DNA from: Candidatus Oxydemutator sp.
Lineage (GTDB): Bacteria > Pseudomonadota > Gammaproteobacteria > Poriferisulfidales > Oxydemutatoraceae
Length of the DNA stretch: 64,000 nucleotides
Assembly (NCBI GenBank): GCA_965203445.1
Contig: OZ241883.1
Location: forward strand, 608,001 to 672,000
Reading direction: 5' to 3'
Positions 1 to 64,000 of the stretch are shown here, one piece after another; within the stretch, counting starts at the first letter, position 1; the number at the start of each line of letters is the position of its first letter. The notes beneath the pieces are model-generated. The model did not search any database, was not told where the DNA came from, and saw only the letters and a list, made by a program, of their open reading frames with translations. The translations under genes and the position numbers were made by a program.

Positions 1-3000
1 ATAACGTGGCCGTTGCCTTCAAAAACGGCGCCGTAAGGATTCCTCAAACGGTGCGCGAGCGTGGTGGCCTCTCCGCCTATCGGCTTCCAGTTCAAGCCGG
101 ACAGATCCAGGTCGGCCGACAACTCGTAGCCAGCGCACGTGCTGGGACAGGTCTGCCCGTCGCCGAAAAAGGGAAACGCCGCCAGATAAGCGGCCTCGTC
201 GGCACTGCTCACGCCCGCTATCCCGGCACCGCCCAGGTCGTGGCGGATCGCCGCCAACTGCGACGTCGTCGCCACCTCTATCAAGGTGTCGTCATCAAAG
301 TCGTAGTCTATCTCGTCGCTCGCCCCGATCGTGGTCCTGACGGGAACCGGCACGCCCAGACTCACGCGCGCGGGCACCCCGGTGAGCCTCGCGCCCGTCA
401 ACGTTACCACCAGCACCTCGGAAAACTCAGGCACGTCGTCATCGAGCACTGTCACCGAAAACGACGCGCTGACGGCGCCCGAGGCGATGACCACGCTGCC
501 TGCGGTCGTGCCGACAAAGTCGTCGGCGCCGACGTCGCCGCCCACCGCCCAATCCCAACGCGCGCGCACCCCCGCCGGCAAGACCAGCGGCAAGCGCACC
601 ACGTACCTCGCGGTGCCGCCTTCCGATACGGTAACGCTGCCGGTGAGCGCCGCCGCAAGAATTACCTGCGGCTGCGCCTGCTGCTGCGACGTGCGACGCG
701 CCACCTGCGTGTCGGTAGCGCCGCCGAACACCAGCACCGGGTAATCAAACACGCTGCCGAAATCCCACGGCGCGTCGTCGTTGTAGTCGTCGTCACCCCC
801 CTGATCCACGCCGTCCACGTTCAACCTGTCCCAGCCTTCGTAGAGGGTGCCCGCGGCCGTGGTCGGGACGCGCAACTGGCTCGACGTCTTCGAGGTGTCG
901 TCCGAACTCGGCGCATTCGTTCCTCCGCAGCATCTGCTCTGGCCGCTGCGCTCGGCGTCAAAATAGCTTGCCTGTAGCGTACCGGAACCATAGCCTCCGA
1001 CCAGACCGCCGGACGGAAACCCTTGCAGGCCGTCGCCGTCCCTGGTCAGCCTCGAGAGCGCGTAGCTGGCGCTGACTATGCCCCCGTTCACAACGACGCC
1101 TATCAACCCCCCCACGTTTTGCCCCCGCGACCGCTGATGCACCGGCACGTCCGCATAACTGGCAACTACGACACCCCCGTCCAATCTCCCTACCAGACCG
1201 CCCAAGTCCCAACCACCGCGCACTTGTCTGCCGTCGCCCACCACGTAACACGCCGCCACTTTGCCCGCGTTGTACCCCGCCAACGCGCCCGCCCCTACGC
1301 TTCTGCTGGCCACGTCCGTATGCACGTTGTTCAAACCCACGTTGCGGATCCTGCCTGTGACGCCCACGGCACCAAAAAAGCCCACGCTATCGAAGCGGGC
1401 GGTTGCATTGTTCGTGCTGCGGATCGTTACGTTGCTGATGACGTGGCCGTTGCCTTCAAAAACGGCCTGGTAACGCCGCTCCGGGGGAACGTAGTTCCAG
1501 GGGGCGCGTGTAATCCCCCCGCCTATCGGCGTCCAGTTCGGTACGTCGGACAGATCCAGGTCGGTCGACAACTCGTAGCCGGTGCACGTGCTGGGACAGG
1601 TCTGCCCGTCGCCGAAAAAGGGAAACGCCGCCAGATAAGCGGCCTCGTCGGCACTGCTCACGCCCGCTATCCCGGCACCGCCCAGGTCGTGGCGGATCGC
1701 CGCCAACTGCGACGTCGTCGCCACCTCTATCAAGGTGTCGTCATCAAAGTCGTAGTCTATCTCGTCGCTCACCTCGATCGCGGTCCTGACGGGAACCGGA
1801 ACGCCCAGACTCACGCGCGCGGGCACCCCGGTGAGCCTCGCGCCCGTCAGCGTTACCACCAGAATCTCGGAAAACTCGGGCACGGCGTCATCGAACACTG
1901 TCACCGAAAACGACGCGCTGCTCGCGCCGGAACCAATGACTACGATGCCGGTCGTGCCGACAAAGTCGGCGACGTCGGCTTCGCCGCCGCCCACGACCCA
2001 ATCCCAACGCGCGCTCACCCCCGCCGGCAAGGCCAGAGGCAAACTCACCACGTAACTCGCCGCCTCGCCTTCCGACACCGTCGCGCTGCCGGCGAGCGTC
2101 GCCGCAAGAATTACCTGCGGCTGCGCCTCCCGCTGCGACGTGCGACGCGCCGCCTGCGTCTCGGTAGCGCCACCGAACACCAACACCGGGTAATCGAACA
2201 CGCTGCCGAAGTCCCACGGCGCGTCGTCGTTGTAGTCGCCGTCGTCCCCCTGATCCACGTCGTCCACGTGCAACTTGTCCCAACCCGCGTAGAGGGTGCC
2301 CACCGCGGTGGTCGGCGCGCGCAACTGGTGTGACGCCCTCGGTTTGCAGCAACCACCCTGGCGACTGCGCTCCCGGTCAAAATAACTGGACTCCACCACG
2401 GCGCCGGCCACCCGGTTCCCTATCAAACCGCCAATCGGGTAAATCCCCGTCACTCTCCCGACGGAGTAGCTGGCGCTCACCACCGACGCGCCACCGGCTT
2501 CGCCTATCAGACCGCCCACGTTAGCTCCATCTGCACGCACTTCCACGTCGGCGTAACTCGCCACCAGCCTGCCGGCGTAATGACCCCCTATCAAACCGCC
2601 CACCCCCGCATTGCCGGATACGCGACCGCCAATGACGTAACTCGCCAACACTTCGCCCTCGTTGTCTCCCACCAGCGCACCTATAAACAAGCTGTCACCA
2701 CCCATTTCCACCCGCGCGTTGTGCAAGCCCACGTTGCGGATCACGCCGCCGGCGCCCACCCTGCCGAACAAACCTATCTGCCACTCCCCGTCCCTGGCCA
2801 CGCGCAAATTGCGGATGACGTGGCCGTTGCCTTCAAAAACGGCGGTGTAAGCATCCCCCGGCACGGCACGCGGAACCCCCCCGCCCAGCGGCGTCCAGCC
2901 TGGGCCCGGGGCCGGGTTCACGCTGGACAGATCCAGGTCGGCCGACAACTCGTAGCCGGCGCACGTTCCGGGACAGGTGCGCGTCTCGTCATACAGGGGA

Positions 3001-6000
3001 AACGCCGCCCGATAAGCCCGATAAGCGGCCTCGTTGGCACTGCTCACGCCCGCTATCCCGGCACCGCCCAGGTCGTAGCGGATCGCCGCCAACTGCGACG
3101 TCGTCGCCACCTCTATCAAGTTGTCGTCGTCAAAGTCGTAGTCTATCCGGTCGCTCACCTCGATCGTGGTCCTGACGGCAACCACGCCCAAACTCACGCG
3201 CGCGGGCGCCCCCGTGAGCCGCGCGCCCGTCAGCGTTACCACCAGTACCTCGGAAAACTCGGGCACGTCGTCATCGAACACCACCACCGAAAACGACGCG
3301 CTGACGGCGCCCGAGGCGATGGCCACGCTGCCGGTCGTGGCGACAAAGTCGGCGGCGCCGGCTTCGCCACCGCCCACGACCCAATCCCAACGCGCGCTCA
3401 CCCCCGCCGGCAAGACCAGCGGCAAACTCACCACGTAACTCGCGGTGCCGCCTTCCGACACCGTCTCGCTTCCGGCAAGCGTCGGCGCAAGAATTACCCG
3501 CTGCGCCTGCTGCTGCGACGTGCGGCGCGTCGCCATAGTCTCGGTAGCGCCGCCGAACACCAGCACCGGATAATCAAACACGCTGCCGAAATCCCACGGC
3601 GCGTCGTCGTTCAAATCGCCGTCGTCCGCCCGAGCCACGCCGTCCACGTTCAACCTGCTCCAACCCGCGTAGATGGTGCCCGTCGCCGTCGTCGGGACGC
3701 GCAACTGGTTCGACGTCTTCGAGCTGTTGTCCGGACTCGGCACGTTCGATCCGCAGCAGTCACTCTGGCCGCTGCGCTCGGCGTCAAAATAACTCGACCC
3801 CACCACGGCGCCGACTCTCCTGTTCCCTATCAAGCCGCCGACTATACCGCTCCCCGTCGTTGCCCCGACCGAGTAACTGGCGCTCACCACCGACACGGCG
3901 CCGGCCTCGCCCACCAGACCGCCCGCGTTAGCTCCATCTGCATGCACTTCCACGTCGGCGTAACTCGCCACCAACCCGCCGTAATGACCCCCTATCAGAC
4001 CGCCCACCGCCCATACGCCGGATATGCGACCACCACTGACGTAACTCGCCGCCACCTTGCCTTCGTTGCGGCCCACCAGCGCTCCTATATAAGTGCTATG
4101 GGCACCCACGGACACCCGCGCGTTGCGCAAGCCCACGTTGCGGATCACGCCGACGGCGCTCACCGCGCCGAACAAGCCCGCGTGAGACCGCTGTCCATCG
4201 CTGATCACCCGCAAATTGCTGACGACGCGGCCGTTGCCTTCAAAGACGGCGGTGTAATAATGCTCCTCCTGAAGGGTTTCGACCCCGCCGCCTAACGGCG
4301 TCCAGCCCGCACCCGGAGCCGGGTTCACGCTGGACAGATCCAGGTCGGCCGACAACTCGTAGCCGGTGCACGTGCTCGGACAGGTCTGCGGCGCGCCGAA
4401 AAGGGGAAACGCCGCAAAATAAGCGGACTTGTTCGCACTGCTCACGCCCGCCAGCCCGGCACCGCCCAGGTCATAGCGGATCGCCGCCAACTGCGACGTC
4501 GTCGCCACCTCTATCAGGGTGTCGTCGTCCTCGTCGTAGTCTATCCCGTCGCTGAACTCGATCGTGGTGCTGACGGGAAGCGGCACGCCCAAACCCACGT
4601 GCGCGGGCGCCCCCGCGAGCCTCGCGTTGCTCAACGCAACCACCATGACCTCGGGCGGTTCGATCTCGCCGTCGGCGCGCACCCTCAACGAAAACGACGC
4701 GCTGGCGGTGCCGGATGTGATGACCACGCTGCCCGCGGTGGTGCCGACAAAGTCGTCGGCGTCGACTTCGCCGCCGCCCACCGACCAATTCCAACTCGCG
4801 CTCGCCCCCGCCGGCAAGACCACCGGAAAGCGCACCACGTAACTCGCGATCCCACCTTCCGGCCCCGTCGCGCTGCCGGCGAGCGTCGGCACAAGAATTA
4901 CCCCCTGCGCCTGCTGCTGCGACGTGCGACGCATCGCCTTCGTCTCGGTAGCGCCGGCGAACACCAACACCGGATAATCAAACACGGTGCCGAAATCCCA
5001 CGGCGCGTCGTCGTTCAAGTCGCCGTCGTCTCCCTGATCCACGTCGTCCACGTTCAACTGCTCCCAGCCCTCGTAGATGGTGAGCGCGGCCGCGGTCGGA
5101 CTGAACAACTCGGCTGAGGTCTTCGAGGTGTTGTCCGGACTCGGCGGATTCCTTCCGCAGCAGCTGCTCTGGCCGCTGCGCTGGCCGTCGAAATAACTCG
5201 ACTGCAACACGTCGGCGTAATTCAGCAGCAGATGATCGTCGTGATACTCGTGCCCTCCTATCAAACCGCCGACCGCGGCCGTCCCCATCGTTGCCCCGAT
5301 GGAATAACTGGCGCTCACCACCGACGCGGCGGCGACTTCGCCTACCAGACCGCCCGCGTTCAATCTACCTGAAAATGTCTCACCTGGAGGCACCAATCCG
5401 ATACCTGCCTGCACTTCCACGTCGGCGTAACTCGCCACCAAGCTGCCGTAATGACCCCCGATCAAACCGCCCACCCCAAATACGCCGGATATGCGACCGC
5501 CACTGACGTAACTCGCCGCCACTTTGCCCTCGTTGCGGCCCACCAGCGCACCTATATAAGTGCTACCACTATCATCCAGGTTCACCCGCGCGTTGCGCAA
5601 GCCCACGTTGCGGATGATGCCGTTGGCATTCACGGCCCCGAACAGACCCATGTGCCACCACCGCCCATCCCTGTCCATCCTCAGGTTGCTGATGACGTGG
5701 CCGTTGCCTTCAAAAACCGCGGTGTAATAATAATCCGCCGGAGCTCCGTCCCAGCATACACGCGTGCCCCTCGACTGCCGGGTAACGCAAGAGCGATAAT
5801 CCTGCGGAAAGGCACCATCATTAGGAATCTCATCACTGCCGCCCCCGCCTATCGGCGTCCAGTCCAGGATGCTCGACAGATCCAGGTCGGCCGACAACTC
5901 GTAGCCGGTGCACGACGCCCCCGGACAGGTTTGCGTCTCATCGAAAAAGGGAAACGCCGCCCGATAAGCGGGCCGATCCTCGCTGCTCACGCCCGCCAGC

Positions 6001-8925
6001 CCGGCACCGCCCAGGTCGTGGCGGATCGCCGACAACTGCGACGTCGTCGCCACCTCTATCAGGGTGTCGCCGTCGAGGTCGTAGTCTCTGCCGACTCCGT
6101 CGCTGGGACTGATCACGGTGCTGACGGAAGCCGGCACGCCCAAACTCACGCGCGCGGGCGCCCCCGTGAGCATCGCGTCGCTCAACGCGACCACCATGAC
6201 CTCGGACAACTCGGTAATGACGTCATCGCGCACCCTCACCGAAAACGACGCGCTGCTCGCGCCGGATGCGATGACCACGCTGCCGCTGGTCCTGCCGTCA
6301 AAGTCGTCGGCGATGACCTGGTTGCCGCCCACCGCCCAATTCCAACTCGCAGTCACTCCCGCCGGCAAGGCCCCCGGAAAACGCACCACGTAACTCGCGG
6401 CCTCGCCTTCCGACACCCCCGCGCTCCCGGCGAGCGTCGGCGTAAGACTTACCTCCGGCTGCGTCTCCCGTTGCGCCTCCCGCTGCGACGTGCGACGCGC
6501 CACCTCCGTCTCGGTAGCACCGCCGAACACCAGCACCGGGTAATCAAACTCGGTGCCAAAATCCCACGGAGCGTCATCGTTCAAATCGCCGTCGCTGCCC
6601 TGATCCACGTCGTCCACGTTCAACTTGTCCCAACCGGCGTAGATGGTGCCCGTCGCCGTGATCGGGAGAATCATGTCGCTCGACGTCTTCGCAACAACGT
6701 CGTCCAGACCGAATTCATTCGTTCCGCAGCAACTGCTCCGGAGGCTGCGCTCCTTGTCAAAATAACTCGACTCCACCGCGGCGATGATGGTCACCCCGAA
6801 CTGTCCGCCACCCGCGGTGGCAACCCGCCGCCCTATCAAGCCGCCGACTCTGCTACCCCCCGTCGTTTTCCCGACGGAGTAACTGGCGCTTACCACCGAC
6901 GCGACACTGGCTTCGCCTACCAGACCGCCCACCTCACCTATACTTGCATGCACTTCCACGTCGGCGTAACTCGCCACCAACCTGCCGGAGTTGCCCCCTA
7001 TCAAGCCGCCCACCCTGAATGAACCGGATATGCGACCGCCACTGACGTAACTCGCCGCCACTTTGCCCCGGTTGCGCCCCACCAGCGCTCCCACGTAGAT
7101 GTGTCCTACGGCCACCTGCGCGTTGCGCAAGCCCACGTTGCGGATTCTGCCGTCGGCGCCGACGATGCCGAACAAACCCGTGCCATACACCCCGCCGCCG
7201 CTCATCCGCAGGTTGCTGATGACGTGGCCGTTGCCTTCGAAAACAGCGGTGTAAGCATCCGGCGTATCCCCCCCGCCTAGCGGCGTCCAGTCCGCTATGT
7301 CGGACAGGTCCAGGTCGGCCGACAACTCATAGCCGATGCACGCGCGCGGACAGCTCGCCTCATCAAAAAAGGGAAACGCCTTCCGATAAGCGACGTTGTT
7401 CGTATCGCTCACGCCCGTCACCCCGGCACCGCCCAGGTCGTAGCGAATCGCCGCCAACTGCGACGTCGTCGCCACCTCTATCAAGGTGTCGTCATCAAAG
7501 TCGTAGTCTATCTCGTCGCTCACCTCGATGGTGGTCCTGACGGGAAGCGGCACGCCTAAACTCACGCGCGCGGGCACTCCCGTGAGCCTCGCGCCCGTCA
7601 ACGTTACCACCAGAACCTCGGAAAATTCGGGCACGTCGTCATCAAACACTACCACCGAAAACGACGCGCTGACGGCGCCGGATGCGATGACCACGTCGCC
7701 GCTGGTCGCGCCGACAAAGTCGTCGGTGCTGACTTCGCCACCCACCGCCCAATTCCAACTCGCACTCACCCCCGCCGGCAAGGACTCCGACAAGCTCACC
7801 ACGTAACTCGCGGTGCCGCCTTCCGACACGGTCTCGCTTCCGATGAGCGTCGGTGCAAGACTTACCTGCGGCTGCGCCTGCTGCTGCGACGTGCGACGCG
7901 CCGACTCCGTGTCGGTAGCGCCGCCGAACACCAGCACCGGGTAATCAAACGCGCTGCCGAAATCCCATGGAGCGTCGTCGTTGTAGTCGTCGTCGCCCCC
8001 CTGATCAACGTCGTCCACGTTCAACTTGTCCCAACCGGCGTAGATGGTGCCCGTCGCCGTGATCGGGAGAATCATGTCGCTCGACGTCTTCGCAACAACG
8101 TCGTCCAGACCATGCGCGTTCGTTCCGCAGCAACTGCTCCGGAGGCTGCGCTCCTTGTCAAAATAACTCGACTCCACCGCGGCGATGATGGTCACCCCGA
8201 ACTGTCCGCCACCCGCGGTGGCAACCCGCCGCCCTATCAAGCCGCCGACTCTGCTACCCCCCGTCGTTTCCCCGACGGAGTAACTGGCGCTTACCACCGA
8301 CGCGACACTGGCTTCGCCTACCAGACCGCCCGCCTCACCTAAACTTGCATGCACTTCCACGTCGGCGTAACTCGCCACCAACCTGCCGGAGTTGCCCCCT
8401 ATCAAGCCGCCCACCCTGAATGAACCGGATATGCGACCGCCACTGACGTAACTCGCCGCCACTCTGCCCCGGTTGCGCCCCACCAGCGCTCCCACGTAGA
8501 TGTGTCCTACGGCCACCTGCGCGTTGCGCAAGCCCACGTTGCGGATTCTGCCGTCGGCGCCGACGATGCCGAACAAACCCGTGCCATACACCCCGCCGCT
8601 GCTCATCCGCAGGTTGCTGATGACGTGGCCGTTGCCTTCGAAAACAGCGGTGTAAGAATCCGGCGTATCCCCCCCGCCTAGCGGCGTCCAGTCCGCTATG
8701 CTGGACAGATCCAGGTCGGCCGACAACTCGTAGCCGGCGCACGTGCCCGGACAGGTCTCCATCTCGTCGTACAGGGGAAACGCCGCCCGATAAGCCCGAT
8801 AAGCGGCCTCGTTGGCACTGCTCACGCCCGCCAGCCCGGCGCCGCCCAGGTCGTGGCCGATCGCCGCCAACTGCGACGTCGTCGCCACCTCTATCAAGTT
8901 GTCGTCGTCAAAGTCGTAGTCCACG
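1..8925 (-). repeat. Array of at least 7 beta-helix/Calx-beta modules (~1.4 kb) in gene A
   Basis: DYDxDxDxLIEV caps at ~8920, 7510, 6086, 4540, 3143, 1757 and 308. Confidence 0.85.
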
Positions 8926-9587
8926 CGATCACGCACCTCGACCGTCACCACGTCCACGCCCGTCGCACCGCGCGCGTCCGCAACCGTCAACTCGAACACC
9001 AGCGTCTCCGCCACCACCACCCGCGGCACCGCGAACGTCGCCGTCTCCGACGTGGCGCCCGTCACCCCGACGACCGTGCCGCTGAGCTGACGCCACCGAT
9101 ACGTCAACTCCTCGCCTTCCGGATCATCCGCGACGCCGCGCAGCGTAACCACGTCGCCCTCGCCCGCGATCACGTCGGAACCCGCGTCCACCATCGGCGC
9201 GTCGTTCGCACCCGCGCGCACCGTGATCACCACCGTGTTCGTCGTATTGCCGACCAGCTGCCGTTCCACGGGCGACGACAAACCCCGCACGTCGGTTACC
9301 ACCAGCGCGAACTCAAGCGTCTCGTCGTCCACCAACTGCGTCGGCGCCAGGAACGTCGTGCTGCGCGCCGCGGCGTCGCGCAACGCCACCGTGGCGCCGC
9401 CGGTCTGACGCCAGCCGTACCTCAGCGGCTCGTTGTGCGAACTGCTGCTCGCGGCGCCGTCCAAAGTCACCACGGCGCCCTCGGACACGGTCTGATCAGG
9501 CCCGGCGTGCGCCGTCGGCGCGACCGCTTCCTGGGCGGACACGGTAGCGGCAACGGACAACCCTAATAGCAATAACAGACTACGCAC
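1..9587 (-). CDS. Giant secreted repeat protein A (partial, >3,190 aa): signal peptide, 2 PKD-like domains, at least 7 GLUG-like beta-helix/Calx-beta modules; putative adhesin; out of frame with the ATG at 9615 across the poly-G tract
   Basis: Absent from the ORF track, presumably because there is no stop inside the window. Manual translation from GTG 9587 gives VRSLLLLLGLSVAATVSAQEA, and the same frame reads WTPIGG...YTAVFE near 5860 and AVFEGNGHV at 3-30. Homologous to B and C throughout. An in-frame TGA lies at 9617-9615. Confidence 0.88.
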   Translation of the reverse strand, partial: MRSLLLLLGLSVAATVSAQEAVAPTAHAGPDQTVSEGAVVTLDGAASSSSHNEPLRYGWRQTGGATVALRDAAARSTTFLAPTQLVDDETLEFALVVTDVRGLSSPVERQLVGNTTNTVVITVRAGANDAPMVDAGSDVIAGEGDVVTLRGVADDPEGEELTYRWRQLSGTVVGVTGATSETATFAVPRVVVAETLVFELTVADARGATGVDVVTVEVRDRVDYDFDDDNLIEVATTSQLAAIGHDLGGAGLAGVSSANEAAYRAYRAAFPLYDEMETCPGTCAGYELSADLDLSSIADWTPLGGGDTPDSYTAVFEGNGHVISNLRMSSGGVYGTGLFGIVGADGRIRNVGLRNAQVAVGHIYVGALVGRNRGRVAASYVSGGRISGSFRVGGLIGGNSGRLVASYADVEVHASLGEAGGLVGEASVASVVSASYSVGETTGGSRVGGLIGRRVATAGGGQFGVTIIAAVESSYFDKERSLRSSCCGTNAHGLDDVVAKTSSDMILPITATGTIYAGWDKLNVDDVDQGGDDDYNDDAPWDFGSAFDYPVLVFGGATDTESARRTSQQQAQPQVSLAPTLIGSETVSEGGTASYVVSLSESLPAGVSASWNWAVGGEVSTDDFVGATSGDVVIASGAVSASFSVVVFDDDVPEFSEVLVVTLTGARLTGVPARVSLGVPLPVRTTIEVSDEIDYDFDDDTLIEVATTSQLAAIRYDLGGAGVTGVSDTNNVAYRKAFPFFDEASCPRACIGYELSADLDLSDIADWTPLGGGDTPDAYTAVFEGNGHVISNLRMSGGGVYGTGLFGIVGADGRIRNVGLRNAQVAVGHIYVGALVGRNRGKVAASYVSGGRISGSFRVGGLIGGNSGRLVASYADVEVHASIGEVGGLVGEASVASVVSASYSVGKTTGGSRVGGLIGRRVATAGGGQFGVTIIAAVESSYFDKERSLRSSCCGTNEFGLDDVVAKTSSDMILPITATGTIYAGWDKLNVDDVDQGSDGDLNDDAPWDFGTEFDYPVLVFGGATETEVARRTSQREAQRETQPEVSLTPTLAGSAGVSEGEAASYVVRFPGALPAGVTASWNWAVGGNQVIADDFDGRTSGSVVIASGASSASFSVRVRDDVITELSEVMVVALSDAMLTGAPARVSLGVPASVSTVISPSDGVGRDYDLDGDTLIEVATTSQLSAIRHDLGGAGLAGVSSEDRPAYRAAFPFFDETQTCPGASCTGYELSADLDLSSILDWTPIGGGGSDEIPNDGAFPQDYRSCVTRQSRGTRVCWDGAPADYYYTAVFEGNGHVISNLRMDRDGRWWHMGLFGAVNANGIIRNVGLRNARVNLDDSGSTYIGALVGRNEGKVAASYVSGGRISGVFGVGGLIGGHYGSLVASYADVEVQAGIGLVPPGETFSGRLNAGGLVGEVAAASVVSASYSIGATMGTAAVGGLIGGHEYHDDHLLLNYADVLQSSYFDGQRSGQSSCCGRNPPSPDNTSKTSAELFSPTAAALTIYEGWEQLNVDDVDQGDDGDLNDDAPWDFGTVFDYPVLVFAGATETKAMRRTSQQQAQGVILVPTLAGSATGPEGGIASYVVRFPVVLPAGASASWNWSVGGGEVDADDFVGTTAGSVVITSGTASASFSLRVRADGEIEPPEVMVVALSNARLAGAPAHVGLGVPLPVSTTIEFSDGIDYDEDDDTLIEVATTSQLAAIRYDLGGAGLAGVSSANKSAYFAAFPLFGAPQTCPSTCTGYELSADLDLSSVNPAPGAGWTPLGGGVETLQEEHYYTAVFEGNGRVVSNLRVISDGQRSHAGLFGAVSAVGVIRNVGLRNARVSVGAHSTYIGALVGRNEGKVAASYVSGGRISGVWAVGGLIGGHYGGLVASYADVEVHADGANAGGLVGEAGAVSVVSASYSVGATTGSGIVGGLIGNRRVGAVVGSSYFDAERSGQSDCCGSNVPSPDNSSKTSNQLRVPTTATGTIYAGWSRLNVDGVARADDGDLNDDAPWDFGSVFDYPVLVFGGATETMATRRTSQQQAQRVILAPTLAGSETVSEGGTASYVVSLPLVLPAGVSARWDWVVGGGEAGAADFVATTGSVAIASGAVSASFSVVVFDDDVPEFSEVLVVTLTGARLTGAPARVSLGVVAVRTTIEVSDRIDYDFDDDNLIEVATTSQLAAIRYDLGGAGIAGVSSANEAAYRAYRAAFPLYDETRTCPGTCAGYELSADLDLSSVNPAPGPGWTPLGGGVPRAVPGDAYTAVFEGNGHVIRNLRVARDGEWQIGLFGRVGAGGVIRNVGLHNARVEMGGDSLFIGALVGDNEGEVLASYVIGGRVSGNAGVGGLIGGHYAGRLVASYADVEVRADGANVGGLIGEAGGASVVSASYSVGRVTGIYPIGGLIGNRVAGAVVESSYFDRERSRQGGCCKPRASHQLRAPTTAVGTLYAGWDKLHVDDVDQGDDGDYNDDAPWDFGSVFDYPVLVFGGATETQAARRTSQREAQPQVILAATLAGSATVSEGEAASYVVSLPLALPAGVSARWDWVVGGGEADVADFVGTTGIVVIGSGASSASFSVTVFDDAVPEFSEILVVTLTGARLTGVPARVSLGVPVPVRTAIEVSDEIDYDFDDDTLIEVATTSQLAAIRHDLGGAGIAGVSSADEAAYLAAFPFFGDGQTCPSTCTGYELSTDLDLSDVPNWTPIGGGITRAPWNYVPPERRYQAVFEGNGHVISNVTIRSTNNATARFDSVGFFGAVGVTGRIRNVGLNNVHTDVASRSVGAGALAGYNAGKVAACYVVGDGRQVRGGWDLGGLVGRLDGGVVVASYADVPVHQRSRGQNVGGLIGVVVNGGIVSASYALSRLTRDGDGLQGFPSGGLVGGYGSGTLQASYFDAERSGQSRCCGGTNAPSSDDTSKTSSQLRVPTTAAGTLYEGWDRLNVDGVDQGGDDDYNDDAPWDFGSVFDYPVLVFGGATDTQVARRTSQQQAQPQVILAAALTGSVTVSEGGTARYVVRLPLVLPAGVRARWDWAVGGDVGADDFVGTTAGSVVIASGAVSASFSVTVLDDDVPEFSEVLVVTLTGARLTGVPARVSLGVPVPVRTTIGASDEIDYDFDDDTLIEVATTSQLAAIRHDLGGAGIAGVSSADEAAYLAAFPFFGDGQTCPSTCAGYELSADLDLSGLNWKPIGGEATTLAHRLRNPYGAVFEGNGHV
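9534..9587 (-). other. Sec-type signal peptide of gene A
   Basis: VRSLLLLLGLSVAATVSA|QEA: basic residue, hydrophobic core, V-S-A cleavage motif. Confidence 0.75.
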
Positions 9588-9613
9588 CCCCCCCCCCCCC
9601 CCCCCCCCCCCCC
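9587..9613 (-). repeat. Poly-G tract (G27) at the start of gene A; candidate phase-variation switch, OFF as assembled
   Basis: 27 consecutive C on the + strand. ATG 9615-9613 reads M-G9-A-TAG. Confidence 0.9.
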
Positions 9614-9815
9614 ATCACTGGACCGCCGAGCGTTCACGCTTTCGCGCACTTTCCCGTGACCGGCGGCAACGCGTTGGGAGCAGTCGCTTGCGACAAGATG
9701 GATGCAGGTGCGCCCGATACGGACGGCACGTGCCTAAGGCCAGGGAAATGAGATACCATGCTAATAGGGAACTATAGGCTATATGCCCTGATCCATGAAA
9801 ATGGGCGATTGGGGA

Positions 9816-9824
9816 ATTATATCA
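9816..9824 (-). promoter_or_regulatory. Putative extended -10 promoter (TGATATAAT) for gene A
   Basis: Perfect TGnTATAAT in an AT-rich island, identical in the second intergenic copy; no good -35 at 17 bp spacing. Confidence 0.55.
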
Positions 9825-9906
9825 AGCAGTTAGATCAATTCCATTCCGACTCCTGACAAATAAATACAAGTTATTGTTCCCCCTTGCTTTTATAATCATT
9901 CCGGGA

Positions 9907-9925
9907 AATGACCAAGCCGGCCATT
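9907..9925 (-). terminator. Possible weak terminator or stabilising hairpin after the gene B stop
   Basis: AATGGCC-GGCTT-GGTCATT stem directly after TAG with only a short U run; pairing retained via G-U in copy 2. Confidence 0.25.
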
Positions 9926-9927
9926 GC

Positions 9928-10720
9928 CTAATGCACCGAAAACGTCCTGCGCCGACCCTTGTTCTCTATCACGAAATACCGATCGGCGGACAACACCTCG
10001 CCGTCAAAGTCCACGTCCGCGTCCACCGCGTAATGGCCGGCCGCGGCCGCGGCGCGGTAGTCGGCCACGCCCAGCGACGTCAGGTTGTACACGCGTATCA
10101 ATACCTCGTCTCGCTCATCAATCACGCCGTTTCGATCCACGTCGCCCGCGACCATCGCATACCTGCCTGCCCCCACTGCGATCTGCCCGTCCCCGTGCGA
10201 CTGCCCGACGCGAAAGTCCACGCAGTAGTCCGCCTCGCAATCGGCGCCCGTGGTCGCGGCCGCCGGCACCGCCGACATCACCGGCAGATGGTTGCGGTGG
10301 TGGATCAGCACGTACAGGTGCTCGCCTTCGGGCGGCTTCAGCTCAAAGCGCACGCCGTCCAATGACAGCGCGTCCGCCACCGACGACGCCGCCTCGTTTA
10401 TCCCGGCGATGCGACCGTCGCTCAACAGCAGACCCGCGGCGCGACCGCCCGTCGACGGCCGCGACGACGCGGCCGCGGTCGTGCTCTGGCCGGTGCGCAA
10501 CTCCACCAGCACCCAGTCCACTATCGTCGAGGTTACCCCGGCCAGGCCAACCGCCGCGCCCGCGTGCGGCACCGTCGTCGTCACCGGGTGCCCCCACGGC
10601 AACGCGCCGTACGGCTGGCGCCTCGGCAACAAGTTTGCCAAGTCGCTCCTCATGCGGCGGGTTTCGGCAAGCAACGCCCCCTGCAAAACCACTCGCGCGT
10701 CCACCACTACGACCCTCTCG
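9928..10720 (-). other. Conserved C-terminal domain of B with dockerin/EF-hand-like Ca-binding loops
   Basis: VVLQG, QPY, VDWVLVELR, HHRNHL motifs, then GDVDRNGVIDERD and DADVDFDGEVLSAD. Confidence 0.65.
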
Positions 10721-13700
10721 CTGAAAATGCCGACGTCTGCGAACGACGGCGTTCCCAGCTCCGCTACATGGGTGACGCAATTCGGGCAGCCCGTCAGCCT
10801 CAAACGGAAGCGCTCGCGGCCCTCATTCTCCAACTGGTCGCTCGCCACGCGCACCGCTATCGTCGCCGTGCCCGTCTCATTCAACGTTACGCTCCCGGTG
10901 AACGGCAGCGAACCCACCGAGCGCGCGTCGGCGGCGCGCCCCGTTACGGTCACGGAAGCCAGGTCCTCGTGCGTCAAACCCCCGGAGGCGGCGGTAATCT
11001 CATATTCCACGACCACCGCCCGATCACCGCCGCCGCGCAGCGTGATCGTGAACGTCGCGGTAGTGTTTTCGCTCACCGTCGCGGACCTCGCCGCCACCGT
11101 TATCGGATCATTGACCGCTATCGTCGTGCGCGCGACGGTGCTCGGCACGCCCAAACGTACGTCAGCCGGCGCCCCCGTAAGCCTCGCGCTGCTCAACGTA
11201 ACCGCCAGCACCTCGGGCGGTTCGATAACGCCGTCGGCGCGCACCCTCAACACAAACGACGCGCTGGCGGCGCCGGCTGCGATGACCACGTTGCCCGCGG
11301 TGGTGCCGACAAAGTCGTCGGCGTCGACTTCGCCGCCCACCGCCCAGCTCCAACGCGCGCTCACCCCCGGCGGCAAGGCCTCCGGCAAGCGCACCACGTA
11401 ACTCGCGGTGCCACCTTCCACCACCACCGTGCTGCCGGCGAGCGTCGGCGCAAGAATTACCCGCGGCTGCGTCTGCTGCTGCGACGTGCGACGCGCCGCC
11501 TGCGTGTCGGTAGCGCCGCCGAACACCAACACCGGGTAATCGAACACGCCGCCGAAATCCCACGGCGCGTCGTCGTTGTAGTCGCCGTCGCGTCCCTGAT
11601 CCAGGCCGTCCACGTTCAATTTGTCCCAGCCCTCGTAGATGGTGCCCGCGGCCGTGGTCGGGACGCGCAACTGGTTCGACGTCTTCGAGGTGTTGTCCGG
11701 ACTCAGCACGTTCGATCCGCAGCAGTCACTTTGGACGCTGCGCTCTCGGTCAAAATAACTGGACTCCACCACGGCGCCGACCATCCTGTTCCCTATCAAG
11801 CCGCCGACTATGCCGCTCCCCGTCGGTTTGCCGACCGAGTAACTGGCGCTCACCACCGACGCGACACCGGCCTCGCCCACCAGACCGCCCGCGTTGGCTC
11901 CCTCTGCATGCACTTCCACGCCGGCGTAACTCGCTACCAACCCGCCGTAATTACCCCCTATCAAGCCACCCACCGCCCATACGCCGGATATGCGACCGCC
12001 ACTGACGTAACTCGCCACCACTTTGCCCTCGTTGCGGCCGACCAGCGCTCCTATATAAGTACTGTGATCACCCAGGGATATCCACGCGTCGCGCAAGCCC
12101 ACGTTGCGGACCGTGCCAACGGCGCCGACGGCGCCGAACAAGCCCGCGTGAGACAGCCGTCCACCCCTGACCACCCGCAGATTGCTGATGACGTGGCCGT
12201 TGCCTTCAAAAACCGCGGTGTAATAATTATCCAGAAGGCTGTCCCCTCCCCCGCCCAGCGGCGTCCAGCCCGCGCCCGGGGCCGGGTTCACGCTGGACAA
12301 ATCCAGGTCGGCCGATAACTCGTAGCCGGTGCACGTGCTCGGACAGGTCTGCTTCGCGTCGAAAAAGGGAAACGCCGCGAAATAAGCGAGTCTGTTCGCC
12401 TTGCCCACCACGCCCGCTATCCCGGCACCGCCCAGGTCATAGCGGATTGCCGCCAACTGCGACGTCGTCGCCACGTCTATCAAGGTGTCGTTGTCGTCGT
12501 CGTAGTCGGTGCCGTCGCTCAACTCGATCGTGGTCCTGATGGAAACCGGCCCGCCTATACTCACGTCCGCGGGCACCCCCGTGAGCCTCGCGTCCGTCAA
12601 CGTTACCACCAGAACCTCGGACAACTCGGGCTCGCCGTCAGCGCGCACTATCAACAAAAACGACGCACTGCTCGCGCCGGCTTCGATGACCACGCTGCCT
12701 GCGGTCGTGCCGACAAAGTCGTCGGCGTCGACTTCGCCGCCGCCCACCGCCCAGCTCCAACTCGCGCGCGCCCCCGCCGGCAAGGCCCCCGGCAAGCGCA
12801 CCACGTAACTCGCGGTGCCACCTTCCGACACCACCGTGCTCCCGGTGAGCGTCGGCGCAAAATCTACCTCCGGCTGCGCCTGCTGCTGCGACGTGCGACG
12901 CGCCGCCTGCGTCTCGGTAGCGCCGCCGAACACCAGCACCGGATAATCAAACGCGCCGCCGAAATCCCACGGCGCGTCGTCGTTGTAGTCGCCGTCGCGT
13001 CCCTGATCCAGGCCGTCCACGTTCAACCGGTCCCAACCCTCGTAGATGGTGCCCGCGGCCGCGGTCGGGGCGCGCAACTGAGCGGAAGTCCTGGGCGCGT
13101 CGTCCGTGGCCGGCACATGGCTGCCGCAACAATCGGACTGACCGCTGCGCCCTTCGTCAAAATAGCTTACCTGTATCGTACCGGAACTATGATCCCCCAC
13201 CAGACCGCCGGATGGAAATCCCGACGGGCTGCCGCCGTCCCCGGTCAGCCTCGAAACCGCGTAGCTGGCGCTGACTATGCCCCCCTTCGAAACGCCGCCT
13301 ATCAACCCCCCCACGCTTTCCCCTGGCGACCGCTGATTCACCGGCACGTCCGTATAACTGGCAATCACGACGCCCCCGTCCAATTTGCCCACCAGACCGC
13401 CCAAGGCCCAACCACCGTGCACTTGTCTGACGTCGCCCACCACGTAACACGCCGCCACTTTGCCCGCGTTGTACCCCGCCAGCGCGCCCGCCCCTATACT
13501 TCCGCCGGGCACGTCCGTATGCACGTTGTTCAAACCCACGTTGCGGATCCTGCCTGTGACGCCCACGGCACCAAAAAAGCCCACGCTATCGAAGCGGGCG
13601 GCTCCATTGTTTGCGCTGCGGATCGTTACATTGCTGATAACGTGGCCGTTGCCTTCAAAAACGGCCTGGTAACGCCGCTCCGGGGGAACGTAGTTCCAGG

Positions 13701-16700
13701 GAGCCTGTGTAATCCCCCCGCCTATCGGCTCCCAGTTCGGTATGCTGGACAGATCCAGGTCGGCCGACAACTCGTAGCCGGTGCACGTGGTAGGACAGGT
13801 CTGCAACTGACCGAAAACGGGAAACGCATCCAGATATTCGTCCCTGTTCGCATCGCCGCTCACGCCCGTCAGCCCGGCGCCGCCCAGGTCGTGGCGGATC
13901 GCCGCCAACTGCGACGTCGTCGCCACCTCTATCAAGGTGTCATTGTCGAGGTCGTAGTCCACCTCGTCGCTCGCCTCGATGATGGTCATCACGGAAACCG
14001 GCACGCCTAAACGCGCACGCGCGGGCGCCCCCGTCGGCATCGCGCTGCTCAACGTTACCACCATGACCTCGGAAAACTCAGGGATAGCGTCATCAAACAC
14101 CTCCACCGAAAACGACGCGCTGACGGCGCCGGAACCGATGACTACGACGCCGGTCGTGCCAACGAAGTCGGCGATACTAACCTCGTCGCCGCCCACGACC
14201 CAATCCCAACTCACGGTCGCCCCCGCCGGCAAGACCTCCGGCAAACTCACCACGTAACTCGCCGCCTCGCCTTCCGACACCGTCACGCTCCCGGTGAGCG
14301 TCGCCGCAAGAATTACTTGCGGCTGCGCCTGCTGCTGCGACGTACGGCGCATCGCCATAGTCTCGGTAGCGCCGCCGAACACCAGCACCGGATAATCAAA
14401 CACGGTGCCGAAATCCCACGGCGCGTCGTCGTTATAGTCGCCGTCGTCTCCCTGATCCACGTCGTCCACGTGCAACTTGTCCCAACCCGCGTAGAGGGTG
14501 CCCACCGCGGTGGTCGGGGCGCGTAACTGGTGTGACGCCCTCGATCCGCAGCAACCACTCTGGCGACTGCGCTCCCGGTCAAAATAACTGGACTCCACCA
14601 CGGCGCCGGCCACCCGGTTCCCTATCAAACCGCCAATCGGGTAAATCCCCGTCACTCTCCCGACCGAGTAGCTGGCGCTCACCACCGACGCGCCACCGGC
14701 TTCGCCTATCAGACCGCCCACGTTAGCTCCATCTGCACGCACTTCCACGTCGGCGTAACTCGCCACCAGCCTGCCGGCGTAATGACCCCCTATCAAACCG
14801 CCCACCCCCGCATTGCCGGATACGCGACCGCCAATGACGTAACTCGCCAACACTTCGCCCTCGTTGTCTCCCACCAGCGCACCTATAAACAAGCTATCAC
14901 CACCCATTTCCACCCGCGCGTTGTGCAAGCCCACGTTGCGGATCACGCCGCCGGCGCCCACCCTGCCGAACAAACCTATCTGCCACTCCCCGTCCCTGGC
15001 CACCCGCAAATTGCGGATGACGTGGCCGTTGCCTTCAAAAACGGCGGTGTAAGCATCCCCCGGCACGGCACGCGGAACCCCCCCGCCCAGCGGCGTCCAG
15101 CCTGGGCCCGGGGCCGGGTTCACACTGGACAGATCCAGGTCGGCCGACAACTCGTAGCCGGCGCACGTGCCCGGGCAGGTGCGCGTCTCGTCGTAACGGG
15201 GAAACGCCGCCAGATAAGCCCGATAAGCGGCCTCGTTGGCACTGCTCACGCCCGCCAGCCCGGCACCGCCCAGGTCGTGGCGGATCGCCGCCAACTGCGA
15301 CGTCGTCGCCACCTCTATCAAGTTGTCGTCGTCGGCGTCGTAGTCTATCTGGTCGCTCGCCTCGATGGCGGTCATCACGGGAACCGGCACACCCAAACTC
15401 ACGCGCGCGGGCACCCCCGTGAGCCTCGCGCCCGCCAACGAGATCACCAGAACCTCGGAAGGCTCGGGGGCGTCGTCATCGAGCACCGTCACCGAAAACG
15501 ACGCGCTGACGGCACCCGAGGCGATGGCCACGTTGCCGGTCGTGCCGACAAAGTCGTCGGCGTCGACGTCGCCGCCCACCGACCAATCCCAACTCGCGCG
15601 CACCCCCGCCGGCAAGACCAGCGGCAAGCGCACCACGTAACTCGCGGTGCCGCCTTCCGACGTGGTCTCGCTGCCGGTGAGCACCGGCGTAAGAATTACC
15701 CTCTGCGCCTCCTGCTGCGACGTGCGGCGCATCGCCCTGGTTTCGGTAGCGCCGCCGAACACCAGCACCGGGTAATCAAACACGCCGCCGAAATCCCACG
15801 GCGCGTCGTCGTTCAAATCGCCGTCGTCCGCCCGAGCCACGCCGTCCACGTTCAACCTGTCCCAACCCGCGTAGAGGGTGCCCGCGGCGGTGGTCGGGAC
15901 GTGCAACTGGTGCGACGGCCTCGAAGTGTCGTCCGGACTCAGCGGATGCAATCCACAGCAACGACTCAAGCCGCTGCGCTGGCCGTCAAAATAACTTGAT
16001 TCCATCACGGCGCGGATGTGCCTGCTCCCTGTCAAACCGCCAACCGCGTTGCGCCCCGTCAGGGTGCCGACGAAGTAACTGGCGCTCGTCACCGACCCGT
16101 AACCGGCTTGGCCTACCAGACCGCCCACGTCTACATCGGCATGCACGTCCACCGCGGCGTAACTCGCCACCAGCCTGCCGCCGCGATGATCCCCTATCAA
16201 GCCGCCCACGCTGTCCACCGAGGGTCCGCCTATGCGACCGCCAATGACGTAACTCGCCGCCACTTCGCCCAGATTGAACCCCACCAGCGCACCTATACCT
16301 CGGCCATCATTACTCAGACTCACCCGCGCGTTGCGCAAGCCCACGTTGCGGATCCTGCCGTCGGCACCCACGGCGCCGAACAAACCCATGCTAAGCGACT
16401 GCCTGTCCCTGACCATCCGCAGATTGCTGATGACGTGGCCGTTGCCCTCGAAAACAGCGGTGTAGCGCTCCTGTCCTAGAAGATCCCTGATACGGCTGAC
16501 CTCGCCGCCTATCGGCGTCCAGCCTGGGCCCGGGGCCGGGTTCACGCTGGACAGATCCAGGTCGGCCGACAACTCGTAGCCGGTGCACGTGCTCGGACAG
16601 GTCTGCGGCGCGCCGAAAAGGGGAAACGCCGCAAAATAAGCGGATTTGTTAGTCTTGCTCACGCCCGCTATCCCGGCACCGCCCAGGTCGTAGCGGATCG

Positions 16701-19700
16701 CCGCCAACTGCGACGTCGTCGCCACCTCTATCAGGGTGTCGTCGTCCTCGTCGTAGTCTATCCCGTCGCTGAACTCGATCGTGGTGCTGACGGGAAGCGG
16801 CACGCCCAAACCCACGCCCTGCGGCGCCCCCGCGAGCCTCGCGTTGCTCAACGCAACCACCATGACCTCGGGCATCTCGATCTCGCCGTCGGCGCGCACC
16901 CTCAACACAAACGACGCGCTGGCGGCGCCGGCTGCGATGACCACGCTGCCTACGGTGGTGCCGACAAAGTCGTCGGCGTCGACTTCGCCGCCGCCCACCG
17001 CCCAGCTCCAACGCGCGCTCGCCCCCGCCGGCAAGGCCGCCGGAAAGCGCACCACGTAACTCGCGATCCCACCTTCCGGCCCCGTCGCACTGCCGGCGAG
17101 CGTCGGCGTAAGAATTACCTCCGGCCGCGCCTGCTGCTGCGACGTGCGACGCATCGCCTCGGTCTCGGTAGCGCCGCCGAACACCAGCACCGGGTAATCA
17201 AACACGCTGCCGAAATCCCACGGTGCGTCGTCGTTCAAGTCGCCGTCGCGTCCCTGATCCACGTCGTCCACGTTCAACTTGTCCCAACCCGCGTAGATGG
17301 TGTCCGTCACCGTGGTGGGAAAAAGCAACTCGGTCGACGTCTTCGATGTGTTGTCCGGACTCGGCGAATTCCTTCCGCAGCATCTGCTCTGGCCGCTGCG
17401 CTCTTTGTCAAAATAACTGGACTCCACCACGGAACCGGTAACCCTGCTCCCTATCAAACCATTGGCCGATGCCCCCGTCGGTCTGCCGATGGAGTAACTG
17501 GCTGTCACCGCCCCCTCGGAGTGGTCTGAACCCACGAGGCCGCCCGCGTTCGCCCCACCTGCATGCACTTCCACGTCGGCGTAACTCGCCACCACCTCAC
17601 CGCCATTGATTCCTATCAAGCCGCCCACCGAGATTCCGCCGGATATGCGACCGCCACTGACGTAACTCGCCGCCACTTTGCCCTGGTTGGTTCCCACCAG
17701 CGCACCGGCACCCTCGCTATCACGACCCAGGCTCATCCGCGCGTTACGCAAGCCCACGTTGCGGATCCTGCCGCCGAGGCCCACGTTGCCGAACAAACCC
17801 ACGTGAAACCATCGTTCATGTACGTTCCTCACCACCCGCAGATTGCTGATGACGTGGCCGTTGCCTTCAAAAACCGCGGTGTAAACATCCCCCGGAAGGT
17901 CTTCCAGCCTGACGCCCCCGCCTAGCGGCGTCCAGTCCGGGATGCCGGACAAGTCCAGGTCGGCCGACAACTCGTAGCCGGTGCACGTGCCCGGACAGGT
18001 CTCCATCTCGTTGTAATGGGGAAACGCCGCCCGATAAGCCCGATAAGCGGCCTCGTTCGCACTGCTCACGCCCGCCAACCCGTCACCGCCCAGGTCGTGG
18101 CGGATCGCCGCCAACTGCGACGTCGTCGCCACCTCTATCAAGGTGTCATTGTCAAGGTCGTAGTCCATCTGGTCGCTCGCCTCGATCGTGGTCATCACGG
18201 AAACCGGCACGCCTAAACGCGCACGCGCGGGCGCCCCCGTCGGCATCGCGCTGCTCAACGTTACCACCATGACCTCGGACAACTCGGTCACGGCGTCTGC
18301 GCGCACTGCCACCGAAAACGACGCGCTGACGGCACCGGACGGGATGACCACGCTGCCTGTCGTGCCGACAAAGTCGGCGATGCTGACCTCGTCGCCGCCC
18401 ACGACCCAATCCCAACGCACGCTCGCCCCCGTCGGCAAGACCTCCGGCAAACTCACCACGTAACTCGCCGCCTCGCCTTCCGACACCGTCACGCTCCCGG
18501 TGAGCGTCGCCGCAAGAATTACCTGCGGCTGCGCCTGCTGCTGCGACGTGCGGCGCATCGCCCTAGTCTCGGTAGCGCCGCCGAACACCAGCACCGGATA
18601 ATCAAACACGGTGCCGAAATCCCACGGCGCGTCGTCGTTCAGATCGCCGCCGCCCGCCCGAGCCACGTCGTCCACGTTCAACTGGTCCCAACCCGCGTAG
18701 AGGGTGCCCGCGGCCGTGGTCGGGACGCGCAACTGGCTCGACGTCTTCGAGGTGTCGTCCGGACTCGGCGGATTCACTCCGCAGCAACGACTCAGGCCGC
18801 TGCGCTCGCCGTCAAAATAACTTGATTCCACCACGACGTCGCGATGAGCGATCCCTATCAAACCGCCGACCGTGCCACCCGTCAGTCTGCCGACCGAGTA
18901 ACTGGCGCTCACCACCGACGCGGCGCCGACTTCGCCTATCAGACCGCCCGCGCCACTTGCATTTGTATGCACTTCCACGTCGGCGTAACTCGCCACCAGA
19001 CTGCCGAAATGACCCCCTATCAAACCGCCCACCTCAAATACGCCGGATATGCGACCGCCGATGACGTAACTCGCCGCCACTTTGCCCAGGTTGATTCCCA
19101 CCAGCGCACCGGCAAATCGGCCGCCACTACCCAGGCTCACCTGCGCGTTGCGCAAGCCCACGTTGCGGATCCTGCCGTCGCGACCCACGGTGCCGAACAA
19201 ACCCATGCTGAACCAATGCCCGTCCCTGACCATCCGCAGATTGCTGATGACGTGGCCGTTGCCCTCAAAAACAGCGGTGTAGATCCCCCCCAGAAGCTCC
19301 CCGAAACTGCTGACCCCGCCGCCCAGCGGCGTCCAGCCCGGGCCCGGGGCCGGGTTCACGCTGGACAGATCCAGGTCGGCCGACAACTCGTAGCCGGTGC
19401 ACGTGCCCGGACAGGTCTCCATCTCGTCGTACAGGGGAAACGCCGCCAGATAAGCCCGATAAGCGGCCTCGTTGGCACTGCTCACGCCCGCCAGCCCGGC
19501 GCCGCCCAGGTCGTAGCGGATCGCCGACAACTGCGACGTCGTCGCCACCTCTATCAGGGTGTCGTCGTCGAGGTCGTAGTCTATCTCGCCTCTCGCCTCG
19601 ATGGTGGTCCTGACGGAAACCGGCACGCCTAAACTCACGCGCGCGGGCGCCCCCGTGAGCATCGCGTCGCTCAACGCGACCACCATGACCTCGGACAACT

Positions 19701-22700
19701 CGGTAATGACGTCATCGCGCACCCTCACCGAAAACGACGCGCTGCTCGCGCCGGATGCGATGACCACGCTGCCGCTGGTCCTGCCGTCAAAGTCGTCGGC
19801 GTTGACCTGGTTGCCGCCCACCGCCCAATTCCAACTCGCAGTCACCCCCGCCGGCAAGGCCCCCGGAAAGCGCACCACGTAACTCGCGGTGCCACCTTCC
19901 GACACCGTCTCGCTGCCGGCGAACGTCGGCGTAAGACTTATCTCCCGCTGCGTCTCCCGCTGCGACGTGCGACGCGCCACCTCCGTGTCGGTAGCACCGC
20001 CGAACACCAGCACCGGGTAATCAAACTTGGTGCCGAAATCCCACGGAGCGTCGTCGTTCAAATCGCCGTCGCTGCCCTGATCCACGTCGTCCACGTTCAA
20101 CTTGTCCCAACCGGCGTAGATGGTGCCCGTCGCCGTGAGCGGGAACAACAAGTCGCTCGACGTCTTCGCAACAACGTCGTCCAGACCATGCGCGTTCGTT
20201 CCGCAGCAACTGCTCCGGAGGCTGCGCTCTTTGTCAAAATAACTCGACTCCACCGCGGCGCCGGCAACCCTGTTCCCTATCAAACCGCCGACCAGCCCTC
20301 CCCCCGTCGGTATCCCGACGGAGTAGCTGGCGCTGACCACCGACGCGGCGCCGGCTTCGCCCACCAGACCGCCCGCGTTGCTTGCCTCTGCATGCACCTC
20401 CACGTCGGCGTAACTCGCCACCAAACTGCCGTAATGACCCCCTATCAAACCGCCCACCCCGGATGCGCCGGATATGCGACCGCCACTCACGTAACTCGCC
20501 GCCACTTTGCCCTCGTTGCGGCCCACCAGCGCACCGGTATAGGTGCTGCTGCGACCCAAATCCACCTGCGCGTTGCGCAAGCCCACGTTGCGGATTCTGC
20601 CGTCGGCGCCGACGATGCCGAACAAACCCGTGCCATACACCCCGCCGCCGCTCATCCGCAGGTTGCTGATGACGTGGCCGTTGCCTTCGAAAACAGCGGT
20701 GTAAGCATCCGGCGTACCGCCCCCGCCTAGCGGCGTCCAGTCCGCTACGTCGGACAGATCCAGGTCGGCCGATAACTCGTAGCCGGTGCACGCACCCGGA
20801 CAGCTCGCCTCGTCGAAAAAGGGAAACGCCCGCCGATAAGCGACGTTGTTCGCGTCGCCCACGCCCGTCACCCCGACACCGCCCAGGTCGTGGCGGATCG
20901 CCGCCAACTGCGACGTCGTCGCCACCTCTATCAAGGTGTCGCCGTCGACGTCGTAGTCCTTTTCGACTCCGTCGCTGGGATCGATCACGGTCCTCACCGG
21001 AGCGGGCACGCCTAAGCGCACGCCACGCGCGGGCACCCCCGCGCCCGTGAGCCTTGCATTGCTCAACGCAACCACCATGGTCTCGAACGACTCGGTATCG
21101 GCGTCGTCGCGCACTACCACCGAAAACGACGCGCTGACGGCGCCAGACCTGATGACCACGGTGCCGGTCGTGTTGACAAAGTCGGCGGCGTCGGCTTCGC
21201 CGCCGCCCACGGCCCAATCCCAAGTCGCGCGCACCCCCGCCGGCAAGACCATCGGCAAGCGCACCACGTAACTCGCGGTGCCGCCTTCCGACACGGTCTC
21301 GCTTCCGATGAGCGTCGGTGCAAGACTTACCTGCGGCTGCGCCTCCTGCTGCGACCTGCTACGCGCCTGCCTCGTCTCGGTAGCACCGCCGAACACCAGC
21401 ACCGGGTAATCAAACGCGCTGCCGAAATCCCACGGACTGTCGTCGTTGTAGTCGACGTCGCCCCCCTGATCCACGTCGTCCACGTTCAACTTGTCCCAAC
21501 CCTCGTAGATGGTGCCCGCGGCCGTGGTCGGTGTGCGCAACTGGTACGACGTCCTCGGAGCGACGTTGTTCAGATCACCCGGGTTCCTTCCGCAGCAACT
21601 GGCCCGAAGGCTGCGCTGCACGTCAAAATAACTCGACTCCACCACGGAACCGGCAACCCGGTTCCCTATCAAACCGCCGACGAAGGCAGTCCCCGACTCC
21701 GCTTCCACCAACCCGACGGAGTAGCTGGCGCTCACCACCGACGCGCCATCGGCGTCGCCCGTCAAACCGCCCACGCCGCTCTCTATTCCATGCACCCTCA
21801 CGGCCGCGTAACTCGCCACCAACCGCCCGCCGTAATGACTCCCTACCAAACCGCCCACCGAAGCCACGCCGGATACGCTACCGCCAATGACGTAGCTCGC
21901 CACCACTTCGCCCCGGTCCCCGTTGTCTCCTACCAGCGCGCCTACAAAATAGCCACCGTGCACCTGAACGTTACGCAAGCCCACGTTGCGGATCACGCCA
22001 CTGCCGTTCACGGCCCCGAACAAACCTATCTGAGTCGGAACGGCAGCAGGATTACCAGGCGGAACGTCATGATACATCGTCAAGTTTTTGATGACGTGGC
22101 CGTTGCCTTCAAAAACAGCGGTGTAAGCATCCCCCGGAAAGTCGCGCAGCGGGACGTTCCCGCCTATAGGCTCCCAGTTCGGTATGTCGGACAGATCCAG
22201 GTCGGCCGACAACTCGTAGCCAATGCACGTGCCCGGACAAGTCTCCATCTCGTCGTACAGGGGAAACGCCGCCCGATAAGCCCGATAAGCTGCCTCATTC
22301 GCACTGCTCACGCCCGCCAGCCCGGCGCCGCCCAGGTCGTGGCCGATCGCCGCCAACTGCGACGTCGTCGCCACCTCTATCAAGTTGTCGTCGTCAAAGT
22401 CGTAGTCCACGCGATCACGCACCTTGACCGTCACCGTGTCCACGCCCGTCGCGCCGCGCGCGTCCGCAACCGTCAACTCGAACACCAGCGTCTCCGCCAC
22501 CGCCGCCCGCGGCACCGCGAACGTCGCCGTCTCCGACGTGGCGCCCGTCACCTCGACGACCGTGCCGCTGAGCTGACGCCACCGATACGTCAACTCCTCG
22601 CCTTCCGGATCATCCGCGACGCCGCGCAGCGCAACCACGTCGCCTTCGCGCACGATCACGTCGGAACCCGCGTCCACCATCGGCGCGTCGTTCGCGCCCG

Positions 22701-25700
22701 CGCGCACCGTGATCACCACCGTGTTCGTTGTCTGACCACTCAACTGCCGTTCCACGGGCGACGACAAACCCCGCGTGTCCGTCGCCACCAGCACGAACGT
22801 CAGGGTCTCGCTGCTCACCAACTGCTCCGGCGCCACAAACGTCGTGCTGCGCGCTGCGGCGTCGTGCAACGACACCTGACTGCCGCTGATCTGACGCCAG
22901 CCATACACCAGCATCTCGTTCTCCGGATCCCTGCCTACGCCGGCAAGCGTTACCACGTCGCCCTCGTCCACCATCTGGTCGGCGCCCGCGTCCGCTACCG
23001 GCGCGGCGTTCGCGCCCGCGCGCACCGTGATCACCACCGTGTTCGTCGTCTGACCGCTCAACTGCCGTTCTCTCGGCGACGACAGGCCGCGCGTGTCCGT
23101 CGCCACCAGCACGAACGTCAGGGTCTCGTCGCTCACCAACTGCTCCGGCGCCACAAACGTCGTGCTGCGCGCTGCGGCGTCGTGCAACGACACCTGACTG
23201 CCGCTGATCTGACGCCAGCCATACACCAGCATCTCGTTCTCCGGATCGCTACCGTCGCCGTCCAGCGTTACCATCTCGCCCTCGTACACCACCTGATCAT
23301 CGCCCGCGTCCGCCGTCGGCGCGTCGTTCGGCCCCGCTCGCACCGTGATCACCACCGTGTTCGTCGTCTGACCGCTCAACTGCCGTTCTCTCGGCGACGA
23401 CAAACCCCGCGTGTCCGTCGCCACCAGCACGAACGTCAGGGTCTCGTCGCTTACCAACTGCTCCGGCGCCACAAACGTCGTGCTGCGCGCTGCGGCGTCG
23501 CGCAACGACACCTGACTCCCGCTGATCTGACGCCAGCCATACTCCAGCACCTCCTCCTCCGGATCGCTGCCGGTGCCGGCCAGCGTTACCACCTCGCCCT
23601 CGTCCACCATCTGATCGGCGCCCGCGTCCGCCACCGGCGCGTCGTTCGCGCCCGGGCGCACCGTGATCACCACCGTGTTCGTCGTCTGACCGCTCAACTG
23701 CCGCTCTCTCGGCGACGACAAGCCGCGCGTGTCCGTCGCCACCAGCACGAACGTCAGGGTCTCGCTGCTCGCCAACTGCACCGGCGCCAGGAACGTCGTG
23801 CTGCGCGCTGCGGCGTCGTGCAACGACACCTGACTTCCGCTGATCTGACGCCAGCCATACACCAGCATCTCGTCCTCCGGATCGCTGCCTACGCCGGCCA
23901 GCGTTACCAACTGGCCCTCGTCCACCACCTGATCATCGCCCGCGTCCGCCGTCGGCGCGTCGTTCGGCCCCGGCAACACCTCGACCGACACCTCGGCAGA
24001 CGAACTCGCATCGCGCCTGTCCGTCACCGTCAGACGGAACACCAGCGTCGCCGTCTCCGCCAACTGCATCGGCGCCCTGAAACTCGCCCTATTCGTCGTC
24101 GGTTCGCCCAGCCCCACGTCAATACCGCCAATCTGTTCCCATCTATACGACAGACGGCCACCCTCGGTGTCCGTCGCACTGCCGCGCAACGTAACCTCGG
24201 CGCCTTCGCCTACCACTTGATCCGAACCGGCATCCACCACCGGCGGCGTGTTGACCCCCAGCTCCACATAGACCACCAAATCATCGGTCGTCGCGGCACC
24301 GCGCTCGTCCGTAACACGCAACGCAAACGCTATCTCCGTCGCCGAACTCAAACCCGTCGGTATCACAAAGCTCGTAATCCTCGACGACGCATCGCTCAAC
24401 GCAACTCCCAGCACCTCCGCACCGCTGGTCTGACTCCACCGATACCTCAACTCCTCGCTCTCAGGATCATAGGCGCTGCCGCGCAGCACCACCACGTCGC
24501 CCTCGCCCGCAAGCAGATTATCGCCCGCGTCCACCACCGGCGCGTCGTTCGCTCCCGCGCGCACTTCGACCACTACCGTGTCCGTGTCCGTCGCCCCGCG
24601 CGCGTCCGCCACCGTCAACTCGAACACCAGCGTCGCCGTCTCCACCAACTGCATCGGCGCCGTGAACGTCACGGTGGTCGTCGTGGTGGTCGTGGCGCCT
24701 ATCGTCGCTCCCGTCAACGTCACTCGACCGCCGCCGATCTGACGCCAGCCATACGTCAGATCCTCTCTCTCTGGATCACTGCTGCCATCGCCGTCCAGCG
24801 TTACCAGTCCGCCCTCGTCCACCACCTGATCATCACCCGCGTCCGCCACCGGCGCGTCGTTCGCGCCCGCGCGCACCGTCACCACCACCGTCGCCGTCGT
24901 CGAAACCGCACCACGCGTGTCCGTTACACGCAGCGCAAACTCCAACTCCTCATCCGACACCAACTGCATCGGCGCCGTGAAACTCGCGGTTACCGACATC
25001 GCGTTCGTCAGCGTAACGCGCACGCCCCGGGTCTGACTCCAGACATACACCAGCGCTTCTTTCTCCGGATCGTTACTGGCGTCGCCGTCCAGTATCACCA
25101 CCGCGCCCTCGGACACCACCTGGGCAAAACCGGCGTCCGCCGTCGGCGCGTCGTTCGCGCCCGGGCGCACCGTGATCACCACCGTGTTCGTCGTCTGATC
25201 GCTCAACTGCCGCTCCGCAGGCGACGACAGTCCGCGCGTGTCCGTCGCCACCAACACGAACGTCAGGGTCTCGCTGCTCACCAGCTGCACCGGCGCCACA
25301 AACGTCGTGCTGCGCGCCCCGGCGTCGTACAACGACACCTGACTGCCGCTGATCTGACGCCAGCCATACACCAACATCTCGTCCTCCGGATCGCTGCCCG
25401 CGCCGTCCAGCGTCACCACGTCGCCCTCGTCCACCACCTGATCATCGCCCGCGTCCGCCGTCGGTGCGTCGTTCTCGCCCGGAACCACCTCGACCACCAC
25501 CGTGGCCGTGCCCGTCGCGTCGCGCGCGTCCGTTACCGTCAACTCGAACACCAGCGTCGCCGTCTCCGCCAACTGCATCGGCGCCATGAACGTCGCGGTG
25601 GTCCTGGAACCTATCGTCGCTCCCGTCAGCGTCACTCGACCGCCGCCGATCTGACGCCAGCCATAGCTCAACTCCTCTCTCTCCGGATCCCTGCTACCGT

Positions 25701-28700
25701 CGCCGTCCAGCGTTACCATCTCGCCCTCGGACACCACCTGATCATCGCCCGCGTCCGCTATCGGCGCGTCGTTCTCGCCCGCACGCACCGTGATCACCAC
25801 CGTGTTCGTTGTCCGATCGCTCAACTGACGTTCCACGGGCGACGACAGACCCCGCGTGTCCGTCGCCACCAGCACGAACGTCAGGGTCTCGCTGCTCGCC
25901 AACTGCACCGGCGCCAGGAACGTCGTGCTGCGCGCTGCGGCGTCGTGCAACGACACCTGACTGCCGCTGATCTGACGCCAGCCATACACCAGCATCTCGT
26001 CCTCCGGATCGCTGCCATCGCCGGCCAGCGTCACCAACTGGCCCTCGTCCACCACCTGATCGGCGCCCGCATCCGCTACCGGCGCGTCGTTCGGCCCCGG
26101 CAACACCTCGACCGACACCTCGGCAGACGAACTCGCATCGCGCCCGTCCGTCACCGTCAGACGGAACACCAGCGTCGCCGTCTCCGCCAACTGCATCGGC
26201 GCCGTGAACGTCGCCACCGACGACGTCGGATTCCCCAAAACCACGTCGCCACCGCCGATCTGTTCCCACCTGTACGACAATACGCCGCCCTCGGTGTCCG
26301 TCGCACTGCCGCGCAGCGTGACCTCCGCCCCTTCATCCACCACTTGATCGGAACCGGCATCCACCATCGGCGGCGTGTTCGCTCCCAACTCCACCCTGAC
26401 CACCACTCGCGCGGTCGCCGCCAGACCGCGCTCGTCCGTCACCCTCAACGCAAATCCCAACACCACCGCATCCAACGGCGACGTGAACGTCGCCACCGAC
26501 GACGTCGCACCCGACAACATCACCGTCGGCTGACCGCTGGTCTGACTCCACTGATACCTCAACGTCTCGTTCTCCGGATCAAACGCCACCCCGCGCAGCG
26601 TAACCTCCTCACCCTCGCCCACCACCTGATCCTGCCCCGCGCTCACCACCGGCGCGTCGTTCGGCCCCGGCAACACCTCGACCGACACCTCGGCCGACGA
26701 ACTCGCATCGCGCCGATCCGTCACCGTCAGACGGAACACCAGCGTCGCCGTCTCCGCCAACTGCATCGGCGCCGTGAACGTCGCCACCGCCACCATCGGA
26801 TTCCCCAAAACCACGTCGCCACCGCCGATCTGTTCCCATCTGTACGACAATACGCCGCCCTCGTTGTCCGTCGCACTGCCGCGCAGCGTGACCTCCGCCC
26901 CTTCGCCGACCACTTGATCGGAACCGGCATCCACCACCGGCGGCGTGTTCGTCCCCAACTCCACCCGAACCACCACCAGCGCGGTCGTCGCCAGACCACG
27001 CTCGTCCGTCGCCCTCAACGCAAATATCAGCACCGCCGCCTCCGCCAGACCCGACGGCGACGTGAACGTCGCCACCGACGACGTCGCACCCGACAACACC
27101 ACCGTCGGCTGACCGCTGGTCTGGCTCCATTGATACCTCAACGTCTCGTTCTCCAGATCAAACGCCACCCCGCGCAGCACCACCGCCTCGCTCGAACCCA
27201 CTACCTGGTTCCGCCCCGCACTCACCACCGGCGCGTCGTTCGGCCCCGGCAACACCTCGACTGACACCTCGGCCGACGAACTCGCATTGCGCCCGTCCGT
27301 CACCGTCAGACGGAACACCAGCGTCGCCGTCTCCGCCAACTGCATCGGCGCCGTGAACGTCGCGGTTACCGACTGCGCGTTCGTCAGCGTGACTCCCCTG
27401 CCGCTGACCTGACGCCAGTCATACCTCAACTCCTCTCTCTCCAGATCGCTGCTGCCAGTGCCGTCCAGCGTTACCAACTCGCCCTCGTCCACCACCTGAT
27501 CGGCGCCCGCGTCCGCTACCGGCGCGTCGTTCTCGCCCGCGCGCACCGTGACCGACACCGTGTCCGTGCCCACCGCGTCGCGCGCGTCCGTTACCGTCAA
27601 CTCGAACACCAGCGTCGCCGTCTCCGCCAACTGCATCGGCGCCAGGAACGTCGCGGTGGTCCTGGAACCTATCATCGCTCCCGTCAGCGTCACTCGACCG
27701 CCGCCGATCTGACGCCAGCCATAGCTCAACTCCTCTCTCTCCGGATCCCTGCTACCGTCGCCGTCCAGCGTTACCATCTCGCCCTCGTACACCACCTGAT
27801 CATCGCCCGCGTCCGCCGTCGGCGCGTCGTTCTCGCCCGCGCGCACCGTGATCACCACCGTGTTCGTCGTCTGACCGCTCAACTGCCGTTCCACGGGCGA
27901 CGACAAACCCCGCGTGTCCGTCGCCACCAGCACGAACGTCAGGGTCTCGTCGCTCACCAACTGCTCCGGCGCCACAAACGTCGTGCTGCGCGCTGCGGCG
28001 TCGTGCAACGACACCTGACTCCCGCTGATCTGACGCCAGCCATACACCAGCATCTCGTCCTCCGGATCGCTGCCAACCCCGTCCAGCGTTACCACGTCGC
28101 CCTCGTCCACCATCCGGTCGGCGCCCGCGTCCGCGACCGGCGCGTCGTTCGCGCCCGGGCGCACCGTGATCACCACCGTGTTCGTCGTCTGACCGCTCAA
28201 CTGCCGCTCTCTCGGCGACGACAAGCCGCGCGTGTCCGTCGCCACCAGCACGAACGTCAGGGTCTCGCTGCTCGCCAACTGCACCGGCGCCAGGAACGTC
28301 GTGCTGCGCGCTGCGGCGTCGTGCAACGACACCTGACTGCCGCTGATCTGACGCCAGCCATACACCAGCATCTCGTCCTCCGGATCGCTGCCATCGCCGG
28401 CCAGCGTTACCAACTGGCCCTCGTCCACCACCTGATCGGCGCCCGCGTCCGCCGTCGGCGCGTCGTTCTCGCCCGGCAACACCTCGACCGACACCTCGGC
28501 AGACGAACTCGCATTGCGCCCGTCCGTCACCGTCAGACGGAACACCAGCGTCGCCGTCTCCGCCAACTGCATCGGCGCCGTGAACGTCGCCACCGACGAC
28601 GTCGGATTGCCCAAACCCACGTCGCCACCACCGATCTGTTCCCACCTGTACGACAATACGCCGCCCTCGGTGTCCGTCGCACTGCCGCGCAACGTGACCT

Positions 28701-31700
28701 CCGCCCCTTCGTCCACCACTTGATCGGAACCGGCATCCACCACCGGCGGCGTGTTCGTCTCCAACTCCACACGAACTGCCACCCGCGCGGTCGTCGCCAG
28801 ACCGCGCTCGTCCACAGCCCTCAATGCAAATCCCAGCACCGCCGCCTCCGCCAGACCCGACGGCGACGTGAACGTCGCCACCGACGACGTCGCACCCGAC
28901 AACACCACCGTCGGCTGACCGCTGGTCTGACTCCACTGATACCTCAACGTCTCGTTCTCCGGATCAAACGCCACCCCGCGCAGCGTAACCTCCTCGCCCT
29001 CGCCCACCACCTGATCCTGCCCCGCGCTCACCACCGGCGCGTCGTTCGGCCCCGGCAGCACCTCGACCGACACCTCGGCCGACGAACTCGCATTGCGCCC
29101 GTCCGTCACCGTCAACCGGAATACCAGCGTCGCCGTCTCCGCCAACTGCATCGGCGCCGTGAACGTCGCGGTTACCGACATCGCGTTCGTCAGCGTGACT
29201 CCCCTGCCGCTGACCTGACGCCAGTCATACCTCAACTCCTCTCTCTCCAGATCGCTGCTGCCAGTGCCGTCCAGCGTTACCAACTCGCCCTCGTCCACCA
29301 CCTGATCAAGTCCGGCGTCCGCCATCGGCACGTCGTTCTCGCCCGGCAACACCTCGACCGACACCTCGGCAGACGAACTCGCATTGCGCCCGTCCGTCAC
29401 CGTCAACCGGAACACCAGCGTCGCCGTCTCCGCCAACTGCATCGGCGCCGTGAACGTCGCCACCGACGACGTCGGATTGCCCAAAACCACGTCGCCACCG
29501 CTGATCTGTTCCCATCTGTACGACAATACGCCGCCCTCGTTATCCGTCGCACTGCCGCGCAACGTGACCTCCGCCCCTTCGTCCACCACTTGATCCGAAC
29601 CGGCATCCACCATCGGCGGCGTGTTCGTCCCCAACTCCACCCGAACCGCCACACGCGCGGTCGTCGCCAGACCGCGCTCGTCCGTCGCCCTCAACGCAAA
29701 TATCAGCACCGCCGCCTCCGCCAGACCCGACGGCGACGTGAACGTCGCCACCGACGACGTCGCACCCGACAACACCACCGTCGGCTGACCGCTGGTCTGA
29801 CTCCACTGATACCCCAACGTCTCGTTCTCCGGATCGAACGCCACGCCGCGCAGCACCACTTCCTCGCCCTCGCCCACTATCTGCTCCCGCCCCGCGCTCA
29901 CCACCGGCGCGTCGTTCGGCCCCGGCAACACCTCGACCGACACCTCGGCCGACGAACTCGCATTGCGCCCGTCCGTCACCGTCAGACGGAACACCAGCGT
30001 CGCCGTCTCCGCCAACTGCATCGGCGCCGTGAACGTCGCGGTTACCGACTGCGCGTTCGTCAGCGTGACCCCTCTGCCGCTGACCTGGCGCCAGTCATAC
30101 CTCAACTCTTCTCTCTCCAGATCGCTGCTGCCAGTGCCGTCCAGCGTTACCAACTCGCCCTCGTCCACCACCTGATCAAGTCCGGCGTCCGCCGTCGGCG
30201 CGTCGTTCTCGCCCGGCAACACCTCGACCGACACCTCGGCAGACGAACTCGCATCGCGCCCATCCGTCACCGTCAGACGGAACACCAGCGTCGCCGTCTC
30301 CGCCAACTGCTCCGGCGCCGTGAACGTCGCCACCGACGACGTCGGATTGCCCAAAACCACGTCGCCACCGCTGATCTGTTCCCATCTGTACGACAATACG
30401 CCGCCCTCGTTATCCGTCGCACTGCCGCGCAACGTGACCTCCGCCCCTTCGTCCACCACTTGATCCGAACCGGCATCCACCATCGGCGGCGTGTTCGTCC
30501 CCAACTCCACCCGAACCGCCACACGCGCGGTCGTCGCCAGACCGCGCTCGTCCGTCGCCCTCAACGCAAATATCAGCACCGCCGCCTCCGCCAGACCCGA
30601 CGGCGACGTGAACGTCGCCACCGACGACGTCGCACCCGACAACACCACCGTCGGCTGACCGCTGGTCTGACTCCACTGATACCCCAACGTCTCGTTCTCC
30701 GGATCGAACGCCACCCCGCGCAGCACCACTTCCTCGCCTTCGCCCACTATCTGGTTCCGCCCCGCGCTCACCACCGGCGCGTCGTTCGGCCCCGGCAACA
30801 CCTCGACCGACACCTCGGCCGACGAACTCGCATTGCGCCCGTCCGCCACCGTCAACCGGAACACCAGCGTCGCCGTCTCCGCCAACTGCTCCGGCGCCGT
30901 GAACGTCGCGGTTACCGACTGCGCGTTCGTCAGCGTGACTCCCCTGCCGCTGACCTGACGCCAGTCATATCCCAACTCCTCTCTCTCCAGATCGCTGCTG
31001 CCAGTGCCGTCCAGCGTTACCAACTCGCCCTCGTCCACCACCTGATCAAGTCCGGCGTCCGCCGTCGGCGCGTCGTTCTCGCCCGGCAACACCTCGACCG
31101 ACACCTCGGCCGACGAACTCGCATCGCGCCCATCCGTCACCGTCAGACGGAACACCAGCGTCGCCGTCTCCGCCAACTGCATCGGCGCCGTGAACGTCGC
31201 GGTTACCGACATCGCGTTCGTCAGCGTGACTCCCCTGCCGCTGACCTGACGCCAGTCATACCCCAACTCTTCTCTCTCCAGATCGCTGCTGCCGGTGCCG
31301 TCCAGCGTTACCATCTCGCCCTCGTCCACCACCTGATCAGCGCCCGCGTCCGCCGTCGGCGCGTCGTTCTCGCCCGGCAACACCTCGACCGACACCTCGG
31401 CAGACGAACTCGCATTGCGCCGGTCCGTCGCCGTCAGACGGAACACCAGCGTCGCCGTCTCCGCCAACTGCATCGGCGCCGTGAACGTCGCCACCGACGA
31501 CGTCGGATTACCCAAACCCACGTCAATACCGCCCGTTTGTTCCCACCTATACAACAGACGGCCGCCCTCGGTGTCCGTCGCACTGCCGCGCAACGTGACC
31601 TCGGCGCCTTCGTCCACCACTTGATCCGAACCGGCATCCACCATCGGCGGCGTGTTGACCCCCAACTCCACATAGACCACCAAATCATCGGTCGTCGCCG

Positions 31701-34700
31701 CATCGCGCTCGTCCGTAACACGCAACGCAAACGCTATCTCCGTCGCCGAACTCAAACCCGTCGGTATCACAAAGCTCGTAATCCTCGACGACGCATCGCT
31801 CAACGCAACTCCCAGCACCTCCGCACCGCTGGTCTGACTCCACCGATACCTCAACTCCTCGCCCTCAGGATCATAGGCGCTGCCGCGCAATACCACCACG
31901 TCGCCCTCACCCGCAAGCAGATCATCGCCCGCGTCCACCACCGGCGCGTCGTTCGTGCCCGCGCGCACCGTGACCACCACCGTGTTCGTCGTCTGACCAG
32001 CATACTGCGCCTCCACGGGCGACGACAAACCGCGCGTGTCCGTCGCCACCAACACGAACGTCAGGGTCTCGCTGCTCGCCAACTGCACCGGCGCCACAAA
32101 CGTCGTGCTGCGCGCTGCGGCGTCGTGCAACGACACCTGACTCCCGCTGATCTGACGCCAGCCATACACCAGCATCTCGTTCTCCGGATCGCTGCTGCCT
32201 GCGCCGTCCAGCGTCACCACCGCGCCCTCGTCCACCATCTGATCGGCGCCCGCGTTCGCCGTCGGCGCGTCGTTCTCGCCCGGGCGCACCTCGACCACCA
32301 CCGTGTCCGTGCCCACCGCGTCGCGCTCGTCCGTTACCGTCAACTCGAACACCAGCGTCGCCGTCTCCGCCAACTGCATCGGCGCCGTGAACGTCGCGGT
32401 GGCCGTGGCGGTGGTCATGGCGCCTACCGTCTCTCCCGTCAGCGTCACTCGACCGCCGCCGATCTGACGCCAGCCATACGTCAGAACCTCTCTCTCCGGA
32501 TCACTGCTGCCGTCGCCGTCCAGCGTTACCACATCGCCCTCGTCCACCACCTGATCATCGCCCGCGTCCGCCAACGGCGCGTCGTTCTCGCCCGCGCGCA
32601 CCGTGATCACCACCGTGTTCGTCGTCTGACCGCTCAACTGACGATCCCTCGGCGACGACAACCCGCGCGTGTCCGTCGCCACCAGCACGAACGTCAGGGT
32701 CTCGCTGCTCACCAACTGCACCGGCGCCACAAACGTCGTGCTGCGCGCCCCGGCGTCGTGCAACGACACCTGACTGCCGCTGATCTGACGCCAGCCATAC
32801 ACCAGCATCTCGTCCTCCGGATCGCTGCCCGCGCCGGCCAGCGTCACCACGTCGCCCTCGTCCACCACCTGATCATCGCCCGCGTCCGCCGTCGGTGCGT
32901 CGTTCTCGCCCGGAACCACCTCGACCACCACCGTGGCCGTGCCCGTCGCGTCGCGCGCGTCCGTTACCGTCAACTCGAACACCAGCGTCGCCGTCGCCGC
33001 CAACTGCTCCGGCGCCGTGAACGTCGCGGTTACCGACATCGCGTTCGTCAGCGTGACTCCCCTGCCGCCGACCTGACGCCAGCCATACGTCAACTCCTCT
33101 CTCTCCGGATCCCTGCTGGCTACGCCGTCCAGCGTCACCATCTCGCCCTCGTCCACCACCTGATTGGCGCCCGCGTCCGCCACCGGCGCATCGTTCGCGC
33201 CCGGACGCACCGTGATCACCACCGTGTTCGTCGTCCGATCGCTCAACTGCCGCTCCGCAGGCGACGACAGTCCGCGCGTGTCCGTCGCCACCAACACGAA
33301 CGTCAGGGTCTCGCTGCTCGCCAACTGCACCGGCGCCACAAACGTCGTGCTGCGCGCTGCGGCGTCGTGCAACGACACCTGACTGCCGCTGATCTGACGC
33401 CAGCCATACACCAGCATCTCGTCCTCCGGATCGCTGCCATCGCCGGCCAGCGTCACCACGTCGCCCTCGTCCGCCATCTGGTCGGCGCCCGCGTCCGCCG
33501 TCGGCGCGTCGTTCGGCCCCGCTCGCACCGTGATCACCACCGTGTTCGTCGTCTGACCGCTCAACTGCCGCTCCCTCGGCGACGACAGTCCCCGCGTGTC
33601 CGTCGCCACCAGCACGAACGTCAGGGTCTCGTTGCTCACCAACTGCTCCGGCGCCACAAACGTCGTGCTGCGCGCCCCGGCGTCGTGCAACGACACCTGA
33701 CTTCCGCTGATCTGACGCCAGCCATACACCAGCATCTCGTTCTCCGGATCGCTGCCATCGCCGGCCAGCGTTACCACGTCGCCCTCGTCCACCATCTGGT
33801 CGGCGCCCGCGTCCGCCGTCGGCGCGTCGTTCTCGCCCGGTCGCACCGTGATCACTACCGTGTTCGTCGTCTGACCGCTCAACTGCCGTTCCGCAGGCGA
33901 CGACAGTCCCCGCGTGTCCGTCGCCACCAGCACGAACGTCAGGGTCTCGCTGCTCGCCAACTGCACTGGCGCCACAAACGTCGTGCGACGCGCTGCGGCG
34001 TCGTGCAACGACACCTGACTTCCGCTGATCTGACGCCAGCCATACACCAGCATCTCGTTCTCCGGATCCCTGCCTACGCCGTCCAGCGTCACCACGTCGC
34101 CCTCGTCCACTACCTGGTCGGCGCCCGCATCCGCTACCGGCGCGTCGTTCTCGCCCGGCAACACCTCGACCGACACCTCGGCAGACGAACTCGCATCGCG
34201 CCTGTCCGTCACCGTCAGACGGAACACCAGCGTCGCCGTCTCCGCCAACTGCTCCGGCGCCGTGAACGTCGCCACCGACGACGTCGGATTGCCCAAACCC
34301 ACGTCGCCACCACCGATCTGTTCCCATCTGTACGACAATACGCCGCCCTCGGCGTCCGTCGCACTGCCGCGCAGCGTGACCTCCGCCCCTTCGTCCACCA
34401 CTTGATCGGAACCGGCATCCACCACCGGCGGCGTGTTCGTCTCCAACTCCACCCGAACCACCACCAGCGCGGTCGTCGCCAGACCGCGCTCGTCCGTCGC
34501 TCTCAACGCAAATCCCAGCACCGCCGCCTCCGCCAGACCCGACGGCGACGTGAACGTCGCCACCGACGACGTCGCACCGGACAACACCACCGTCGGCTGA
34601 CCGCTGGTCTGGCTCCATTGATACCTCAACATCTCGTTCTCCGGATCGAACGCCACCCCGCGCAGCACCACTTCCTCGCCTTCGCCCACTATCTGGTTCC

Positions 34701-36972
34701 GCCCCGCGCTCACCACCGGCGCGTCGTTCGGCCCCGGCAACACCTCGACCGACACCTCGGCCGACGAACTCGCATTGCGCCCGTCCGTCACCGTCAGACG
34801 GAACACCAGCGTCGCCGTCTCCGCCAACTGCATCGGCGCCGTGAACGTCGCGGTTACCGACTGCGCGTTCGTCAGCGTGACTCCCCTGCCGCTGACCTGA
34901 CGCCAGTCATATCCCAACTCCTCTCTCTCCGGATCGCTGCTGCCGGTGCCGTCCAGCGTTACCACCTCGCCCTCGCCCACCACCTGATCGGCGCCCGCGT
35001 CCGCCGTCGGCGCGTCGTTCTCGCCCGGCACCACCTCGACCACCACCGTGTCCGTGCCCACCGCGTCGCGCGCGTCCGTTACCGTCAACTCGAACACCAG
35101 CGTCGCCGTCTCCGCCAACTGCATCGGCGCCGTGAACGTCGCGGTGGTCCTGGAACCTATCGTCGCTCCCGTCAGCGTTACTCGACCGCCGCCGATCTGA
35201 CGCCAGCCATACCGCAACTCCTCTCTCTCCGGATCCCTGCTGCCGTCGCCGTCCAGCGTTACCATCTCGCCCTCGTCCACCACCTGATCATCGCCCGCGT
35301 CCGCTATCGGCGCGTCGTTCTCGCCCGCGCGCACCGTGATCACCACCGTGTTCGTCGTCTGACCGCTCAACTGCCGCTCTCTCGGCGACGACAAGCCGCG
35401 CGTGTCCGTCGCCACCAGCACGAACGTCAGGGTCTCGCTGCTCACCAACTGCACCGGCGCCAGGAACGTCGTGCTGCGCGCTGCGACGTCGTGCAACGAC
35501 ACCTGACTGCCGCTGATCTGACGCCAGCCATACACCAGCATCTCGTCCTCCGGATCGCTGCCATCGCCGGCCAGCGTCACCAACTGGCCCTCGTCCACCA
35601 CCTGGTCGGCGCCCGCGTCCGCTACCGGCGCGTCATTCTCGCCCGGGCGCACCGTGATCACCACCGTGTTCGTTGTCCGATCGCTCAACTGACGTTCCAC
35701 GGGCGACGACAGACCCCGCGTGTCCGTCGCCACCAGCACGAACGTCAGGGTCTCGCTGCTCGCCAACTGCACCGGCGCCAGGAACGTCGTGCTGCGCGCT
35801 GCGGCGTCGTGCAACGACACCTGACTGCCGCTGATCTGACGCCAGCCATACACCAGCATCTCGTCCTCCGGATCGCTGCCATCGCCGGCCAGCGTCACCA
35901 ACTGGCCCTCGTCCACCACCTGGTCGGCGCCCGCGTCCGCGACCGGCGCGCCGTTCTCGCCCGCGCGCACCGTGATCACCACCGTGTTCGTCGTCTGACC
36001 GCTCAACTGCCGCTCCCTCGGCGACGACAGTCCCCGCGTGTCCGTCGCCACCAGCACGAACGTCAGGGTCTCGCTGCTCGCCAACTGCACCGGCGCCAGG
36101 AACGTCGTGCTGCGCGCTGCGGCGTCGTGCAACGACACCTGACTGCCGCTGATCTGACGCCAGCCATACACCAGCATCTCGTTCTCCGGATCGCTGCCAT
36201 CGCCGGCCAGCGTCACCAACTGGCCCTCGTCCACCACCTGGTCGGCGCCCGCGTCCGCCGTCGGCGCGTCGTTCACGCCCGGTCGCACCGTGATCACCAC
36301 CGTGTTCGTTGTCCGATCGCTCAACTGACGTTCCACGGGCGACGACAGACCCCGCGTGTCCGTCGCCACCAGCACGAACGTCAGGGTCTCGCTGCTCGCC
36401 AACTGCACCGGCGCCAGGAACGTCGTGCTGCGCGCTGCGGCGTCGTGCAACGACACCTGACTGCCGCTGATCTGACGCCAGCCATACACCAGCATCTCGT
36501 TCTCCGGATCGCTGCCATCGCCGGCCAGCGTCACCAACTGGCCCTCGTCCACCACCTGGTCGGCGCCCGCGTCCGCCGTCGGCGCGTCGTTCTCGCCCGG
36601 TCGCACCGCGACCACTACCGTAGCCGTGCCCGTCGCGTCGCGCGCGTCCGTTACCGTCAACTCGAACACCAGCGTCGCCGTCGCCGCCAACTGCACCGGC
36701 GCCGTGAACGTCGCCACCGACGACGTCGGATTCCCCAAAACCACGTCGCCACCGCCGATCTGGCGCCAGCCGTACCTCAGCGGCTCGTTGTGCGAACTGC
36801 TGCTCGCGGCGCCGTCCAAAGTCACCACGGCGCCCTCGGACACGGTCTGATCAGGCCCGGCGTGCGCCGTCGGCGCGACCGCTTCCTGGGCGGACACGGT
36901 AGCGACAACGGACAACCCTAATAGCAATAACAGACTACGCACGCACCCCCCCCCCCCCCCCCCCCCCCCCAT
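9928..36972 (-). CDS. Giant secreted repeat protein B (~9,000 aa): signal peptide, 48 PKD/Ig-like repeats, 8 GLUG-like beta-helix/Calx-beta modules, terminal Calx-beta, C-terminal dockerin-like domain; putative adhesin
   Basis: Uninterrupted ORF 9928-37116. Start placed at ATG 36972 (alternative GTG 36942) because the signal peptide follows directly and the 48-codon upstream extension is broken in the paralogous copy before gene A. Confidence 0.93.
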   Translation of the reverse strand: MGGGGGGGGCVRSLLLLLGLSVVATVSAQEAVAPTAHAGPDQTVSEGAVVTLDGAASSSSHNEPLRYGWRQIGGGDVVLGNPTSSVATFTAPVQLAATATLVFELTVTDARDATGTATVVVAVRPGENDAPTADAGADQVVDEGQLVTLAGDGSDPENEMLVYGWRQISGSQVSLHDAAARSTTFLAPVQLASSETLTFVLVATDTRGLSSPVERQLSDRTTNTVVITVRPGVNDAPTADAGADQVVDEGQLVTLAGDGSDPENEMLVYGWRQISGSQVSLHDAAARSTTFLAPVQLASSETLTFVLVATDTRGLSSPRERQLSGQTTNTVVITVRAGENGAPVADAGADQVVDEGQLVTLAGDGSDPEDEMLVYGWRQISGSQVSLHDAAARSTTFLAPVQLASSETLTFVLVATDTRGLSSPVERQLSDRTTNTVVITVRPGENDAPVADAGADQVVDEGQLVTLAGDGSDPEDEMLVYGWRQISGSQVSLHDVAARSTTFLAPVQLVSSETLTFVLVATDTRGLSSPRERQLSGQTTNTVVITVRAGENDAPIADAGDDQVVDEGEMVTLDGDGSRDPEREELRYGWRQIGGGRVTLTGATIGSRTTATFTAPMQLAETATLVFELTVTDARDAVGTDTVVVEVVPGENDAPTADAGADQVVGEGEVVTLDGTGSSDPEREELGYDWRQVSGRGVTLTNAQSVTATFTAPMQLAETATLVFRLTVTDGRNASSSAEVSVEVLPGPNDAPVVSAGRNQIVGEGEEVVLRGVAFDPENEMLRYQWSQTSGQPTVVLSGATSSVATFTSPSGLAEAAVLGFALRATDERGLATTALVVVRVELETNTPPVVDAGSDQVVDEGAEVTLRGSATDAEGGVLSYRWEQIGGGDVGLGNPTSSVATFTAPEQLAETATLVFRLTVTDRRDASSSAEVSVEVLPGENDAPVADAGADQVVDEGDVVTLDGVGRDPENEMLVYGWRQISGSQVSLHDAAARRTTFVAPVQLASSETLTFVLVATDTRGLSSPAERQLSGQTTNTVVITVRPGENDAPTADAGADQMVDEGDVVTLAGDGSDPENEMLVYGWRQISGSQVSLHDAGARSTTFVAPEQLVSNETLTFVLVATDTRGLSSPRERQLSGQTTNTVVITVRAGPNDAPTADAGADQMADEGDVVTLAGDGSDPEDEMLVYGWRQISGSQVSLHDAAARSTTFVAPVQLASSETLTFVLVATDTRGLSSPAERQLSDRTTNTVVITVRPGANDAPVADAGANQVVDEGEMVTLDGVASRDPEREELTYGWRQVGGRGVTLTNAMSVTATFTAPEQLAATATLVFELTVTDARDATGTATVVVEVVPGENDAPTADAGDDQVVDEGDVVTLAGAGSDPEDEMLVYGWRQISGSQVSLHDAGARSTTFVAPVQLVSSETLTFVLVATDTRGLSSPRDRQLSGQTTNTVVITVRAGENDAPLADAGDDQVVDEGDVVTLDGDGSSDPEREVLTYGWRQIGGGRVTLTGETVGAMTTATATATFTAPMQLAETATLVFELTVTDERDAVGTDTVVVEVRPGENDAPTANAGADQMVDEGAVVTLDGAGSSDPENEMLVYGWRQISGSQVSLHDAAARSTTFVAPVQLASSETLTFVLVATDTRGLSSPVEAQYAGQTTNTVVVTVRAGTNDAPVVDAGDDLLAGEGDVVVLRGSAYDPEGEELRYRWSQTSGAEVLGVALSDASSRITSFVIPTGLSSATEIAFALRVTDERDAATTDDLVVYVELGVNTPPMVDAGSDQVVDEGAEVTLRGSATDTEGGRLLYRWEQTGGIDVGLGNPTSSVATFTAPMQLAETATLVFRLTATDRRNASSSAEVSVEVLPGENDAPTADAGADQVVDEGEMVTLDGTGSSDLEREELGYDWRQVSGRGVTLTNAMSVTATFTAPMQLAETATLVFRLTVTDGRDASSSAEVSVEVLPGENDAPTADAGLDQVVDEGELVTLDGTGSSDLEREELGYDWRQVSGRGVTLTNAQSVTATFTAPEQLAETATLVFRLTVADGRNASSSAEVSVEVLPGPNDAPVVSAGRNQIVGEGEEVVLRGVAFDPENETLGYQWSQTSGQPTVVLSGATSSVATFTSPSGLAEAAVLIFALRATDERGLATTARVAVRVELGTNTPPMVDAGSDQVVDEGAEVTLRGSATDNEGGVLSYRWEQISGGDVVLGNPTSSVATFTAPEQLAETATLVFRLTVTDGRDASSSAEVSVEVLPGENDAPTADAGLDQVVDEGELVTLDGTGSSDLEREELRYDWRQVSGRGVTLTNAQSVTATFTAPMQLAETATLVFRLTVTDGRNASSSAEVSVEVLPGPNDAPVVSAGREQIVGEGEEVVLRGVAFDPENETLGYQWSQTSGQPTVVLSGATSSVATFTSPSGLAEAAVLIFALRATDERGLATTARVAVRVELGTNTPPMVDAGSDQVVDEGAEVTLRGSATDNEGGVLSYRWEQISGGDVVLGNPTSSVATFTAPMQLAETATLVFRLTVTDGRNASSSAEVSVEVLPGENDVPMADAGLDQVVDEGELVTLDGTGSSDLEREELRYDWRQVSGRGVTLTNAMSVTATFTAPMQLAETATLVFRLTVTDGRNASSSAEVSVEVLPGPNDAPVVSAGQDQVVGEGEEVTLRGVAFDPENETLRYQWSQTSGQPTVVLSGATSSVATFTSPSGLAEAAVLGFALRAVDERGLATTARVAVRVELETNTPPVVDAGSDQVVDEGAEVTLRGSATDTEGGVLSYRWEQIGGGDVGLGNPTSSVATFTAPMQLAETATLVFRLTVTDGRNASSSAEVSVEVLPGENDAPTADAGADQVVDEGQLVTLAGDGSDPEDEMLVYGWRQISGSQVSLHDAAARSTTFLAPVQLASSETLTFVLVATDTRGLSSPRERQLSGQTTNTVVITVRPGANDAPVADAGADRMVDEGDVVTLDGVGSDPEDEMLVYGWRQISGSQVSLHDAAARSTTFVAPEQLVSDETLTFVLVATDTRGLSSPVERQLSGQTTNTVVITVRAGENDAPTADAGDDQVVYEGEMVTLDGDGSRDPEREELSYGWRQIGGGRVTLTGAMIGSRTTATFLAPMQLAETATLVFELTVTDARDAVGTDTVSVTVRAGENDAPVADAGADQVVDEGELVTLDGTGSSDLEREELRYDWRQVSGRGVTLTNAQSVTATFTAPMQLAETATLVFRLTVTDGRNASSSAEVSVEVLPGPNDAPVVSAGRNQVVGSSEAVVLRGVAFDLENETLRYQWSQTSGQPTVVLSGATSSVATFTSPSGLAEAAVLIFALRATDERGLATTALVVVRVELGTNTPPVVDAGSDQVVGEGAEVTLRGSATDNEGGVLSYRWEQIGGGDVVLGNPMVAVATFTAPMQLAETATLVFRLTVTDRRDASSSAEVSVEVLPGPNDAPVVSAGQDQVVGEGEEVTLRGVAFDPENETLRYQWSQTSGQPTVMLSGATSSVATFTSPLDAVVLGFALRVTDERGLAATARVVVRVELGANTPPMVDAGSDQVVDEGAEVTLRGSATDTEGGVLSYRWEQIGGGDVVLGNPTSSVATFTAPMQLAETATLVFRLTVTDGRDASSSAEVSVEVLPGPNDAPVADAGADQVVDEGQLVTLAGDGSDPEDEMLVYGWRQISGSQVSLHDAAARSTTFLAPVQLASSETLTFVLVATDTRGLSSPVERQLSDRTTNTVVITVRAGENDAPIADAGDDQVVSEGEMVTLDGDGSRDPEREELSYGWRQIGGGRVTLTGATIGSRTTATFMAPMQLAETATLVFELTVTDARDATGTATVVVEVVPGENDAPTADAGDDQVVDEGDVVTLDGAGSDPEDEMLVYGWRQISGSQVSLYDAGARSTTFVAPVQLVSSETLTFVLVATDTRGLSSPAERQLSDQTTNTVVITVRPGANDAPTADAGFAQVVSEGAVVILDGDASNDPEKEALVYVWSQTRGVRVTLTNAMSVTASFTAPMQLVSDEELEFALRVTDTRGAVSTTATVVVTVRAGANDAPVADAGDDQVVDEGGLVTLDGDGSSDPEREDLTYGWRQIGGGRVTLTGATIGATTTTTTTVTFTAPMQLVETATLVFELTVADARGATDTDTVVVEVRAGANDAPVVDAGDNLLAGEGDVVVLRGSAYDPESEELRYRWSQTSGAEVLGVALSDASSRITSFVIPTGLSSATEIAFALRVTDERGAATTDDLVVYVELGVNTPPVVDAGSDQVVGEGAEVTLRGSATDTEGGRLSYRWEQIGGIDVGLGEPTTNRASFRAPMQLAETATLVFRLTVTDRRDASSSAEVSVEVLPGPNDAPTADAGDDQVVDEGQLVTLAGVGSDPEDEMLVYGWRQISGSQVSLHDAAARSTTFLAPVQLASSETLTFVLVATDTRGLSSPRERQLSGQTTNTVVITVRPGANDAPVADAGADQMVDEGEVVTLAGTGSDPEEEVLEYGWRQISGSQVSLRDAAARSTTFVAPEQLVSDETLTFVLVATDTRGLSSPRERQLSGQTTNTVVITVRAGPNDAPTADAGDDQVVYEGEMVTLDGDGSDPENEMLVYGWRQISGSQVSLHDAAARSTTFVAPEQLVSDETLTFVLVATDTRGLSSPRERQLSGQTTNTVVITVRAGANAAPVADAGADQMVDEGDVVTLAGVGRDPENEMLVYGWRQISGSQVSLHDAAARSTTFVAPEQLVSSETLTFVLVATDTRGLSSPVERQLSGQTTNTVVITVRAGANDAPMVDAGSDVIVREGDVVALRGVADDPEGEELTYRWRQLSGTVVEVTGATSETATFAVPRAAVAETLVFELTVADARGATGVDTVTVKVRDRVDYDFDDDNLIEVATTSQLAAIGHDLGGAGLAGVSSANEAAYRAYRAAFPLYDEMETCPGTCIGYELSADLDLSDIPNWEPIGGNVPLRDFPGDAYTAVFEGNGHVIKNLTMYHDVPPGNPAAVPTQIGLFGAVNGSGVIRNVGLRNVQVHGGYFVGALVGDNGDRGEVVASYVIGGSVSGVASVGGLVGSHYGGRLVASYAAVRVHGIESGVGGLTGDADGASVVSASYSVGLVEAESGTAFVGGLIGNRVAGSVVESSYFDVQRSLRASCCGRNPGDLNNVAPRTSYQLRTPTTAAGTIYEGWDKLNVDDVDQGGDVDYNDDSPWDFGSAFDYPVLVFGGATETRQARSRSQQEAQPQVSLAPTLIGSETVSEGGTASYVVRLPMVLPAGVRATWDWAVGGGEADAADFVNTTGTVVIRSGAVSASFSVVVRDDADTESFETMVVALSNARLTGAGVPARGVRLGVPAPVRTVIDPSDGVEKDYDVDGDTLIEVATTSQLAAIRHDLGGVGVTGVGDANNVAYRRAFPFFDEASCPGACTGYELSADLDLSDVADWTPLGGGGTPDAYTAVFEGNGHVISNLRMSGGGVYGTGLFGIVGADGRIRNVGLRNAQVDLGRSSTYTGALVGRNEGKVAASYVSGGRISGASGVGGLIGGHYGSLVASYADVEVHAEASNAGGLVGEAGAASVVSASYSVGIPTGGGLVGGLIGNRVAGAAVESSYFDKERSLRSSCCGTNAHGLDDVVAKTSSDLLFPLTATGTIYAGWDKLNVDDVDQGSDGDLNDDAPWDFGTKFDYPVLVFGGATDTEVARRTSQRETQREISLTPTFAGSETVSEGGTASYVVRFPGALPAGVTASWNWAVGGNQVNADDFDGRTSGSVVIASGASSASFSVRVRDDVITELSEVMVVALSDAMLTGAPARVSLGVPVSVRTTIEARGEIDYDLDDDTLIEVATTSQLSAIRYDLGGAGLAGVSSANEAAYRAYLAAFPLYDEMETCPGTCTGYELSADLDLSSVNPAPGPGWTPLGGGVSSFGELLGGIYTAVFEGNGHVISNLRMVRDGHWFSMGLFGTVGRDGRIRNVGLRNAQVSLGSGGRFAGALVGINLGKVAASYVIGGRISGVFEVGGLIGGHFGSLVASYADVEVHTNASGAGGLIGEVGAASVVSASYSVGRLTGGTVGGLIGIAHRDVVVESSYFDGERSGLSRCCGVNPPSPDDTSKTSSQLRVPTTAAGTLYAGWDQLNVDDVARAGGGDLNDDAPWDFGTVFDYPVLVFGGATETRAMRRTSQQQAQPQVILAATLTGSVTVSEGEAASYVVSLPEVLPTGASVRWDWVVGGDEVSIADFVGTTGSVVIPSGAVSASFSVAVRADAVTELSEVMVVTLSSAMPTGAPARARLGVPVSVMTTIEASDQMDYDLDNDTLIEVATTSQLAAIRHDLGGDGLAGVSSANEAAYRAYRAAFPHYNEMETCPGTCTGYELSADLDLSGIPDWTPLGGGVRLEDLPGDVYTAVFEGNGHVISNLRVVRNVHERWFHVGLFGNVGLGGRIRNVGLRNARMSLGRDSEGAGALVGTNQGKVAASYVSGGRISGGISVGGLIGINGGEVVASYADVEVHAGGANAGGLVGSDHSEGAVTASYSIGRPTGASANGLIGSRVTGSVVESSYFDKERSGQSRCCGRNSPSPDNTSKTSTELLFPTTVTDTIYAGWDKLNVDDVDQGRDGDLNDDAPWDFGSVFDYPVLVFGGATETEAMRRTSQQQARPEVILTPTLAGSATGPEGGIASYVVRFPAALPAGASARWSWAVGGGEVDADDFVGTTVGSVVIAAGAASASFVLRVRADGEIEMPEVMVVALSNARLAGAPQGVGLGVPLPVSTTIEFSDGIDYDEDDDTLIEVATTSQLAAIRYDLGGAGIAGVSKTNKSAYFAAFPLFGAPQTCPSTCTGYELSADLDLSSVNPAPGPGWTPIGGEVSRIRDLLGQERYTAVFEGNGHVISNLRMVRDRQSLSMGLFGAVGADGRIRNVGLRNARVSLSNDGRGIGALVGFNLGEVAASYVIGGRIGGPSVDSVGGLIGDHRGGRLVASYAAVDVHADVDVGGLVGQAGYGSVTSASYFVGTLTGRNAVGGLTGSRHIRAVMESSYFDGQRSGLSRCCGLHPLSPDDTSRPSHQLHVPTTAAGTLYAGWDRLNVDGVARADDGDLNDDAPWDFGGVFDYPVLVFGGATETRAMRRTSQQEAQRVILTPVLTGSETTSEGGTASYVVRLPLVLPAGVRASWDWSVGGDVDADDFVGTTGNVAIASGAVSASFSVTVLDDDAPEPSEVLVISLAGARLTGVPARVSLGVPVPVMTAIEASDQIDYDADDDNLIEVATTSQLAAIRHDLGGAGLAGVSSANEAAYRAYLAAFPRYDETRTCPGTCAGYELSADLDLSSVNPAPGPGWTPLGGGVPRAVPGDAYTAVFEGNGHVIRNLRVARDGEWQIGLFGRVGAGGVIRNVGLHNARVEMGGDSLFIGALVGDNEGEVLASYVIGGRVSGNAGVGGLIGGHYAGRLVASYADVEVRADGANVGGLIGEAGGASVVSASYSVGRVTGIYPIGGLIGNRVAGAVVESSYFDRERSRQSGCCGSRASHQLRAPTTAVGTLYAGWDKLHVDDVDQGDDGDYNDDAPWDFGTVFDYPVLVFGGATETMAMRRTSQQQAQPQVILAATLTGSVTVSEGEAASYVVSLPEVLPAGATVSWDWVVGGDEVSIADFVGTTGVVVIGSGAVSASFSVEVFDDAIPEFSEVMVVTLSSAMPTGAPARARLGVPVSVMTIIEASDEVDYDLDNDTLIEVATTSQLAAIRHDLGGAGLTGVSGDANRDEYLDAFPVFGQLQTCPTTCTGYELSADLDLSSIPNWEPIGGGITQAPWNYVPPERRYQAVFEGNGHVISNVTIRSANNGAARFDSVGFFGAVGVTGRIRNVGLNNVHTDVPGGSIGAGALAGYNAGKVAACYVVGDVRQVHGGWALGGLVGKLDGGVVIASYTDVPVNQRSPGESVGGLIGGVSKGGIVSASYAVSRLTGDGGSPSGFPSGGLVGDHSSGTIQVSYFDEGRSGQSDCCGSHVPATDDAPRTSAQLRAPTAAAGTIYEGWDRLNVDGLDQGRDGDYNDDAPWDFGGAFDYPVLVFGGATETQAARRTSQQQAQPEVDFAPTLTGSTVVSEGGTASYVVRLPGALPAGARASWSWAVGGGEVDADDFVGTTAGSVVIEAGASSASFLLIVRADGEPELSEVLVVTLTDARLTGVPADVSIGGPVSIRTTIELSDGTDYDDDNDTLIDVATTSQLAAIRYDLGGAGIAGVVGKANRLAYFAAFPFFDAKQTCPSTCTGYELSADLDLSSVNPAPGAGWTPLGGGGDSLLDNYYTAVFEGNGHVISNLRVVRGGRLSHAGLFGAVGAVGTVRNVGLRDAWISLGDHSTYIGALVGRNEGKVVASYVSGGRISGVWAVGGLIGGNYGGLVASYAGVEVHAEGANAGGLVGEAGVASVVSASYSVGKPTGSGIVGGLIGNRMVGAVVESSYFDRERSVQSDCCGSNVLSPDNTSKTSNQLRVPTTAAGTIYEGWDKLNVDGLDQGRDGDYNDDAPWDFGGVFDYPVLVFGGATDTQAARRTSQQQTQPRVILAPTLAGSTVVVEGGTASYVVRLPEALPPGVSARWSWAVGGEVDADDFVGTTAGNVVIAAGAASASFVLRVRADGVIEPPEVLAVTLSSARLTGAPADVRLGVPSTVARTTIAVNDPITVAARSATVSENTTATFTITLRGGGDRAVVVEYEITAASGGLTHEDLASVTVTGRAADARSVGSLPFTGSVTLNETGTATIAVRVASDQLENEGRERFRLRLTGCPNCVTHVAELGTPSFADVGIFSERVVVVDARVVLQGALLAETRRMRSDLANLLPRRQPYGALPWGHPVTTTVPHAGAAVGLAGVTSTIVDWVLVELRTGQSTTAAASSRPSTGGRAAGLLLSDGRIAGINEAASSVADALSLDGVRFELKPPEGEHLYVLIHHRNHLPVMSAVPAAATTGADCEADYCVDFRVGQSHGDGQIAVGAGRYAMVAGDVDRNGVIDERDEVLIRVYNLTSLGVADYRAAAAAGHYAVDADVDFDGEVLSADRYFVIENKGRRRTFSVH
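11110..22415 (-). repeat. Array of 8 beta-helix/Calx-beta modules (~1.4 kb) in gene B
   Basis: Caps at ~22407, 20958, 19581, 18165, 16758, 15345, 13959 and 12507. Motifs CPxTCxGYEL, YTAVFEGNGHVI, GLFG, NVGL, GxLVG, SSYFD..CCG, APWDFG..FDYPVL, then a Calx-beta-like SEG...DF....G...I..G..SASF.V.V.DD...E..E. Confidence 0.88.
22420..36885 (-). repeat. Intragenic tandem array of 48 PKD/Ig-like domains (~95-106 aa) in gene B
   Basis: 48 P-x-x-(D/S/H/N)AG-x-x-Q...EG..V.L.G...DP....Y.W.Q units counted. 318-bp period at 36223/36541; 870-bp three-domain period at 29306/30176. Confidence 0.88.
36889..36942 (-). other. Sec-type signal peptide of gene B
   Basis: VRSLLLLLGLSVVATVSA|QEA. Confidence 0.75.
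36946..36970 (-). repeat. Poly-G tract (G25) at the start of gene B; candidate phase-variation switch, ON as assembled
   Basis: 25 consecutive C on the + strand. ATG 36972-36970 reads M-G8-CVRSLLLLLG in frame. Confidence 0.9.
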
Positions 36973-37172
36973 CACAAACCGCCGAGCGTTCACGCTTTCG
37001 CGCACTTTCTCGTGACCGGCGGCAACGCGTCGGGAGCAGTCGCTTGCGACAAGATAGATGCAGGTGCGCCCGATACGGACGGCACGCGCCCTAAGGCCAG
37101 GGAAAGGAAATACCATGCTAGTAGGGAACTGTAGGCTATACGCCCTGATCCATGAGAATGGGCGATTGAGGA

Positions 37173-37181
37173 ATTATATCA
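37173..37181 (-). promoter_or_regulatory. Putative extended -10 promoter (TGATATAAT) for gene B
   Basis: Same motif at the homologous position, ~200 nt upstream of ATG 36972. Confidence 0.55.
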
Positions 37182-37263
37182 AGCAATTAGATCAATTCCA
37201 TTCCGACTCCTGACAGATGAATACAAGTTATTGTTCTCTCTTACTTTTATAATCATTACAGGA

Positions 37264-37282
37264 AACGACCAAGCCGGCCATT
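37264..37282 (-). terminator. Possible weak terminator or stabilising hairpin after the gene C stop
   Basis: AATGGCC-GGCTT-GGTCGTT, homologous to 9907-9925. Confidence 0.25.
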
Positions 37283-37284
37283 GC

Positions 37285-38077
37285 CTAATGCACCGAAAAC
37301 ATCCTGCGCCGACCCTCGTTCTCTATCACGAAATACCGATCGGCGGACAACACCTCGCCGTCAAAGTCCACGTCCGCGTCCACCGCGTAATGGCCGGCCG
37401 CGGCCGCGGCGCGGTAGTCGCCCGCACCCAACGACGACAAGTTGTACACGCGTATCAATACTTCGTCCCGTTCATCAATCACGCCGTTTCGATCCACGTC
37501 GCCCGCGACCATCGCATACACGCCCGCCCCCACTGCAATCTGCCCGCCCCCGTGCGACTGCCCGACGCGGAAGTCCACGCAGTAGTCCGCCTCGCAACCG
37601 GCGCCCGTGGTCGCGGCCGCCGGTATCGCCGACATCACCGACAGATGGTTGCGGTGGTGGATCAGCACGTACAGGTCCTCCCCTTCGGACAGCTCCGCCT
37701 CAAAGCGCACGCCGCCCAATGACAGCGCGTCCGCCACCGACGACGCCGCCTCGTTTATCCCCACGATGCGACCGTCGCTCAACAGCAGACCCGCGGCGCG
37801 ACCGCCCGTCGGCGGCCGCGACGACGCGGCCGCGGTCGTGTTCTGGCCGGTGCGCAACTCCACCAGCACCCAGTCCACTATCGTCGAGGTGACACTGGCC
37901 AGGCCGACCGCCGCGCCCGCGTGCGGCACCGTCGTCGTCACCGGGTGCTCCCACGGCAACGCGCCGTACGGCTGGCGCCTCGGCAACAGACCCGCCAAGT
38001 CGCTCCTCATCCGACCGGCCCCGGCAAGCAACGCCCCCTGCAAAACCACTCGCGCGTCCACCACTACGACCCTCTCG
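37285..38077 (-). other. Conserved C-terminal domain of C with dockerin/EF-hand-like Ca-binding loops
   Basis: Same motifs as in B; ends RRRMFSVH. Confidence 0.65.
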
Positions 38078-41000
38078 CTGAAAATGCCAACGTCCGCAAA
38101 CGACGGCGTCCCCAGCTCCGCCAGATGGGTGACGCAATTCGGGCAGCCCGTCAGCCTCAAACGAAACCGCTCGCGGCCCTCATCCCCGATACCGTCGCTC
38201 GGCACGCCCACCTCTATCCTCGCCACACCCGCCTCATTCAGCACCACGCTCCCGGTAAACGGCAGCGAAACCACCGAGCGCACGCCGGCGGCGCCGCGCC
38301 CCGCTACGTGCACCGCGGCCAGGTCCTCGTGCGTCAAACCCTCGGACGCGGCGGCAATCTCATAGTCCACGACCACCGCACGATCACCGCCGCCACTCAA
38401 CGCGATCGTGAACGTCGCGGTAGTGCTTTCGCTCACCGTCGCGGACGTCGCCGCCACCGTCACCTGACTCAGCTCATTGGCCTCTATCGTCGTGCGCGCA
38501 ACGGTGCTCGGCACGCCTAAAACCACGCGCGCGGGCGCCCCCGTGAGCCTCGCGCCCGTCAACGTCACCGCCAGCACCTCGGACAGCTCGGGCTCGCCGT
38601 CCACGCGCACCCTCAACGAAAACGACGCACTGACGGCGCCCGATTCGATGACCACGCTGCTCGCGGTCACGCCGATAAAGTCGTCGGCGTCGGCTTCGCC
38701 GCCGCCCACCGACCAATCCCAACGCACGCTCACCCCCGGCGGCAAGGCCTGCGGCAAGCGCACCACGTAACTCGCGGTGCCGCCTTCCGACACCGTCTCG
38801 CTGCCGGCGAGCGTCGGTGCAAGACTCACCGCCGGCTGCGCCTCCCGCTGCGACGTGCGACGCGCCTGCATCGTTTCGGTAGAACCGCCGAACACCAGCA
38901 CCGGGTAATCGAACACGCTGCCGAAGTCCCACGGCGCGTCGTCGTTCAAGTCGCCGTCGCGTCCCCGATCCAAGCCGTCCACGTTCAACTGATCCCAACC
39001 CGCGTAGATCGTGCCCGCGGTCGTCGTCGGGACGCGCAACTCGCTCGACGTCTTCGAGGTGTCGTCCGAACTCGGCGCATTCGTTCCGCAGCAACGGCTC
39101 AAGCCGCTGCGCTCGGCGTCAAAATAACTCGACTCCACCACGGCGCCGACTACCCGGTTGCCTATCAGACCGCCGGCCGTGGCCGTCCCCGTCGTTACCC
39201 CGACCGAGTAGCTGGCGCTGACCACCGACGCGCCGCCGGCTTCGCCCACCAGACCGCCCGCGTTGCTTTCCTCTGCATGCACTCCCACGTCGGCGTAACT
39301 CGCCACCAGCCCGCCGTAATGACCCCCTATCAAACCGCCCACCCCCGAGGCGCCGGATATGCGACCGCCGATCACGTAACTCGCCGCCACCTTGCCCTCG
39401 TTGCGGCCCACCAGCGCACCGGTATAGGTGCTGCTGCGGCCCAAGTCCACCCGCGCGTTGCGCAAGCCCACGTTGCGGATCACGCCGGCGGCGCCGACGG
39501 CGCCGAACAAACCCACGTGATACCGCTGCCCGTTTCCGGTCATCGTCAGATTGTTGATGACGCGGCCGTTGCCTTCAAAAACAGCGGTGTAAGAATCCAC
39601 CGGATATTCCACCCCCGAGCCCCCGCCTATCGGCGTCCAGTCCGCTACGTCGGACAAGTCCAGGTCGCCCGACAACTCGTAGCCGGTGCACGTGCTCGGA
39701 CAGGTCCGTTTCTCGTCGAAAAAGGGAAACGCCGCATAATAAGCGGATTTGTTAGTCTTGCCCACGCCCGCCAACCCGACACCGCCCAGGTCGTAGCGGA
39801 TCGCTGCCAACTGCGACGTCGTCTCCACGTCTATCAAGGTATCGCCGTCGCCGTTGTAGATTGTTTCGTCGCTCGCCTCGATGATGGTCCTGACGGAAAC
39901 CGGCATGCCCAGATCCACGCCGCGCGCGGGCGCCCCCGTGAGCCTCGCGCCCGTCAACGTCACCACCAGCACTTCGGAAAACTCGGGCTCGTCGTCGTCG
40001 CGCACCCCCACCGAAAACGACGCGCTGACGGCGCCCGAGACGATGGCCACGCTGCTCGCAGTCACGCCGACAAAGTCGTCGGCGTCGACTTCGCCGCCGC
40101 CCACCGACCAATCCCAACGCACGCTCACCCCCGGCGGCAAGGCCTGCGGCAAGCGCACCACGTAACTCGCGGTGCCGCCTTCCGACACCGTCTCGCTGCC
40201 GGTGAGCGTCGGTGCAAGACTCACCGCCGGCTGCGCCTCCCGCTGCGACGTGCGACGCGCCGCCTCCGTGTCGGTAGCGCCGCCGAACACCAGCACCGGG
40301 TAATCAAACACGCTGCCGAAGTCCCACGGACTGTCGTCGTTCAAATCGCCGTCGCCTCTCCGATCCAAGCCGTCCACGTCCAACTGGTCCCAACCGGCGT
40401 AGATCGTGCCCGCGGCCGTCGTCGGGACACGCAACTCGCTCGACGTCTTCGAGGTGTCGTCCGAACTCGGCGCATTCGTTCCGCAGCAACGGCTCAGACC
40501 GCTGCGCTCGGCGTCAAAATAACTCGACTCCACCACGGCGCTGACTACCCGGTTGCCTATCAGACCGCCGACCGTGGCCGTCCCCGTCGTTACCCCGACC
40601 GAGTAGCTGGCGCTGACCACCGACGCGCCGCCGGCTTCGCCCACCAGACCGCCCGCGTTGCTTTCCTCCGCATGCACCTCCACGTCTGCGTAACTCGCGA
40701 CCAAACTGCCGTAATGACCCCCTATCAAACCGCCCACCCCGGATGCGCCGGATATGCGACCGCCACTGACGTAACTCGCCGCCACCTTGCCCTCGTTGCG
40801 ACCCACCAGCGCACCGGTATAGGTGCTGCTGCGACCCAAGACCACCCGCGCGTTGCGCAAACCCACGTTGCGGATCGCGCCGTCGGCGCCGACGGCGCCG
40901 AACAAACCCACGTGATACCGCTGCCCGTTTCCGGTCATCGTCAGATTGCTGATGACGCGGCCGTTGCCTTCAAAAACGGCGGTGTAATAATCTACTGGAG

Positions 41001-44000
41001 CTTCCACCCCCGAACCCCCGCCTAGCGGCGTCCAATCCGCTACGTCGGACAAGTCCAGATCGTTCGACAACTCGTAGCCGGTGCACGTGCTGGGACAGGT
41101 CCGTTTCTCGTCGAAAAAGGGAAACGCCGCATAATAAGCGGCCCTGTTCGCACTGCTCACGCCCGCCGGCCCGACACCGCCCAGGTCATAGCGTATCGCC
41201 GCCAACTGCGACGTCGTCTCCACGTCTATCAAGGTATCGCCGTCGCCGTTGTAGATTGTTTCGTCGCTCGCCTCGATGATGGTCCTGACGGAAACCGGCA
41301 TGCCCAGATCCACGCCGCGCGCGGGCGCCCCCGTGAGCCTCGCGCCCGTCAACGTCACCACCAGCACCTCGGACAACTCGGGCGCGTCGTCATCAAACAC
41401 CGTCACCGAAAACGATGCGCTGACGGCGCCCGATTCGATGGCCACGCTGCTCGCGGTCACGCCGACAAAGTCGTCGGCGTCGACTTCGCCGCCGCCCACC
41501 GACCAATCCCAACGCACGCGCACCCCCGGCGGCAAGGCCTGCGGCAAGCGCACCACGTAACTCGCGGTGCCGCCTTCCGACACCGTCTCGCTGCCGGCGA
41601 GCGTCGGGGCAAGACTCACCGCCGGCTGCGCCTCCCGCTGCAACGTGCGACGCGCCTGCATCGTTTCGGTAGAACCGCCGAACACCAGCACCGGATACTC
41701 GAACACGCTGCCGAAGTCCCACGGACTGTCGTCGTTCAAATCGCCGTCGCGTCCCCGAGCCACGCCGTCCACGTTCAACTGGTCCCAACCCTCATAGATG
41801 GTTCCCGCGGTCGTCGTCGGGACGCGCAACTCGCTCGATGTCTTCGAGGTGTCGTCCGAACTCGGCGCATTCGTTCCGCAGCAACGGCTCAGACCGCTGC
41901 GCTCGGCGTCAAAATAACTCGACTCCACCACGGCGCCGACTACCCGGTTGCCTATCAGACCGCCGACCGTGGCCGTCCCCGTCGTTACCCCGACCGAGTA
42001 GCTGGCGCTGACCACCGACGCGCCGCCGGCTTCGCCCACCAGACCGCCCGCGTCGCTTTCCTCTGCATGCACCTCCACGTCGGCGTAACTCGCCACCAGA
42101 CTGCCGTAATGACCCCCTATCAAACCACCCACTCTCGAGGCGCCGGATACGCGACCGCCACTCACGTAACTCGCCGCCACCTTGCCCTCGTTGCGGCCCA
42201 CCAGCGCACCGGTATAGGTGCTGCTGTGGCCCAAGACCACCCGCGCGTTGCGCAAGCCCACGTTGCGGATGGTGCCGACGGCGCCGACGGCGCCGAACAA
42301 ACCCACGTGATACCGCTGCCCGTCCCCGGTCACCCGCAGATTGCTGATGACGCGGCCGTTGCCTTCAAAAACGGCGGTGTAATAATCCACCGGATATTCC
42401 ACCCCCGAGCCCCCGCCTATCGGCGTCCAGTCCGCTACGTCGGACAAGTCCAGGTCGTTCGACAACTCGTAGCCGGTGCACGTGCTCGGACAGGTCCGTT
42501 TCTCGTCGAAAAAGGGAAACGCCGCATAATAAGCGGCCTTGTTCGCACTGCTCACGCCCGCCGGCCCGACACCGCCCAGGTCGTAGCGTATCGCCGCCAA
42601 CTGCGACGTCGTCTCCACGTCTATCAAGGTGTCGCCGTCGCCGTTGTAGATTGTTTCGTCGCTCGCCTCGATGATGGTCCTGACGGAAACCGGCATGCCC
42701 AGATCCACGCCGCGCGCGGGCGCCCCCGTGAGCCTCGCGCCCGTCAACGTCACCACCAGCACCTCGGAAAACTCGGGCGCGTCGTCGTCGCGCACCCCCA
42801 CCGAAAACGACGCGCTGACGGCGCCCGAGACGATGACCACGTTGCCTGCGGTCGTGCCGACAAAGTCAGCGGCGTCGACTTCACCGCCGCCCACCGACCA
42901 ATCCCAACTCGCACGCACCCCCGGCGGCAAGGCCTGCGGCAAGCGCACCACGTAACTCGCGGTGCCGCCTTCCGACACCGTCTCGCTGCCGGCGAGCGTC
43001 GGGGCAAGACTCACCGCCGGCTGCGCCTCCCGCTGCGACGTGCGACGCGCCTGCACCGTTTCGGTGGAGCCGCCGAACACCAGCACCGGATACTCGAACA
43101 CGCTGCCGAAGTCCCACGGCGCGTCGTCGTTCAAGTTGCCGTCGCGTCCCCGATCCAAGCCGTCCACGTCCAACTGATCCCAACCGGCGTAGATCGTGCC
43201 CGCGGTCGTCGTCGGAACGCGCAACTCGCTCGATGTCTTCGAGGTGTCGTCCGAACTCGGCGCATTCGTTCCGCAGCAACGGCTCAAGCCGCTGCGCTCG
43301 GCGTCAAAATAACTCGACTCCACCACGGCGCCGACTACCCGGTTGCCTATCAGACCGCCGACCGTGGCCGTCCCCGTCGTTACCCCGACCGAGTAGCTGG
43401 CGCTGACCACCGACGCGCCACCGGCTTCGCCCACCAGACCGCCCGCGTTGCTTCCCTCCGCATGCACCTCCACGTCGGCGTAACTCGCAACCAACCGGCC
43501 GTAATGACCCCCTATCAAACCGCCCACCCCCGAGGCGCCGGATATGCGACCGCCGATCACGTAACTCGCCGCCACCTTGCCCTCGTTGCGGCCCACCAGC
43601 GCACCGGTATAGGTGCTGCTGCGACCCAAGACCACCCGCGCGTTGCGCAAGCCCACGTTGCGGATCGCGCCGCCGGCGCCGACGGCGCCGAACAAACCCA
43701 CGTGATACCGCTGCCCGTTTCCGGTCATCGTCAGATTGCTGATGACGCGGCCGTTGCCTTCAAAAACGGCGGTGTAATAATCCACCGGATATTCCACCCC
43801 CGAGCCCCCGCCTATCGGCGTCCAGTCCGCTATGCTGTCCAAGTCCAGGTCGGCAGACAACTCGTAGCCGGTGCACGTGCTCGGACAGGTCCGTTTCTCG
43901 TCGAAAAAGGGAAACGCCGCATAATAAGCGGCCCTGTTCGCACTGCTCACGCCCGCCAACCCGACACCGCCCAGGTCGTAGCGGATCGCCGCCAACTGCG

Positions 44001-47000
44001 ACGTCGTCTCCACGTCTATCAAGGTATCGCCGTCGCCGTTGTAGATTGTTTCGTCGCTCGCCTCGATGATGGTCCTGACGGAAAGCGGCATGCCCAGATC
44101 CACGCCGCGCGCGGGCGCCCCCGTGAGCCTCGCGCCCGTCAACGTCACCACCAGCACCTCGGAAAACTCGGGCTCGTCGTCATCAAACACCCCCACCGAA
44201 AACGACGCGCTGACGGCGCCCGAGACGATGGCCACGTTGCCCGTGGTCGCGCCGATAAAGTCGTCGGCGTCGACTTCGCCGCCGCCCACCGACCAATCCC
44301 AACGCGCACGCACCCCCGGCGGCAAGGCCTGCGGCAAGCGCACCACGTAACTCGCGGTGCCGCCTTCCGACACCGTCTCGCTGCCGGTGAGCGTCGGGGC
44401 AAGACTCACCGCCGGCTGCGCCTCCCGCTGCGACGTGCGACGCGCCGCCTCCGTGTCGGTAGCGCCGCCGAACACCAGCACCGGGTAATCAAACACGCTG
44501 CCGAAGTCCCACGGACTGTCGTCGTTCAAGTTGCCGTCGCCTATCCGATCCAAGCCGTCCACGTTCAACTGATCCCAACCCGCATAGATCGTGCCCGCGG
44601 TCGTCGTCGGGACGCGCAATTCGCTCGACGTCTTCGAGGTGTCGTCCGGACTCGGCGCATTCGTTCCGCAGCAACGGCTCAAGCCGCTGCGCTCGGCGTC
44701 AAAATAACTCGACTCCACCACGGCGCCGACTACCCGGTTGCCTATCAGACCGCCGGCCGTGGCCGTCCCCGTCGTTACCCCGACCGAGTAGCTGGCGCTG
44801 ACCACCGACGCGCCACCGGCTTCGCCCACCAGACCGCCCGCGTTGCTTTCCTCCGCATGCACCTCCACGTCGGCGTAACTCGCCACCAGACTGCCGTAAT
44901 GACCCCCTATCAAACCACCCACTCTCGAGGCGCCGGATATGCGACCGCCACTGACGTAACTTGCCGCCACCTTGCCCTCGTTGCGGCCCACCAGCGCACC
45001 GGTATAGGTGCTGCTGCGACCCAAGTCCACCCGCGCGTTGCGCAAACCCACGTTGCGGATCGCGCCGTCGGCACCGACGGCGCCGAACAGACCCACGTGA
45101 TACCGCTGCCCGTCCGTGGCCATCGTCAGATTGCTGATGACGTGGCCGTTGCCTTCAAAAACGGCGGTGTAATAATCTACTGGAGCTTCCACCCCCGAAC
45201 CCCCGCCTATCGGCGTCCAATCCGCTACGTCGGACAAGTCCAGGTCGCCCGACAACTCGTAGCCAGTGCACGTGCTCGGACAGGTCCGTTTCTCGTCGAA
45301 AAAGGGAAACGCCGCATAATAAGCGGATTTGTTAGTCTTGCCCACGCCCGCCGGCCCGACACCGCCCAGGTCGTAGCGGATCGCCGCCAACTGCGACGTC
45401 GTCTCCACGTCTATCAAGGTATCGCCGTCGCCGTTGTAGATTGTTTCGTCGCTCGCCTCGATCGTGGTCCTGACGGAAAGCGGCACGCCTAAACTCACGC
45501 GCGCGGGCGCCCCCGTGAGCCTCGCGCCCGTCAACGTCACCACCAGCACCTCGGACAACTCGGGCTCGTCGTCATCAAACACCCCCACCGAAAACGACGC
45601 GCTGACGGCGCCCGATTCGATGGCCACGCTGCTCGCAGTCACGCCGATAAAGTCGGCGATGTCGACTTCGCCGCCGCCCACCGACCAATCCCAGCTCGCA
45701 CGCACCCCCGGCGGCAAGGCCTGCGGCAAGCGCACCACGTAACTCGCGGTGCCGCCTTCCGACACCGTCTCGCTGCCAGCGAGCGTCGGGGCAAGACTCA
45801 CCGCCGGCTGCGCCTCCCGCTGCAACGTGCGACGCGCCTGCATCGTTTCGGTAGAACCGCCGAACACCAGCACCGGATACTCGAACACGCTGCCGAAGTC
45901 CCACGGCGCGTCGTCGTTCAAGTCGCCGTCGCCTATCCGATCCAAGCCGTCCACGTTCAACTGGTCCCAACCCGCATAGATCGTGCCCGCGGTCGTCGTC
46001 GGGACGCGCAACTCGCTCGACGTCTTCGGGGCGGTGTCCGAACTCGGCGCATTCGTTCCGCAGCAACGGCTCAAGCCGCTGCGCTCGGCGTCAAAATAAC
46101 TCGACTCCACCACGGCGCCGACTACCCGGTTGCCTATCAGACCGCCGGCCGTGGCCGTCCCCGTCGTTACCCCGACCGAGTAGCTGGCGCTGACCACCGA
46201 CGCGCCGCCGGCTTCGCCCACCAGACCGCCCGCGTTGCTTTCCTCTGCTTGCACCTCCACGTCGGCGTAACTCGCCACCAGACTGCCGTAATGACCTCCT
46301 ATCAAACCGCCCACCCCAAAGGCGCCGGATACGCGACCGCCGATCACGTAACTCGCCGCCACCTTGCCCTCGTTGCGGCCCACCAGCGCACCGCTATAGG
46401 TGCTGCTGCGACCCAAGTCCACCCGCGCGTTGCGCAAGCCCACGTTGCGGATCGCGCCGTCGGCGCCGACGGCGCCGAACAAACCCACGTGATACCGCTG
46501 CCCGTTTCCGGTCATCGTCAGATTGCTGATGACGCGGCCGTTGCCTTCAAAAACGGCGGTGTAATAATCCACCGGATATTCCACCCCCGAGCCCCCGCCT
46601 ATCGGCGTCCAGTCCGCTATGCTGTCCAAGTCCAGGTCGGCAGACAACTCGTAGCCGGTGCACGTGCTCGGACAGGTCCGTTTCTCGTCGAAAAAGGGAA
46701 ACGCCGCATAATAAGCGGCCCTGTTCGCACTGCTCACGCCCGCCGGCCCGACACCGCCCAGGTCATAGCGTATCGCCGCCAACTGCGACGTCGTCTCCAC
46801 GTCTATCAAGGTATCGCCGTCGCCGTTGTAGATTGTTTCGTCGCTCGCCTCGATGATGGTCCTGACGGAAACCGGCATGCCCAGATCCACGCCGCGCGCG
46901 GGCGCCCCCGTGAGCCTCGCGCCCGTCAACGTCACCACCAGCACCTCGGACAACTCGGGCGCGTCGTCATCAAACACCGCCACCGAAAACGATGCGCTGA

Positions 47001-50000
47001 CGGCGCCCGATTCGATGGCCACGCTGCTCGCGGTCACGCCGACAAAGTCGTCGGCGTCGACTTCGCCGCCGCCCACCGACCAATCCCAACGCACGCGCAC
47101 CCCCGGCGGCAAGGCCTGCGGCAAGCGCACCACGTAACTCGCGGTGCCGCCTTCCGACACCGTCTCGCTGCCGGCGAGCGTCGGGGCAAGACTCACCGCC
47201 GGCTGCGCCTCCCGCTGCAACGTGCGACGCGCCTGCATCGTTTCGGTAGAACCGCCGAACACCAGCACCGGATACTCGAACACGCTGCCGAAGTCCCACG
47301 GACTGTCGTCGTTCAAATCGCCGTCGCGTCCCCGAGCCACGCCGTCCACGTTCAACTGGTCCCAACCCTCATAGATGGTTCCCGCGGTCGTCGTCGGGAC
47401 GCGCAACTCGCTCGATGTCTTCGAGGTGTCGTCCGAACTCGGCGCATTCGTTCCGCAGCAACGGCTCAGACCGCTGCGCTCGGCGTCAAAATAACTCGAC
47501 TCCACCACGGCGCCGACTACCCGGTTGCCTATCAGACCGCCGACCGTGGCCGTCCCCGTCGTTACCCCGACCGAGTAGCTGGCGCTGACCACCGACGCGC
47601 CGCCGGCTTCGCCCACCAGACCGCCCGCGTCGCTTTCCTCTGCATGCACCTCCACGTCGGCGTAACTCGCCACCAGACTGCCGTAATGACCCCCTATCAA
47701 ACCACCCACTCTCGAGGCGCCGGATACGCGACCGCCACTCACGTAACTCGCCGCCACCTTGCCCTCGTTGCGGCCCACCAGCGCACCGGTATAGGTGCTG
47801 CTGTGGCCCAAGACCACCCGCGCGTTGCGCAAGCCCACGTTGCGGATGGTGCCGACGGCGCCGACGGCGCCGAACAAACCCACGTGATACCGCTGCCCGT
47901 CCCCGGTCACCCGCAGATTGCTGATGACGCGGCCGTTGCCTTCAAAAACGGCGGTGTAATAATCCACCGGATATTCCACCCCCGAGCCCCCGCCTATCGG
48001 CGTCCAGTCCGCTACGTCGGACAAGTCCAGGTCGTTCGACAACTCGTAGCCGGTGCACGTGCTCGGACAGGTCCGTTTCTCGTCGAAAAAGGGAAACGCC
48101 GCATAATAAGCGGCCCTGTTCGCATCGCTAACGCCCGCCGGCCCGACACCGCCCAGGTCGTAGCGGATCGCCGCCAACTGCGACGTCGTCTCCACGTCTA
48201 TCAAGGTATCGCCGTCGCCGTTGTAGATTGTTTCGTCGCTCGCCTCGATGATGGTCCTGACGGAAAGCGGCACGCCTAAACTCACGCGCGCGGGCGCCCC
48301 CGTGAGCCTCGCGCCCGTCAACGTCACCACCAGCACCTCAGACAACTCGGGCTCGCCGTCCACGCGCACCCTCAACGAAAACGACGCGCTGACGGCGCCC
48401 GATTCGATGGCCACGCTGCTCGCAGTCACGCCGACAAAGTCGTCGGCGTCGACTTCGCCGCCGCCCACCGACCAATCCCAACGCGCACGCACCCCCGGCG
48501 GCAAGGCCTGCGGCAAGCGCACCACGTAACTCGCGGTGCCGCCTTCCGACACCGTCTCGCTGCCGGTGAGCGTCGGGGCAAGACTCACCGCCGGCTGCGC
48601 CTCCCGCTGCAACGTGCGACGCGCCGCCTCCGTGTCAGTAGCACCGCCGAACACCAGCACCGGGTAATCGAACACGCTGCCGAAGTCCCACGGCGCGTCG
48701 TCGTTCAAGTCGCCGTCGCGTCCCCGATCCAAGCCGTCCACGTTCAACTGGTCCCAACCCGCATAGATCGTGCCCGCGGTCGTCGTCGGAACGCGCAACT
48801 GAGAGGAAGTCCTGGGCGCGGTATCCGTAGTCGGCACGTTCGTTCCGCAGCAACGGCTCAAGCCGCTGCGCTCGGCGTCAAAATAACTCGACTCCACCAC
48901 GGCGCCGACTACCCGGTTGCCTATCAGACCGCCGGCCGTGGCCGTCCCCGTCGTTACCCCGACCGAGTAGCTGGCGCTGACCACCGACGCGCCGCCGGCT
49001 TCGCCCACCAGACCGCCCGCGTTGCTTCCCTCTGCATGCACCTCCACGTCGGCGTAACTCGCCACCAGACTGCCGTAATGACCCCCTATCAAACCGCCCA
49101 CTCTCGAGGCGCCGGATACGCGACCGCCGATCACGTAACTCGCCGCCACCTTGCCCTCGTTGCGACCCACCAGCGCACCGGTATAGGTGCTGCTGTGGCC
49201 CAAGTCCACCCGCGCGTTGCGCAAGCCGACGTTGCGGATCGCGCCGTCGGCGCCGACGGCGCCAAACAAACCCACGTGATACCGCTGCCCGTCCCCGGTC
49301 ATCGTCAGATTGCTGATGACGCGACCGTTGCCTTCAAAAACGGCGGTGTAATAATCCACCGGATATTCCACCCCCAAGCCCCCGCCTATCGGCGTCCAGT
49401 CCGCTACGTCGGACAAGTCCAGGTCGCCCGACAACTCGTAGCCGGTGCACGTGCTGGGACAGGTCCGTTTCTCGTCGAAAAAGGGAAACGCCGCATAATA
49501 AGCGGCCCTGTTGGCACTGCCCACGCCCGCCGGCCCGACACCGCCCAGGTCGTGGCGGATCATCGCCAACTGCGACGTCGTCTCCACGTCTATCAAACCG
49601 TCGGCGTCGGCGTCGTAGTCGGTGCCCGCGCTCGCCTCGATGGTGGTCACTGACGGAAGCGCGCCTCTCAATGCCAGCTCCGCTCCCGCATCCGCGACTA
49701 TGCTCGCATCCACCTGGAAGCGCTCCGGATCCTCCGCGCCCTGGTCGTCGAAAACGTGAACCGAAAACGTCGTCCTGCTGCTGCCCGTCATGATGATCGC
49801 GGTGCCGGCCGGAAAATCGGCCAGCGCCGTCGTCGCCGTGGCGCCAGCGCGAAAATCCCCGGGCATCGCGCCGTCGCTCCCGGCCACCGCGGCAACGACC
49901 CAACTTACCGTAACCGGACGGGGCACCTCGATGGGCACGCCCACCGTGTACTCCGCCGTTTCTCCCTCGGCCACCGTCGCGCTCCCGCGCAACGTCACCG

Positions 50001-53000
50001 TCTGCTGCGCCCCGAGCTGCGACGCCCGACGCGCCACCATAGTGGCGGTAGCACCGCCGAACACCAGCACCGGGTAATCGAACACGGTGCCGAAATGCCA
50101 CGGCGCGTCGTCGTTGTAGTCGCCGTCGCGTCCCTGATCCACGCGATCCACGTCCAACTGATCCCAACCTTCATAGATGGTGCCCGCGGCCGCGATCGGG
50201 ACACGCAACTCGCTCGACGTCTTCGGGGCGTTGTCCGTACTCGGCACTCTCTCTCCGCAGCATCTGCTCTGGCCGCTGCGCTCGCTGTCAAAGTAACTTG
50301 CGCTCAATACGCTTCTCCTCGAGCGTCCGCCCACCAGACCGCCTACCGAACGTGAGTCTTCGCCTGGCAGCACCCTACTCACCGAGTAACTCGCGCGCAC
50401 CACCCCGGAACCACTCATACCGCCCGCCAATCCGCCCAATGACCGATCGGTCCCAGCCACCGACACGTCCGCGTAACTCGCTACCAACGTGCCCAAGTTG
50501 ACTCCCATCAAGCCCCCTACCCACGAACCGCCGCGCACCGATCCACCCGACACGTAACTCGCCGCCACTTGCCCATAGCTAAAACTCACCAAGGCCCCCG
50601 TTCCTAAGCTACCCTCGCGACCCCCCTGCACGTCCACGACCACGTCCCGCAGGCCCACGTTGCGCACCCGGCCGTCCCCACCCAATGTGCTGAACAAGCC
50701 GACATAATGCCAAGGCCGCGACGGGCTGCGGATACGCATATTCCTTATCACGTGGCCGTTGCCCTCGAAAACCCCCTGGTAGCGGATGCCCGCGGGCGGA
50801 ACGTTGTTCCGCGTTCTAACGCGAGTACCGCCGCCTATCGGCGTCCAGTCCATGCCGGAAAGGTCCAGGTCGTTTGACAACTCGTAGCCGGCGCACGTGT
50901 TCACACAGGTGCGCCTCTCATCGAAAAAGGGAAACGCTGCCAGATAAGCACTCCTGTTCGCATCGCCGCTCACGCCCGCCAGCCCGGCGCCGCCCAGGTC
51001 GTGGCGGATCGCATCCAACTGCGACCTCGTCGTCACCTCTATCAAGGCGTCGCCGTCGGTGTCGTAGTCGGTGCCGTCGCTGAACTCGATGGTGGTCATC
51101 ATGGAAACCACGCCTGAAGTCACACGCGCGGGCGCCCCCGTGAGCCTCGCGCCCGTCAACGTTACCACCAGTACCTCGGAAAACTCAGGGATAGCGTCAT
51201 CGAACACCCTGACCGAAAACGACGCGCTGACGACGTCCGAGGTGATGACCACGCTGCCCGCGGTCGTGCCGACAAAGTCGGCGCTGCCGACTTCGCCGCC
51301 GCCCACCACCCAACTCCAACTCGTGGCCACCCCCGCCGGCAAGGCCATCGGAAAACTCACCACGTAACTCGCCACCTCGCCTTCCGACACCGTCTCGCTG
51401 CCGGCGAGCGTCGGCGTAAGAATTATCCTCTGCGCCTGCCGCTGCGACGTGCGACGCGCCTGCACCGTCTCGGTAGAGCCGCCGAACACCAGCACCGGGT
51501 AATCAAACGCGCCGCCGAAATCCCACGGCGCGTCGTCGTTGTAGTCGCCGTCGTCTCCCTGATCCACGGCGTCCACGTTCAACTGGTTCCAACCCTCGTA
51601 GATGGTGCCTGCCGCGGTGGTCGGAAAAAACAACTCGACTGACGCCTTCGAGGCGTCGTCCGGAGTCGGCGGATTCGTTCCGCAGCAACGGCTCCGGCCG
51701 CTGCGCTCCCGGTCAAAATAACTGGACTCCACGACGGCGCCGACTCTCCTGTTCCCTATCAAGCCGCCGACCGTTCCCCCCGTCGGCCTGCCGACGGAGT
51801 AGCTGGCGCTTACCACCGACGCGCCACCGGCTTCGCCCACCAGACCGCCCACGTTACTTTCCTCTGCATGCACTTCCACGTCGGCGTAACTCGCCACCAA
51901 CCTGCCGCGATGATCCCCTATCAAGCCGCCCACCGCGGAGGCGCCGGATATGCGACCGCCACTGACGTAACTCGCCGCCACTTGGCCATCGTTGCGGCCC
52001 ACCAGCGCTCCTATATAAGTACTATGAGCACCCAGGGACACCCGCGCGTTGCGCAAACCCACGTTGCGGATCACGCCGACGGCGCTCACGGCGCCGAACA
52101 AGCCCGCGTGAGAAAACTGTCCATCCCTGGCCACCCGCAAATTGCTGATGACGCGGCCGTTGCCTTCAAAAACGGCGGTGTAATAATCCTCCTCCAGAAG
52201 GGTTTCGACCCCCCCGCCCAGCGGCGTCCAGTCCGGGATGCTGGACAAGTCCAGATCGGCCGACAACTCGTAGCCGGTACACGTGCTGGGGCAGGTTCGC
52301 GCCTCGTCGAAAAAGGGAAACGCCGCATAATAATCTTCCTCGTTCGCAGCGCTCACGCCCGCCGGCCCGACACCGCCCAGGTCGTAGCGGATCGCCGCCA
52401 ACTGCGACGTCGTCTCCACCTCTATCAAGGTGTCGTCGTCGACGTCGTAGTCGGTGCCCGCGCTCACCTCGATGGTGGTCACCAACGGAAGCGCGCTTCT
52501 CAATGCCACCTCCGCTCCCGCATCCGCGACCAGGTTCACGCTCACCTGGAAACGCTCCGGGTTCTCCGCGTTCTGGTCGTCGAAAACGTGAACCGAAAAC
52601 GTCGTCCTGCTGCTGCCCGTCATGATGATCGCGGTGCCGGTCGGAAAATCGGCCAGCGCCGTCGTCGCCGTGGCGCCAGCGCGAAAATCCCCGGGCATCG
52701 CGCCGTCGCTCCCGGCCACCGCGGCAACGACCCAACTTACCGTAACCGGACGGGGCACCTCGATGGGCACGCCCACCGTGTACTCCGCCGTTTCTCCCTC
52801 GGCCACCGTCGCGCTCCCGCGCAACGTCACCGTCTGCTGCGCCTCGATCTGCGACGCCCGACGCGCCACCGTAGTGGCGGTAGCACCGGCGAACACCAGC
52901 ACCGGGTAATCGAACACGGTGCCGAAATGCCACGGCGCGTCGTCGTTGTAGTCGCCGTCGCGTCCCTGATCCACTCCGTCCACGTCCAACTGGTCCCAAC

Positions 53001-56000
53001 CCTCATAGATGGTGCCCGTCGCGGTGGTCGGGGTTCGCAACTCGCTCGACGTCTTCGGGGCGTCGTCCGTACCCGGCACCCTCTCGCCGCAGCATCTGCT
53101 CTGGCCGCTGCGCTCGCTGTCGAAGTAACTTGCGCTCAATACGCTGCTTCCCGAGCGCCCGCCCACCAGACCGCCTACCGAACGTGGGCCTGCGCTTGTC
53201 AGCACCCTACCCACCGAGTAACTCGCGCTCACCACCCCGGAACCAAGCATACGGCCCACCAATCCACCCAATGATCGCTCCGTCGCAGCCACCGACACGT
53301 CCGCGTAACTCGCTATCAACGTGCCGCCGTTGGCTCCCACCAGGCCCCCTACCTCCCAACCACCGCGCACTGAACCGCCCGACACGTAACTCGCCGCCAC
53401 TCGCCCGTAGCTATAACCTACCAAGGCCGCCGTTCCGGTGCTGCCGCCGTAGCCTCCCTGCACCTCCACCTCCACGTCCCGCAGACCCACGTTGCGCACC
53501 CAGCCGGCCTCGCCCAGCGCGCCGAACAAGCCGACAAAATGCCAATTCCGCGACGGGCTGCGGATACGCACGTTCCTTATCACGTGGCCGTTGCCGTCGA
53601 AAATCGCCCGGTAGCGGATACCCACGGGCGGAACGTTGCCCGGCTGCACGGCACGGGCACCGCCGCCTAGCGGCGTCCAGTCCACGCCGGAAAGGTCCAG
53701 GTCGTTTGACAACTCGTAGCCGGTGCACGTGCTGGGACAGGTCTGCAGCGCGCCGAAAACGGGAAACGCCGCAAAATAATCGGATTTGTTAGTCTTGCCC
53801 ACGCCCGCTATCCCGGCACCGCCCAGGTCGTGGCGTATCGCCGCCAACTGCGACGTCGTCGCCACCTCTATCAAGGAGTCGTTGTCGTCGTCGTAGTCTA
53901 TTCCGTCGCTGAACTCGATGGTGGTCATCACGGCAGCCGGCACGCCTACACTCACGCGCGCGGGCGCCCCCGTGAGCCGCGCGCCCGTCAACGCGATCAT
54001 CAGGACCTCGGACAACTCGGGGGCGTCGTCATCGCGCACCTTCACTGAAAACGACGCGCTGACGGTGCCGGACTCGATGACCACGCTGCCCGTGGTCGCG
54101 CCGACAAAGTCGTCGCCGTCGACTTCGTCGCCACCCACCGACCAATTCCAACTCGCGCTCACCCCCGCCGGCAAGACCAGCGGCAAACTCACCACGTAAC
54201 TTGCGGTGCCACCTTCCGGCACCGTCGCGCTGCCGGTGAGCGTCGGCGCAAGACTCACCTGCGGTTGCGCCTGCCGCTGCGACGTGCGGCGCATCGCCAT
54301 AGTCTCGGTAGCACCGCCGAACACCAGCACCGGGTAATCGAACACGCTGCCGAAATCCCACGGCGCGTCGTCGTTGTAGTCGCCGTCGTCTCCCTGATCC
54401 ACGTCGTCCACGTTCAGCTTGTCCCAACCCGCGTAGATGGTGCCCGTCGCCGTGATCGGGACGCGCAACTCGTTCGACGTCTTCGAGGTGTTGTCCGGAC
54501 TCGGCGGATACGTTCCGCAGCATCTGCTCTGGCCGCTGCGTTCTCTGTCAAAATAACTGGACTCCACCACCGCGGTGTTATCGCTATGCTGCCCTATCAA
54601 GCCGGCGACCGTGCGCCACCCCGCCGTTCTCCCGACGGAGTAGCTGGCGCTCACCACCGACGCGGCACCGCCCAGGCCCACCAGGCCGCCCCCTGCACTT
54701 CGAGGTGCAAACACTTCCACGTCGGCGTAACTCGCTACCACCCTACCGAAATTACCCCCTATCAAGCCGCCTATCTCATGTACGCCGTCTATGAGACCGC
54801 CAATGACGTAACTCGCCGCCACTTTGCCCTCGTTGCGGCCCACCAGCGCACCGGTATAAACGCTTTCCAAGCCTAAGAATATCCGCGCGTCCCGCAAGCC
54901 CACGTTGCGGATCCTGCCACCGGCGCCGACGGCGCCGAACAAACCCACGTTATACCACCGCTGCCCAGGCCTGTTCACCCGCAGATTGCTGACGACGTGA
55001 CCGTTGCCTTCAAAAACAGCGGTATAAAAATTCCCCGGAAGGGATCCACGCCTGATGCCGCCGCCTATCGGCGTCCAGTCCGGTATGCCGGACAGGTCCA
55101 GGTCGGCCGATAACTCGTAGCCGGTGCACGTGCTAGGACAGGTCTGCTTCTCGTCGAAAAAGGAAAACGCCTCAAAATAATTGGCTCTGTTCGTATCGCT
55201 CACGCCCGCTATCCCGGCACCGCCCAGGTCGTGGCGGATTGCCGCCAACTGCAACGTCGTCCTTACCTCTATCAAGGTATCGCCGTCGGTGTCGTAGTTG
55301 GTGCCGTCGCTTAACTCGATGGCGGTCCTGACGGAAACCGGCACGCCTACGCCCACGCGCGCGGGCGCCCCCGTGAGCCTCGCGCCCGTCAACGATACCA
55401 CCAGAACCTCGGACAACTCGGGCACGGCGTCATCGAACACCCGCACCGAAAACGACGCGCTGACGGCACCGGACTCGATGACCACGCTGCCCGCGGTCGT
55501 GCCGACAAAGTCGGCGGCGTCGACGTCGACGCCGCCCACCGCCCAATTCCAACTCGCGCTCACCCCGGCCGGCAAGACCTCCGGCAAACTCACCACGTAA
55601 CTCGCGGTGCCGCCTTCCGGCACCGTAGCGCTGCCGACGAGCGTCGGCGCAAGAATTACCCCCTGCGCCTGCTGCTGCAACGTGCGACGCGCCTGCCTGG
55701 TGTCGGTAGCGCCGCCGAACACCAGCACCGGGTAATCGAACACGGTGCCGAAATCCCACGGCGCGTCGTCGTTCAAGTCGCCGTCGCGTCCCTGATCCAC
55801 GCGGTCCACGTTCAATTTGTCCCAACCCTCGTAGATGGTGCCCGCGGCCGTGGTCGGGACGCGCAACTTGCTCGAGGTCTTCGGGGCGACGTTGTTCAAA
55901 TCACCCGGGTTCGTTCCGCAGCAACCAGCCCGTAGGCTGCGCTCCACGTCAAAATAACTGGACTCCACCACGGCGCCGACTGCCCTTTGCCCTAGCAAGC

Positions 56001-59000
56001 CGCCGACGGTATTCCCCGTCGGTTTTCCGACCGAGTAACTGGCGCTCACCACCGACGGAACAAAGGCCTGGCCTACCAGACCGCCCACGGTACCTCCATC
56101 GGCATGCACTTCCACGTCGGCATAACTCGCCACCAAGCGGCCGTAATGACCCCCTATCAAACCACCCACCCCCCATACGCCGGATATGCGACCGCCACTG
56201 ACGTAACTCGCCGCCACTTCGCCGTCGTTGCGGCCCACCAGCGCTCCTATAAAAGTACTATGATCGCCCACGGACACCCGCGCGTTGCGCAAGCCCACGT
56301 TGCGGATCACGCCGCCGGCGCCGACGGCGCCAAACAAGCCCGCGTGAGACAACCGCCCACCCCTGGCCACCCGCAGATTGCTGACGACGTGGCCGTTGCC
56401 TTCAAAAACAGCGGTGTAATAATTATCCAGAAGGCTGTCCCCTCCCCCGCCCAGCGGCGTCCAGCCCGCGCCCGGGGCCGGGTTCACGCTGGACACATCC
56501 AGGTCGGCCGACAACTCGTAGCCGGTGCACGTGCTCGGACAGGTCTGCTTCGCGTCGAAAAAGGGAAACGCCGCAAAATAAGCGGATTTGTTAGTCTTGC
56601 CCACGCCCGTTATCCCGGCACCGCCCAGGTCATAGCGGATTGCCGCCAACTGCGACGTCGTCTCCACGTCTATCAAGGTGTCGTTGTCGTCGTCGTAGTC
56701 GGTGCCGTCGCTTAACTCGATGGTGGTCCTGACGGAAACCGGCACGCCGAAACTCACGCCACGCGCAGGCGCCCCCGTGAGCCTCGCGCCCGTCAACGTC
56801 ACCATCAGTACCTCGGACAACTCGGGCACGGCATCATCAAGCACCGTCACCGAAAACGACGCGCTGACGGCGCCCGAACCGATGACCACGCTGCCTGCGG
56901 TCGTGCCGACAAAGTCGGCGGCGCCGACGTCGCCGCCCACCGTCCAACTCCAACTCACGGTCACCCCCGTCGGCAGGACCTCCGGCAAGCGCACCACGTA
57001 ACTCGCGACCTCGCCTTCCGACACCGTCGCGCTGCCGGCGAGCGTCGGCGCAAGACTTACCCGCGGCTGCGTCCGCTGCTGCGACGTGCGACGCGCCACC
57101 TGCGTGTCGGTAGCGCCGCCGAACACCAGCACCGGGTAATCAAACACGCTGCCGAAATCCCATGGCGCGTCGTCGTTGTAGTCGCCGTCACGTCCCTGAT
57201 CCACGCGGTCCACGTTCAATTTGTCCCAGCCCTCGTAGATGGTGCCCGCGGCCGTGGTCGGGGCGCGCAACTGGCTCGACGTCTTCGGGGCGAAGTTGTT
57301 CAAATCACCCGGGTTCGTTCCGCAGCAACTGGCCCGTAGGCTGCGCTCCACGTCAAAATAACTGGACTCCACCACGCCGCCGACTCTCCTGTTCCCTATC
57401 AAGCCGCCGACTTTGTCATTCCCCGTCGCTGCCCCGACCGCGTAACTGGCGCTCACCACCGACGCACCACCGGCCTCGCCCACCAGACCGCCCGCGTTGG
57501 CTCCCCCTGCATGCACTTCCACGTCGGCGTAACTCGCCACCAACCTGCCGTAATTACCCCCTATCAAGCCACCCACCGCCCATACGCCGGATATGCGACC
57601 GCCACTGACGTAACTCGCCACCACTTTGCCCTCGTTGCGGCCCACCAGCGCTCCTATATAAGTACTGTGATCACCCAGGGACACCCGCGCGTCGCGCAAG
57701 CCCACGTTGCGGACCGTGCCGACGGCGCTCACGGCGCCGAACAAGCCCGTATGAGACAACCGCCCACCCCTGGCCACCCGCAGATTGCTGATGACGTGGC
57801 CGTTGCCTTCAAAAACAGCGGTGTAATAATTATCCAGAAGGCTGTCCCCTCCCCCGCCTAGCGGCGTCCAGCCCGCGCCCGGGGCCGGTTCCACGCTGGA
57901 CAAATCCAGGTCGGCCGATAACTCGTAGCCGGTGCACGTGCTCGGACAGGTCTGCTTCTCGTCGAAAACGGGAAACGCCGCAAAGTAAGCGAGTCTGTTC
58001 GCCTTGCCCACCACGCCCGTTATCCCGGCACCGCCCAGGTCGTAGCGGATTGCCGCCAACTGCGACGTCGTCGCCACCTCTATCAAGGTATCGTCGTCGT
58101 CGTCGTAGTCGGTGCCGTCGCTTAACTCGATCGTGGTCCTGACGGAAACCGGCACGCCTATACTCACGTGCGCGGGCGCCCCCGTGAGCCTCGCGTCCGT
58201 CAACGTTACCACCAGAACCTCGGACAGCTCGGGCTCGCCGTCAGCGCGCACTATCAACAAAAACGACGCACTGCTCGCGCCGGCTTCGATGACCACGTTG
58301 CCTGCGGTCGTGCCGACAAAGTCGGCGATGTCGACTTCGCCGCCCACCGCCCAGCTCCAACTCGCGCTCACCCCCGTCGGCAAGACCTCCGGCAAGCGCA
58401 CCACGTAACTCGCGGTGCCACCTTCCGACACGGTCGCGCTGCCGGCGAGCGTCGGCGCAAGAATTACCTGCGGCTGCGCCTGCTGCTGCGACGTGCGACG
58501 CGCCGCCTGCGTGTCGGTAGCGCCGCCGAACACCAGCACCGGGTAATCAAACGTGGTGCCGAAATCCCACGGCGCGTCGTCGTTGTAGTCGCCGTCGCGT
58601 CCCTGATCCACGCCGTCCACGTTCAACCGGTCCCAACCCTCGTAGATGGTGCCCGCGGCCGCGGTCGGGGCGCGCAACTGAGCGGAAGTCCTGGGCGCGG
58701 TGTCCGTGGTTGGCCTATTGTTGCCGCAACAATCGGACTGACCGCTGCGCCCTTCGTCAAAGTAGCTTGCCTGTATCGTACCGGAACCATAGCCCCCCAC
58801 CAGACCGCCGGACGGAGACCCTTGCAGGCCGTCGCCGTCCCTGGTCAGCCTCGAGAGCGCGTAGCTGGCGCTGACTATGCCCCCGTTCACAACGACGCCT
58901 ATCAACCCCCCCACGTTTTGCCCCCGCGACCGCTGATGCACCGGCACGTCCGCATAACTGGCAACTACGACACCCCCGTCCAATCTCCCTACCAGACCGC

Positions 59001-62000
59001 CCAAGTCCCAACCACCGCGCACTTGTCTGCCGTCGCCCACCACGTAACACGCCGCCACTTTGCCCGCGTTGTACCCCGCCAACGCGCCCGCCCCTACGCT
59101 TCTGCTGGCCACGTCCGTATGCACGTTGTTCAAACCCACGTTGCGGATCCTGCCTGTGACGCCCACGGCACCAAAAAAGCCCACGCTATCGAAGCGGGCG
59201 GTCGCATTGTTCGTGCTGCGGATCGTTACGTTGCTGATGACGTGGCCGTTGCCTTCAAAAACGGCCTGGTAACGCCGCTCCGGGGGAACGTAGTTCCAGG
59301 GGGCGCGTGTAATCCCCCCGCCTATCGGCGTCCAGTTCGGTACGTCGGACAGATCCAGGTCGGTCGACAACTCGTAGCCGGTGCACGTGCTGGGACAGGT
59401 CTGCCCGTCGCCGAAAAAGGGAAACGCCGCCAGATAAGCGGCCTCGTCGGCACTGCTCACGCCCGCTATCCCGGCACCGCCCAGGTCGTGGCGTATCGCC
59501 GCCAACTGCGACGTCGTCGCCACGTCTATCAAGGTGTCGTTGTCGTCGTCGTAGTCTATCTGGTCGCTCGCCTCGATCGTGGTCCTGACGGAAATCGGCA
59601 CGCCTACACGCGCACGCGCGGGCGCCCCCGTCGGCATCGCGCTGCTCAACGTTACCACCAGGACCTCGGACGGCTCGGGCACGGCGTCATCGAGCACCGT
59701 CACCGAAAACGACGCGCTGACGGCGCCCGACGCGATGACCACGCTGCCCGAGGTCGCGCCGACAAAGTCGTCGTCGCCGACTTCGCCGCCACCCACCTCC
59801 CAATGCCAACGCACGCTCGCCCCCGTCGGCAACGCCTCCGGCAAGCGCACCACGTAACTCGCGACCTCGCCTTCCGACACCGTAACGCTCCCGGTGAGCG
59901 CCGCCGCAAGACTTACCTGCGGTTGCGCCTCTCGCTGCGACGTGCGACGCGCCATCTCCGTCTCGGTAGCACCGCCGAACACCAGCACCGGGTAGTCAAA
60001 AGCGCTGCCGAAATCCCACGGCGCGTCGTCGTTGTAGTCGTCGTCGCCCCCCTGATCCACGCGGTCCACGTTCAACTGGTCCCAACCCTCGTAAATGGTG
60101 CCCGCCGCGGTGGTCGGGACGCGCAACTGGCTCGACGTCTTCGAGGTCTTGTCCGGACTCGGCGGATTCGATCCGCAGCAACCGCTCAGGCCGCTGCGCT
60201 CGGCGTCAAAATAACTGGACTCCACCACGGCGCCGGCAACCCTGTTCCCTATCAAACCGCCGACCGTGCCGCTCCCCGTCGTTGCCCCGACGGAGTAGCT
60301 GGCGCTCACCACCGACGCGGCACGGCCTTCACCGACCAGGCCGCCCACGCTACTTCCATCGGCATGCACTTCCACGTCGGCGTAACTCGCCACCAACCTG
60401 CCGCGATGATCCCCTATCAAGCCGCCGACCCCGGAGGCACCGGATATATGACCGCCAATCACGTAACTCGCCGCCACTGTGCCCTCGTTGCGACCCACCA
60501 GCGCACCTGCATAAGTACTGTCACTACCCAGGGGCCCCACCCGCGCGTTACGCAAACCCACGTTGCGGACGGTACCGTCGGCGCCGACGGCGCCGAACAG
60601 ACCCACGTGATACCGCCGCCCGCCCCCGATCACCCGCAAATTGCTGATGACGTGGCCGTTGCCTTCAAAAACGGCGGTGTAAAAATCCCCCGGAAAGTCT
60701 TCCAGCCTGACCCCCCCGCCTAACGGAGTCCAGTCCGGGATGGCGGACAGATCCAGGTCGGCCGATAACTCGTAGCCGGTGCACGTGCTGGGACAGGTCT
60801 CGTTCTCGCCGAAAAAGGGAAACGCCGCCAGATAAGCCCGATAAGCGGCCTCGTTCGCGCTGCTCACGCCCGCCAACCCGGCACCACCCAGGTCATAGCG
60901 GATCGCCGCCAACTGCGACGTCGTCGCCACCTCTATCAAGGTGTCGTCATCGCGGTCGTAGTCCATCTGGTCGCTCGCCTCGACGGCGGTCCTGACGGAA
61001 ACCGGCACGCCTAAACGCGCACGCGCGGGCGCCCCCGTCGGCATCGCGCTGCTCAACGTTACCACCATGACCTCGGACAACTCAGGGATAGCGTCATCGA
61101 ACACCTCCACCGAAAACGACGCGCTGCTCGCGCCGGAACCGATGACTACGACGCCGGTCGTACCGACAAAGTCGGCGATGCCGGCTTCGCCGCCGCCCAC
61201 GACCCAATCCCAACGCACGCTCGCTCCCGTCGGCAAGGCCTCCGGCAAACTCACCACGTAACTCGCCGCCTCGCCTTCCGACACGGTAACGCTCCCGGTG
61301 AGCGTCGCCGCAAGAATTACCGCCGGCTGCGCCTCCTGCTGCGACGTGCGGCGCATCGCCATAGTCTCGGTAGCGCCGCCGAACACCAGCACCGGATAAT
61401 CAAACACGGTGCCGAAATCCCACGGCGCGTCGTCGTTCAGATCATCGTCGCCCGTCTGATCCACGTCGTCCACGTTCAACTGGTCCCAACCCGCGTAGAT
61501 CGTGCCCGCCGCGGTGGTGGGCGCGCGCAACTGGTTCGACGTCTGCGGGGTGTTGTCCGGACTCGGCACGCTATTTCCGCAGCATCGGCTCTGGCCGCTG
61601 CGCCCCGTGTCAAAATAACTGGACTCCACCACCGCGGCGATGGCCTTGATCCCTATCAAGCCGCTGGGCATGCCCCTCGCTATGTTGTCTGAGGGATCGA
61701 TTCTCCCCGTCGTCGCCCCGACCGAGTAACTGGCGCTCACCACCGACCCGACGATGCTTCCGCCTACCAGACCGCCCCCGGTTGGACCTGATTCTATATA
61801 CACTTCCGCGTCGGCGTAACTCGCCACCACCACACCGAAATTACCCCCCACCAAACCGCCCACCACCTCTTCGCCGGATACGCGACCGCCAATCACGTAA
61901 CTCGCCGCCACCTTGCCCTCGTTGCGGCCCACCAATGCGCCTACCTGATTGCCACCATCACCACCACCACCCAGTACACCCGCGGCCAGCTCCACCCGCG

Positions 62001-64000
62001 CGTTGTGCAAGCCCACGTTGCGGATCACGCCGACGGCGCTCACGGCGCCGAACAGACCCATGTGATACGACGCCCCGTCCCTGGTCATCGTCAGATTGCT
62101 GATGACGTGGCCGTTGCCTTCAAAAACGGCGCTGTAATAATCCGCATCCCTCAGCGCATCCCTCAGCCTCAGCCCCGTACGGGAGTAATCGGTGTCCCCA
62201 CCCAGCGGCGTCCAGTTCAAGCCGGACAAGTCCAGATCGCTCGACAACTCGTAGCCGGTGCACGTGCTCGGACAGGTCTGCAACGCGCCGAAAACGGGAA
62301 ACGCCGCAAAATAAGCGGATTTGTTAGTCTTGCCCACGCCCGCTATCCCGGCACCGCCCAGGTCATAGCGTATCGCCGCCAACTGCGACGTCGTCGCCAC
62401 CTCTATCAGGGTGTCGTCGTCCTCGTCGTAGTCTATCCCGTCGCTGAACTCGATCGTGGTGCTGACGGGAAGCGGCACGCCCAAAGCCACGCCCTCCGGC
62501 GCCCCCGCGAACCTCGCGTCGCTCAACACAATCGCGATGACCTCGGACGGCTCGGGAACGCCGTCAGCACGCACCCTCAACGAAAACGACGCGCTGGCGG
62601 CGCCGGCTGCGATGACCACGCTGCCCGCGGTCGTGCCGACAAAGTCGTCGGCGTCGACTTCGCCGCCACCCACCGACCAATTCCAACTCGCGCTCACCCC
62701 CGCCGGCAAGGCCCCCGGCAAGCGCACCACGTAACTCGCGGTCCCGCCTTCCGGCACCACCGCACTGCCGGCGAGCGCCGGCGTAAGAATTACCTCCGGC
62801 CGCGCCTCCTGCTGCGACGTACGACGCGCCACCTCCGTCTCGGTAGCGCCGCCGAACACCAATACCGGGTAATCAAACTCGGTGCCGAAATCCCACGGCG
62901 CGTCGTCGTTCAAGTCGCCGTCGCGTCCCTGATCCACGTCGTCCACGTTCAACTGGTCCCAACCCGCGTAGATGGTGTCCGTCACCGTGGTGGGAAAAAG
63001 CAACTCGGCCGACAACCTCGGGGTGTGGTCCGGATCCGGCGAATTCCTTCCGCAGCAGCTGCTCTGGCTGCTGCGCTCTTTGTCAAAATAACTGGACTCC
63101 ACCACGGAACCGGTAACCCTGCTCCCTATCAAACCATTGGCCGATGCCCCCGTCGGTCTGCCGACGGAGTAACTGGCTGTCACCGTCCCCTCGGATCGGT
63201 CTGAACCCACGAGGCCGCCCGCGTTCGCCCCACCTGCATGCACTTCCACGTCGGCGTAACTCGCCACCACCTCACCGCCATTGATTCCTATCAAGCCGCC
63301 CACCGAGGTTCCGCCGGATATGCGACCGCCACTGACGTAACTCGCCGCCACTTTGCCGCCGTTGGTTCCCACCAGCGCACCGGCACTCTCGCTATCACGA
63401 CCCAGGCTCATCCGCGCGTTACGCAAGCCCACGTTGCGGATCCTGCCGCCGGCGCCCACGTTGCCGAACAGACCCACGTGAAACCATCGCCCACTCCTGG
63501 CCACCCGCAGATTGCTGATGACGTGGCCGTTGCCTTCAAAAACCGCGGTGTAAACATCCCCCGGAAGGTCTTCCAGCCTGACGCCCCCGCCTAGCGGCGT
63601 CCAGCCCGCGCCCGGCGCCGGTTCCACGTCGGACAGGTCCAGATCATTCGACAGCTCGTAGCCGGTACACGTGCTGGGACAGGTCTGCCCGTCGCCGAAA
63701 AAGGGAAACGCCGCCAGATAAGCGGCCCTGTTCGCGTCGCCGCTCACGCCCGCTATCCCGACACCGCCCAGGTCGTAGCGGATCGCCGCCAACTGCGACG
63801 TCGTCGCCACCTCTATCAAGGTGTCGTCGTCAACGTCGTAGTCTTTCGCGTCGCTCGCCTCGATGGTGGTGCTGACGGAAAGCGGCACGCCCAAACCCAC
63901 GTGCGCGGGCGCCCCCGCGAGCCTCGCGCCCGTCAACGTTACCACCAGGGCCTCGGACAACTCGGACACGCCGTCTGCGCGCACTGCCACCGAAAACGAC
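37285..64000 (-). CDS. Giant repeat protein C (partial, >8,900 aa): at least 18 GLUG-like beta-helix/Calx-beta modules, terminal Calx-beta, C-terminal dockerin-like domain; putative adhesin
   Basis: ORF 37285-63990 starts mid Calx-beta domain and the frame is open to the window edge, so the true start is upstream. C-terminus is highly similar to that of B. Confidence 0.93.
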   Translation of the reverse strand, partial: SFSVAVRADGVSELSEALVVTLTGARLAGAPAHVGLGVPLSVSTTIEASDAKDYDVDDDTLIEVATTSQLAAIRYDLGGVGIAGVSGDANRAAYLAAFPFFGDGQTCPSTCTGYELSNDLDLSDVEPAPGAGWTPLGGGVRLEDLPGDVYTAVFEGNGHVISNLRVARSGRWFHVGLFGNVGAGGRIRNVGLRNARMSLGRDSESAGALVGTNGGKVAASYVSGGRISGGTSVGGLIGINGGEVVASYADVEVHAGGANAGGLVGSDRSEGTVTASYSVGRPTGASANGLIGSRVTGSVVESSYFDKERSSQSSCCGRNSPDPDHTPRLSAELLFPTTVTDTIYAGWDQLNVDDVDQGRDGDLNDDAPWDFGTEFDYPVLVFGGATETEVARRTSQQEARPEVILTPALAGSAVVPEGGTASYVVRLPGALPAGVSASWNWSVGGGEVDADDFVGTTAGSVVIAAGAASASFSLRVRADGVPEPSEVIAIVLSDARFAGAPEGVALGVPLPVSTTIEFSDGIDYDEDDDTLIEVATTSQLAAIRYDLGGAGIAGVGKTNKSAYFAAFPVFGALQTCPSTCTGYELSSDLDLSGLNWTPLGGDTDYSRTGLRLRDALRDADYYSAVFEGNGHVISNLTMTRDGASYHMGLFGAVSAVGVIRNVGLHNARVELAAGVLGGGGDGGNQVGALVGRNEGKVAASYVIGGRVSGEEVVGGLVGGNFGVVVASYADAEVYIESGPTGGGLVGGSIVGSVVSASYSVGATTGRIDPSDNIARGMPSGLIGIKAIAAVVESSYFDTGRSGQSRCCGNSVPSPDNTPQTSNQLRAPTTAAGTIYAGWDQLNVDDVDQTGDDDLNDDAPWDFGTVFDYPVLVFGGATETMAMRRTSQQEAQPAVILAATLTGSVTVSEGEAASYVVSLPEALPTGASVRWDWVVGGGEAGIADFVGTTGVVVIGSGASSASFSVEVFDDAIPELSEVMVVTLSSAMPTGAPARARLGVPVSVRTAVEASDQMDYDRDDDTLIEVATTSQLAAIRYDLGGAGLAGVSSANEAAYRAYLAAFPFFGENETCPSTCTGYELSADLDLSAIPDWTPLGGGVRLEDFPGDFYTAVFEGNGHVISNLRVIGGGRRYHVGLFGAVGADGTVRNVGLRNARVGPLGSDSTYAGALVGRNEGTVAASYVIGGHISGASGVGGLIGDHRGRLVASYADVEVHADGSSVGGLVGEGRAASVVSASYSVGATTGSGTVGGLIGNRVAGAVVESSYFDAERSGLSGCCGSNPPSPDKTSKTSSQLRVPTTAAGTIYEGWDQLNVDRVDQGGDDDYNDDAPWDFGSAFDYPVLVFGGATETEMARRTSQREAQPQVSLAAALTGSVTVSEGEVASYVVRLPEALPTGASVRWHWEVGGGEVGDDDFVGATSGSVVIASGAVSASFSVTVLDDAVPEPSEVLVVTLSSAMPTGAPARARVGVPISVRTTIEASDQIDYDDDNDTLIDVATTSQLAAIRHDLGGAGIAGVSSADEAAYLAAFPFFGDGQTCPSTCTGYELSTDLDLSDVPNWTPIGGGITRAPWNYVPPERRYQAVFEGNGHVISNVTIRSTNNATARFDSVGFFGAVGVTGRIRNVGLNNVHTDVASRSVGAGALAGYNAGKVAACYVVGDGRQVRGGWDLGGLVGRLDGGVVVASYADVPVHQRSRGQNVGGLIGVVVNGGIVSASYALSRLTRDGDGLQGSPSGGLVGGYGSGTIQASYFDEGRSGQSDCCGNNRPTTDTAPRTSAQLRAPTAAAGTIYEGWDRLNVDGVDQGRDGDYNDDAPWDFGTTFDYPVLVFGGATDTQAARRTSQQQAQPQVILAPTLAGSATVSEGGTASYVVRLPEVLPTGVSASWSWAVGGEVDIADFVGTTAGNVVIEAGASSASFLLIVRADGEPELSEVLVVTLTDARLTGAPAHVSIGVPVSVRTTIELSDGTDYDDDDDTLIEVATTSQLAAIRYDLGGAGITGVVGKANRLAYFAAFPVFDEKQTCPSTCTGYELSADLDLSSVEPAPGAGWTPLGGGGDSLLDNYYTAVFEGNGHVISNLRVARGGRLSHTGLFGAVSAVGTVRNVGLRDARVSLGDHSTYIGALVGRNEGKVVASYVSGGRISGVWAVGGLIGGNYGRLVASYADVEVHAGGANAGGLVGEAGGASVVSASYAVGAATGNDKVGGLIGNRRVGGVVESSYFDVERSLRASCCGTNPGDLNNFAPKTSSQLRAPTTAAGTIYEGWDKLNVDRVDQGRDGDYNDDAPWDFGSVFDYPVLVFGGATDTQVARRTSQQRTQPRVSLAPTLAGSATVSEGEVASYVVRLPEVLPTGVTVSWSWTVGGDVGAADFVGTTAGSVVIGSGAVSASFSVTVLDDAVPELSEVLMVTLTGARLTGAPARGVSFGVPVSVRTTIELSDGTDYDDDNDTLIDVETTSQLAAIRYDLGGAGITGVGKTNKSAYFAAFPFFDAKQTCPSTCTGYELSADLDVSSVNPAPGAGWTPLGGGGDSLLDNYYTAVFEGNGHVVSNLRVARGGRLSHAGLFGAVGAGGVIRNVGLRNARVSVGDHSTFIGALVGRNDGEVAASYVSGGRISGVWGVGGLIGGHYGRLVASYADVEVHADGGTVGGLVGQAFVPSVVSASYSVGKPTGNTVGGLLGQRAVGAVVESSYFDVERSLRAGCCGTNPGDLNNVAPKTSSKLRVPTTAAGTIYEGWDKLNVDRVDQGRDGDLNDDAPWDFGTVFDYPVLVFGGATDTRQARRTLQQQAQGVILAPTLVGSATVPEGGTASYVVSLPEVLPAGVSASWNWAVGGVDVDAADFVGTTAGSVVIESGAVSASFSVRVFDDAVPELSEVLVVSLTGARLTGAPARVGVGVPVSVRTAIELSDGTNYDTDGDTLIEVRTTLQLAAIRHDLGGAGIAGVSDTNRANYFEAFSFFDEKQTCPSTCTGYELSADLDLSGIPDWTPIGGGIRRGSLPGNFYTAVFEGNGHVVSNLRVNRPGQRWYNVGLFGAVGAGGRIRNVGLRDARIFLGLESVYTGALVGRNEGKVAASYVIGGLIDGVHEIGGLIGGNFGRVVASYADVEVFAPRSAGGGLVGLGGAASVVSASYSVGRTAGWRTVAGLIGQHSDNTAVVESSYFDRERSGQSRCCGTYPPSPDNTSKTSNELRVPITATGTIYAGWDKLNVDDVDQGDDGDYNDDAPWDFGSVFDYPVLVFGGATETMAMRRTSQRQAQPQVSLAPTLTGSATVPEGGTASYVVSLPLVLPAGVSASWNWSVGGDEVDGDDFVGATTGSVVIESGTVSASFSVKVRDDDAPELSEVLMIALTGARLTGAPARVSVGVPAAVMTTIEFSDGIDYDDDNDSLIEVATTSQLAAIRHDLGGAGIAGVGKTNKSDYFAAFPVFGALQTCPSTCTGYELSNDLDLSGVDWTPLGGGARAVQPGNVPPVGIRYRAIFDGNGHVIRNVRIRSPSRNWHFVGLFGALGEAGWVRNVGLRDVEVEVQGGYGGSTGTAALVGYSYGRVAASYVSGGSVRGGWEVGGLVGANGGTLIASYADVSVAATERSLGGLVGRMLGSGVVSASYSVGRVLTSAGPRSVGGLVGGRSGSSVLSASYFDSERSGQSRCCGERVPGTDDAPKTSSELRTPTTATGTIYEGWDQLDVDGVDQGRDGDYNDDAPWHFGTVFDYPVLVFAGATATTVARRASQIEAQQTVTLRGSATVAEGETAEYTVGVPIEVPRPVTVSWVVAAVAGSDGAMPGDFRAGATATTALADFPTGTAIIMTGSSRTTFSVHVFDDQNAENPERFQVSVNLVADAGAEVALRSALPLVTTIEVSAGTDYDVDDDTLIEVETTSQLAAIRYDLGGVGPAGVSAANEEDYYAAFPFFDEARTCPSTCTGYELSADLDLSSIPDWTPLGGGVETLLEEDYYTAVFEGNGRVISNLRVARDGQFSHAGLFGAVSAVGVIRNVGLRNARVSLGAHSTYIGALVGRNDGQVAASYVSGGRISGASAVGGLIGDHRGRLVASYADVEVHAEESNVGGLVGEAGGASVVSASYSVGRPTGGTVGGLIGNRRVGAVVESSYFDRERSGRSRCCGTNPPTPDDASKASVELFFPTTAAGTIYEGWNQLNVDAVDQGDDGDYNDDAPWDFGGAFDYPVLVFGGSTETVQARRTSQRQAQRIILTPTLAGSETVSEGEVASYVVSFPMALPAGVATSWSWVVGGGEVGSADFVGTTAGSVVITSDVVSASFSVRVFDDAIPEFSEVLVVTLTGARLTGAPARVTSGVVSMMTTIEFSDGTDYDTDGDALIEVTTRSQLDAIRHDLGGAGLAGVSGDANRSAYLAAFPFFDERRTCVNTCAGYELSNDLDLSGMDWTPIGGGTRVRTRNNVPPAGIRYQGVFEGNGHVIRNMRIRSPSRPWHYVGLFSTLGGDGRVRNVGLRDVVVDVQGGREGSLGTGALVSFSYGQVAASYVSGGSVRGGSWVGGLMGVNLGTLVASYADVSVAGTDRSLGGLAGGMSGSGVVRASYSVSRVLPGEDSRSVGGLVGGRSRRSVLSASYFDSERSGQSRCCGERVPSTDNAPKTSSELRVPIAAAGTIYEGWDQLDVDRVDQGRDGDYNDDAPWHFGTVFDYPVLVFGGATATMVARRASQLGAQQTVTLRGSATVAEGETAEYTVGVPIEVPRPVTVSWVVAAVAGSDGAMPGDFRAGATATTALADFPAGTAIIMTGSSRTTFSVHVFDDQGAEDPERFQVDASIVADAGAELALRGALPSVTTIEASAGTDYDADADGLIDVETTSQLAMIRHDLGGVGPAGVGSANRAAYYAAFPFFDEKRTCPSTCTGYELSGDLDLSDVADWTPIGGGLGVEYPVDYYTAVFEGNGRVISNLTMTGDGQRYHVGLFGAVGADGAIRNVGLRNARVDLGHSSTYTGALVGRNEGKVAASYVIGGRVSGASRVGGLIGGHYGSLVASYADVEVHAEGSNAGGLVGEAGGASVVSASYSVGVTTGTATAGGLIGNRVVGAVVESSYFDAERSGLSRCCGTNVPTTDTAPRTSSQLRVPTTTAGTIYAGWDQLNVDGLDRGRDGDLNDDAPWDFGSVFDYPVLVFGGATDTEAARRTLQREAQPAVSLAPTLTGSETVSEGGTASYVVRLPQALPPGVRARWDWSVGGGEVDADDFVGVTASSVAIESGAVSASFSLRVRVDGEPELSEVLVVTLTGARLTGAPARVSLGVPLSVRTIIEASDETIYNGDGDTLIDVETTSQLAAIRYDLGGVGPAGVSDANRAAYYAAFPFFDEKRTCPSTCTGYELSNDLDLSDVADWTPIGGGSGVEYPVDYYTAVFEGNGRVISNLRVTGDGQRYHVGLFGAVGAVGTIRNVGLRNARVVLGHSSTYTGALVGRNEGKVAASYVSGGRVSGASRVGGLIGGHYGSLVASYADVEVHAEESDAGGLVGEAGGASVVSASYSVGVTTGTATVGGLIGNRVVGAVVESSYFDAERSGLSRCCGTNAPSSDDTSKTSSELRVPTTTAGTIYEGWDQLNVDGVARGRDGDLNDDSPWDFGSVFEYPVLVFGGSTETMQARRTLQREAQPAVSLAPTLAGSETVSEGGTASYVVRLPQALPPGVRVRWDWSVGGGEVDADDFVGVTASSVAIESGAVSASFSVAVFDDDAPELSEVLVVTLTGARLTGAPARGVDLGMPVSVRTIIEASDETIYNGDGDTLIDVETTSQLAAIRYDLGGVGPAGVSSANRAAYYAAFPFFDEKRTCPSTCTGYELSADLDLDSIADWTPIGGGSGVEYPVDYYTAVFEGNGRVISNLTMTGNGQRYHVGLFGAVGADGAIRNVGLRNARVDLGRSSTYSGALVGRNEGKVAASYVIGGRVSGAFGVGGLIGGHYGSLVASYADVEVQAEESNAGGLVGEAGGASVVSASYSVGVTTGTATAGGLIGNRVVGAVVESSYFDAERSGLSRCCGTNAPSSDTAPKTSSELRVPTTTAGTIYAGWDQLNVDGLDRIGDGDLNDDAPWDFGSVFEYPVLVFGGSTETMQARRTLQREAQPAVSLAPTLAGSETVSEGGTASYVVRLPQALPPGVRASWDWSVGGGEVDIADFIGVTASSVAIESGAVSASFSVGVFDDDEPELSEVLVVTLTGARLTGAPARVSLGVPLSVRTTIEASDETIYNGDGDTLIDVETTSQLAAIRYDLGGVGPAGVGKTNKSAYYAAFPFFDEKRTCPSTCTGYELSGDLDLSDVADWTPIGGGSGVEAPVDYYTAVFEGNGHVISNLTMATDGQRYHVGLFGAVGADGAIRNVGLRNARVDLGRSSTYTGALVGRNEGKVAASYVSGGRISGASRVGGLIGGHYGSLVASYADVEVHAEESNAGGLVGEAGGASVVSASYSVGVTTGTATAGGLIGNRVVGAVVESSYFDAERSGLSRCCGTNAPSPDDTSKTSSELRVPTTTAGTIYAGWDQLNVDGLDRIGDGNLNDDSPWDFGSVFDYPVLVFGGATDTEAARRTSQREAQPAVSLAPTLTGSETVSEGGTASYVVRLPQALPPGVRARWDWSVGGGEVDADDFIGATTGNVAIVSGAVSASFSVGVFDDDEPEFSEVLVVTLTGARLTGAPARGVDLGMPLSVRTIIEASDETIYNGDGDTLIDVETTSQLAAIRYDLGGVGLAGVSSANRAAYYAAFPFFDEKRTCPSTCTGYELSADLDLDSIADWTPIGGGSGVEYPVDYYTAVFEGNGRVISNLTMTGNGQRYHVGLFGAVGAGGAIRNVGLRNARVVLGRSSTYTGALVGRNEGKVAASYVIGGRISGASGVGGLIGGHYGRLVASYADVEVHAEGSNAGGLVGEAGGASVVSASYSVGVTTGTATVGGLIGNRVVGAVVESSYFDAERSGLSRCCGTNAPSSDDTSKTSSELRVPTTTAGTIYAGWDQLDVDGLDRGRDGNLNDDAPWDFGSVFEYPVLVFGGSTETVQARRTSQREAQPAVSLAPTLAGSETVSEGGTASYVVRLPQALPPGVRASWDWSVGGGEVDAADFVGTTAGNVVIVSGAVSASFSVGVRDDDAPEFSEVLVVTLTGARLTGAPARGVDLGMPVSVRTIIEASDETIYNGDGDTLIDVETTSQLAAIRYDLGGVGPAGVSSANKAAYYAAFPFFDEKRTCPSTCTGYELSNDLDLSDVADWTPIGGGSGVEYPVDYYTAVFEGNGRVISNLRVTGDGQRYHVGLFGAVGAVGTIRNVGLRNARVVLGHSSTYTGALVGRNEGKVAASYVSGGRVSGASRVGGLIGGHYGSLVASYADVEVHAEESDAGGLVGEAGGASVVSASYSVGVTTGTATVGGLIGNRVVGAVVESSYFDAERSGLSRCCGTNAPSSDDTSKTSSELRVPTTTAGTIYEGWDQLNVDGVARGRDGDLNDDSPWDFGSVFEYPVLVFGGSTETMQARRTLQREAQPAVSLAPTLAGSETVSEGGTASYVVRLPQALPPGVRVRWDWSVGGGEVDADDFVGVTASSVAIESGAVSASFSVTVFDDDAPELSEVLVVTLTGARLTGAPARGVDLGMPVSVRTIIEASDETIYNGDGDTLIDVETTSQLAAIRYDLGGVGPAGVSSANRAAYYAAFPFFDEKRTCPSTCTGYELSNDLDLSDVADWTPLGGGSGVEAPVDYYTAVFEGNGRVISNLTMTGNGQRYHVGLFGAVGADGAIRNVGLRNARVVLGRSSTYTGALVGRNEGKVAASYVSGGRISGASGVGGLIGGHYGSLVASYADVEVHAEESNAGGLVGEAGGASVVSASYSVGVTTGTATVGGLIGNRVVSAVVESSYFDAERSGLSRCCGTNAPSSDDTSKTSSELRVPTTAAGTIYAGWDQLDVDGLDRRGDGDLNDDSPWDFGSVFDYPVLVFGGATDTEAARRTSQREAQPAVSLAPTLTGSETVSEGGTASYVVRLPQALPPGVSVRWDWSVGGGEVDADDFVGVTASSVAIVSGAVSASFSVGVRDDDEPEFSEVLVVTLTGARLTGAPARGVDLGMPVSVRTIIEASDETIYNGDGDTLIDVETTSQLAAIRYDLGGVGLAGVGKTNKSAYYAAFPFFDEKRTCPSTCTGYELSGDLDLSDVADWTPIGGGSGVEYPVDSYTAVFEGNGRVINNLTMTGNGQRYHVGLFGAVGAAGVIRNVGLRNARVDLGRSSTYTGALVGRNEGKVAASYVIGGRISGASGVGGLIGGHYGGLVASYADVGVHAEESNAGGLVGEAGGASVVSASYSVGVTTGTATAGGLIGNRVVGAVVESSYFDAERSGLSRCCGTNAPSSDDTSKTSSELRVPTTTAGTIYAGWDQLNVDGLDRGRDGDLNDDAPWDFGSVFDYPVLVFGGSTETMQARRTSQREAQPAVSLAPTLAGSETVSEGGTASYVVRLPQALPPGVSVRWDWSVGGGEADADDFIGVTASSVVIESGAVSASFSLRVRVDGEPELSEVLAVTLTGARLTGAPARVVLGVPSTVARTTIEANELSQVTVAATSATVSESTTATFTIALSGGGDRAVVVDYEIAAASEGLTHEDLAAVHVAGRGAAGVRSVVSLPFTGSVVLNEAGVARIEVGVPSDGIGDEGRERFRLRLTGCPNCVTHLAELGTPSFADVGIFSERVVVVDARVVLQGALLAGAGRMRSDLAGLLPRRQPYGALPWEHPVTTTVPHAGAAVGLASVTSTIVDWVLVELRTGQNTTAAASSRPPTGGRAAGLLLSDGRIVGINEAASSVADALSLGGVRFEAELSEGEDLYVLIHHRNHLSVMSAIPAAATTGAGCEADYCVDFRVGQSHGGGQIAVGAGVYAMVAGDVDRNGVIDERDEVLIRVYNLSSLGAGDYRAAAAAGHYAVDADVDFDGEVLSADRYFVIENEGRRRMFSVH
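38480..64000 (-). repeat. Array of at least 18 beta-helix/Calx-beta modules in gene C; the last 8 are near-identical with a 1392-1395 bp period
   Basis: 18 caps counted in the translation. Marker GTTGTAGAT at 39853, 41248, 42643, 44038, 45433, 46825 and 48220. Confidence 0.88.

Follow-up and report, generated by a model that had tools for sequence, protein, structure and literature searches.

A six-paralog array of giant modular proteins in Candidatus Oxydemutator, with long G tracts at the starts of two genes, as a candidate phase-variable and recombining surface-protein family

INTRODUCTION

What are the genes that fill this stretch of a Candidatus Oxydemutator genome, and do the homopolymers at their starts and the repeated modules of their products make up a system of surface variation? 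Phase variation of surface genes through homopolymeric tracts has been surveyed (PMC2831843). A first-pass annotation of the window (the whole stretch of 64,000 nt that was analysed) had proposed a tandem array of giant surface-protein paralogs that combine ON/OFF switches, stalks of variable length, and shuffled modules. The account to which the present analysis leads, taken as a whole, is of an array of six paralogs encoding giant, Sec-exported, calcium-binding, modular surface proteins, with recombining modules and a G-tract frame switch in two of the genes (A and B); we consider this account probable by a modest measure.

RESULTS

The genome is a single contig of 2.38 Mb, and its named giant open reading frames (ORFs) occupy 20.7% of the DNA. 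Three co-oriented ORFs, all on the minus strand (3..9587, 9928..37116, and 37285..63999), fill the window, in agreement with the claim of at least three co-oriented giant paralogs (B of 27 kb, C of >26 kb, and A of >9.5 kb). It had also been suggested that the contig be extended to count the paralogs, and extension added D, E, and F, which adjoin A to C; the array amounts to 159 kb of six abutting, head-to-tail paralogs (A to F, 3,521 to 16,130 codons), of which the window is the middle. Counted from stop to stop in the whole genome, A, B, and C have 16,130, 9,081, and 10,540 codons, respectively, and the giant ORFs are uninterrupted over up to 48 kb. The genes flanking the arrays are housekeeping genes (among them AcrB, MFS, a Mur ligase, and the ISC cluster), with no dedicated secretion system beside the arrays. 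Synteny with the congener G001 was uninformative, the orthologues of the two flanking genes being 273 kb apart there. The coding features of the window are as follows.

1..9587, minus strand: gene A, 5' part (first 3,195 codons; the gene continues past the low end of the window; whole gene at genome 569222-617614)
8925-9587, minus strand: signal-peptide-like start and two PKD domains of A (MRSLLLLLGLSVAATVSA/QE if GTG 9587 initiates)
312-8924, minus strand: modules A01-A06 of gene A
1-311, minus strand: module A07 of gene A, cut by the window edge
9928..36972, minus strand: gene B, complete (9,014 codons counted from ATG 36972; stop 9928-9930)
22411-36885, minus strand: 48 K319L-like PKD domains of B
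11104-22410, minus strand: modules B01-B08 of gene B
9931-11103, minus strand: shared C-terminal region of B (Calx-beta-like domain, conserved domain of ~230 aa, dockerin-like EF-hand pair)
37285..64000, minus strand: gene C, 3' part (last 8,904 of 10,540 codons; runs off the high end of the window; stop 37285-37287)
38470-63846, minus strand: modules C04-C21 (C14-C21 being a tandem run with units 90-99% identical)
63847-64000, minus strand: module C03 of gene C, cut by the window edge
37288-38469, minus strand: shared C-terminal region of C

The window thus holds 32 complete modules (A01-06, B01-08, and C04-21) and two cut ones, which agrees with the 33 first counted in it; gene A has 33 modules over its whole length. 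The array proteins begin with a signal-peptide-like N-terminus (read by eye), and we propose that they are giant, modular, calcium-binding proteins that would be exported by the Sec route and located at the surface. PKD-like domains number exactly 48, of nine subtypes, in B and two each in A, C, and D, so that the difference in stalk length claimed from the first reading (2 versus 48 PKD domains) is borne out by the domain count. The K319L-like PKD family of Pfam (PF22352) matched six stretches within the first 657 aa of B (E = 3e-79).

The shared gene ends that had been claimed were likewise recovered, the C-terminal 391 aa being 77 to 96% identical across A to F. The C-terminal domain was kept in all 15 of the aligned giant proteins, with 46 invariant columns, and two loops of the D-x-D-x-D-G type were conserved in the 15 proteins. 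Dockerin_1 scored 20.4 bits on this end (below the Pfam cut-off of 22.9; E = 6e-4) and was present in 15% of one otherwise nameless protein-atlas cluster that matched the C-terminal domain. There were no matches to cohesin (PF00963) across the complete genome, comparison of the C-terminal domain with NCBIfam gave nothing useful, and no RTX-type family was among the Pfam matches of B, whether in its C-terminal 4,114 aa or in the final 391 aa. Used as a pattern in public genome contigs, the domain gave 115 pattern matches, none of which was confirmed, and its predicted model (pLDDT 52) was too poor for a structure search. Small homologues that stand alone occur in congeners and are possible partners of the domain. 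Since this end is common to at least 15 giant proteins of the genome, the C-terminal domain with its dockerin-like EF-hand pair most likely serves to anchor the proteins at the cell surface.

A module of ~470 aa comprises a GLUG-like beta-helix and a Calx-beta domain. In the predicted model, the beta-helix lies at residues ~60 to 256 (pLDDT 75 to 94) and a beta-sandwich at residues 356 to 472. Foldseek matched the sandwich to the Calx-beta domain of 2dpk (NCX1 CBD1; E = 2e-6, TM 0.76 of target) and the helix to the GLUG-type structure 3n6z (E = 1.7e-4 over 224 columns), with the IgA1 protease 7uvl also matched, and the Pfam scan found Calx-beta (PF03160; E = 1e-14). No sequence-level match of the module to any solved chain was found, a single module matched no model in Pfam or NCBIfam, and PF07581 gave no match at E ≤ 0.01 on the 4,114-aa and 3,195-aa pieces or at E ≤ 1 on a single module. 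Among 46 giant proteins homologous to module B03 (E down to 0), 35 carry PF07581 in precomputed Pfam, and the module family is widespread, a search at E ≤ 1e-3 yielding 14,770 representative proteins. Judged by this homology chain and by fold, the module is a member of the widespread GLUG-type family. The turns G186 G187 L188 G190, G213 G214 L215 G217, and G241 L242 G244 are invariant in the 31 aligned in-window modules, and G-G-L-x-G is what we take to be the wording of the GLUG motif. We picture each module as a right-handed GLUG-like beta-helix with an acidic, calcium-loop-like cap, together with a Calx-beta domain. The first-pass annotation had recognised no described family with the full architecture; this no longer applies to the module itself, and it stands for the architecture as a whole, of which a literature search of limited coverage found no description. 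A 6,497-aa protein, P0154 (73% identical), was considered as a relative of the array and resembles gene N instead.

We then compared the modules with one another. The array holds 92 of the 178 modules of the genome (6 to 33 per protein), with pairwise identities of 38 to 100% (median, 69%). Exact repeats of at least 100 nt number 382 in the six-gene array, 222 of them between genes; the longest in the 159 kb is 1,334 nt, and only 8 reach at least 500 nt. Patchy near-identity was observed in 64 of 90 modules, a module being scored as mosaic when it shared ≥98% identity over some 150-nt stretch with another module whose overall identity to it was <93%; C07, for instance, equals A06 at 100% for ~550 nt and then switches to B07. 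The PHI recombination test gave 0.982, against 1.088 ± 0.006 in permuted data, and none of 1,000 permutations was as low. The between-gene repeats, the mosaic modules, and the PHI test uphold the claim that modules are common to the paralogs and are exchanged. As for the shuffled draw from a shared pool that had been claimed, sharing and exchange stand and free order does not: "shuffled" is an overstatement, given that the paralogs keep their modules in a largely collinear order, with the backbone order E-B-a-W-b-Z repeated in C, D, F, and partly B, and of the 47 module types at 85% identity, 27 are singletons and just 11 are found in at least two genes. Tandem duplication of modules and of multi-module blocks would grow and diversify the array, and frequent gene conversion within and between paralogs would turn most modules into patchworks.

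Overall dN/dS is ~0.6 to 0.7, which denotes weak constraint and falls short of proving diversifying selection. The proteins could form a structural coat or matrix (sheath, spacer, or biofilm scaffold) of calcium-stiffened fibres under concerted evolution, in which mosaicism is passive and there is neither a binding repertoire nor antigenic variation. Consistent with this are the scaffold motifs (GLFG, IRNVGL, GGLxG three times, and NDDxPWxFG), unchanged in 31 of 31 aligned in-window modules, the long runs of near-identical modules (C14-21 and A24-33), the collinear module order, a dN/dS below 1, and the fact that no lectin or enzyme domain was detected in the Pfam-scanned pieces. However, variation is concentrated in loops and turns (pN/pS ~0.9 to 1.2, versus 0.3 to 0.4 in scaffold blocks), an insertion-prone loop that precedes the FEGNG motif differs by tens of residues between modules, and hypermutable tracts at 5' ends are hard to reconcile with a constitutive structural coat. 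A coat of this kind is possible but, in our judgment, on the unlikely side.

The recombining surface-protein reading further holds that A and B are switched at their starts, and the evidence bearing on this lies in the following junction features.

9616..9927, minus strand: intergenic block upstream of A (312 nt, 51% G+C; extended -10-like TGATATAAT at 9824-9816, by eye)
36973..37284, minus strand: B copy of the intergenic block (93% identity with that upstream of A; TGATATAAT at 37181-37173)
9587..9615, minus strand: ATG and G tract of A (ATG 9615-9613; 27 G at 9613-9587, the G of ATG and of GTG included)
36938..36972, minus strand: ATG and G tract of B (ATG 36972-36970; 25 G at 36970-36946; then TGCGTGCG at 36945-36938)

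Both junctions had been said to carry the same promoter block and a poly-G tract at the ATG; a shared block and the tract are present at both, with G27 and G25 abutting the ATGs of A and B. The blocks have a G+C content of ~51% (window, 66%); the 312-nt block occurs in two copies in the genome and is absent from the 18 other family genomes. No site passed in a promoter scan, the leader RNA had no Rfam match at E ≤ 1, and folding of the leader did not surpass that of shuffled sequences (z = 0.47). The tracts, read on the plus strand as C27 (9587-9613) and C25 (36946-36970), are the only homopolymers of at least 10 nt in the window. Tract lengths at the same site in A, B, C, and D are 27, 25, 8, and 8, and since C and D have G8 only, the tract was expanded in A and B. 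Read from its ATG, A encodes M-G9-A-stop (TAG), ending 2 codons past the GTG, and it is GTG 9587-9585 that shares its frame with the long ORF. In B, TGCGTGCG is a 4-nt duplication relative to A, through which the ATG and the ORF come to share one frame (MGGGGGGGGCVRSLLLLL...). Slipped-strand mispairing may alter the length of such G tracts at very high frequency, and a change in length would shift the ATG into or out of the ORF frame in A and B; with B in frame and A out, cells of one population would display different protein subsets and lengths. The call of A as off and B as on is fragile because assembled homopolymers of 25 to 27 nt can be off by a base.

Long tracts were also found elsewhere in the genome and in its relatives. 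Among the 13 G/C tracts of at least 13 nt in the genome, 5 are at the 5' ends of module-bearing genes (20 such ORFs), and of 19 family genomes, 10 have tracts of at least 16 nt. These lie on either strand, their flanks are conserved, and in fragmented assemblies they are located at contig ends. Tract lengths differed between loci with conserved flanks in A to D and in five further pairs (13 and 19 at genome 2324554 and 2328499, 21/45 in G001, 19/26 and 16/18 in G006, and 22/16 in G004), a comparison of paralogs and not of strains. At the relatives' loci examined, most tracts immediately precede a long ORF and have, 13 to 47 nt upstream, an ATG that is sometimes in frame and more often out of frame; in G001, three of six tracts are 5' of giant genes. 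Long G/C tracts at 5' gene ends are thus recurrent in this bacterial family. That tracts of 16 to 70 nt act throughout this family of small-genome bacteria as a near-every-generation stochastic switch on giant surface genes, with gene conversion between silent and expressed genes producing here, at the price of a fifth of the genome, a combinatorial surface library of a size without a described bacterial counterpart, is a bolder extension that we regard as rather unlikely. The tract-bearing gene at genome 359212 was considered as a GT25 glycosyltransferase, for which there was no Pfam support.

The start codon bears directly on the switch. GTG 9587 and its equivalents in B, C, and D align with the ATG of F, where GAGGGG-c-ATG CGT AGC occupies the place of G(n)-GTG CGT AGT in A to D, and the GTG start alone gives a canonical signal peptide. 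Since the GTG at the tract end could serve as a start, the tract may be a leader or Shine-Dalgarno (SD) element, the frame being possibly irrelevant. Translation would then begin from the GTG that closes the tract on its 3' side. The G run would derive from a G-rich ribosome-binding stretch as in F, and its length would tune expression (as a rheostat on initiation or mRNA fate, or through an upstream ORF at the ATG) without a toggle. Besides the arrangement in F, the GTG product (MRSLLLLLGLSVAATVSA/QE), which resembles a normal signal peptide, and the ATG frame of A, which is upstream-ORF-like in its early stop, fit this alternative. In G001 and gene H the tract lies between a sigma-70-like promoter and a plausible start, G001 also has, 3' of the tract, a GTG with a G-rich stretch, and the sabA adhesin of H. 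pylori offers a recorded case of a rheostat-type repeat (PMC4081817). The ATG, on the other hand, is in frame in three of four genes (C, D, and, through the compensating 4-nt duplication, B), a count that is weak because C and D are near-identical copies; the G run touching the start codon in C and D precludes normal SD spacing; and a paralogous set in G004 has an ATG ~22 to 25 nt before the tract and a coding-looking N-terminus (MKRQxFNT...) that is in frame at 2 of 7 loci, a frame-switch pattern. We hold initiation at the GTG with a tuning tract to be doubtful, and use of the ATG as a start is the assumption on which our own account proceeds. The ON/OFF switch first claimed is therefore retained in part: the two frames (B in, A out) and the tracts near starts across the family fit it, and the ambiguous start codon speaks against it.

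To examine the junction in sequencing data, Logan contigs of four runs were aligned to it, out of six runs listed, with no RNA run among them. The contigs of all four runs end short of the tract, stopping at 9576 and resuming at 9624, and none spans 9590-9618. In two runs, each junction-block variant had a contig of its own, the two being of similar depth (16.8/9.5 and 7.2/9.9). Run X3, from another study, gave one 151-nt contig identical across 9624-9770, and run X5, labelled as a sponge metagenome, gave only three contigs with 90 to 95% identity on the coding flanks; nothing on habitat or strain follows from either run. A 32-nt junction pattern had no match in metagenome contigs, and a second strain of the array was not found in public genome and metagenome contig collections. 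An assembly artefact, with wrong joins or copy numbers in the repeat array and with sequencing errors as the source of the G tracts or of their lengths, would be in keeping with the high repetitiveness of the region, the error-proneness of homopolymers this long on every platform, and the breaking of short-read-type contigs at the tract. Yet long reads should span exact repeats of the sizes found here, both junction variants were seen at similar depth in two runs, the giant ORFs stay open over their full extent, and tracts with conserved flanks recur on both strands in the family genomes. We consider an artefact very improbable.

DISCUSSION

We infer that the array is a variant of the phase-variable, recombining surface-protein families, with an adhesive or coat function and with tract slippage within populations. 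It resembles the contingency loci of Neisseria, Haemophilus, Campylobacter, and Helicobacter in having a 5' G/C homopolymer, which those species carry on surface-protein and glycan-related genes, in having copies in and out of frame, and in tract lengths that differ between paralogous loci. The mark of such loci is a simple repeat within the promoter or the 5' coding region of a surface gene, and in the predicted surface genes A and B it is found in the tracts abutting the ATGs. Classical contingency tracts are ~6 to 15 nt long, whereas those described here are 16 to 70 nt, lie on genes of 27 to 48 kb, belong to an uncultured lineage, and are known from sequence alone.

The Vlp and Vsa systems of Mycoplasma comprise clustered surface paralogs, each with its own homopolymer switch, that vary in size through internal repeats; their products are small lipoproteins with short C-terminal repeats, and the tracts are poly-A tracts in promoters. 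Their logic, in which each gene in a cluster of paralogs is turned ON or OFF by itself and length varies, is the one first proposed for the present locus. In contrast, only two of the six array genes have a long tract, the proteins are of 9,000 to 16,000 aa, and the repeats are folded 470-aa modules that appear to be exchanged by gene conversion.

With the GLUG beta-helix proteins (PF07581; 3n6z, a "putative IgA1 protease" of Bacteroides ovatus, and the N-terminal part of 7uvl, a pneumococcal IgA1 protease), the array modules share the right-handed helix, the GGLxG turns, and a fold match. Unlike those proteins, the modules have neither a PF07581 match nor a peptidase domain, and the helix is one part of a ~470-aa module, with a calcium-loop-like cap and Calx-beta, that is repeated up to 33 times. 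We know of no tested function for the GLUG family.

Giant repetitive adhesins are T1SS/RTX substrates and are not known to have an N-terminal signal peptide; the array proteins differ from them in their signal-peptide-like N-terminus, in the lack of an RTX match in the scanned pieces, and in their many tandem paralogs. The ice-binding adhesin of Marinomonas (PMC3492233) is a protein of 1.5 MDa with an Ig-like extender, to which the long run of ~100-aa beta-sandwiches in B is alike, plausibly projecting the distal modules, and calcium-binding domains occur in both. The giant proteins of Omnitrophota are described as extracellular, with EF-hand/dockerin-type calcium sites and beta-helical regions, features shared with the array proteins, and with a proposed role in attachment, giant genes being rare (available portion of bioRxiv 10.1101/2023.11.21.568195). 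They belong to another phylum and, according to the same portion, carry thrombospondin type 3 and discoidin domains and a C-terminal membrane anchor with SecA-like parts; "GLUG," "paralog," and "homopolymer" have no occurrence in that portion.

If the switch and the module exchange work as we infer, the array would stand at the extreme of programmed surface variation, with genes of 27 to 48 kb toggled by tracts two to five times the textbook length in a genome of 2.4 Mb that devotes 20.7% of its DNA to giant proteins. It would also offer a tractable way into the function of the GLUG beta-helix, which has thousands of members, and would bear on how uncultured bacteria with small genomes make contact with hosts or particles. 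Because long tracts break short-read assemblies at gene starts, such loci are likely to be more common than current reports suggest.

A six-gene array of giant paralogs

The window (G+C content, 66%; GC skew negative and steady) is wholly occupied by three minus-strand ORFs, taken from the ORF listing:

Window 3 to 9587, minus strand, gene A ORF
Window 9928 to 37116, minus strand, gene B ORF
Window 37285 to 63999, minus strand, gene C ORF

In the whole genome, a single contig of 2,378,814 bp with a completeness rating of 100% in which the window occupies nucleotides 608001 to 672000, the stop-to-stop lengths of A, B, and C were 16,130, 9,081, and 10,540 codons, respectively. The first-pass annotation had proposed at least three co-oriented giant paralogs in tandem; extension along the contig raised this to six, since D (3,521 codons), E (9,139 codons), and F (4,326 codons) are contiguous with A to C without a gap.

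Genome 569222 to 727874, six-gene array A to F

Additional giant genes lie at 763 to 891 kb and elsewhere, and the 23 named giant ORFs total 163,882 codons (20.7% of the genome). The largest gene is a 17,496-codon ORF (genome 838791 to 891281), which has over 120 PKD-type junction motifs as well as the C-terminal domain common to the giant proteins. Long plus-strand ORFs overlap A to C (e.g., window 21790 to 27264 and 28003 to 36921), with antisense open frames of up to 2,972 codons, the maximum, over the PKD stalk of B; these ORFs are most likely not genes but shadow frames arising from G+C-rich repeats.

Anatomy of the array proteins

The anatomy of the genes and their proteins is secure. 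The N terminus of B, MGGGGGGGGCVRSLLLLLGLSVVATVSAQE, and that of A counted from a GTG, (M)RSLLLLLGLSVAATVSAQE, read by eye as putative signal peptides. The stalk matches K319L-like PKD (PF22352; E = 3e-79 with the first 657 residues of B) and in B comprises 48 PKD domains of 91 to 107 amino acids, in 9 subtypes with higher-order repeats. Just the first and last of these are kept in A, C, and D, in agreement with the stalk lengths (2 versus 48 domains) claimed earlier. The shared gene ends were likewise borne out: the last 391 amino acids are 77 to 96% identical among A to F, and a domain of ~230 amino acids with two D-x-D-x-D-G-type loops is kept in all 15 aligned giant proteins. This C-terminal region scored slightly below the family threshold for Dockerin_1, and cohesin genes are absent from the genome.

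The stalk gives way to the modules. An HMM built from the modules of B found 33, 8, 21, 6, 17, and 7 modules in A, B, C, D, E, and F, respectively, and 178 near-full modules in 20 ORFs genome-wide; the window holds 32 complete and 2 cut modules. A single module had no match among Pfam and NCBIfam models, nor did a module profile match solved chains by sequence. Structure prediction was run on module B03 (AlphaFold, with an alignment of 31 in-window modules; mean pLDDT, 69) and gave a helical cap and beta-helix at residues about 10 to 256 (pLDDT mostly 75 to 94) and a beta-sandwich at residues 356 to 472. Residues 257 to 355 were unmodelled, yet contain the invariant motifs CC, NDDxPWxFG, and YPVLVF. 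In Foldseek searches the sandwich resembled Calx-beta domains (2dpk; E = 2e-6) and the helix resembled 3n6z (E = 1.7e-4; 224 columns) and also the IgA1 protease 7uvl. The loop before the FEGNG motif is the main site of length variation in the module, and in one module type it carries a cysteine-containing insertion of ~40 amino acids:

Window 4545 to 6089, module A03 with the loop insertion before FEGNG; counterparts C03, D03, and F04

Exchange between modules on a collinear backbone

The 92 modules of A to F are 38 to 100% identical (median, 69%) and cluster at 85% identity into 47 types, of which 27 have a single member and 11 are found in at least two genes. The type strings are as follows:

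Gene A, ABCDEFGHGHEIJKLMNOPKQRMSOTSSSSSOS
Gene B, UBVWXEYZ
Gene C, EBaWbcFdefghiSSSSSSSS
Gene D, jBaWbZ
Gene E, kklmhnoopqreqsntu
Gene F, tEBaWbZ

In both A and C, tandem runs of type S lie at the 3' end. What the paralogs have in common is thus a collinear backbone, modified by insertion, replacement, and tandem repetition of modules; they are not random draws from a pool. The idea of modules shuffled from a shared pool thus holds for exchange between genes but not for random drawing. Exchange between modules is pervasive on top of the backbone: the array contains 382 exact repeats of at least 100 nt (longest, 1,334 nt), 222 of them between genes; 64 of 90 modules share at least 98% identity over a 150-nt window with a module to which their overall identity is below 93%, and donors change along the module; and the PHI statistic (805 informative sites) was 0.982 versus 1.088 ± 0.006 in permutations (0 of 1,000 as low). 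Pairwise dN/dS was about 0.6 to 0.7, with ~0.3 to 0.4 in scaffold blocks and ~0.9 to 1.2 in loop blocks, the latter showing weak constraint, not proof of positive selection. We hypothesize that the array proteins may have a role as adhesins or in variation.

Distribution

At E ≤ 1e-3 a search with B03 returned 14,770 representative proteins, and at E ≤ 1e-30 it returned 1,473; many of these proteins are multi-module giants, and the GLUG motif (PF07581) was present in 35 of 46 homologues of 4,957 to 15,775 amino acids. Module matches were found in 14 of 41 genomes of the order, this one included, and in 12 of the 18 other genomes of the family. Three congeners (1.6 to 1.8 Mb) gave weak matches (E about 1e-8) and encode the C-terminal domain as small stand-alone ORFs in tandem, three in a row at L075 and L076 with lengths of about 300 to 410 amino acids. 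Among the genomes searched, this array is thus species-specific. In two other genera (G005 and G006) such ORFs are single or dispersed.

G001:C1:679653-682256 (L075), tandem stand-alone C-terminal-domain ORFs in a congener
G003:C33:47464-49938 (L076), tandem stand-alone C-terminal-domain ORFs
G005:C1:119177 (L074), 1505087-1505872, and 1545073, stand-alone C-terminal-domain ORFs
G006:C1:1614565 (L077) and 1626391, stand-alone C-terminal-domain ORFs

They might be partners or precursors of a putative anchor. The literature searched contained no description of the full architecture, in line with the first-pass annotation, which recognized no described family of this kind, and scarcely mentioned the GLUG motif, but the modules themselves are widespread; the portion consulted of a giant-gene survey (bioRxiv 10.1101/2023.11.21.568195) makes no mention of GLUG, paralogs, or homopolymers.

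Poly-G tracts at the start codons

The same intergenic block and a poly-G tract at the ATG do recur at both junctions, with 27 G in A and 25 G in B; the blocks are 93% identical and about 51% G+C.

Window 9616 to 9927, intergenic block upstream of A
Window 36973 to 37284, intergenic block upstream of B

These are the only two copies in the genome, and none was found in the 18 other genomes of the family. As to the block being a promoter, TGATATAAT can be seen by eye as an extended -10 about 200 nt upstream of each ATG, but the stricter rule of a promoter scan gave no site; the leader matched nothing in Rfam, and its fold was unremarkable. The D-to-C and E-to-D junctions are 66 nt each and lack the block, so C and D may be cotranscribed with their upstream genes.

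C and D start with 8 G after the ATG, in frame (ATG GGG GGG GTG CGT). In B, the ATG and 25 G are followed directly by a 4-nt TGCG duplication (window 36938 to 36945) that puts the ATG in frame, so that tract-adjacent indels, besides tract length, set the frame. In A, the ATG frame meets TAG after 11 codons, and the long ORF is in register with the GTG that ends the tract. We infer, on good grounds, that the tract would act as an ON/OFF switch. A serious rival is translation from the GTG after the tract, with the tract in the leader: paralog F reads GAGGGG-c-ATG CGT AGC at the corresponding position, its ATG aligned with the GTG of A to D and GAGGGG upstream, and tracts of the congener G001 are also followed by a GTG that could serve as a start. 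Given the arrangement in F, a G-rich ribosome-binding stretch is the probable origin of the tract, and the GTG is a credible alternative start.

G/C tracts across the family

All 17 homopolymers of at least 10 nt in the genome are G or C, and 13 reach at least 13 nt. Module-bearing genes have five of these 13 at their 5' ends (A, B, and H, together with a pair at 2.32 Mb); others are in or adjoin genes for a GNAT acetyltransferase, a HAD-like protein, a GT4/GT1 glycosyltransferase, and a 2OG oxygenase.

Genome 81736, 359212, 793242, 1381142, 1480509, 1824504, and 1918062, examples of tracts outside the window

A trait of the bacterial family is its very long G/C homopolymers (16 to 70 nt; none are A/T): tracts of at least 16 nt occur in 10 of 19 genomes and 4 of 6 genera, this genome and genus counted (G004, 69; G006, 14; G010, 8; G003, 7; G001, 6), and in fragmented assemblies lie at contig ends. 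Among the loci retrieved, most tracts are just 5' of long ORFs, nearly every one is poly-C relative to the sense of the downstream ORF, and an ATG lies 13 to 47 nt upstream, in frame at some loci and out of frame at more. Of the six tracts in G001, three lie ahead of giant genes (3,241, 2,003, and 3,230 codons). Tract length varies within six sets of paralogous loci whose flanks are conserved, a comparison of paralogs, not strains; tracts thus change length over evolutionary time.

In a paralogous gene set of G004 with the ATG 22 to 25 nt upstream of the tract, the ATG is in frame at 2 of 7 loci. Four loci of this sister-genus genome (L014, L019, L024, and L073) start with MKRQ(V/I/T)FNT, immediately after which come a 17- to 24-nt C tract and a hydrophobic stretch; they resemble a family of secreted proteins under tract-based switching. 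In the genome under study, G25 and C28 tracts 41 nt apart form an inverted pair (genome 1381142 to 1381235) directly after a Schlafen/AlbA_2-HATPase gene and could fold into a long G:C hairpin.

Follow-up and report, generated by a model that had tools for sequence, protein, structure and literature searches.

A 27-nt G run in the initiation region of a giant gene of Candidatus Oxydemutator: a candidate slippage-prone expression switch

Introduction

Homopolymer phase variation is textbook biology in mucosal pathogens. In Neisseria, the run of pilC is located in the signal-peptide codons. The tracts of Campylobacter and Bordetella are typically about 8-15 nt long, and Campylobacter carries neither MutS nor MutL. 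In uncultured host-associated environmental bacteria, homopolymer phase variation is hardly described, and a literature search found no paper tying it to the Candidatus Oxydemutator lineage or to sponge symbionts.

The mutability of a tract grows with its length, and according to PMC5953494 a poly-G/C tract is usually taken as phase-variable from 9 nt upward. The same source gives the poly-G ranges of Neisseria as G9-20 for pilC and lgtA and G9-21 for pglA, with a modal length of 9-10, and it lists for opa a genic CTTCT repeat (7-21) with up to 12 copies. The lgt poly-G tracts are also named in PMC2192423. Intragenic and intergenic G/C runs are described as drivers of phase variation genome-wide in Campylobacter and Bordetella (PMC8355987, PMC1891110). 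For licA of Haemophilus influenzae, PMC2212159 describes a CAAT repeat preceded by start codons that occupy two frames, with the remaining frame being OFF.

Herein, a G27 run at the 5' end of a giant gene (gene A) is analyzed in the window, which is the whole 64,000-nt stretch of Candidatus Oxydemutator DNA. The run most likely serves as an expression switch of a well-known kind, prone to slippage.

Comparison with known systems

The closest likeness is found in licA, where the repeat number picks the fused start. Ahead of its run, gene A likewise has starts in only two frames: ATG 9615 shares its frame with GTG 9618, and GTG 9637 occupies another. However, licA combines a tetranucleotide repeat with a small cytoplasmic kinase, whereas gene A combines a homopolymer with a giant secreted protein and adds a start-like, always in-frame GTG at the 3' edge of the run. 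Switching was demonstrated for licA, whereas for gene A it is proposed.

Similarly, pilC1/pilC2, pglA, and lgtA of Neisseria have intragenic poly-G near the 5' ends of surface-structure or glycosyltransferase genes, and they belong to a phasome of many loci in a bacterium proficient in mismatch repair. The difference is in length: a mode of 9-10 nt in Neisseria versus 18-28 nt for the 12 longest runs of this genome and 45-70 nt in its relatives. The opa genes are surface-protein paralogs each with an N-terminal coding repeat, most of them out of frame, and the same logic is seen in genes A-D and in a paralog family of one relative (genome G022). The opa repeat is a pentamer in small outer-membrane proteins, and its switching was demonstrated experimentally, whereas switching here is inferred. 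In contrast to Campylobacter, the source genome of G27 has both MutS and MutL.

Table 1 Coordinates of the features at the G27 run and at the neighboring giant genes in the window.
Feature	Position	Strand	Remark
G27 homopolymer	9587..9613	-	Uninterrupted; C27 on the + strand
ATG, candidate start	9613..9615	-	The run begins with the G of this codon; joined to the long ORF only at 3n+2
GTG	9616..9618	-	Directly upstream of ATG 9615, same frame
Short frame M-G9-A-TAG	9580..9615	-	ATG-initiated, assembled state; stop 9582-9580 overlaps the first long-ORF codons
GTG, candidate start	9585..9587	-	Formed by the final G of the run and TG; in the long-ORF frame whatever the run length
Upstream GTG, candidate start	9635..9637	-	V-N-A-R-R-S-S-D, then the run; third frame; fused at 3n+1
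TGA in the long-ORF frame	9615..9617	-	Abuts the run on its 5' side
Gene A, window part	3..9587	-	GTG start, runs off the window; whole frame 16,130 codons, genome 569225-617614
Gene B	9928..36972	-	Stop-to-stop 9,081 codons; upstream neighbor of A in a tandem giant-gene array
G25 run at the gene B 5' end	36946..36970	-	Paralogous to the gene A run site
Gene C, window part	37285..63999	-	10,540 codons in the genome; 5' end beyond the window
Segment upstream of A and B only	9635..9916	-	282 nt; missing from C and D

Start codons and reading frames at the G27 run

The original prediction described a G27 tract at an ATG, with the ATG frame reading M-G9-A-stop, and both statements were confirmed. 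The run was found uninterrupted as C27 on the plus strand. AT (9615-9614, minus strand) precedes the run, and ATG 9615-9613 is followed by 26 more G. Frame translation gave the same short peptide with TAG as its stop, which is 5 nt behind GTG 9587. The accompanying 3n+2 rule also agrees with the frames: the ATG frame meets the long frame only when the run length mod 3 is 2 (26, 29). Two points were absent from that account, namely GTG 9637 as a third candidate start and the membership of the run in a set of 13 in the genome.

The start codons 5' of the run occupy two frames, ATG 9615 and GTG 9618 in one and GTG 9637 in the other. The assembled length of 27 is 3n and fuses neither ATG 9615 nor GTG 9637 to the long ORF. 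Because the TGA at 9615-9617 lies in the long-ORF frame, no in-frame start exists upstream of the run, and the 16,130-codon frame of the assembly is open only from GTG 9587. The GTG 9637 start region resembles the MNARR start of paralog E. The length of G27 exceeds the cut-off of at least 9 nt used for phase-variable poly-G/C tracts by PhasomeIt.

These frames are consistent with a switch. Slipped-strand mispairing at replication would add or remove G in the run, and the change in length would fuse a different upstream start codon to the 16,130-codon frame. Lengths of 3n+2 would fuse ATG 9615 and place poly-Gly ahead of the signal-peptide core, and lengths of 3n+1 would fuse GTG 9637. At lengths of 3n, with the assembled 27 included, neither would be fused, and gene A would be OFF or would be initiated only from GTG 9587. 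Gene A would then be one among about a dozen contingency loci in the genome. We consider the chances about even that G27 is a hypermutable slipped-strand contingency locus in the initiation region of a giant secreted-protein gene, selecting the fused upstream start. High-rate length change, an upstream start as the main one, and expression that tracks the frame are the parts that we infer.

The switch had already been proposed in the original prediction. The proposal stands as far as it concerns a start-site run of an intact giant gene, within a genome-wide and lineage-wide set of long runs at positions typical of contingency loci. Its OFF state rests on the assembled length, and GTG 9587 is always in frame. 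Since this GTG is in frame at all lengths, the assembled OFF state may be leaky, or the run may be a leader element.

The latter alternative is that GTG 9587 is the true start (M-R-S-L-L-L-L-L-G-L-S-V-A-A-T-V-S-A), the run is an expanded G-rich leader or Shine-Dalgarno element, and the ATG frame is merely a short uORF. Run length would then adjust how well ribosomes bind, how the leader folds, or how transcription passes the run, irrespective of frame. This alternative, which the original prediction had raised as a caveat, is the less likely one but a serious rival. It is favored by the permanent in-frame position of GTG 9587, and the placement of the uORF stop would permit termination-reinitiation. 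The evidence from the paralogs, the other runs, and the RNA model bears on it in both directions, as described below.

Gene A encodes an intact giant secreted protein

The N-terminus of gene A is signal-peptide-like (RSLLLLLGLSVAATVSA/QE), and every candidate start lies ahead of one and the same predicted cleavage site (VSA/QE). The domains found in the product are two K319L-like PKD domains and many Calx-beta matches. When residues 1-229 were compared with 21 genomes, only PKD repeats were matched, and the matches listed outside the source genome begin at residue 12 or later. The downstream frame, previously noted as intact over more than 9.5 kb, proved to be open over 16,130 codons genome-wide. 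This length without a stop indicates that gene A is under selection and has not decayed.

It is therefore barely credible that gene A is a pseudogene, frameshifted in a functionless run. The broken ATG frame in the assembly would fit such a pseudogene. However, the frame is stop-free throughout, GTG 9587 is in frame, and the same device occurs on the intact neighbor B and at the 5' ends of other giant genes.

Paralogous giant genes differ in run length

The 5' ends of genes A to D differ chiefly by run length, and the flanks of their runs are 91-98% identical. Gene A has G27, gene B has G25 plus a 4-nt duplication, and genes C and D have G8 each. In gene B, a TGCG duplication (36945-36938) behind G25 brings the ATG at 36972-36970 into the gene's frame of about 9,000 codons, and the upstream GTG is in frame as well. 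The 5' end of gene C reads ATG-G8-TG in frame and comes without the AT-rich upstream segment. B, C, and D thus have an in-frame ATG, whereas that of the assembled A is out of frame. The in-frame B and C/D, which count as two independent cases, versus the out-of-frame A correspond to a chance of about 1/4, and this counts against a frame switch.

Paralog F has an ATG-CGT-AGC-CTG (MRSLL) start that aligns exactly with the position of GTG 9587. The GTGAGGGGC located 5' of this start aligns with GTGATGGGG of A-D. Given this alignment, a Shine-Dalgarno-like stretch of G may be the ancestor of the run. Both alignments favor GTG 9587 as the true start behind a leader. The short-run paralogs point the other way: G8 in C and D leaves only about 3 nt between the G-rich pairing site and the GTG, while their in-frame ATG is preceded by GGCGG. 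The two in-frame starts of gene B also speak against a leader.

Among A-D, the 282-nt upstream segment is carried only by A and B, the copies with the long runs. The 5' half of this segment has 39.5% G+C, compared with 65.9% for the window. An extended -10-like word, TGATATAAT (9824-9816), lies inside the segment about 205 nt before ATG 9615, and it occurs twice in the whole window, here and upstream of gene B. Transcription is predicted to start about 7 nt behind its TATAAT (9821-9816). With this as the only -10-like word upstream of the run, and at that distance, G27 sits outside a promoter spacer. The two-hexamer promoter scan of 9400-10100 returned zero hits, which counts against the proposed switch, and the terminator scan of the same stretch likewise returned none.

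Long G/C runs across the genome

A total of 13 G/C runs of 13-28 nt were found in the 2.38-Mb genome, and 12 of them are at least 18 nt long. From base composition alone, 0.004 runs of at least 18 nt and 1.4e-7 runs of at least 27 nt are expected by chance. The run-length distribution is bimodal, with zero runs of 11-12 or 14-17 nt. Four of the 13 runs lie no more than 150 nt from the 5' boundary of a frame with at least 1,200 codons, where 0.09 are expected (P = 1.8e-6). Other runs are within or at the start of GT4/GT1-like, 2OG-Fe(II) oxygenase-like, and HAD-like genes, and two CRISPR arrays adjoin long G/C runs. The set thus spans the 5' ends of giant signal-peptide genes, glycan-modifying genes, and CRISPR-adjacent sites. 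By paralogy, the gene B run can be counted as a fifth run at such a 5' boundary.

Among the clearly intragenic runs, G23 at 81736, C26 at 1824504, and the gene B G25 are in frame, and G20 at 359212 and the gene A G27 are out of frame. Pfam searches with the products around the runs at 81736 and 359212 gave no match, even at E = 5; a family-25 glycosyltransferase had been considered for the 359212 product, and this guess was dropped as it has no Pfam support. The MutS and MutL genes are intact, which indicates that slippage is not raised by a general mismatch-repair defect and counts against a hypermutable run.

Some runs do not fit a frame switch. The runs at 793242, 2324554, and 2328499 are upstream of a likely start. 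In another family of the same genome (g780), C21, C7, or no run is found about 30 nt before a conserved ATG (ATG-AGA-ATT). Such positions favor the leader alternative for gene A too. In genes A-D, both candidate starts directly adjoin the run, and no fixed distance is kept before one conserved start.

Long runs in relatives of the same order

A run of at least 16 nt is present in 22 of the 53 genomes of the order. Five relatives carry 6, 8, 8, 45, and 77 runs of at least 14 nt per genome, and the longest runs reach 45-70 nt. Seven of the 17 runs examined in relatives are poly-C just 5' of long signal-peptide frames, where the frame is irrelevant; these count against a frame switch and, being upstream of starts, for a leader.

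A different arrangement was found in G022, the relative with 45 runs, where 12 of the 20 examined loci belong to one paralog family. Here an ATG and 23 further codons precede the run and the hydrophobic core follows it; downstream of the run there is no start codon. This places the same kind of run unambiguously within a coding region, which argues against the leader alternative. Only one of the 12 loci is in frame. Eight of the 10 canonical copies share a length mod 3 of 2, and none of the canonical copies is in frame. This shared offset could be produced by assemblers miscalling such runs systematically. When the products of 11 run genes of the source genome were compared by tblastn with 41 loci of the relatives, two weak or partial matches were obtained, neither at a common run position.

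Reliability of the assembled run length

Long homopolymers are prone to length errors in assemblies, and errors of homopolymer length are the chief ones left in long-read consensus. The assembled length of G27 might therefore be off by one or two. Most cells would then have 26, 28, or 29 G and fuse an upstream start; the OFF state would be an assembly artefact, and the run could still be variable. We regard this as improbable. Consistent with a wrong length, public contigs from four sequencing runs all break at G27; none bridges 9577-9623 and they resume at 9624, in a place where contig placement skips repeats. The offset in G022 could likewise be a systematic under-call. On the other hand, G23, C26, and G25 of the same assembly are in frame, so a uniform miscall is not indicated, and a uniform one-base assembler miscall failed to restore the frames across the runs of this genome. 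Moreover, two of the three length classes would be ON, which still leaves a prior of about one third for a true length of 3n.

A search with the locus listed six public sequencing runs, none of which is on record as RNA. Searches of metagenome and genome contigs with 24-nt and 22-nt words from the signal-peptide codons returned zero stretches. A sponge metagenome run was considered as a habitat clue; its share was 0.05, with only short repeat-domain pieces at 90-99%, and no habitat was drawn from it.

RNA structure and slippage at the RNA level

The run could also act at the RNA level. Polymerase slippage, ribosomal frameshifting on the nine GGG codons, or both would mix the frames whatever the DNA length. 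Expression would then be lowered and randomized, as by a dimmer, with no heritable ON/OFF states, and a G-quadruplex of six layers, in RNA or DNA, may contribute to the repression. This mechanism is quite improbable as the explanation of the locus. Slippage is less documented on G/C than on A/T runs, which counts against it, and the intragenic runs of the source genome have no common offset. In its favor, the entire RNA-DNA hybrid would be homopolymeric, and gene A uses GGG as a minority codon for Gly (87 of the 445 in its window part). The common offset in G022 also gives the impression that a constant correction at the RNA level is required. As a precedent, polymerase slippage at poly(A) is described in PMC2831843 as rescuing frameshifted Buchnera genes.

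The RNA of 9810-9520 folded no better than its shuffles (z = +1.62), and no known RNA family matched at gathering score in the whole window. In the ViennaRNA model, the minimum free energy of 9680-9540 falls from -54.7 to -120.5 kcal/mol once quadruplexes are allowed, and the modelled quadruplex takes up all 27 G (6+1+6+1+6+1+6) in six layers. The lower energy would favor an RNA-level effect, but it comes from the model. The same predicted quadruplex would bury GTG 9587, which argues against this codon as the true start behind a leader.

Implications for the lineage

Returning to slipped-strand switching, a broader picture can be offered tentatively, at somewhat less than an even chance. The uncultured gammaproteobacterial lineage appears to run a large phasome of unusually long G/C runs (13-28 nt here and 45-70 nt in relatives; 6 to 77 per genome), which would act as gates on giant adhesin-like genes, on enzymes that modify glycans, and perhaps on CRISPR arrays. 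It would do so in a mismatch-repair-proficient and probably host-associated cell that is not known to be pathogenic. Candidate starts in all three frames flank the gene A run, and its length may therefore select among three N-termini or expression levels and not just between ON and OFF. At such a length, G-quadruplex formation and RNA slippage may also contribute.

If the runs switch, a 2.4-Mb genome with a large share of its DNA in giant secreted proteins would express them stochastically and independently. This would bear on escape from host phagocytosis, phages, or competitors. In practice, gene callers and MAG quality checks will call such genes frameshifted or choose arbitrary starts, and run lengths of 20-70 nt reach the limit of reliable reporting by current assemblies.

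A replication-strand bias of the runs was also considered and dropped. The cumulative GC skew has its minimum at about 880 kb and a local maximum at about 2.0 Mb. Read in this way, the G is on the leading strand in nine of the 13 runs, which is not significant and is confounded by gene orientation and giant-gene skew.

Frames and candidate starts at the G27 run of gene A

At the 5' end of gene A, a giant secreted-protein gene, the - strand of the window reads CAGTGATG, 26 more G, and TGCGTAGTCTG. The run was located by script as a single unbroken C27 on the + strand at 9587-9613. The original prediction that ATG 9615 reads M-G9-A-stop through G27 was borne out by the sequence and the frame translation, which gave Met, nine Gly, Ala, and TAG at 9582-9580. 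In the ORF listing, the long frame opens at GTG 9587-9585 and extends past the window end. This frame covers 16,130 codons without a stop (genome 569225-617614) in a source genome of 2,378,814 bp, assembled as one contig with 63.6% G+C. A TGA lies in the long frame directly 5' of the run; therefore, the long frame has no in-phase upstream start. The predicted rule that ATG 9615 is fused to the long frame at run lengths of 3n+2 also held. The assembled length of 27 (3n) is the sole length class that fuses neither of the upstream starts, ATG 9615 and GTG 9637.

Features at the run of gene A, in paralog B and at two further runs (window coordinates unless marked genome)
Feature	Position	Strand	Description	Frame
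TGA in long frame	9617-9615	-	immediately 5' of the run	
Start candidate ATG 9615	9615-9613	-	its G is a G of the run; GTG 9618 one codon 5' in the same frame	fused at lengths 3n+2
Start candidate GTG 9637	9637	-	V-N-A-R-R-S-S-D, then the run	fused at lengths 3n+1
Start candidate GTG 9587	9587	-	made with the last G of the run	fused at every length
B 5' end, G25 + TGCG tandem duplication	36938-36972	-	9,081-codon gene	
G23	genome 81736		inside a gene without known family	in frame through 427 codons
G20	genome 359212		inside a gene without known family	splits a ~300-codon frame

The product from GTG 9587 begins M-R-S-L-L-L-L-L-G-L-S-V-A-A-T-V-S-A/Q-E, an N-terminus that looks like a signal peptide. 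The upstream starts place a poly-Gly stretch ahead of the same core. In the Pfam comparison, the protein showed two N-terminal K319L-like PKD domains and many Calx-beta matches, and the last 5,000 residues matched no Pfam family at E = 1e-5. The original prediction favored a reversible poly-G switch over decay. Simple decay of gene A is very unlikely because all 16,130 codons remain open.

The best reading, held at about an even chance, is a licA-like frame switch driven by slipped-strand mispairing. The starts 5' of the run would occupy two frames, the run length would set which start joins the long frame, and the assembled state would be the silent third frame. Leaky expression via GTG 9587 would be possible, for example if ribosomes reinitiate once they have read the M-G9-A upstream ORF, the stop of which lies 5 nt 3' of this GTG. 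RNA-level slippage, frameshifting, or quadruplex effects are quite improbable as the explanation and are compatible with the frame switch; in the ViennaRNA model with quadruplexes allowed, all 27 G are predicted to fold into six layers. A run length miscalled in the assembly is unlikely and is also compatible with the frame switch. Contigs from four public sequencing runs all end at the G27 run, and two scans of sequence collections turned up no second assembly that contains the locus. We infer the exact length, the phase-variation heterogeneity, and the link to expression from the anatomy of the locus, its paralogs, and the repeat mutability described in PMC5953494.

Comparison of the tandem paralogs

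Six giant genes are arranged in tandem on the - strand in the order F, E, D, C, B, A from genome 727874 to 569225, and the stop-to-stop frames across them are 4,326, 9,139, 3,521, 10,540, 9,081, and 16,130 codons. Genome-wide, 57 stop-to-stop frames reach at least 1,200 codons, a count that takes in antisense shadows. The signal-peptide codons of gene A occur four times in the genome. D and C carry GGTCCAGTGATG, eight G in total, and then TGCGTAGT, with the ATG in frame (M-G-G-V-R-S...). In B, the G25 at 36946-36970 is followed by the duplicated TGCG, which brings the ATG into frame, and a 1-nt deletion 5' of the run places a further GTG in the same frame. A, with G27, has the ATG out of frame, unlike B, C, and D. 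The flanks are 91% (A versus B, 623 nt) to 98% identical and the run lengths differ; thus, run length is the character that changes most readily in this region.

A and B, unlike C and D, have a segment of 282 nt that separates the upstream stop codon from the common 22 nt before the ATG. Its 5' half has 39.5% G+C against 65.9% for the window. TGATATAAT is found ~205 nt 5' of the ATG in both A and B, with no other copy on either window strand. The 5' ends of C and D are identical and begin closely behind the preceding stop codon; translation of these genes may start at an ATG 5 nt past that stop. With their own segment carrying TGATATAAT, A and B, the long-run copies, look like independently transcribed units.

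The main rival reading takes GTG 9587 as the true start and the run as a leader element. The start of F, ATG-CGT-AGC-CTG (M-R-S-L-L), aligns with GTG-CGT-AGT-CTG of A, and GTGAGGGGC, which precedes it, aligns with GTGATGGGG of A-D. This alignment would cut against an upstream start in gene A. The start of E, ATG-AAT-GCT-CGG-CGG, resembles GTG-AAC-GCT-CGG-CGG at 9637. The 5' region has a mosaic make-up, and the start is not settled by sequence alone. The leader reading is held at well below an even chance. An internal stretch of F (genome 726135-726785) shares 85% protein identity with residues 10-229 of gene A; therefore, the module at the start of A-D may have originated as an internal one.

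Long G/C runs across the genome

Counts of G/C runs in the source genome drop steeply to 8-10 nt and reappear at greater length. Thirteen long runs were found (13, 18, 19, 20, 21, 23, 24, 25, 25, 26, 27, 28, and 28 nt), with none of 11-12 nt or 14-17 nt, and base composition alone predicts 0.004 runs of at least 18 nt. Four of these runs are no more than 150 nt away from the 5' boundary of a frame with at least 1,200 codons (0.09 expected, P = 1.8e-6), and the B run, counted by paralogy, is a fifth at a giant-frame 5' end. Two, G23 and G20 of the table, are inside genes. Three more are at or near the 5' ends of 2OG-Fe(II) oxygenase-like, HAD-like, and GT4/GT1-like genes; in the HAD-like gene, C26 lies four codons 3' of an ATG, in frame. 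Three paralogs in the family of the gene at genome 780955-793290 have C21, C7, or no run ~30 nt 5' of a conserved ATG, so some runs, if they act, would work from the leader and not through the frame. The genome encodes both MutS (289 bits, 879-codon frame) and MutL (143 bits, 600-codon frame).

The remaining three runs adjoin the ends of two CRISPR arrays. At one array (locus L113, 3142-5970; genome 1381142 onward), G25 and C28 form an inverted pair spaced by 41 nt that could fold into a 25-bp G:C hairpin. The pair ends 31 nt before the array, in which at least 38 copies of a 36-nt repeat were counted, and the frame of an upstream Schlafen AlbA_2/HATPase_c_4 gene terminates within G25. Similar G-run/C-run pairs occur in the relative G003 (L003, L147). 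At the second array (L114, 2168-4450; genome 1459668 onward), G18 lies ~97 nt before at least 35 copies of a 36-nt repeat with 30-nt spacers, and a degenerate repeat stands between G18 and the array.

Comparison with known phase-variable loci

The closest layout is that of licA in Haemophilus influenzae, in which starts in two of the three frames lie 5' of the repeat and the repeat number sets expression, as described in PMC2212159. The closest repeat type is found in Neisseria poly-G genes; PMC5953494 gives G9-20 for pilC and lgtA and G9-21 for pglA, with a modal length of 9-10. The closest family logic is that of opa. Gene A differs from these systems in run length, gene size, and host lineage. 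Its run length, intact ORF, phasome membership, and length variation among paralogs give gene A the structure of a contingency locus. The literature search returned nothing in print for this lineage or for sponge symbionts.

Distribution in the order and the class

The best MutS match among named records was the MAG 'uncultured Candidatus Porisulfidus sp.' (72% identity), followed by assorted Gammaproteobacteria at ~50-57%. One sponge genome note mentions this genus name in its abstract. Within the order, 22 of 53 genomes, the source genome counted, have a run of at least 16 nt. With the source genome left out, the four families gave 9/18, 12/16, 0/17 (genomes of ~1 Mb), and 0/1. Runs of at least 14 nt numbered 6, 8, 8, 45, and 77 in the relatives G001, G003, G010, G022, and G004, the last being the highest count. 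For G001, G003, and G010, 17 runs were examined; seven of them, all poly-C, directly precede frames that exceed 600 codons and have N-termini resembling signal peptides. Lengths in these three relatives reach 45 and 70, the extremes being C70 in G010 (L154), C45 in G001 (L144), and G48 beside a gap in G003 (L003). Several runs lie at contig ends in draft genomes, so some of these extremes may reflect errors of assembly or sequencing.

Twenty of the 45 G022 loci were fetched, and 12 of them form one paralog family (within L095-L109) with an ATG, 23 codons, a run of G16-G26, and CAT-AGC-CTC-CGT-TTC-CTG..., the hydrophobic core being 3' of the run. None of the 12 loci has a start codon 3' of the run, so on this layout the run is certainly intragenic. 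The single in-frame copy is L109, which carries an extra A. Among the ten copies with canonical flanks, length mod 3 is 2 in eight and 1 in two, and none is in frame. Either the family is mostly OFF, or the assembler miscalled by a constant amount, or RNA-level correction takes place. Runs of the source genome share no common frame offset of this kind.

The class-wide control took one genome from each of ~200 families (201 genomes), and 28 have a run of at least 16 nt. Ten or more runs were found only in the source genome, its order-mate G019, and three control genomes (G064, G121, and G202). The others carry 1-4 each, and many of these runs fall in the first 100 contig bases, a position in which sequencing artefacts are likely. 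In G064, which represents another family of the class, the runs (G16-G55; L122-L140) are embedded in a repeated element, flanked on each side by conserved sequence, and the downstream flank is common to 18 of 19 loci. These runs look like parts of a mobile or repeated element and not gene 5' ends, a context unlike that in the source genome.

Follow-up and report, generated by a model that had tools for sequence, protein, structure and literature searches.

Tandem genes for giant secreted proteins carry GLUG-type beta-helix modules with clustered variable loops and mosaic solenoids: a putative multi-specific adhesin array

The 64-kb window, the whole stretch of 64,000 nucleotides analysed in the present study, is filled by three tandem paralogous ORFs (A, B, and C) for giant secreted proteins, in which a right-handed beta-helix of the GLUG/M26 type followed by a Calx-beta-like spacer forms the repeating module. 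We found that variation among the beta-helices is concentrated in fixed loop slots that have lost purifying selection, and that the modules are mosaics. On the basis of these observations, the fold, and the positions of homopolymer tracts at the gene starts, we lean towards the view that the locus encodes an array of adhesin modules with several specificities, which homologous recombination has diversified.

The genes and their main parts are as follows.

9928..36972, minus strand: gene B, encoding a secreted multidomain protein of ~9,010 aa (ORF 9928-37116)
36889..36942, minus strand: Sec-type signal peptide of B, read from GTG (MR, a hydrophobic stretch, and VSA/Q), called by inspection
22408..36888, minus strand: array of 47-48 K319L-like PKD (Ig-like) repeats of B
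9931..10707, minus strand: conserved C-terminal domain of B with a dockerin/EF-hand-like end (Dockerin_1 E 6e-4, below the cut-off)
37285..63999, minus strand: gene C, with its 5' end beyond the window, 18 modules, and the same C-terminus as B
3..9587, minus strand: gene A, with its 3' end beyond the window, 2 PKD repeats, and then at least 7 modules
5727-5843, minus strand: first loop of module A3 (39 aa) with a Cys pair
9077..11600, minus strand: duplicated gene junction running from the 3' end of B through the spacer into the 5' end of A; its C-to-B counterpart is 36462-38969 (87% identity, 2,543 columns)

Gene B encodes, in order, a signal peptide (near-identical to that of A), the PKD repeats (Pfam K319L-like PKD, E 8e-87 on residues 1-700), eight beta-helix and Calx-like modules, an extra Calx-like domain, and the dockerin-like C-terminal domain. 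The last domain, for which a single-sequence fold prediction gave a pLDDT of 29, is also found in unrelated secreted proteins such as S8 peptidases, and is a candidate sorting or anchoring module. If it is an anchor, the variable modules of B would lie close to the cell and the PKD repeats far from it, opposite to the layout of a stalk-and-tip adhesin. Sequence scans found no sigma-70 promoter or terminator in either intergenic spacer.

An earlier sequence-only reading of this DNA had counted 33 modules, and this number holds for the window; 32 are complete, and the partial one, A7, was excluded from all statistics. The region 11110-22415 on the minus strand, which is the C-terminal half of gene B, contains exactly eight (B1-B8, 459-484 aa).

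21382..22407, minus strand: beta-helix module B1, own loop type
19993..20958, minus strand: beta-helix module B2, chimera of A2-like and C17-like parts
18574..19581, minus strand: beta-helix module B3, the folded reference
T1 slots of B3, minus strand: T1-0 19282-19317; T1-1 19177-19191; T1-2 19087-19095; T1-3 19003-19014; T1-4 18916-18933; T1-5 18835-18852
T3 slots of B3, minus strand: T3-1 19207-19230; T3-2 19114-19137; T3-3 19033-19041; T3-4 18952-18969; T3-5 18871-18888
17170..18165, minus strand: beta-helix module B4, whose solenoid shares 96% DNA identity with that of C1
15748..16758, minus strand: beta-helix module B5, own loop type
14368..15345, minus strand: beta-helix module B6, whose solenoid shares 99% DNA identity with that of A5 and whose Calx-like spacer is nearest to that of C2
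12919..13959, minus strand: beta-helix module B7, loop type common to A6 and C4
11512..12507, minus strand: beta-helix module B8, loop type common to C5, C6, A4, and C9
interleaved in 11119..21381, minus strand: eight Calx-beta-like spacers of ~135 aa, one 3' of each beta-helix

The spacers of the three window modules scanned gave no Pfam match and a weak match to a Na/Ca-exchanger profile (E 0.09). We call them Calx-like because PF03160 (Calx-beta) is seen on close homologues (e.g. P0009, P0034, P0054, and P0059), not on the window spacers themselves. Four Cys residues (CPxxC and CCG), described earlier as constant, are present in 32 of the 32 complete modules with minor variants (CV for CP in C10, CCK in A5), and extra Cys residues occur in A3, A6, B7, and C4.

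The beta-helix assignment was supported by structure prediction. The model of B3 (pLDDT 90.1, pTM 0.91) matched PDB 3N6Z (BACOVA_03286) with a Z score of 28.1 and an rmsd of 2.8 over 258 aligned residues (model range 1-335; Foldseek E 1.4e-5). Matches to the beta-helix (NTD2) of M26 IgA1 proteases, known from 7UVK and 7JGJ, had Z scores of 21.8 and 18.4. Pfam GLUG (PF07581) matched B2 weakly (E 0.012, 16.4 bits against a cut-off of 20.5) and gave no match to B1 or B7, the other two modules scanned; by hand count, it was present in about 75 of 120 homologues among the matches listed. The family is large, with 9,315 representatives at E<=1e-30 and 53,249 cluster representatives at E<=0.001. Sequence searches of the PDB found no true relative (0 matches; one chance match, E 0.45), and the strong matches in a viral fold search were GLUG-like uncharacterised proteins only. 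Among GTDB representatives, the best full-length match had 40% identity; the nearest named relatives are sponge-symbiont lineages. The available part of one study gives the function of GLUG proteins as unknown, with adhesion proposed (PMC9723798), and the related M26 IgA1-protease beta-helix is described, in the available parts of two others, as touching a protein ligand, the IgA1 Fab (PMC7695701; PMC9637739). Our literature search, with most subscription papers outside its scope, found no description of a GLUG domain function or of GLUG arrays. The modules share with GLUG proteins, 3N6Z, and M26 the fold across the whole domain and the GGL[VI]G coil motif. They differ in being present in 8-18 or more copies per protein, alternating with Calx-like spacers in three tandem genes, in the lack of protease domains, in added Cys pairs and Asp-rich motifs, and in a Pfam score under the cut-off.

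The variation had been placed by the sequence-only reading at fixed slots after W.P.GG, SNL, NA.V, DVEV, and SYSVG. These slots do differ in both sequence and length (6-39, 7-15, 5-16, 5-18, and 3-16 aa, respectively), and all seven W.P.GG loops listed at that time were found (in B1-B5, B7, and B8), but the list had missed one slot after GGRISG and most of a second stack of variable turns, which follow each G[AG]L[VIF]G strand. In the predicted fold, coil register and DSSP place the slots in two stacked turn columns (T3 and T1) that flank one glycine-rich sheet, in agreement with the proposal that the loops line one side of the solenoid; the opposite face is almost invariant. Mean entropy was 2.21 bits in T3 and 2.20 bits in T1 against 0.33 bits on the T2/PB3 face and 0.53 bits in the core, a comparison that is not blind, as the classes were set from DSSP and the repeat register once the per-column entropy was known. 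Of the 336 positions, 49 have more than 2 bits, and 37 of these lie among the 54 slot positions. High-entropy sites are clustered along the chain (67 runs vs 84.7 expected, p=0.0005), and entropy is 1.5 bits higher in the slots than at the remaining outward-facing positions of the solenoid (a difference as large in 0 of 100,000 permutations). B1-B8 alone give the same pattern (1.85 vs 0.30-0.47 bits). A richness in aromatic and charged residues, also claimed earlier, holds for some loops but not overall: in distinct slot alleles F+W+Y make up 6.9% vs 8.7% in the whole domain and D+E+K+R 20% vs 18%, while Gly+Ser+Ala account for 39% of slot alleles.

In total, 14 loop types are found among the 32 complete modules on one ~87%-identical framework. 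C11-C18, a recent expansion (90-99% identity), carry nearly identical loops, and what this expansion gained is avidity or length, not diversity. The pattern is family-wide: entropy in the window modules correlates with that in a set of 199 distant homologous domains (Spearman 0.76 for the solenoid), and across 67 further tandem arrays the median identity is 17% in slots vs 62% in the framework. According to the available part of one source, beta-helix lyases and tailspikes have a conserved core with variable T1/T3 loops around the PB1 groove, and in such right-handed beta-helices this side forms the ligand groove, whose specificity is shaped by the loop variation (PMC9410043). A similar groove may exist here. 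A contrast between loops and framework is usual among beta-helices and does not by itself speak for an immune-like system.

In the dN/dS analysis, omega was 1.18 in the slots (bootstrap 0.88-1.65), not significantly above 1 (p 0.08-0.74 across models), and 0.27 in the framework; in close module pairs, the values were 0.88 and 0.36, and the caps and the Calx-like spacer gave 0.47 and 0.60. The slots have lost purifying selection. Diversifying selection on the loops is not demonstrated when indels and recombination are controlled. A first class-level fit had indicated positive selection in T1 (omega 1.64, p=0.0008), and we rejected this value as an alignment effect because the signal vanished (1.06-1.32, not significant) once loops of variable length were masked. 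The gap-free tests excluded the first loop (T1-0) and masked any module whose loop length was non-modal. With dS forced equal across classes, the slot omega rose to 1.68; slot dS is higher than framework dS (1.41 vs 0.91, p=0.0002), as expected if gene conversion homogenises the framework. Constant-dS site models gave 2dL of 59-89 with 16 of the 17 top sites in slots. With variable dS, the site signal fell to about 14-15, against 17-42 for the Calx-like spacer as control, and lay within a recombination-only null (reached in 6/68 and 12/68 simulations) that was built on noisy 20-codon local trees and may be conservative. As the spacer, with its omega of 0.60, equals the site signal, relaxed selection could explain much.

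Evidence of recombination was found throughout. Each of four segments rejects the trees of the other three, and 56% of site pairs are incompatible, compared with 29-43% in 20 single-tree simulations. B2, C4, and A1 are explicit chimeras; B2 is A2-like (96-100% DNA identity) up to about residue 140 and C17-like (92-97%) beyond it. Whole solenoids have been swapped as cassettes between modules while the flanks differ. These sequence patterns indicate pervasive recombination, by which solenoid cassettes pass from module to module and from gene to gene. A relative from another genome, P0002, retains two loop types, with 65-71% slot identity to A1/A2 and to A3, where medians to all window modules are only 27-33%; the types, including a Cys-closed insertion of ~40 aa, occur in the same order. 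This persistence points to a repertoire of germline paralogues that recombination has mixed, and not to de novo diversification like that of antibodies or VLRs. In another record, the near-identical modules of P0121, P0122, and P0124 contain apparent frameshifts.

A somewhat unlikely alternative is tolerated drift, in which the modules would be Ca-stiffened spacers of a structural rod or of a mesh on the surface, the T1/T3 loops would be the places where any beta-helix accepts change, and recombination would be a by-product of tandem repeats. The slot omega of about 1, the Gly/Ser/Ala-rich loops, the similar variation pattern in distant domains and other arrays, and the fast evolution of the entire array (caps and spacer included) are all consistent with drift. 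However, drift does not readily account for the ordered conservation of loop types in P0002 or for the exchange of whole solenoids between different flanks, and the slot omega near 1 includes near-fixed Gly/Asn sites, which suggests that faster sites are present among them.

Two homopolymer tracts, the only runs longer than 7 nt within the 64 kb, lie at gene starts.

36946..36970, minus strand: G25 at the start of B (ATG and G24, in frame; or directly upstream of GTG)
9587..9613, minus strand: G27 at the start of A (out of frame from ATG 9615; the last G is the first base of GTG 9587)

An in-frame GTG lies downstream of the tract in both genes, and B more likely starts at GTG 36942 than at ATG 36972. 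Similar tracts precede secreted-protein genes in L006, L008, L009, and L027. Judging from their positions, the tracts look like a signature of phase variation and may mediate switching; their length may stem from an error of the assembly. The literature covered likewise gave no account of homopolymer switching in symbionts of sponges.

The tracts also bear on a quite unlikely reading, in which phage receptor-binding proteins or host innate receptors would target the exposed loops, and variation, shuffling, and poly-G switching would serve escape (antigenic variation) and not a repertoire of binding sites. Chlamydial pmpG and similar systems resemble the locus in poly-G tracts, clustered paralogues, and mosaicism, as far as the available part of the source describes them (PMC6740158), and the equal-dS omega and the slot location of the top constant-dS sites fit as well. 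Evasion is opposed by the restriction of the variation to one side with exposed back positions conserved, by the persistence of old loop types across genomes, by a site signal within the recombination null, and by the coexistence of the eight near-identical copies C11-C18.

Under the adhesin-array reading, each giant protein would be displayed on the surface as a chain of GLUG-type beta-helices spaced by Calx-beta-like domains. In each beta-helix, about 11 loops in two turn columns would wall a glycine-floored face; the parts that do not vary are the solenoid back and the caps, together with the four Cys and the Asp-rich motifs, which probably bind Ca. The 14 loop types would most likely bind host or matrix glycans or proteins with different affinities, and one molecule carrying different loop sets would thereby be multi-specific. 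The germline-encoded repertoire would grow by duplication, homologous recombination or gene conversion via the conserved framework would remix it as whole or partial solenoid cassettes, and slippage-prone poly-G at the gene starts probably varies expression between cells. More speculatively, GLUG arrays in general may be a bacterial combinatorial recognition system of paratope-like solenoids, expanded in sponge-associated lineages, in which gene conversion guided by the framework recombines loops within a population, 5' homopolymer tracts switch or tune entire arrays, and symbiont cells sample many host or microbial ligands; we regard this extension as doubtful. If it were correct, a very large domain family that is uncharacterised would gain a function, and a natural binder scaffold would be at hand. 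With 14 loop types on one framework and chimeras such as B2, the GLUG ligand and binding surface are directly testable. If the specificities differ, the arrays are candidates for partner recognition in uncultured host-associated bacteria and a possible engineering scaffold.

It is very improbable that the beta-helices are instead enzymes, whether polysaccharide lyases or hydrolases that each have a variable substrate groove, or components of an M26-like protease. The fold class is that of lyases and tailspikes and resembles the M26 beta-helix, but the lyase and tailspike matches (Z about 9-11.6) are far below the GLUG match. By register, the groove positions have no invariant catalytic-type residue: the invariant groove-strand columns are Gly, Leu, Ala, or Phe, and invariant Asp, Glu, and Arg belong to the caps, to the tail, or to the T2 side. 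The window parts of ORFs A, B, and C contain neither an HExxH motif nor the catalytic domains MD and CTD of M26, and the ZmpA model scored 12 bits (cut-off 3000) on the helix only. Besides the lack of conserved catalytic residues, the modules differ from lyases and tailspikes in a shorter solenoid (about 6 coils) and in the tandem, putatively multi-specific arrangement. That mis-assembled strain mixtures created the mosaic arrays or tract lengths can hardly be true, for although the DNA is highly repetitive, long G runs are error-prone, and P0121, P0122, and P0124 have their frameshifts, frames stay open across 27 kb and 26.7 kb, no exact repeat is longer than 1,135 nt, and the independent proteins P0002 and P0195 have the same architecture.

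In antibodies, lamprey VLRs, and DGR targets, variable loops cluster on one side of a constant framework. The analogy with antibodies and VLRs drawn by the sequence-only reading stands for the one-sided loops on a constant framework; diversifying selection is not demonstrated, and de novo diversification is not supported. Here, the loop types are old and common to different genomes. No somatic assembly, donor cassette, recombinase, or reverse transcriptase was found within the 64-kb window. A DGR target was rejected: differences are not adenine-specific (134/282, or 48%, involve A in 10 close pairs), and the loops differ in length.

By analogy, the array is best read as nearest in logic to the chlamydial Pmp genes. 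The available parts of two sources describe the pmpG group as paralogues with poly-G/C slippage, duplication, and variable expression that probably encode beta-helical adhesins (PMC6740158; PMC2997323). Each Pmp protein is an autotransporter that has a single passenger and repeats of the GGA(I/L/V)/FxxN type, whereas here the diversity is arrayed in one polypeptide; the last 396 aa of B contain no autotransporter beta-barrel (weak dockerin-like profile matches only), and homologues of the B C-terminus have no autotransporter Pfam. Giant adhesins of the LapA/SiiE/RTX type are very long secreted chains with Ig-like and Ca-binding domains, in which the repeats of LapA and SiiE are mostly spacers, and PfEMP1 domain cassettes have conserved scaffolds with variable loops shuffled by recombination. 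The proteins studied here differ from these in fold and secretion, and carry many repeats with distinct loop sets.

Three minus-strand ORFs fully occupy the window and hold 33 modules, 32 of them complete; the modules, each a beta-helix domain plus a spacer, are numbered within genes A, B, and C. The locus is of interest for the extent of its repertoire, the cassette-like shuffling, the poly-G tracts, and its testability. The parts referred to are as follows.

37285 to beyond 63999, minus strand: ORF C, 18 modules
9928-37116 as called, minus strand: ORF B, 9,062 aa
11119-22407, minus strand: the eight modules of gene B, ~470 aa each
9931-10707, and also at the end of gene C: conserved C-terminal domain of ~260 aa that ends in a dockerin-like part and occurs on S8 peptidases and Calx/FN3 proteins as well
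beyond 3 to 9587, minus strand: ORF A, at least 7 modules

Gene B encodes a signal peptide, K319L-like PKD repeats, its eight modules, an extra Calx-like domain, and the C-terminal domain, which gave a weak dockerin match. The C terminus of B was also found on otherwise unrelated secreted proteins, and the domain is possibly a lineage-specific sorting or anchoring signal. The beta-helix domain is ~330 aa long, and its copies are 55-99% identical (median 70%); the spacer (~135 aa) is named Calx-beta-like on indirect grounds. A distinct spacer subtype, with ~60% DNA identity to the other spacers, accompanies two divergent modules, C8 (spacer at 52453-52881) and C10 (spacer at 49621-50049). The B-to-A and C-to-B junctions are duplicated (87% over 2,543 columns). 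There are 47-48 PKD repeats in B (22408-36888) versus 2 in A (8922-9587), with a nearly identical first module cap in both genes; this length variation likely arose by unequal crossing-over.

Module B3 was modeled with AlphaFold2 from a 53-row alignment (pLDDT 90.1, pTM 0.91), and short strands repeat over residues ~100-257 of the model. Its top structural match was 3N6Z (Z 28.1, rmsd 2.8, 258 residues). The M26 IgA1 protease beta-helix ranked next (Z 21.8 and 18.4), ahead of lyases and tailspikes (Z up to 11.6). As modeled, the domain is a GLUG-motif beta-helix. The Pfam GLUG motif is sub-threshold in B2 and is annotated on about 75 of the 120 listed homologues (hand count); the GLUG family has very many members, among which giant multi-copy arrays are frequent. 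Excerpts of one source describe the motif as of unknown function, perhaps adhesive (PMC9723798). Our literature search found no pairing of GLUG with a beta-helix and, within its limited coverage, nothing on GLUG beta-helix arrays of this kind. As a sequence scan found no HExxH in the three ORFs and the groove strands have no invariant polar residue, the domain is not evidently catalytic. Weak GLUG-domain matches also occurred in three proteins bearing flagellin Pfam domains (P0157, P0160, and P0162), presumably surface filament proteins that carry the domain as an insert.

The sequence-only reading had placed the variation at fixed slots on one face of the solenoid. The slots after SNL, NA.V, DVEV, and SYSVG are indeed one turn (assigned here as T3) recurring in successive coils ahead of the GGL[VI]G strand, and a further T3 slot follows GGRISG. 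The slot after W.P.GG is also variable; it belongs to a second stack (T1) after the GGL[VI]G strand, in which five other slots had been overlooked. With position classes taken from DSSP and the ~27-residue coil register, and assigned after the entropies were already known, mean entropy was 2.21 in T3 and 2.20 in T1, 1.60 and 1.02 at the adjoining outward strand positions, 0.53 in the core, and 0.33 on the T2/PB3 side; the T1 and T3 stacks hold 37 of the 49 sites above 2 bits, and the single face is thus read from the in-register stacking of these post hoc classes. In right-handed beta-helices elsewhere, the ligand groove is made up of T3, PB1, and T1, with specificity linked to T1/T3 length variation, according to parts of PMC9410043. 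Excerpts on a homologous IgA1-protease domain place its contact with the IgA1 Fab at surface residues conserved between two enzymes (PMC7695701, PMC9637739). The loops are not aromatic-rich overall (F+W+Y 6.9% versus 8.7%); Arg is somewhat elevated (8.7% versus 5.4%). The constant framework with variable loops is real, yet it is expected for a beta-helix fold.

In A3 (5727-5843), the first loop has 39 aa and an internal Cys pair, and is probably a disulfide-closed hairpin. In B3, residues 76-82 (near 19336-19356) include a dimorphic 5-6-aa insertion (NPAPG) directly ahead of W.P.GG; it is a further T3-type turn and sorts independently of the other loops.

On sequence comparison, the slot/framework pattern is a property of the family. 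The entropy of 199 distant domains correlates with that of the window (Spearman 0.76 in the solenoid), and in 67 other multi-domain proteins the median identity was 17% in slots versus 62% in framework. Relatives of equal helix-plus-spacer period carry their own loop sets (20% versus 68% in the homologue P0195). A cut-off of 60% slot identity gives 14 types among the 32 modules, which carry 30 different loop combinations. P0002, the closest relative, has the loop types of A1/A2 and A3 in unchanged order (slot identity 71% and 65%) and retains the long Cys-closed first loop in a longer version. The likeness to antibodies drawn earlier does not extend to how the loops arise: these are paralogous types of long standing rather than new somatic variants.

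The trees of N-cap, solenoid, tail, and spacer conflict: every segment rejects those of the other three, with gaps of 194-1,258 log units in which the own tree is favored by construction. Incompatible site pairs amount to 56%, versus 29-43% in 20 single-tree simulations. Solenoids with 96-99% DNA identity lie in differing flanks and genes (A5/B6, A6/C4, B4/C1, and A1/A2), and three modules are chimeric: B2 is A2-like up to mid-solenoid and C17-like from there on, C4 is A6-like up to the tail and B7-like there, and A1 passes from B1-like to A2-like. Exact repeats, mainly 170-400 nt and at most 1,135 nt, have lengths consistent with conversion tracts. A diversity-generating DGR is excluded, as the changes are not adenine-specific, and the open frames speak against mis-assembly. 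The window has no recombinase gene, and we infer that ordinary homologous recombination is enough for the shuffling. The eight modules C11-C18 (38485-49620) are near-identical (90-99%) and stem from a recent expansion; the 1,135-nt repeat is common to C12 and C16. In another record, near-identical modules of P0121, P0122, and P0124 show apparent frameshifts near G-rich GGR.SG codons.

The loops show no net purifying selection. In codon models, omega was 0.23-0.33 in the framework and 1.06-1.32 in gap-free slots, at class level never significantly above 1 (pooled 1.18, bootstrap interval 0.88-1.65); ten non-overlapping close pairs gave 0.88 in slots versus 0.36 in framework. Site models with constant dS looked positive, and slots hold 16 of the 17 top sites; the spacer signal was similar to that of the beta-helix, and 12 of 68 and 6 of 68 recombination simulations without positive selection matched the observed site statistics. 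dS is higher in slots (1.41 versus 0.91, p=0.0002), and slot omega becomes 1.68 if dS is forced equal. The proposed dN/dS check therefore bears out release from net purifying selection; diversifying selection may also act, but omega is not significantly above 1 and the recombination null reaches the site signal. A first fit with T1 omega significantly above 1 was rejected as an indel-alignment effect.

Apart from two poly-G tracts, no homopolymer in the 64 kb exceeds 7 nt.

36946-36970, minus strand: G25, start of gene B
9587-9613, minus strand: G27, start of gene A

Translation from the ATG ahead of the tract would stay in frame in B but not in A. In both genes an in-frame GTG after the tract opens a normal-looking signal peptide resembling those of relatives; thus, the tract more probably lies outside the coding sequence and would then act by tuning expression, not by shifting the frame. 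Both modes are known for such tracts from parts of PMC3786947, PMC3639595, and PMC12721329. By analogy, the locus may work most like the chlamydial Pmp clusters, described in excerpts as paralogous, probably beta-helical adhesins that switch through poly-G tracts (PMC6740158, PMC2997323). Unlike Pmp proteins, those of the window are not autotransporters, and their diversity is arrayed inside one chain.

The best GTDB matches (~30-40% identity) were records of SAR202/Dehalococcoidia, Ca. Poriferisocius, Ca. Aldehydirespiratoraceae, and Ca. Oxydemutatoraceae, which we take to be sponge-associated lineages; on this assumption, a symbiotic lifestyle for the window genome is a guess. Among the 76 loci examined, C/G runs of at least 10 nt, once those next to an assembly gap are set aside, were present in four, from Dehalococcoidia and Ca. 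Poriferisocius records.

L006:9847: poly-C, 13 nt
L008:18955: poly-C, 10 nt
L009:5750: poly-C, 10 nt
L027:13515: poly-C, 26 nt

Each run sits just ahead of the signal-peptide-like sequence of a large ORF, with GLUG matches in two cases, and in L027 there is no ATG between the tract and that stretch. These positions suggest that SSR control of giant surface genes may be widespread in both lineages. At the protein level, 9 of the 329 proteins examined have a run of at least six Gly or Pro within the first 80 residues (0.4 expected); four of these runs resemble lipoprotein linkers, and five lie before or at the signal-peptide start. In another locus (L011:1787-1838), poly-C borders an assembly gap, and the stretches on either side look like type I restriction specificity (hsdS) segments, possibly a phase-variable hsdS.

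Follow-up and report, generated by a model that had tools for sequence, protein, structure and literature searches.

A long homopolymer at the start of a giant gene in an uncultured gammaproteobacterium: a candidate contingency locus

Switching of genes through changes in the length of a homopolymeric run is well known from pathogens. Compared with pathogen systems of this kind, the runs that we describe here from the uncultured bacterium Candidatus Oxydemutator sp. are unusually long: within the window (the whole stretch of 64,000 nt that was analysed), a run of 25 G stands at the start of the giant adhesin gene B and one of 27 G at the start of its paralog A, these lengths being the values from one assembly (Table 1). 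Judging from its sequence and position, the G25 run is a candidate slipped-strand contingency locus, and probably acts as one.

Two long runs and the gene B product

The G25 and G27 runs are far in excess of chance: all 34 overlapping G10 windows found in the window fall inside them, where 100 shuffles averaged 0.90 and never exceeded 5. Genome-wide there are 13 G/C runs of 13–28 nt, runs of at least 16 nt are also present in 18 of 40 relatives, and many such runs, in this genome and in the relatives, adjoin typical contingency genes.

Gene B encodes at least 48 K319L-like PKD repeats. It also matches Calx-beta weakly, and its C terminus resembles a dockerin, though under Pfam's cut-off. Its predicted leader is likely to be cleaved before QE, as judged by eye; a search for an orthologous leader outside this genome found none. 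Upstream, TGATATAAT is a putative promoter of B by consensus match only (41 occurrences in the genome versus 9.7 expected), and a −35/−10 pair, also looked for as promoter of B, was not found.

Table 1. Positions in the window of the genes, runs, candidate starts and putative promoter elements
Feature	Position	Strand	Remark
Gene A, 5' part	1..9615	-	in the genome (C1:569225-617614) the body frame stays open over 16,130 codons
GTG (last G of run + TG) then CGT, A	9585..9587	-	in-frame start of A's body
G27 homopolymer, A	9587..9613	-	C27 on + strand
ATG fused to A's run	9613..9615	-	at G27, not in the frame of A's body
Upstream GTG-AAC-GCT-CGG-CGG, A	9635..9637	-	needs run of 3n+1; out of frame at G27
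TGATATAAT upstream of A	9816..9824	-	same position as in B
Gene B	9928..36972	-	about 9,014 codons from ATG; stop TAG
Predicted Sec-type leader of B, MGGGGGGGGCVRS-LLLLLGLSVVA-TVSA	36889..36972	-	by eye
TGCG TGCG, duplication of 4 nt not shared by A, C and D	36938..36945	-	gives B the frame rule 3n+1 instead of 3n+2
GTG then CGT (Met-Arg), candidate start 2 of B	36940..36942	-	in frame at any run length
G25 homopolymer, B	36946..36970	-	C25 on + strand
ATG fused to G25, candidate start 1 of B	36970..36972	-	in frame at G25
GTG-AAC-GCT-CGG-CGG, candidate start 3 of B	36991..36993	-	seven codons upstream of ATG
TGATATAAT upstream of B, perfect extended -10 consensus	37173..37181	-	~200 nt upstream of B's ATG
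Gene C, 3' part	37285..64000	-	start outside window, about genome 676,8xx; ATG-G8 in frame

Reading frames and candidate starts

On the + strand, the C25 run is flanked by tacgcacgca on its low side and atcac on its high side. Read on the minus strand from 36972 to 36937, this gives ATG, (GGG)8, TGC GTG CGT, then AGT CTG, the G of the ATG being the first G of the run. Translation from this ATG yields MGGGGGGGGCVRSLLLLLGLSVVATVSAQE.., in the same frame as the ORF at 9928..37116 (9062 aa), confirming the first-pass annotation's reading that ATG-(GGG)8-TGC-GTG-CGT leaves gene B in frame at G25. Its claim that the frame rules from the fused ATG differ (3n+1 in B, 3n+2 in A) likewise holds: aligning A with B (96% identity, 437 columns) shows an extra TGCG beside the run in B that A lacks. 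The same alignment reveals a 1-nt deletion and two substitutions a short way before B's ATG, changes that the annotation had not recorded. Candidate start 3 occupies the position homologous to paralog E's ATG start, and it is only this deletion that brings it into frame in B.

From its fused ATG, paralog A would give MGGGGGGGGGA and then stop, a mini-ORF closed by TAG 11 codons on, and the ORF listing picked the GTG whose first letter is the last G of the run as the start of A's body. That A's body is open despite the out-of-frame ATG is more in keeping with a state that can revert than with decay. Farther upstream are genes C and D, both starting beyond the window. They have the same leader as A and B but a run of only G8, so gene C, which was checked for a long tract, has a short one; in both, ATG-G8 is in frame by A's rule.

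Switch, leaky OFF or dimmer

The run had been proposed to be a pure ON/OFF switch. Its place at the very start of the predicted leader, the differing frame rules of A and B, the in-frame ATG-G8 of C and D, the open body of A and the occurrence of runs beside contingency genes favour this. Against it, each of the four genes (A, B, C and D) has GTG-CGT directly after the run, a candidate start that no change of run length puts out of frame. Its GTG aligns with the position where paralog F starts with ATG-CGT; initiation at GTG 36942 regardless of tract length, which would run counter to the proposal, is thus still live. Moreover, the run upstream of this GTG pairs with the anti-Shine–Dalgarno tail at −10.7 to −13.9 kcal/mol, versus −6.2 to −7.1 kcal/mol upstream of the ATG. 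With such strong pairing and GTG-CGT as a candidate start, "OFF" may be leaky, or the run may be a dimmer. The start codon of gene B is ambiguous among the candidates, and the switch reading is therefore only partly supported. In either form, a change of run length at the translation start would probably switch or dim the giant surface protein B at random.

Runs, leaders and reading frames of the giant genes

Gene B, the fifth of six giant minus-strand genes in tandem (F-E-D-C-B-A), has a leader that reads ATG, eight GGG codons and then TGC GTG CGT AGT CTG, the run appearing as C25 on the plus strand. Sequence and translation confirm what the first-pass annotation had read here, namely that the fused ATG is in frame (MGGGGGGGGCVRSLLLLLGLSVVATVSAQE..), and the ORF continuing from this G25 leader ends at 9928. 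The second long run in the window (C27 on the plus strand) stands at the start of gene A, a paralog of B, and these two runs contain all 34 of the overlapping G10 windows found in the window (shuffled sequences, mean 0.90, maximum 5). The feature is real and non-random, and G25 and G27 both exceed the homopolymer length at which slippage is expected (about 7–9 or more G/C).

Read from its own fused ATG, gene A runs into a stop after 11 codons at G27, and both out-of-frame readings stop within 11–24 codons. The body of A is nevertheless open for 16,130 codons although its ATG is out of frame, so A is not a decayed gene. Alignment of the two leaders bears out a 4-nt TGCG duplication beside the run in B; the other indel there is a 1-nt deletion upstream. 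The differing frame rules claimed for the pair (ATG joined to the body at 3n+1 G in B, at 3n+2 in A) follow directly from B being in frame and A stopping after 11 codons. The first-pass annotation had also asked for a check of gene C, the next paralog upstream of B, whose start lies beyond the window: the same leader is present in C and D (GTG ATG GGG GGG GTG CGT, with the ATG in frame by A's 3n+2 rule), but the run is short, just G8.

One homologous site therefore reads G8 (C), G8 (D), G25 (B) and G27 (A), and paralog F has G4 there, inside GAGGGGC and ahead of an ATG. Because the flanks of A and B outside the run are 94–96% identical, the run is the most changeable piece of the leader. The fused ATG is in frame in three of the four leaders (B, C and D), a count equivalent to about two independent cases, C and D being nearly the same sequence. 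One assembly is the source of the lengths 25 and 27, and hence of the present ON and OFF calls. In contigs from two runs of one sample the flanks are 100% identical, but the contigs stop at 36932 and restart at 36981, with 36933–36980 skipped as repetitive, and none spans the run.

The encoded protein is dominated by one repeat family. The two halves of B match the Pfam K319L-like PKD model (PF22352) at 2026.7 bits over 45 stretches and 129.3 bits over 3, both above the cut-off of 27, and the first 1000 residues alone give E = 2.4e-130. Besides its 3 PKD stretches the second half has a weak Calx-beta match, and a Dockerin_1 match in the last 999 residues (927–987, 18.8 bits, E = 0.0018) falls below the cut-off of 22.9. 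A candidate signal peptide, recognized by eye, follows the run (..VRS LLLLLGLSVVA TVSA QE), its n-region charged, its core hydrophobic and its cleavage site of the AXA type. All giants that have another giant next (F, E, D, C and B) end in the same C-terminal motif and then TAG, and the successive gaps among F, E, D and C are 73 nt or less. These four also share one reading frame, their ORFs parted just by a single TAG and short stretches open in that frame, and the D|C and E|D junctions are near-identical; chance, recent duplication or stop-codon readthrough may lie behind this arrangement. Very long frames are common in this genome, with more than 20 above 2,000 codons in 2.38 Mb (the largest 17,496 and 16,130); a long 5' run is present only in A, B and one further frame (Table).

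Table. Positions of the giant genes, their leader elements and other long G/C runs (window numbering, or genome numbering where marked C1; G022 is a relative)
Feature	Coordinates	Strand	Remark
Giant genes F-E-D-C-B-A	C1:569,225-727,874	minus	stop-to-stop codons: F 4,326; E 9,139; D 3,521; C 10,540; B 9,081; A 16,130
Genes F, E, D and C	C1:645288-727874 (includes window 37285-64000)	minus	one shared reading frame
Gene B	9928-36972	minus
G25 run of B	36946-36970	minus	fused to ATG 36972-36970; start-run-body class
GTG-CGT after the run of B	36942-36940	minus	candidate start
Upstream GTG of B	36993-36991	minus	candidate start
Extended -10 motif of B, TGATATAAT	37181-37173	minus	perfect consensus match, ~200 nt upstream of run
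G27 run of A	9587-9613	minus	fused to ATG 9615-9613; start-run-body class
Extended -10 motif of A, TGATATAAT	9824-9816	minus	perfect consensus match, ~200 nt upstream of run
Start of E	C1:714878	minus	ATG AAT GCT CGG CGG TTA..
ATG-G20	C1:359,212		start-run-body class
ATG four codons before C26	C1:1,824,504		start-run-body class
GTG-C28	C1:1918062-1918089		start-run-body class
Runs of 13 and 19 at a secreted-protein gene pair	C1:2324554-2324566; C1:2328499-2328517		tandem paralogous genes
G23, intragenic	C1:81736-81758		in frame (Gly8)
G25 and C28 at first CRISPR array	C1:1381142-1381235		41 nt apart
G18 at second CRISPR array	C1:1459668-1459685
Third frame above 2,000 codons with a 5' run	C1:780955-793290
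Relative's locus with G29 (L003)	G022:C1:1682196-1685223

Competing start codons, ribosome binding and promoter position

The likeliest reading of the run is as a slipped-strand contingency element placed where translation of these tandem giant, adhesin-like genes begins. In its specific form, to which we give about even credence, G25 is a slippage-prone contingency homopolymer at the start of B that works as a frame switch with a dimmer superimposed. Replication slippage would alter the run length, and ribosomes starting at the fused ATG would be in register with the signal peptide and the 27-kb body at each third length only; the product would be a surface protein some 9,000 residues long, exported by Sec and made mostly of PKD-like repeats. 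At present B (G25 plus the TGCG duplication) would be joined to its body, A (G27) would not, and C and D (G8) would be joined. In its favour stand the observed anatomy and frames, the paralog series, the open body of A, the -10 motif far upstream of the run, and the placement, neighbours and spread among relatives of the long runs; against it stand the start behind the run, the pairing energies, the predicted quadruplex and the intact MutS and MutL.

This interpretation is supported only in part because the start codon is ambiguous. The GTG-CGT that follows the run in A, B, C and D is in frame at any run length; in A the run's final G supplies the first base of this GTG. Paralog F starts with ATG-CGT-AGC-CTG-TTA right behind GAGGGGC, and A–D read GTG-CGT-AGT-CTG-TTA behind the run; judged by this correspondence, the GTG of A–D sits at the place of F's start and the run at the place of F's purine-rich stretch. 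Of the frame switch proposed in the first-pass annotation, the anatomy and the frames fit, but a start indifferent to run length leaves a clean ON/OFF unproven.

A possible, though on balance unlikely, alternative takes GTG-CGT as the real start and the untranslated run as an overgrown Shine–Dalgarno sequence, whose length would at most tune initiation in the manner of uspA1 of Moraxella, by way of ribosome binding, RNA structure or a mini-ORF that overlaps from upstream. The alignment with F's ATG-CGT speaks for it, as do the placement of A's start at this GTG by ORF calling, the intact body of A despite the frame mismatch of its ATG, and the resulting MRSLLLLLGLS.., a complete signal-peptide N-terminus like those of this genome's other MR.. 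secreted proteins. Pairing energies point the same way. The 16S tail has the canonical sequence, and genes are preceded by GGAG more often than random sites (66/642 versus 24/642). With the anti-Shine–Dalgarno tail the long poly-G runs are predicted to pair at -10.7 to -13.9 kcal/mol, and the seven G's in C and D at -9.8. The 20 nt before the ATG reach -6.2 to -7.1 kcal/mol, equalled by 21% of random 20-mers, and GGCGG, the sole Shine–Dalgarno-like word there, has no enrichment upstream of genes (22/642 versus 21/642 random). Against an untranslated run, seven G's abut the GTG in C and D with no spacer, a poor Shine–Dalgarno geometry, so that the in-frame ATG is favoured in those two. Ribosomes loading on the run would moreover meet the ATG too, and ATG is the commoner start codon. 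The GT4-like gene at 1,918,062 also weighs against it: a GTG precedes the run there, and up to the conserved strand behind it there is no in-frame ATG or GTG, only a TTG inside that strand.

Seven codons before the ATG there is yet another candidate start, GTG-AAC-GCT-CGG-CGG, which matches the ATG-AAT-GCT-CGG-CGG with which paralog E begins. It is in frame in B and would need 3n+1 in A, so that at G27 gene A is in the one length class with neither upstream start joined to its body. The run stands between start and body, where a change of one unit either way shifts the frame, for the ATG and for B's upstream GTG, though not for GTG-CGT. The start of E corresponds to the A–D leader minus 8 nt, the run and 12 nt, and that of F to the leader portion behind the run; as these two starts match either part of it, the A–D leader looks like a composite of two start regions. 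Extending B by 48 codons to an ATG at 37116 was also considered and rejected: the stretch 36973–37116 is not conserved and probably non-coding, A having a 1-nt indel and stops in all frames there.

Under the favoured frame switch with dimmer, 'off' states would be leaky, as expected from an always-in-frame GTG-CGT together with a run that is itself a strong ribosome-binding match; the run would then dim expression on top of switching the frame and would not give a clean on/off. Ahead of A and of B lie separate regions of about 312 nt, 94–96% identical to one another, and each contains a perfect extended -10 motif, TGATATAAT, that occurs 41 times in the genome against 9.7 expected. By consensus match this motif is a putative promoter, and two separate regions of this kind suggest that A and B could be set independently.

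The position of the motif also bears on whether the run is a promoter spacer that alters transcription initiation, like the poly-C tract in the promoter of Neisseria opc (PMC3960869). Four other runs in the genome, 26–44 nt before likely starts, might lie in a promoter or early 5'UTR and would suit such a role. For A and B, though, the sole strong promoter-like motif lies ~200 nt upstream, which places the run in the transcript; the run abuts signal-peptide codons, and a sigma-70 and terminator consensus scan of 36850–37400 returned 0 sites and no -35/-10 pair around the run. We consider a spacer role highly improbable.

Within the transcript, RNA folding of the A and B leaders with quadruplexes disabled is no better than that of shuffles (z = +0.99 and +1.97). 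With quadruplexes enabled, a 5–6-layer RNA G-quadruplex is predicted over the run and both start codons and would be very stable (-101 and -120 kcal/mol, versus -46 and -50 without), energies that are an extrapolation of the model. This modelling suggests that very long runs could depress translation initiation in any frame. An Rfam search of the leader gave one match, asX2, at 17.8 bits, far below the threshold of 70.

Long G/C runs across the genome and in relatives

The genome, a single contig of 2,378,814 bp (63.6% G+C) in which the window spans C1:608001-672000, has 13 G/C runs of 13–28 nt and none of 11–12 nt, a bimodal distribution (10 nt or less versus 13–28). Five have the order start, run, body (Table), four lie upstream of starts, one is intragenic and three are at the ends of CRISPR arrays. 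In the first class, the C28 that follows a GTG is out of frame at its present length and stands ahead of the conserved N-terminal strand in a gene with a weak GT4-type glycosyltransferase match; with run and start codon fused, this is a second candidate for a translational switch. Three of the four runs upstream of likely starts (26–44 nt away) are ahead of signal-peptide proteins. Two tandem paralogous secreted-protein genes (1,401 and 1,272 codons) carry runs 30–32 nt before their likely starts, with one flank identical.

Secreted proteins, glycosyltransferases and oxygenase-type neighbours are the usual classes for contingency loci. Among ten run-neighbour genes, Pfam assigned a 2OG-Fe(II) oxygenase, a weak GT4, a weak HAD, a Schlafen/AlbA_2 ATPase and an aspartate-semialdehyde dehydrogenase, and five were without a match. 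The intragenic G23 lies ~147 codons into a 428-codon frame with no Pfam match; its protein has seven matches in genome G001, one cluster of which bears a C27 at a different position. At the first CRISPR array (at least 116 exact 36-nt repeats) G25 and C28 adjoin the repeats, and the Schlafen/AlbA_2 ATPase ORF terminates in that G25; another array, with 39 or more exact copies of a 35-nt repeat, has G18 next to it. Since in both arrays the copy closest to the run is degenerate, these runs probably mark the trailer rather than the leader end.

Runs of at least 16 nt occur in 18 of 40 relatives (family f1, 9/18; f2, 9/11; f3, 0/10; f4, 0/1) and in 22 of a further 149 sampled genomes of the class, counts in which some runs sit at contig ends of fragmented assemblies and may be artefacts. 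The loci sampled from relatives carry runs of 20–70 nt, with flanks biased by selection for similarity to a ..GAT-G(n) query. Three of them have runs of 29, 48 and 70 nt (L003, L005 in G003 and L010 in G010); in L003 the G29 parts two same-strand open frames (199 and 523 aa), the run of L005 borders a gap of N, and relative G016 has several runs at contig ends.

Such abundance could mean that the runs have no regulatory role and are a by-product of a G/C-run expansion bias in the lineage, with lengths 25 and 27 perhaps off by 1–2 bases, and the ON/OFF calls with them. Long runs at CRISPR array ends and in intergenic DNA fit a by-product, and so do the occurrence of such runs (16 nt upward) in 22/149 class genomes, the runs of up to 70 nt in 18/40 relatives, often at contig ends of fragmented assemblies, and lengths taken from a single assembly. 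Four observations argue the other way: 9 of the 13 runs are at or near starts and 1 is deep in a gene, though long ORFs cover ~85% of the genome; lengths are bimodal; G8, G8, G25 and G27 recur at one site in four paralogs; and the 48-kb ORF of A has been kept open. We judge a mere by-product improbable.

Searches for B and its leader elsewhere turned up no orthologous leader and no other strain for comparison. A leader DNA search of 40 relatives matched 6, solely through the G-run, and exact-pattern leader scans of genome contigs and metagenome contigs gave 0 matches. For the first 181 residues of B, the 80 related loci retained reach a top identity of 51% and are all generic PKD-repeat proteins. 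Among the 120 homologues of 246–2000 aa listed of 244, identities are at most 57%, bar one of 76% over 54% coverage, and the C-terminal 300 residues gave merely 34–40% matches to ~300-aa frames in 5 relatives. None of three GT4-like paralogs in relative G003 has a run of at least 8 nt within its locus; like the displaced C27 of G001, this is uninformative for A and B. Coverage by sponge-metagenome runs is confined to the repetitive PKD part (7 and 9 of 30 bins), mostly at <99% likeness, and is no evidence of habitat or organism.

Known contingency systems and significance

Slipped-strand contingency is a known phenomenon, textbook biology for a few mucosal pathogens; to our knowledge it is hardly documented in uncultured, possibly host-associated environmental bacteria. 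A search of the literature on symbionts or sponges together with poly-G or phase variation found no report linking them. Gene 5' ends are enriched in homopolymers generally (PMC2831843). What is unusual here is the run lengths, the intact mismatch repair (MutS and MutL), the graded paralog series and the gene size. The pilC tract of Neisseria lies in signal-peptide codons; unlike Neisseria tracts, the run here shares its first G with the start codon, has another in-frame start behind it, and sits in genes of 9,000–16,000 codons. In the lic loci of Haemophilus influenzae a tetranucleotide repeat is preceded by several start codons that differ in frame. Gene A similarly has candidate starts in two frames before its run (GTG at 3n+1, ATG at 3n+2) and one after, so that length-dependent expression levels are possible, with a homopolymer here in place of the lic tetranucleotide.

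For Neisseria (pilC, pglA, lgtA), a phasome study gives intragenic poly-G tracts of G9-20 or G9-21 with a mode of 9–10 (PMC5953494). The likeness lies in an in-frame G-run in surface or glycosylation genes, at several independent loci and with mismatch repair present; the difference lies in length, 25–28 here and 48–70 in relatives. In Moraxella catarrhalis, G8-12 upstream of the uspA1 ORF sets a graded mRNA level, mid/hag switches on and off through a tract inside the 5' end of its ORF, and an extra flanking base shifts, between strains, which lengths express highly (PMC7302503). Here too an adhesin-like gene has a G-run at its 5' end, and that shift parallels the change of frame rule by B's 4-nt duplication. 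Unlike uspA1, where the effect was measured at the mRNA level, the present case is known from sequence. Were the GTG behind the run the true start, the repeat would lie upstream of the ORF, as in uspA1, with the putative -10 ~200 nt upstream. Campylobacter jejuni has tracts mainly of G9–G10 and lacks functional mismatch repair (PMC8355987). Many G/C runs, intergenic and intragenic and near surface-structure genes, are common to both organisms; the runs here are far longer, and mismatch repair is intact.

Taken jointly, the observations could describe related small-genome Gammaproteobacteria with genome-wide contingency on very long G/C runs, a wider reading that we think rather unlikely as a whole and offer tentatively. 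Runs of 18–28 nt here, and up to 48–70 nt in relatives, may persist despite intact mismatch repair. The run may have grown from a ribosome-binding G-stretch, from G4 (F) through G8 (C, D) to G25 and G27 (B, A). With starts in three frames, the length class may determine full expression, reduced expression via GTG, or none, and A and B together may form a combinatorial coat. Like runs beside two large CRISPR arrays may extend stochastic control to defence.

For annotation the consequences are immediate: A would be called a pseudogene or given a wrong start, and run lengths from a single assembly should not be taken as fixed ON or OFF states. If the runs do switch, the organism would spend about 158 kb on a tandem set of six giant surface proteins and could vary two or more of them stochastically, which would bear on the dealings of this organism with hosts, phages or grazers.
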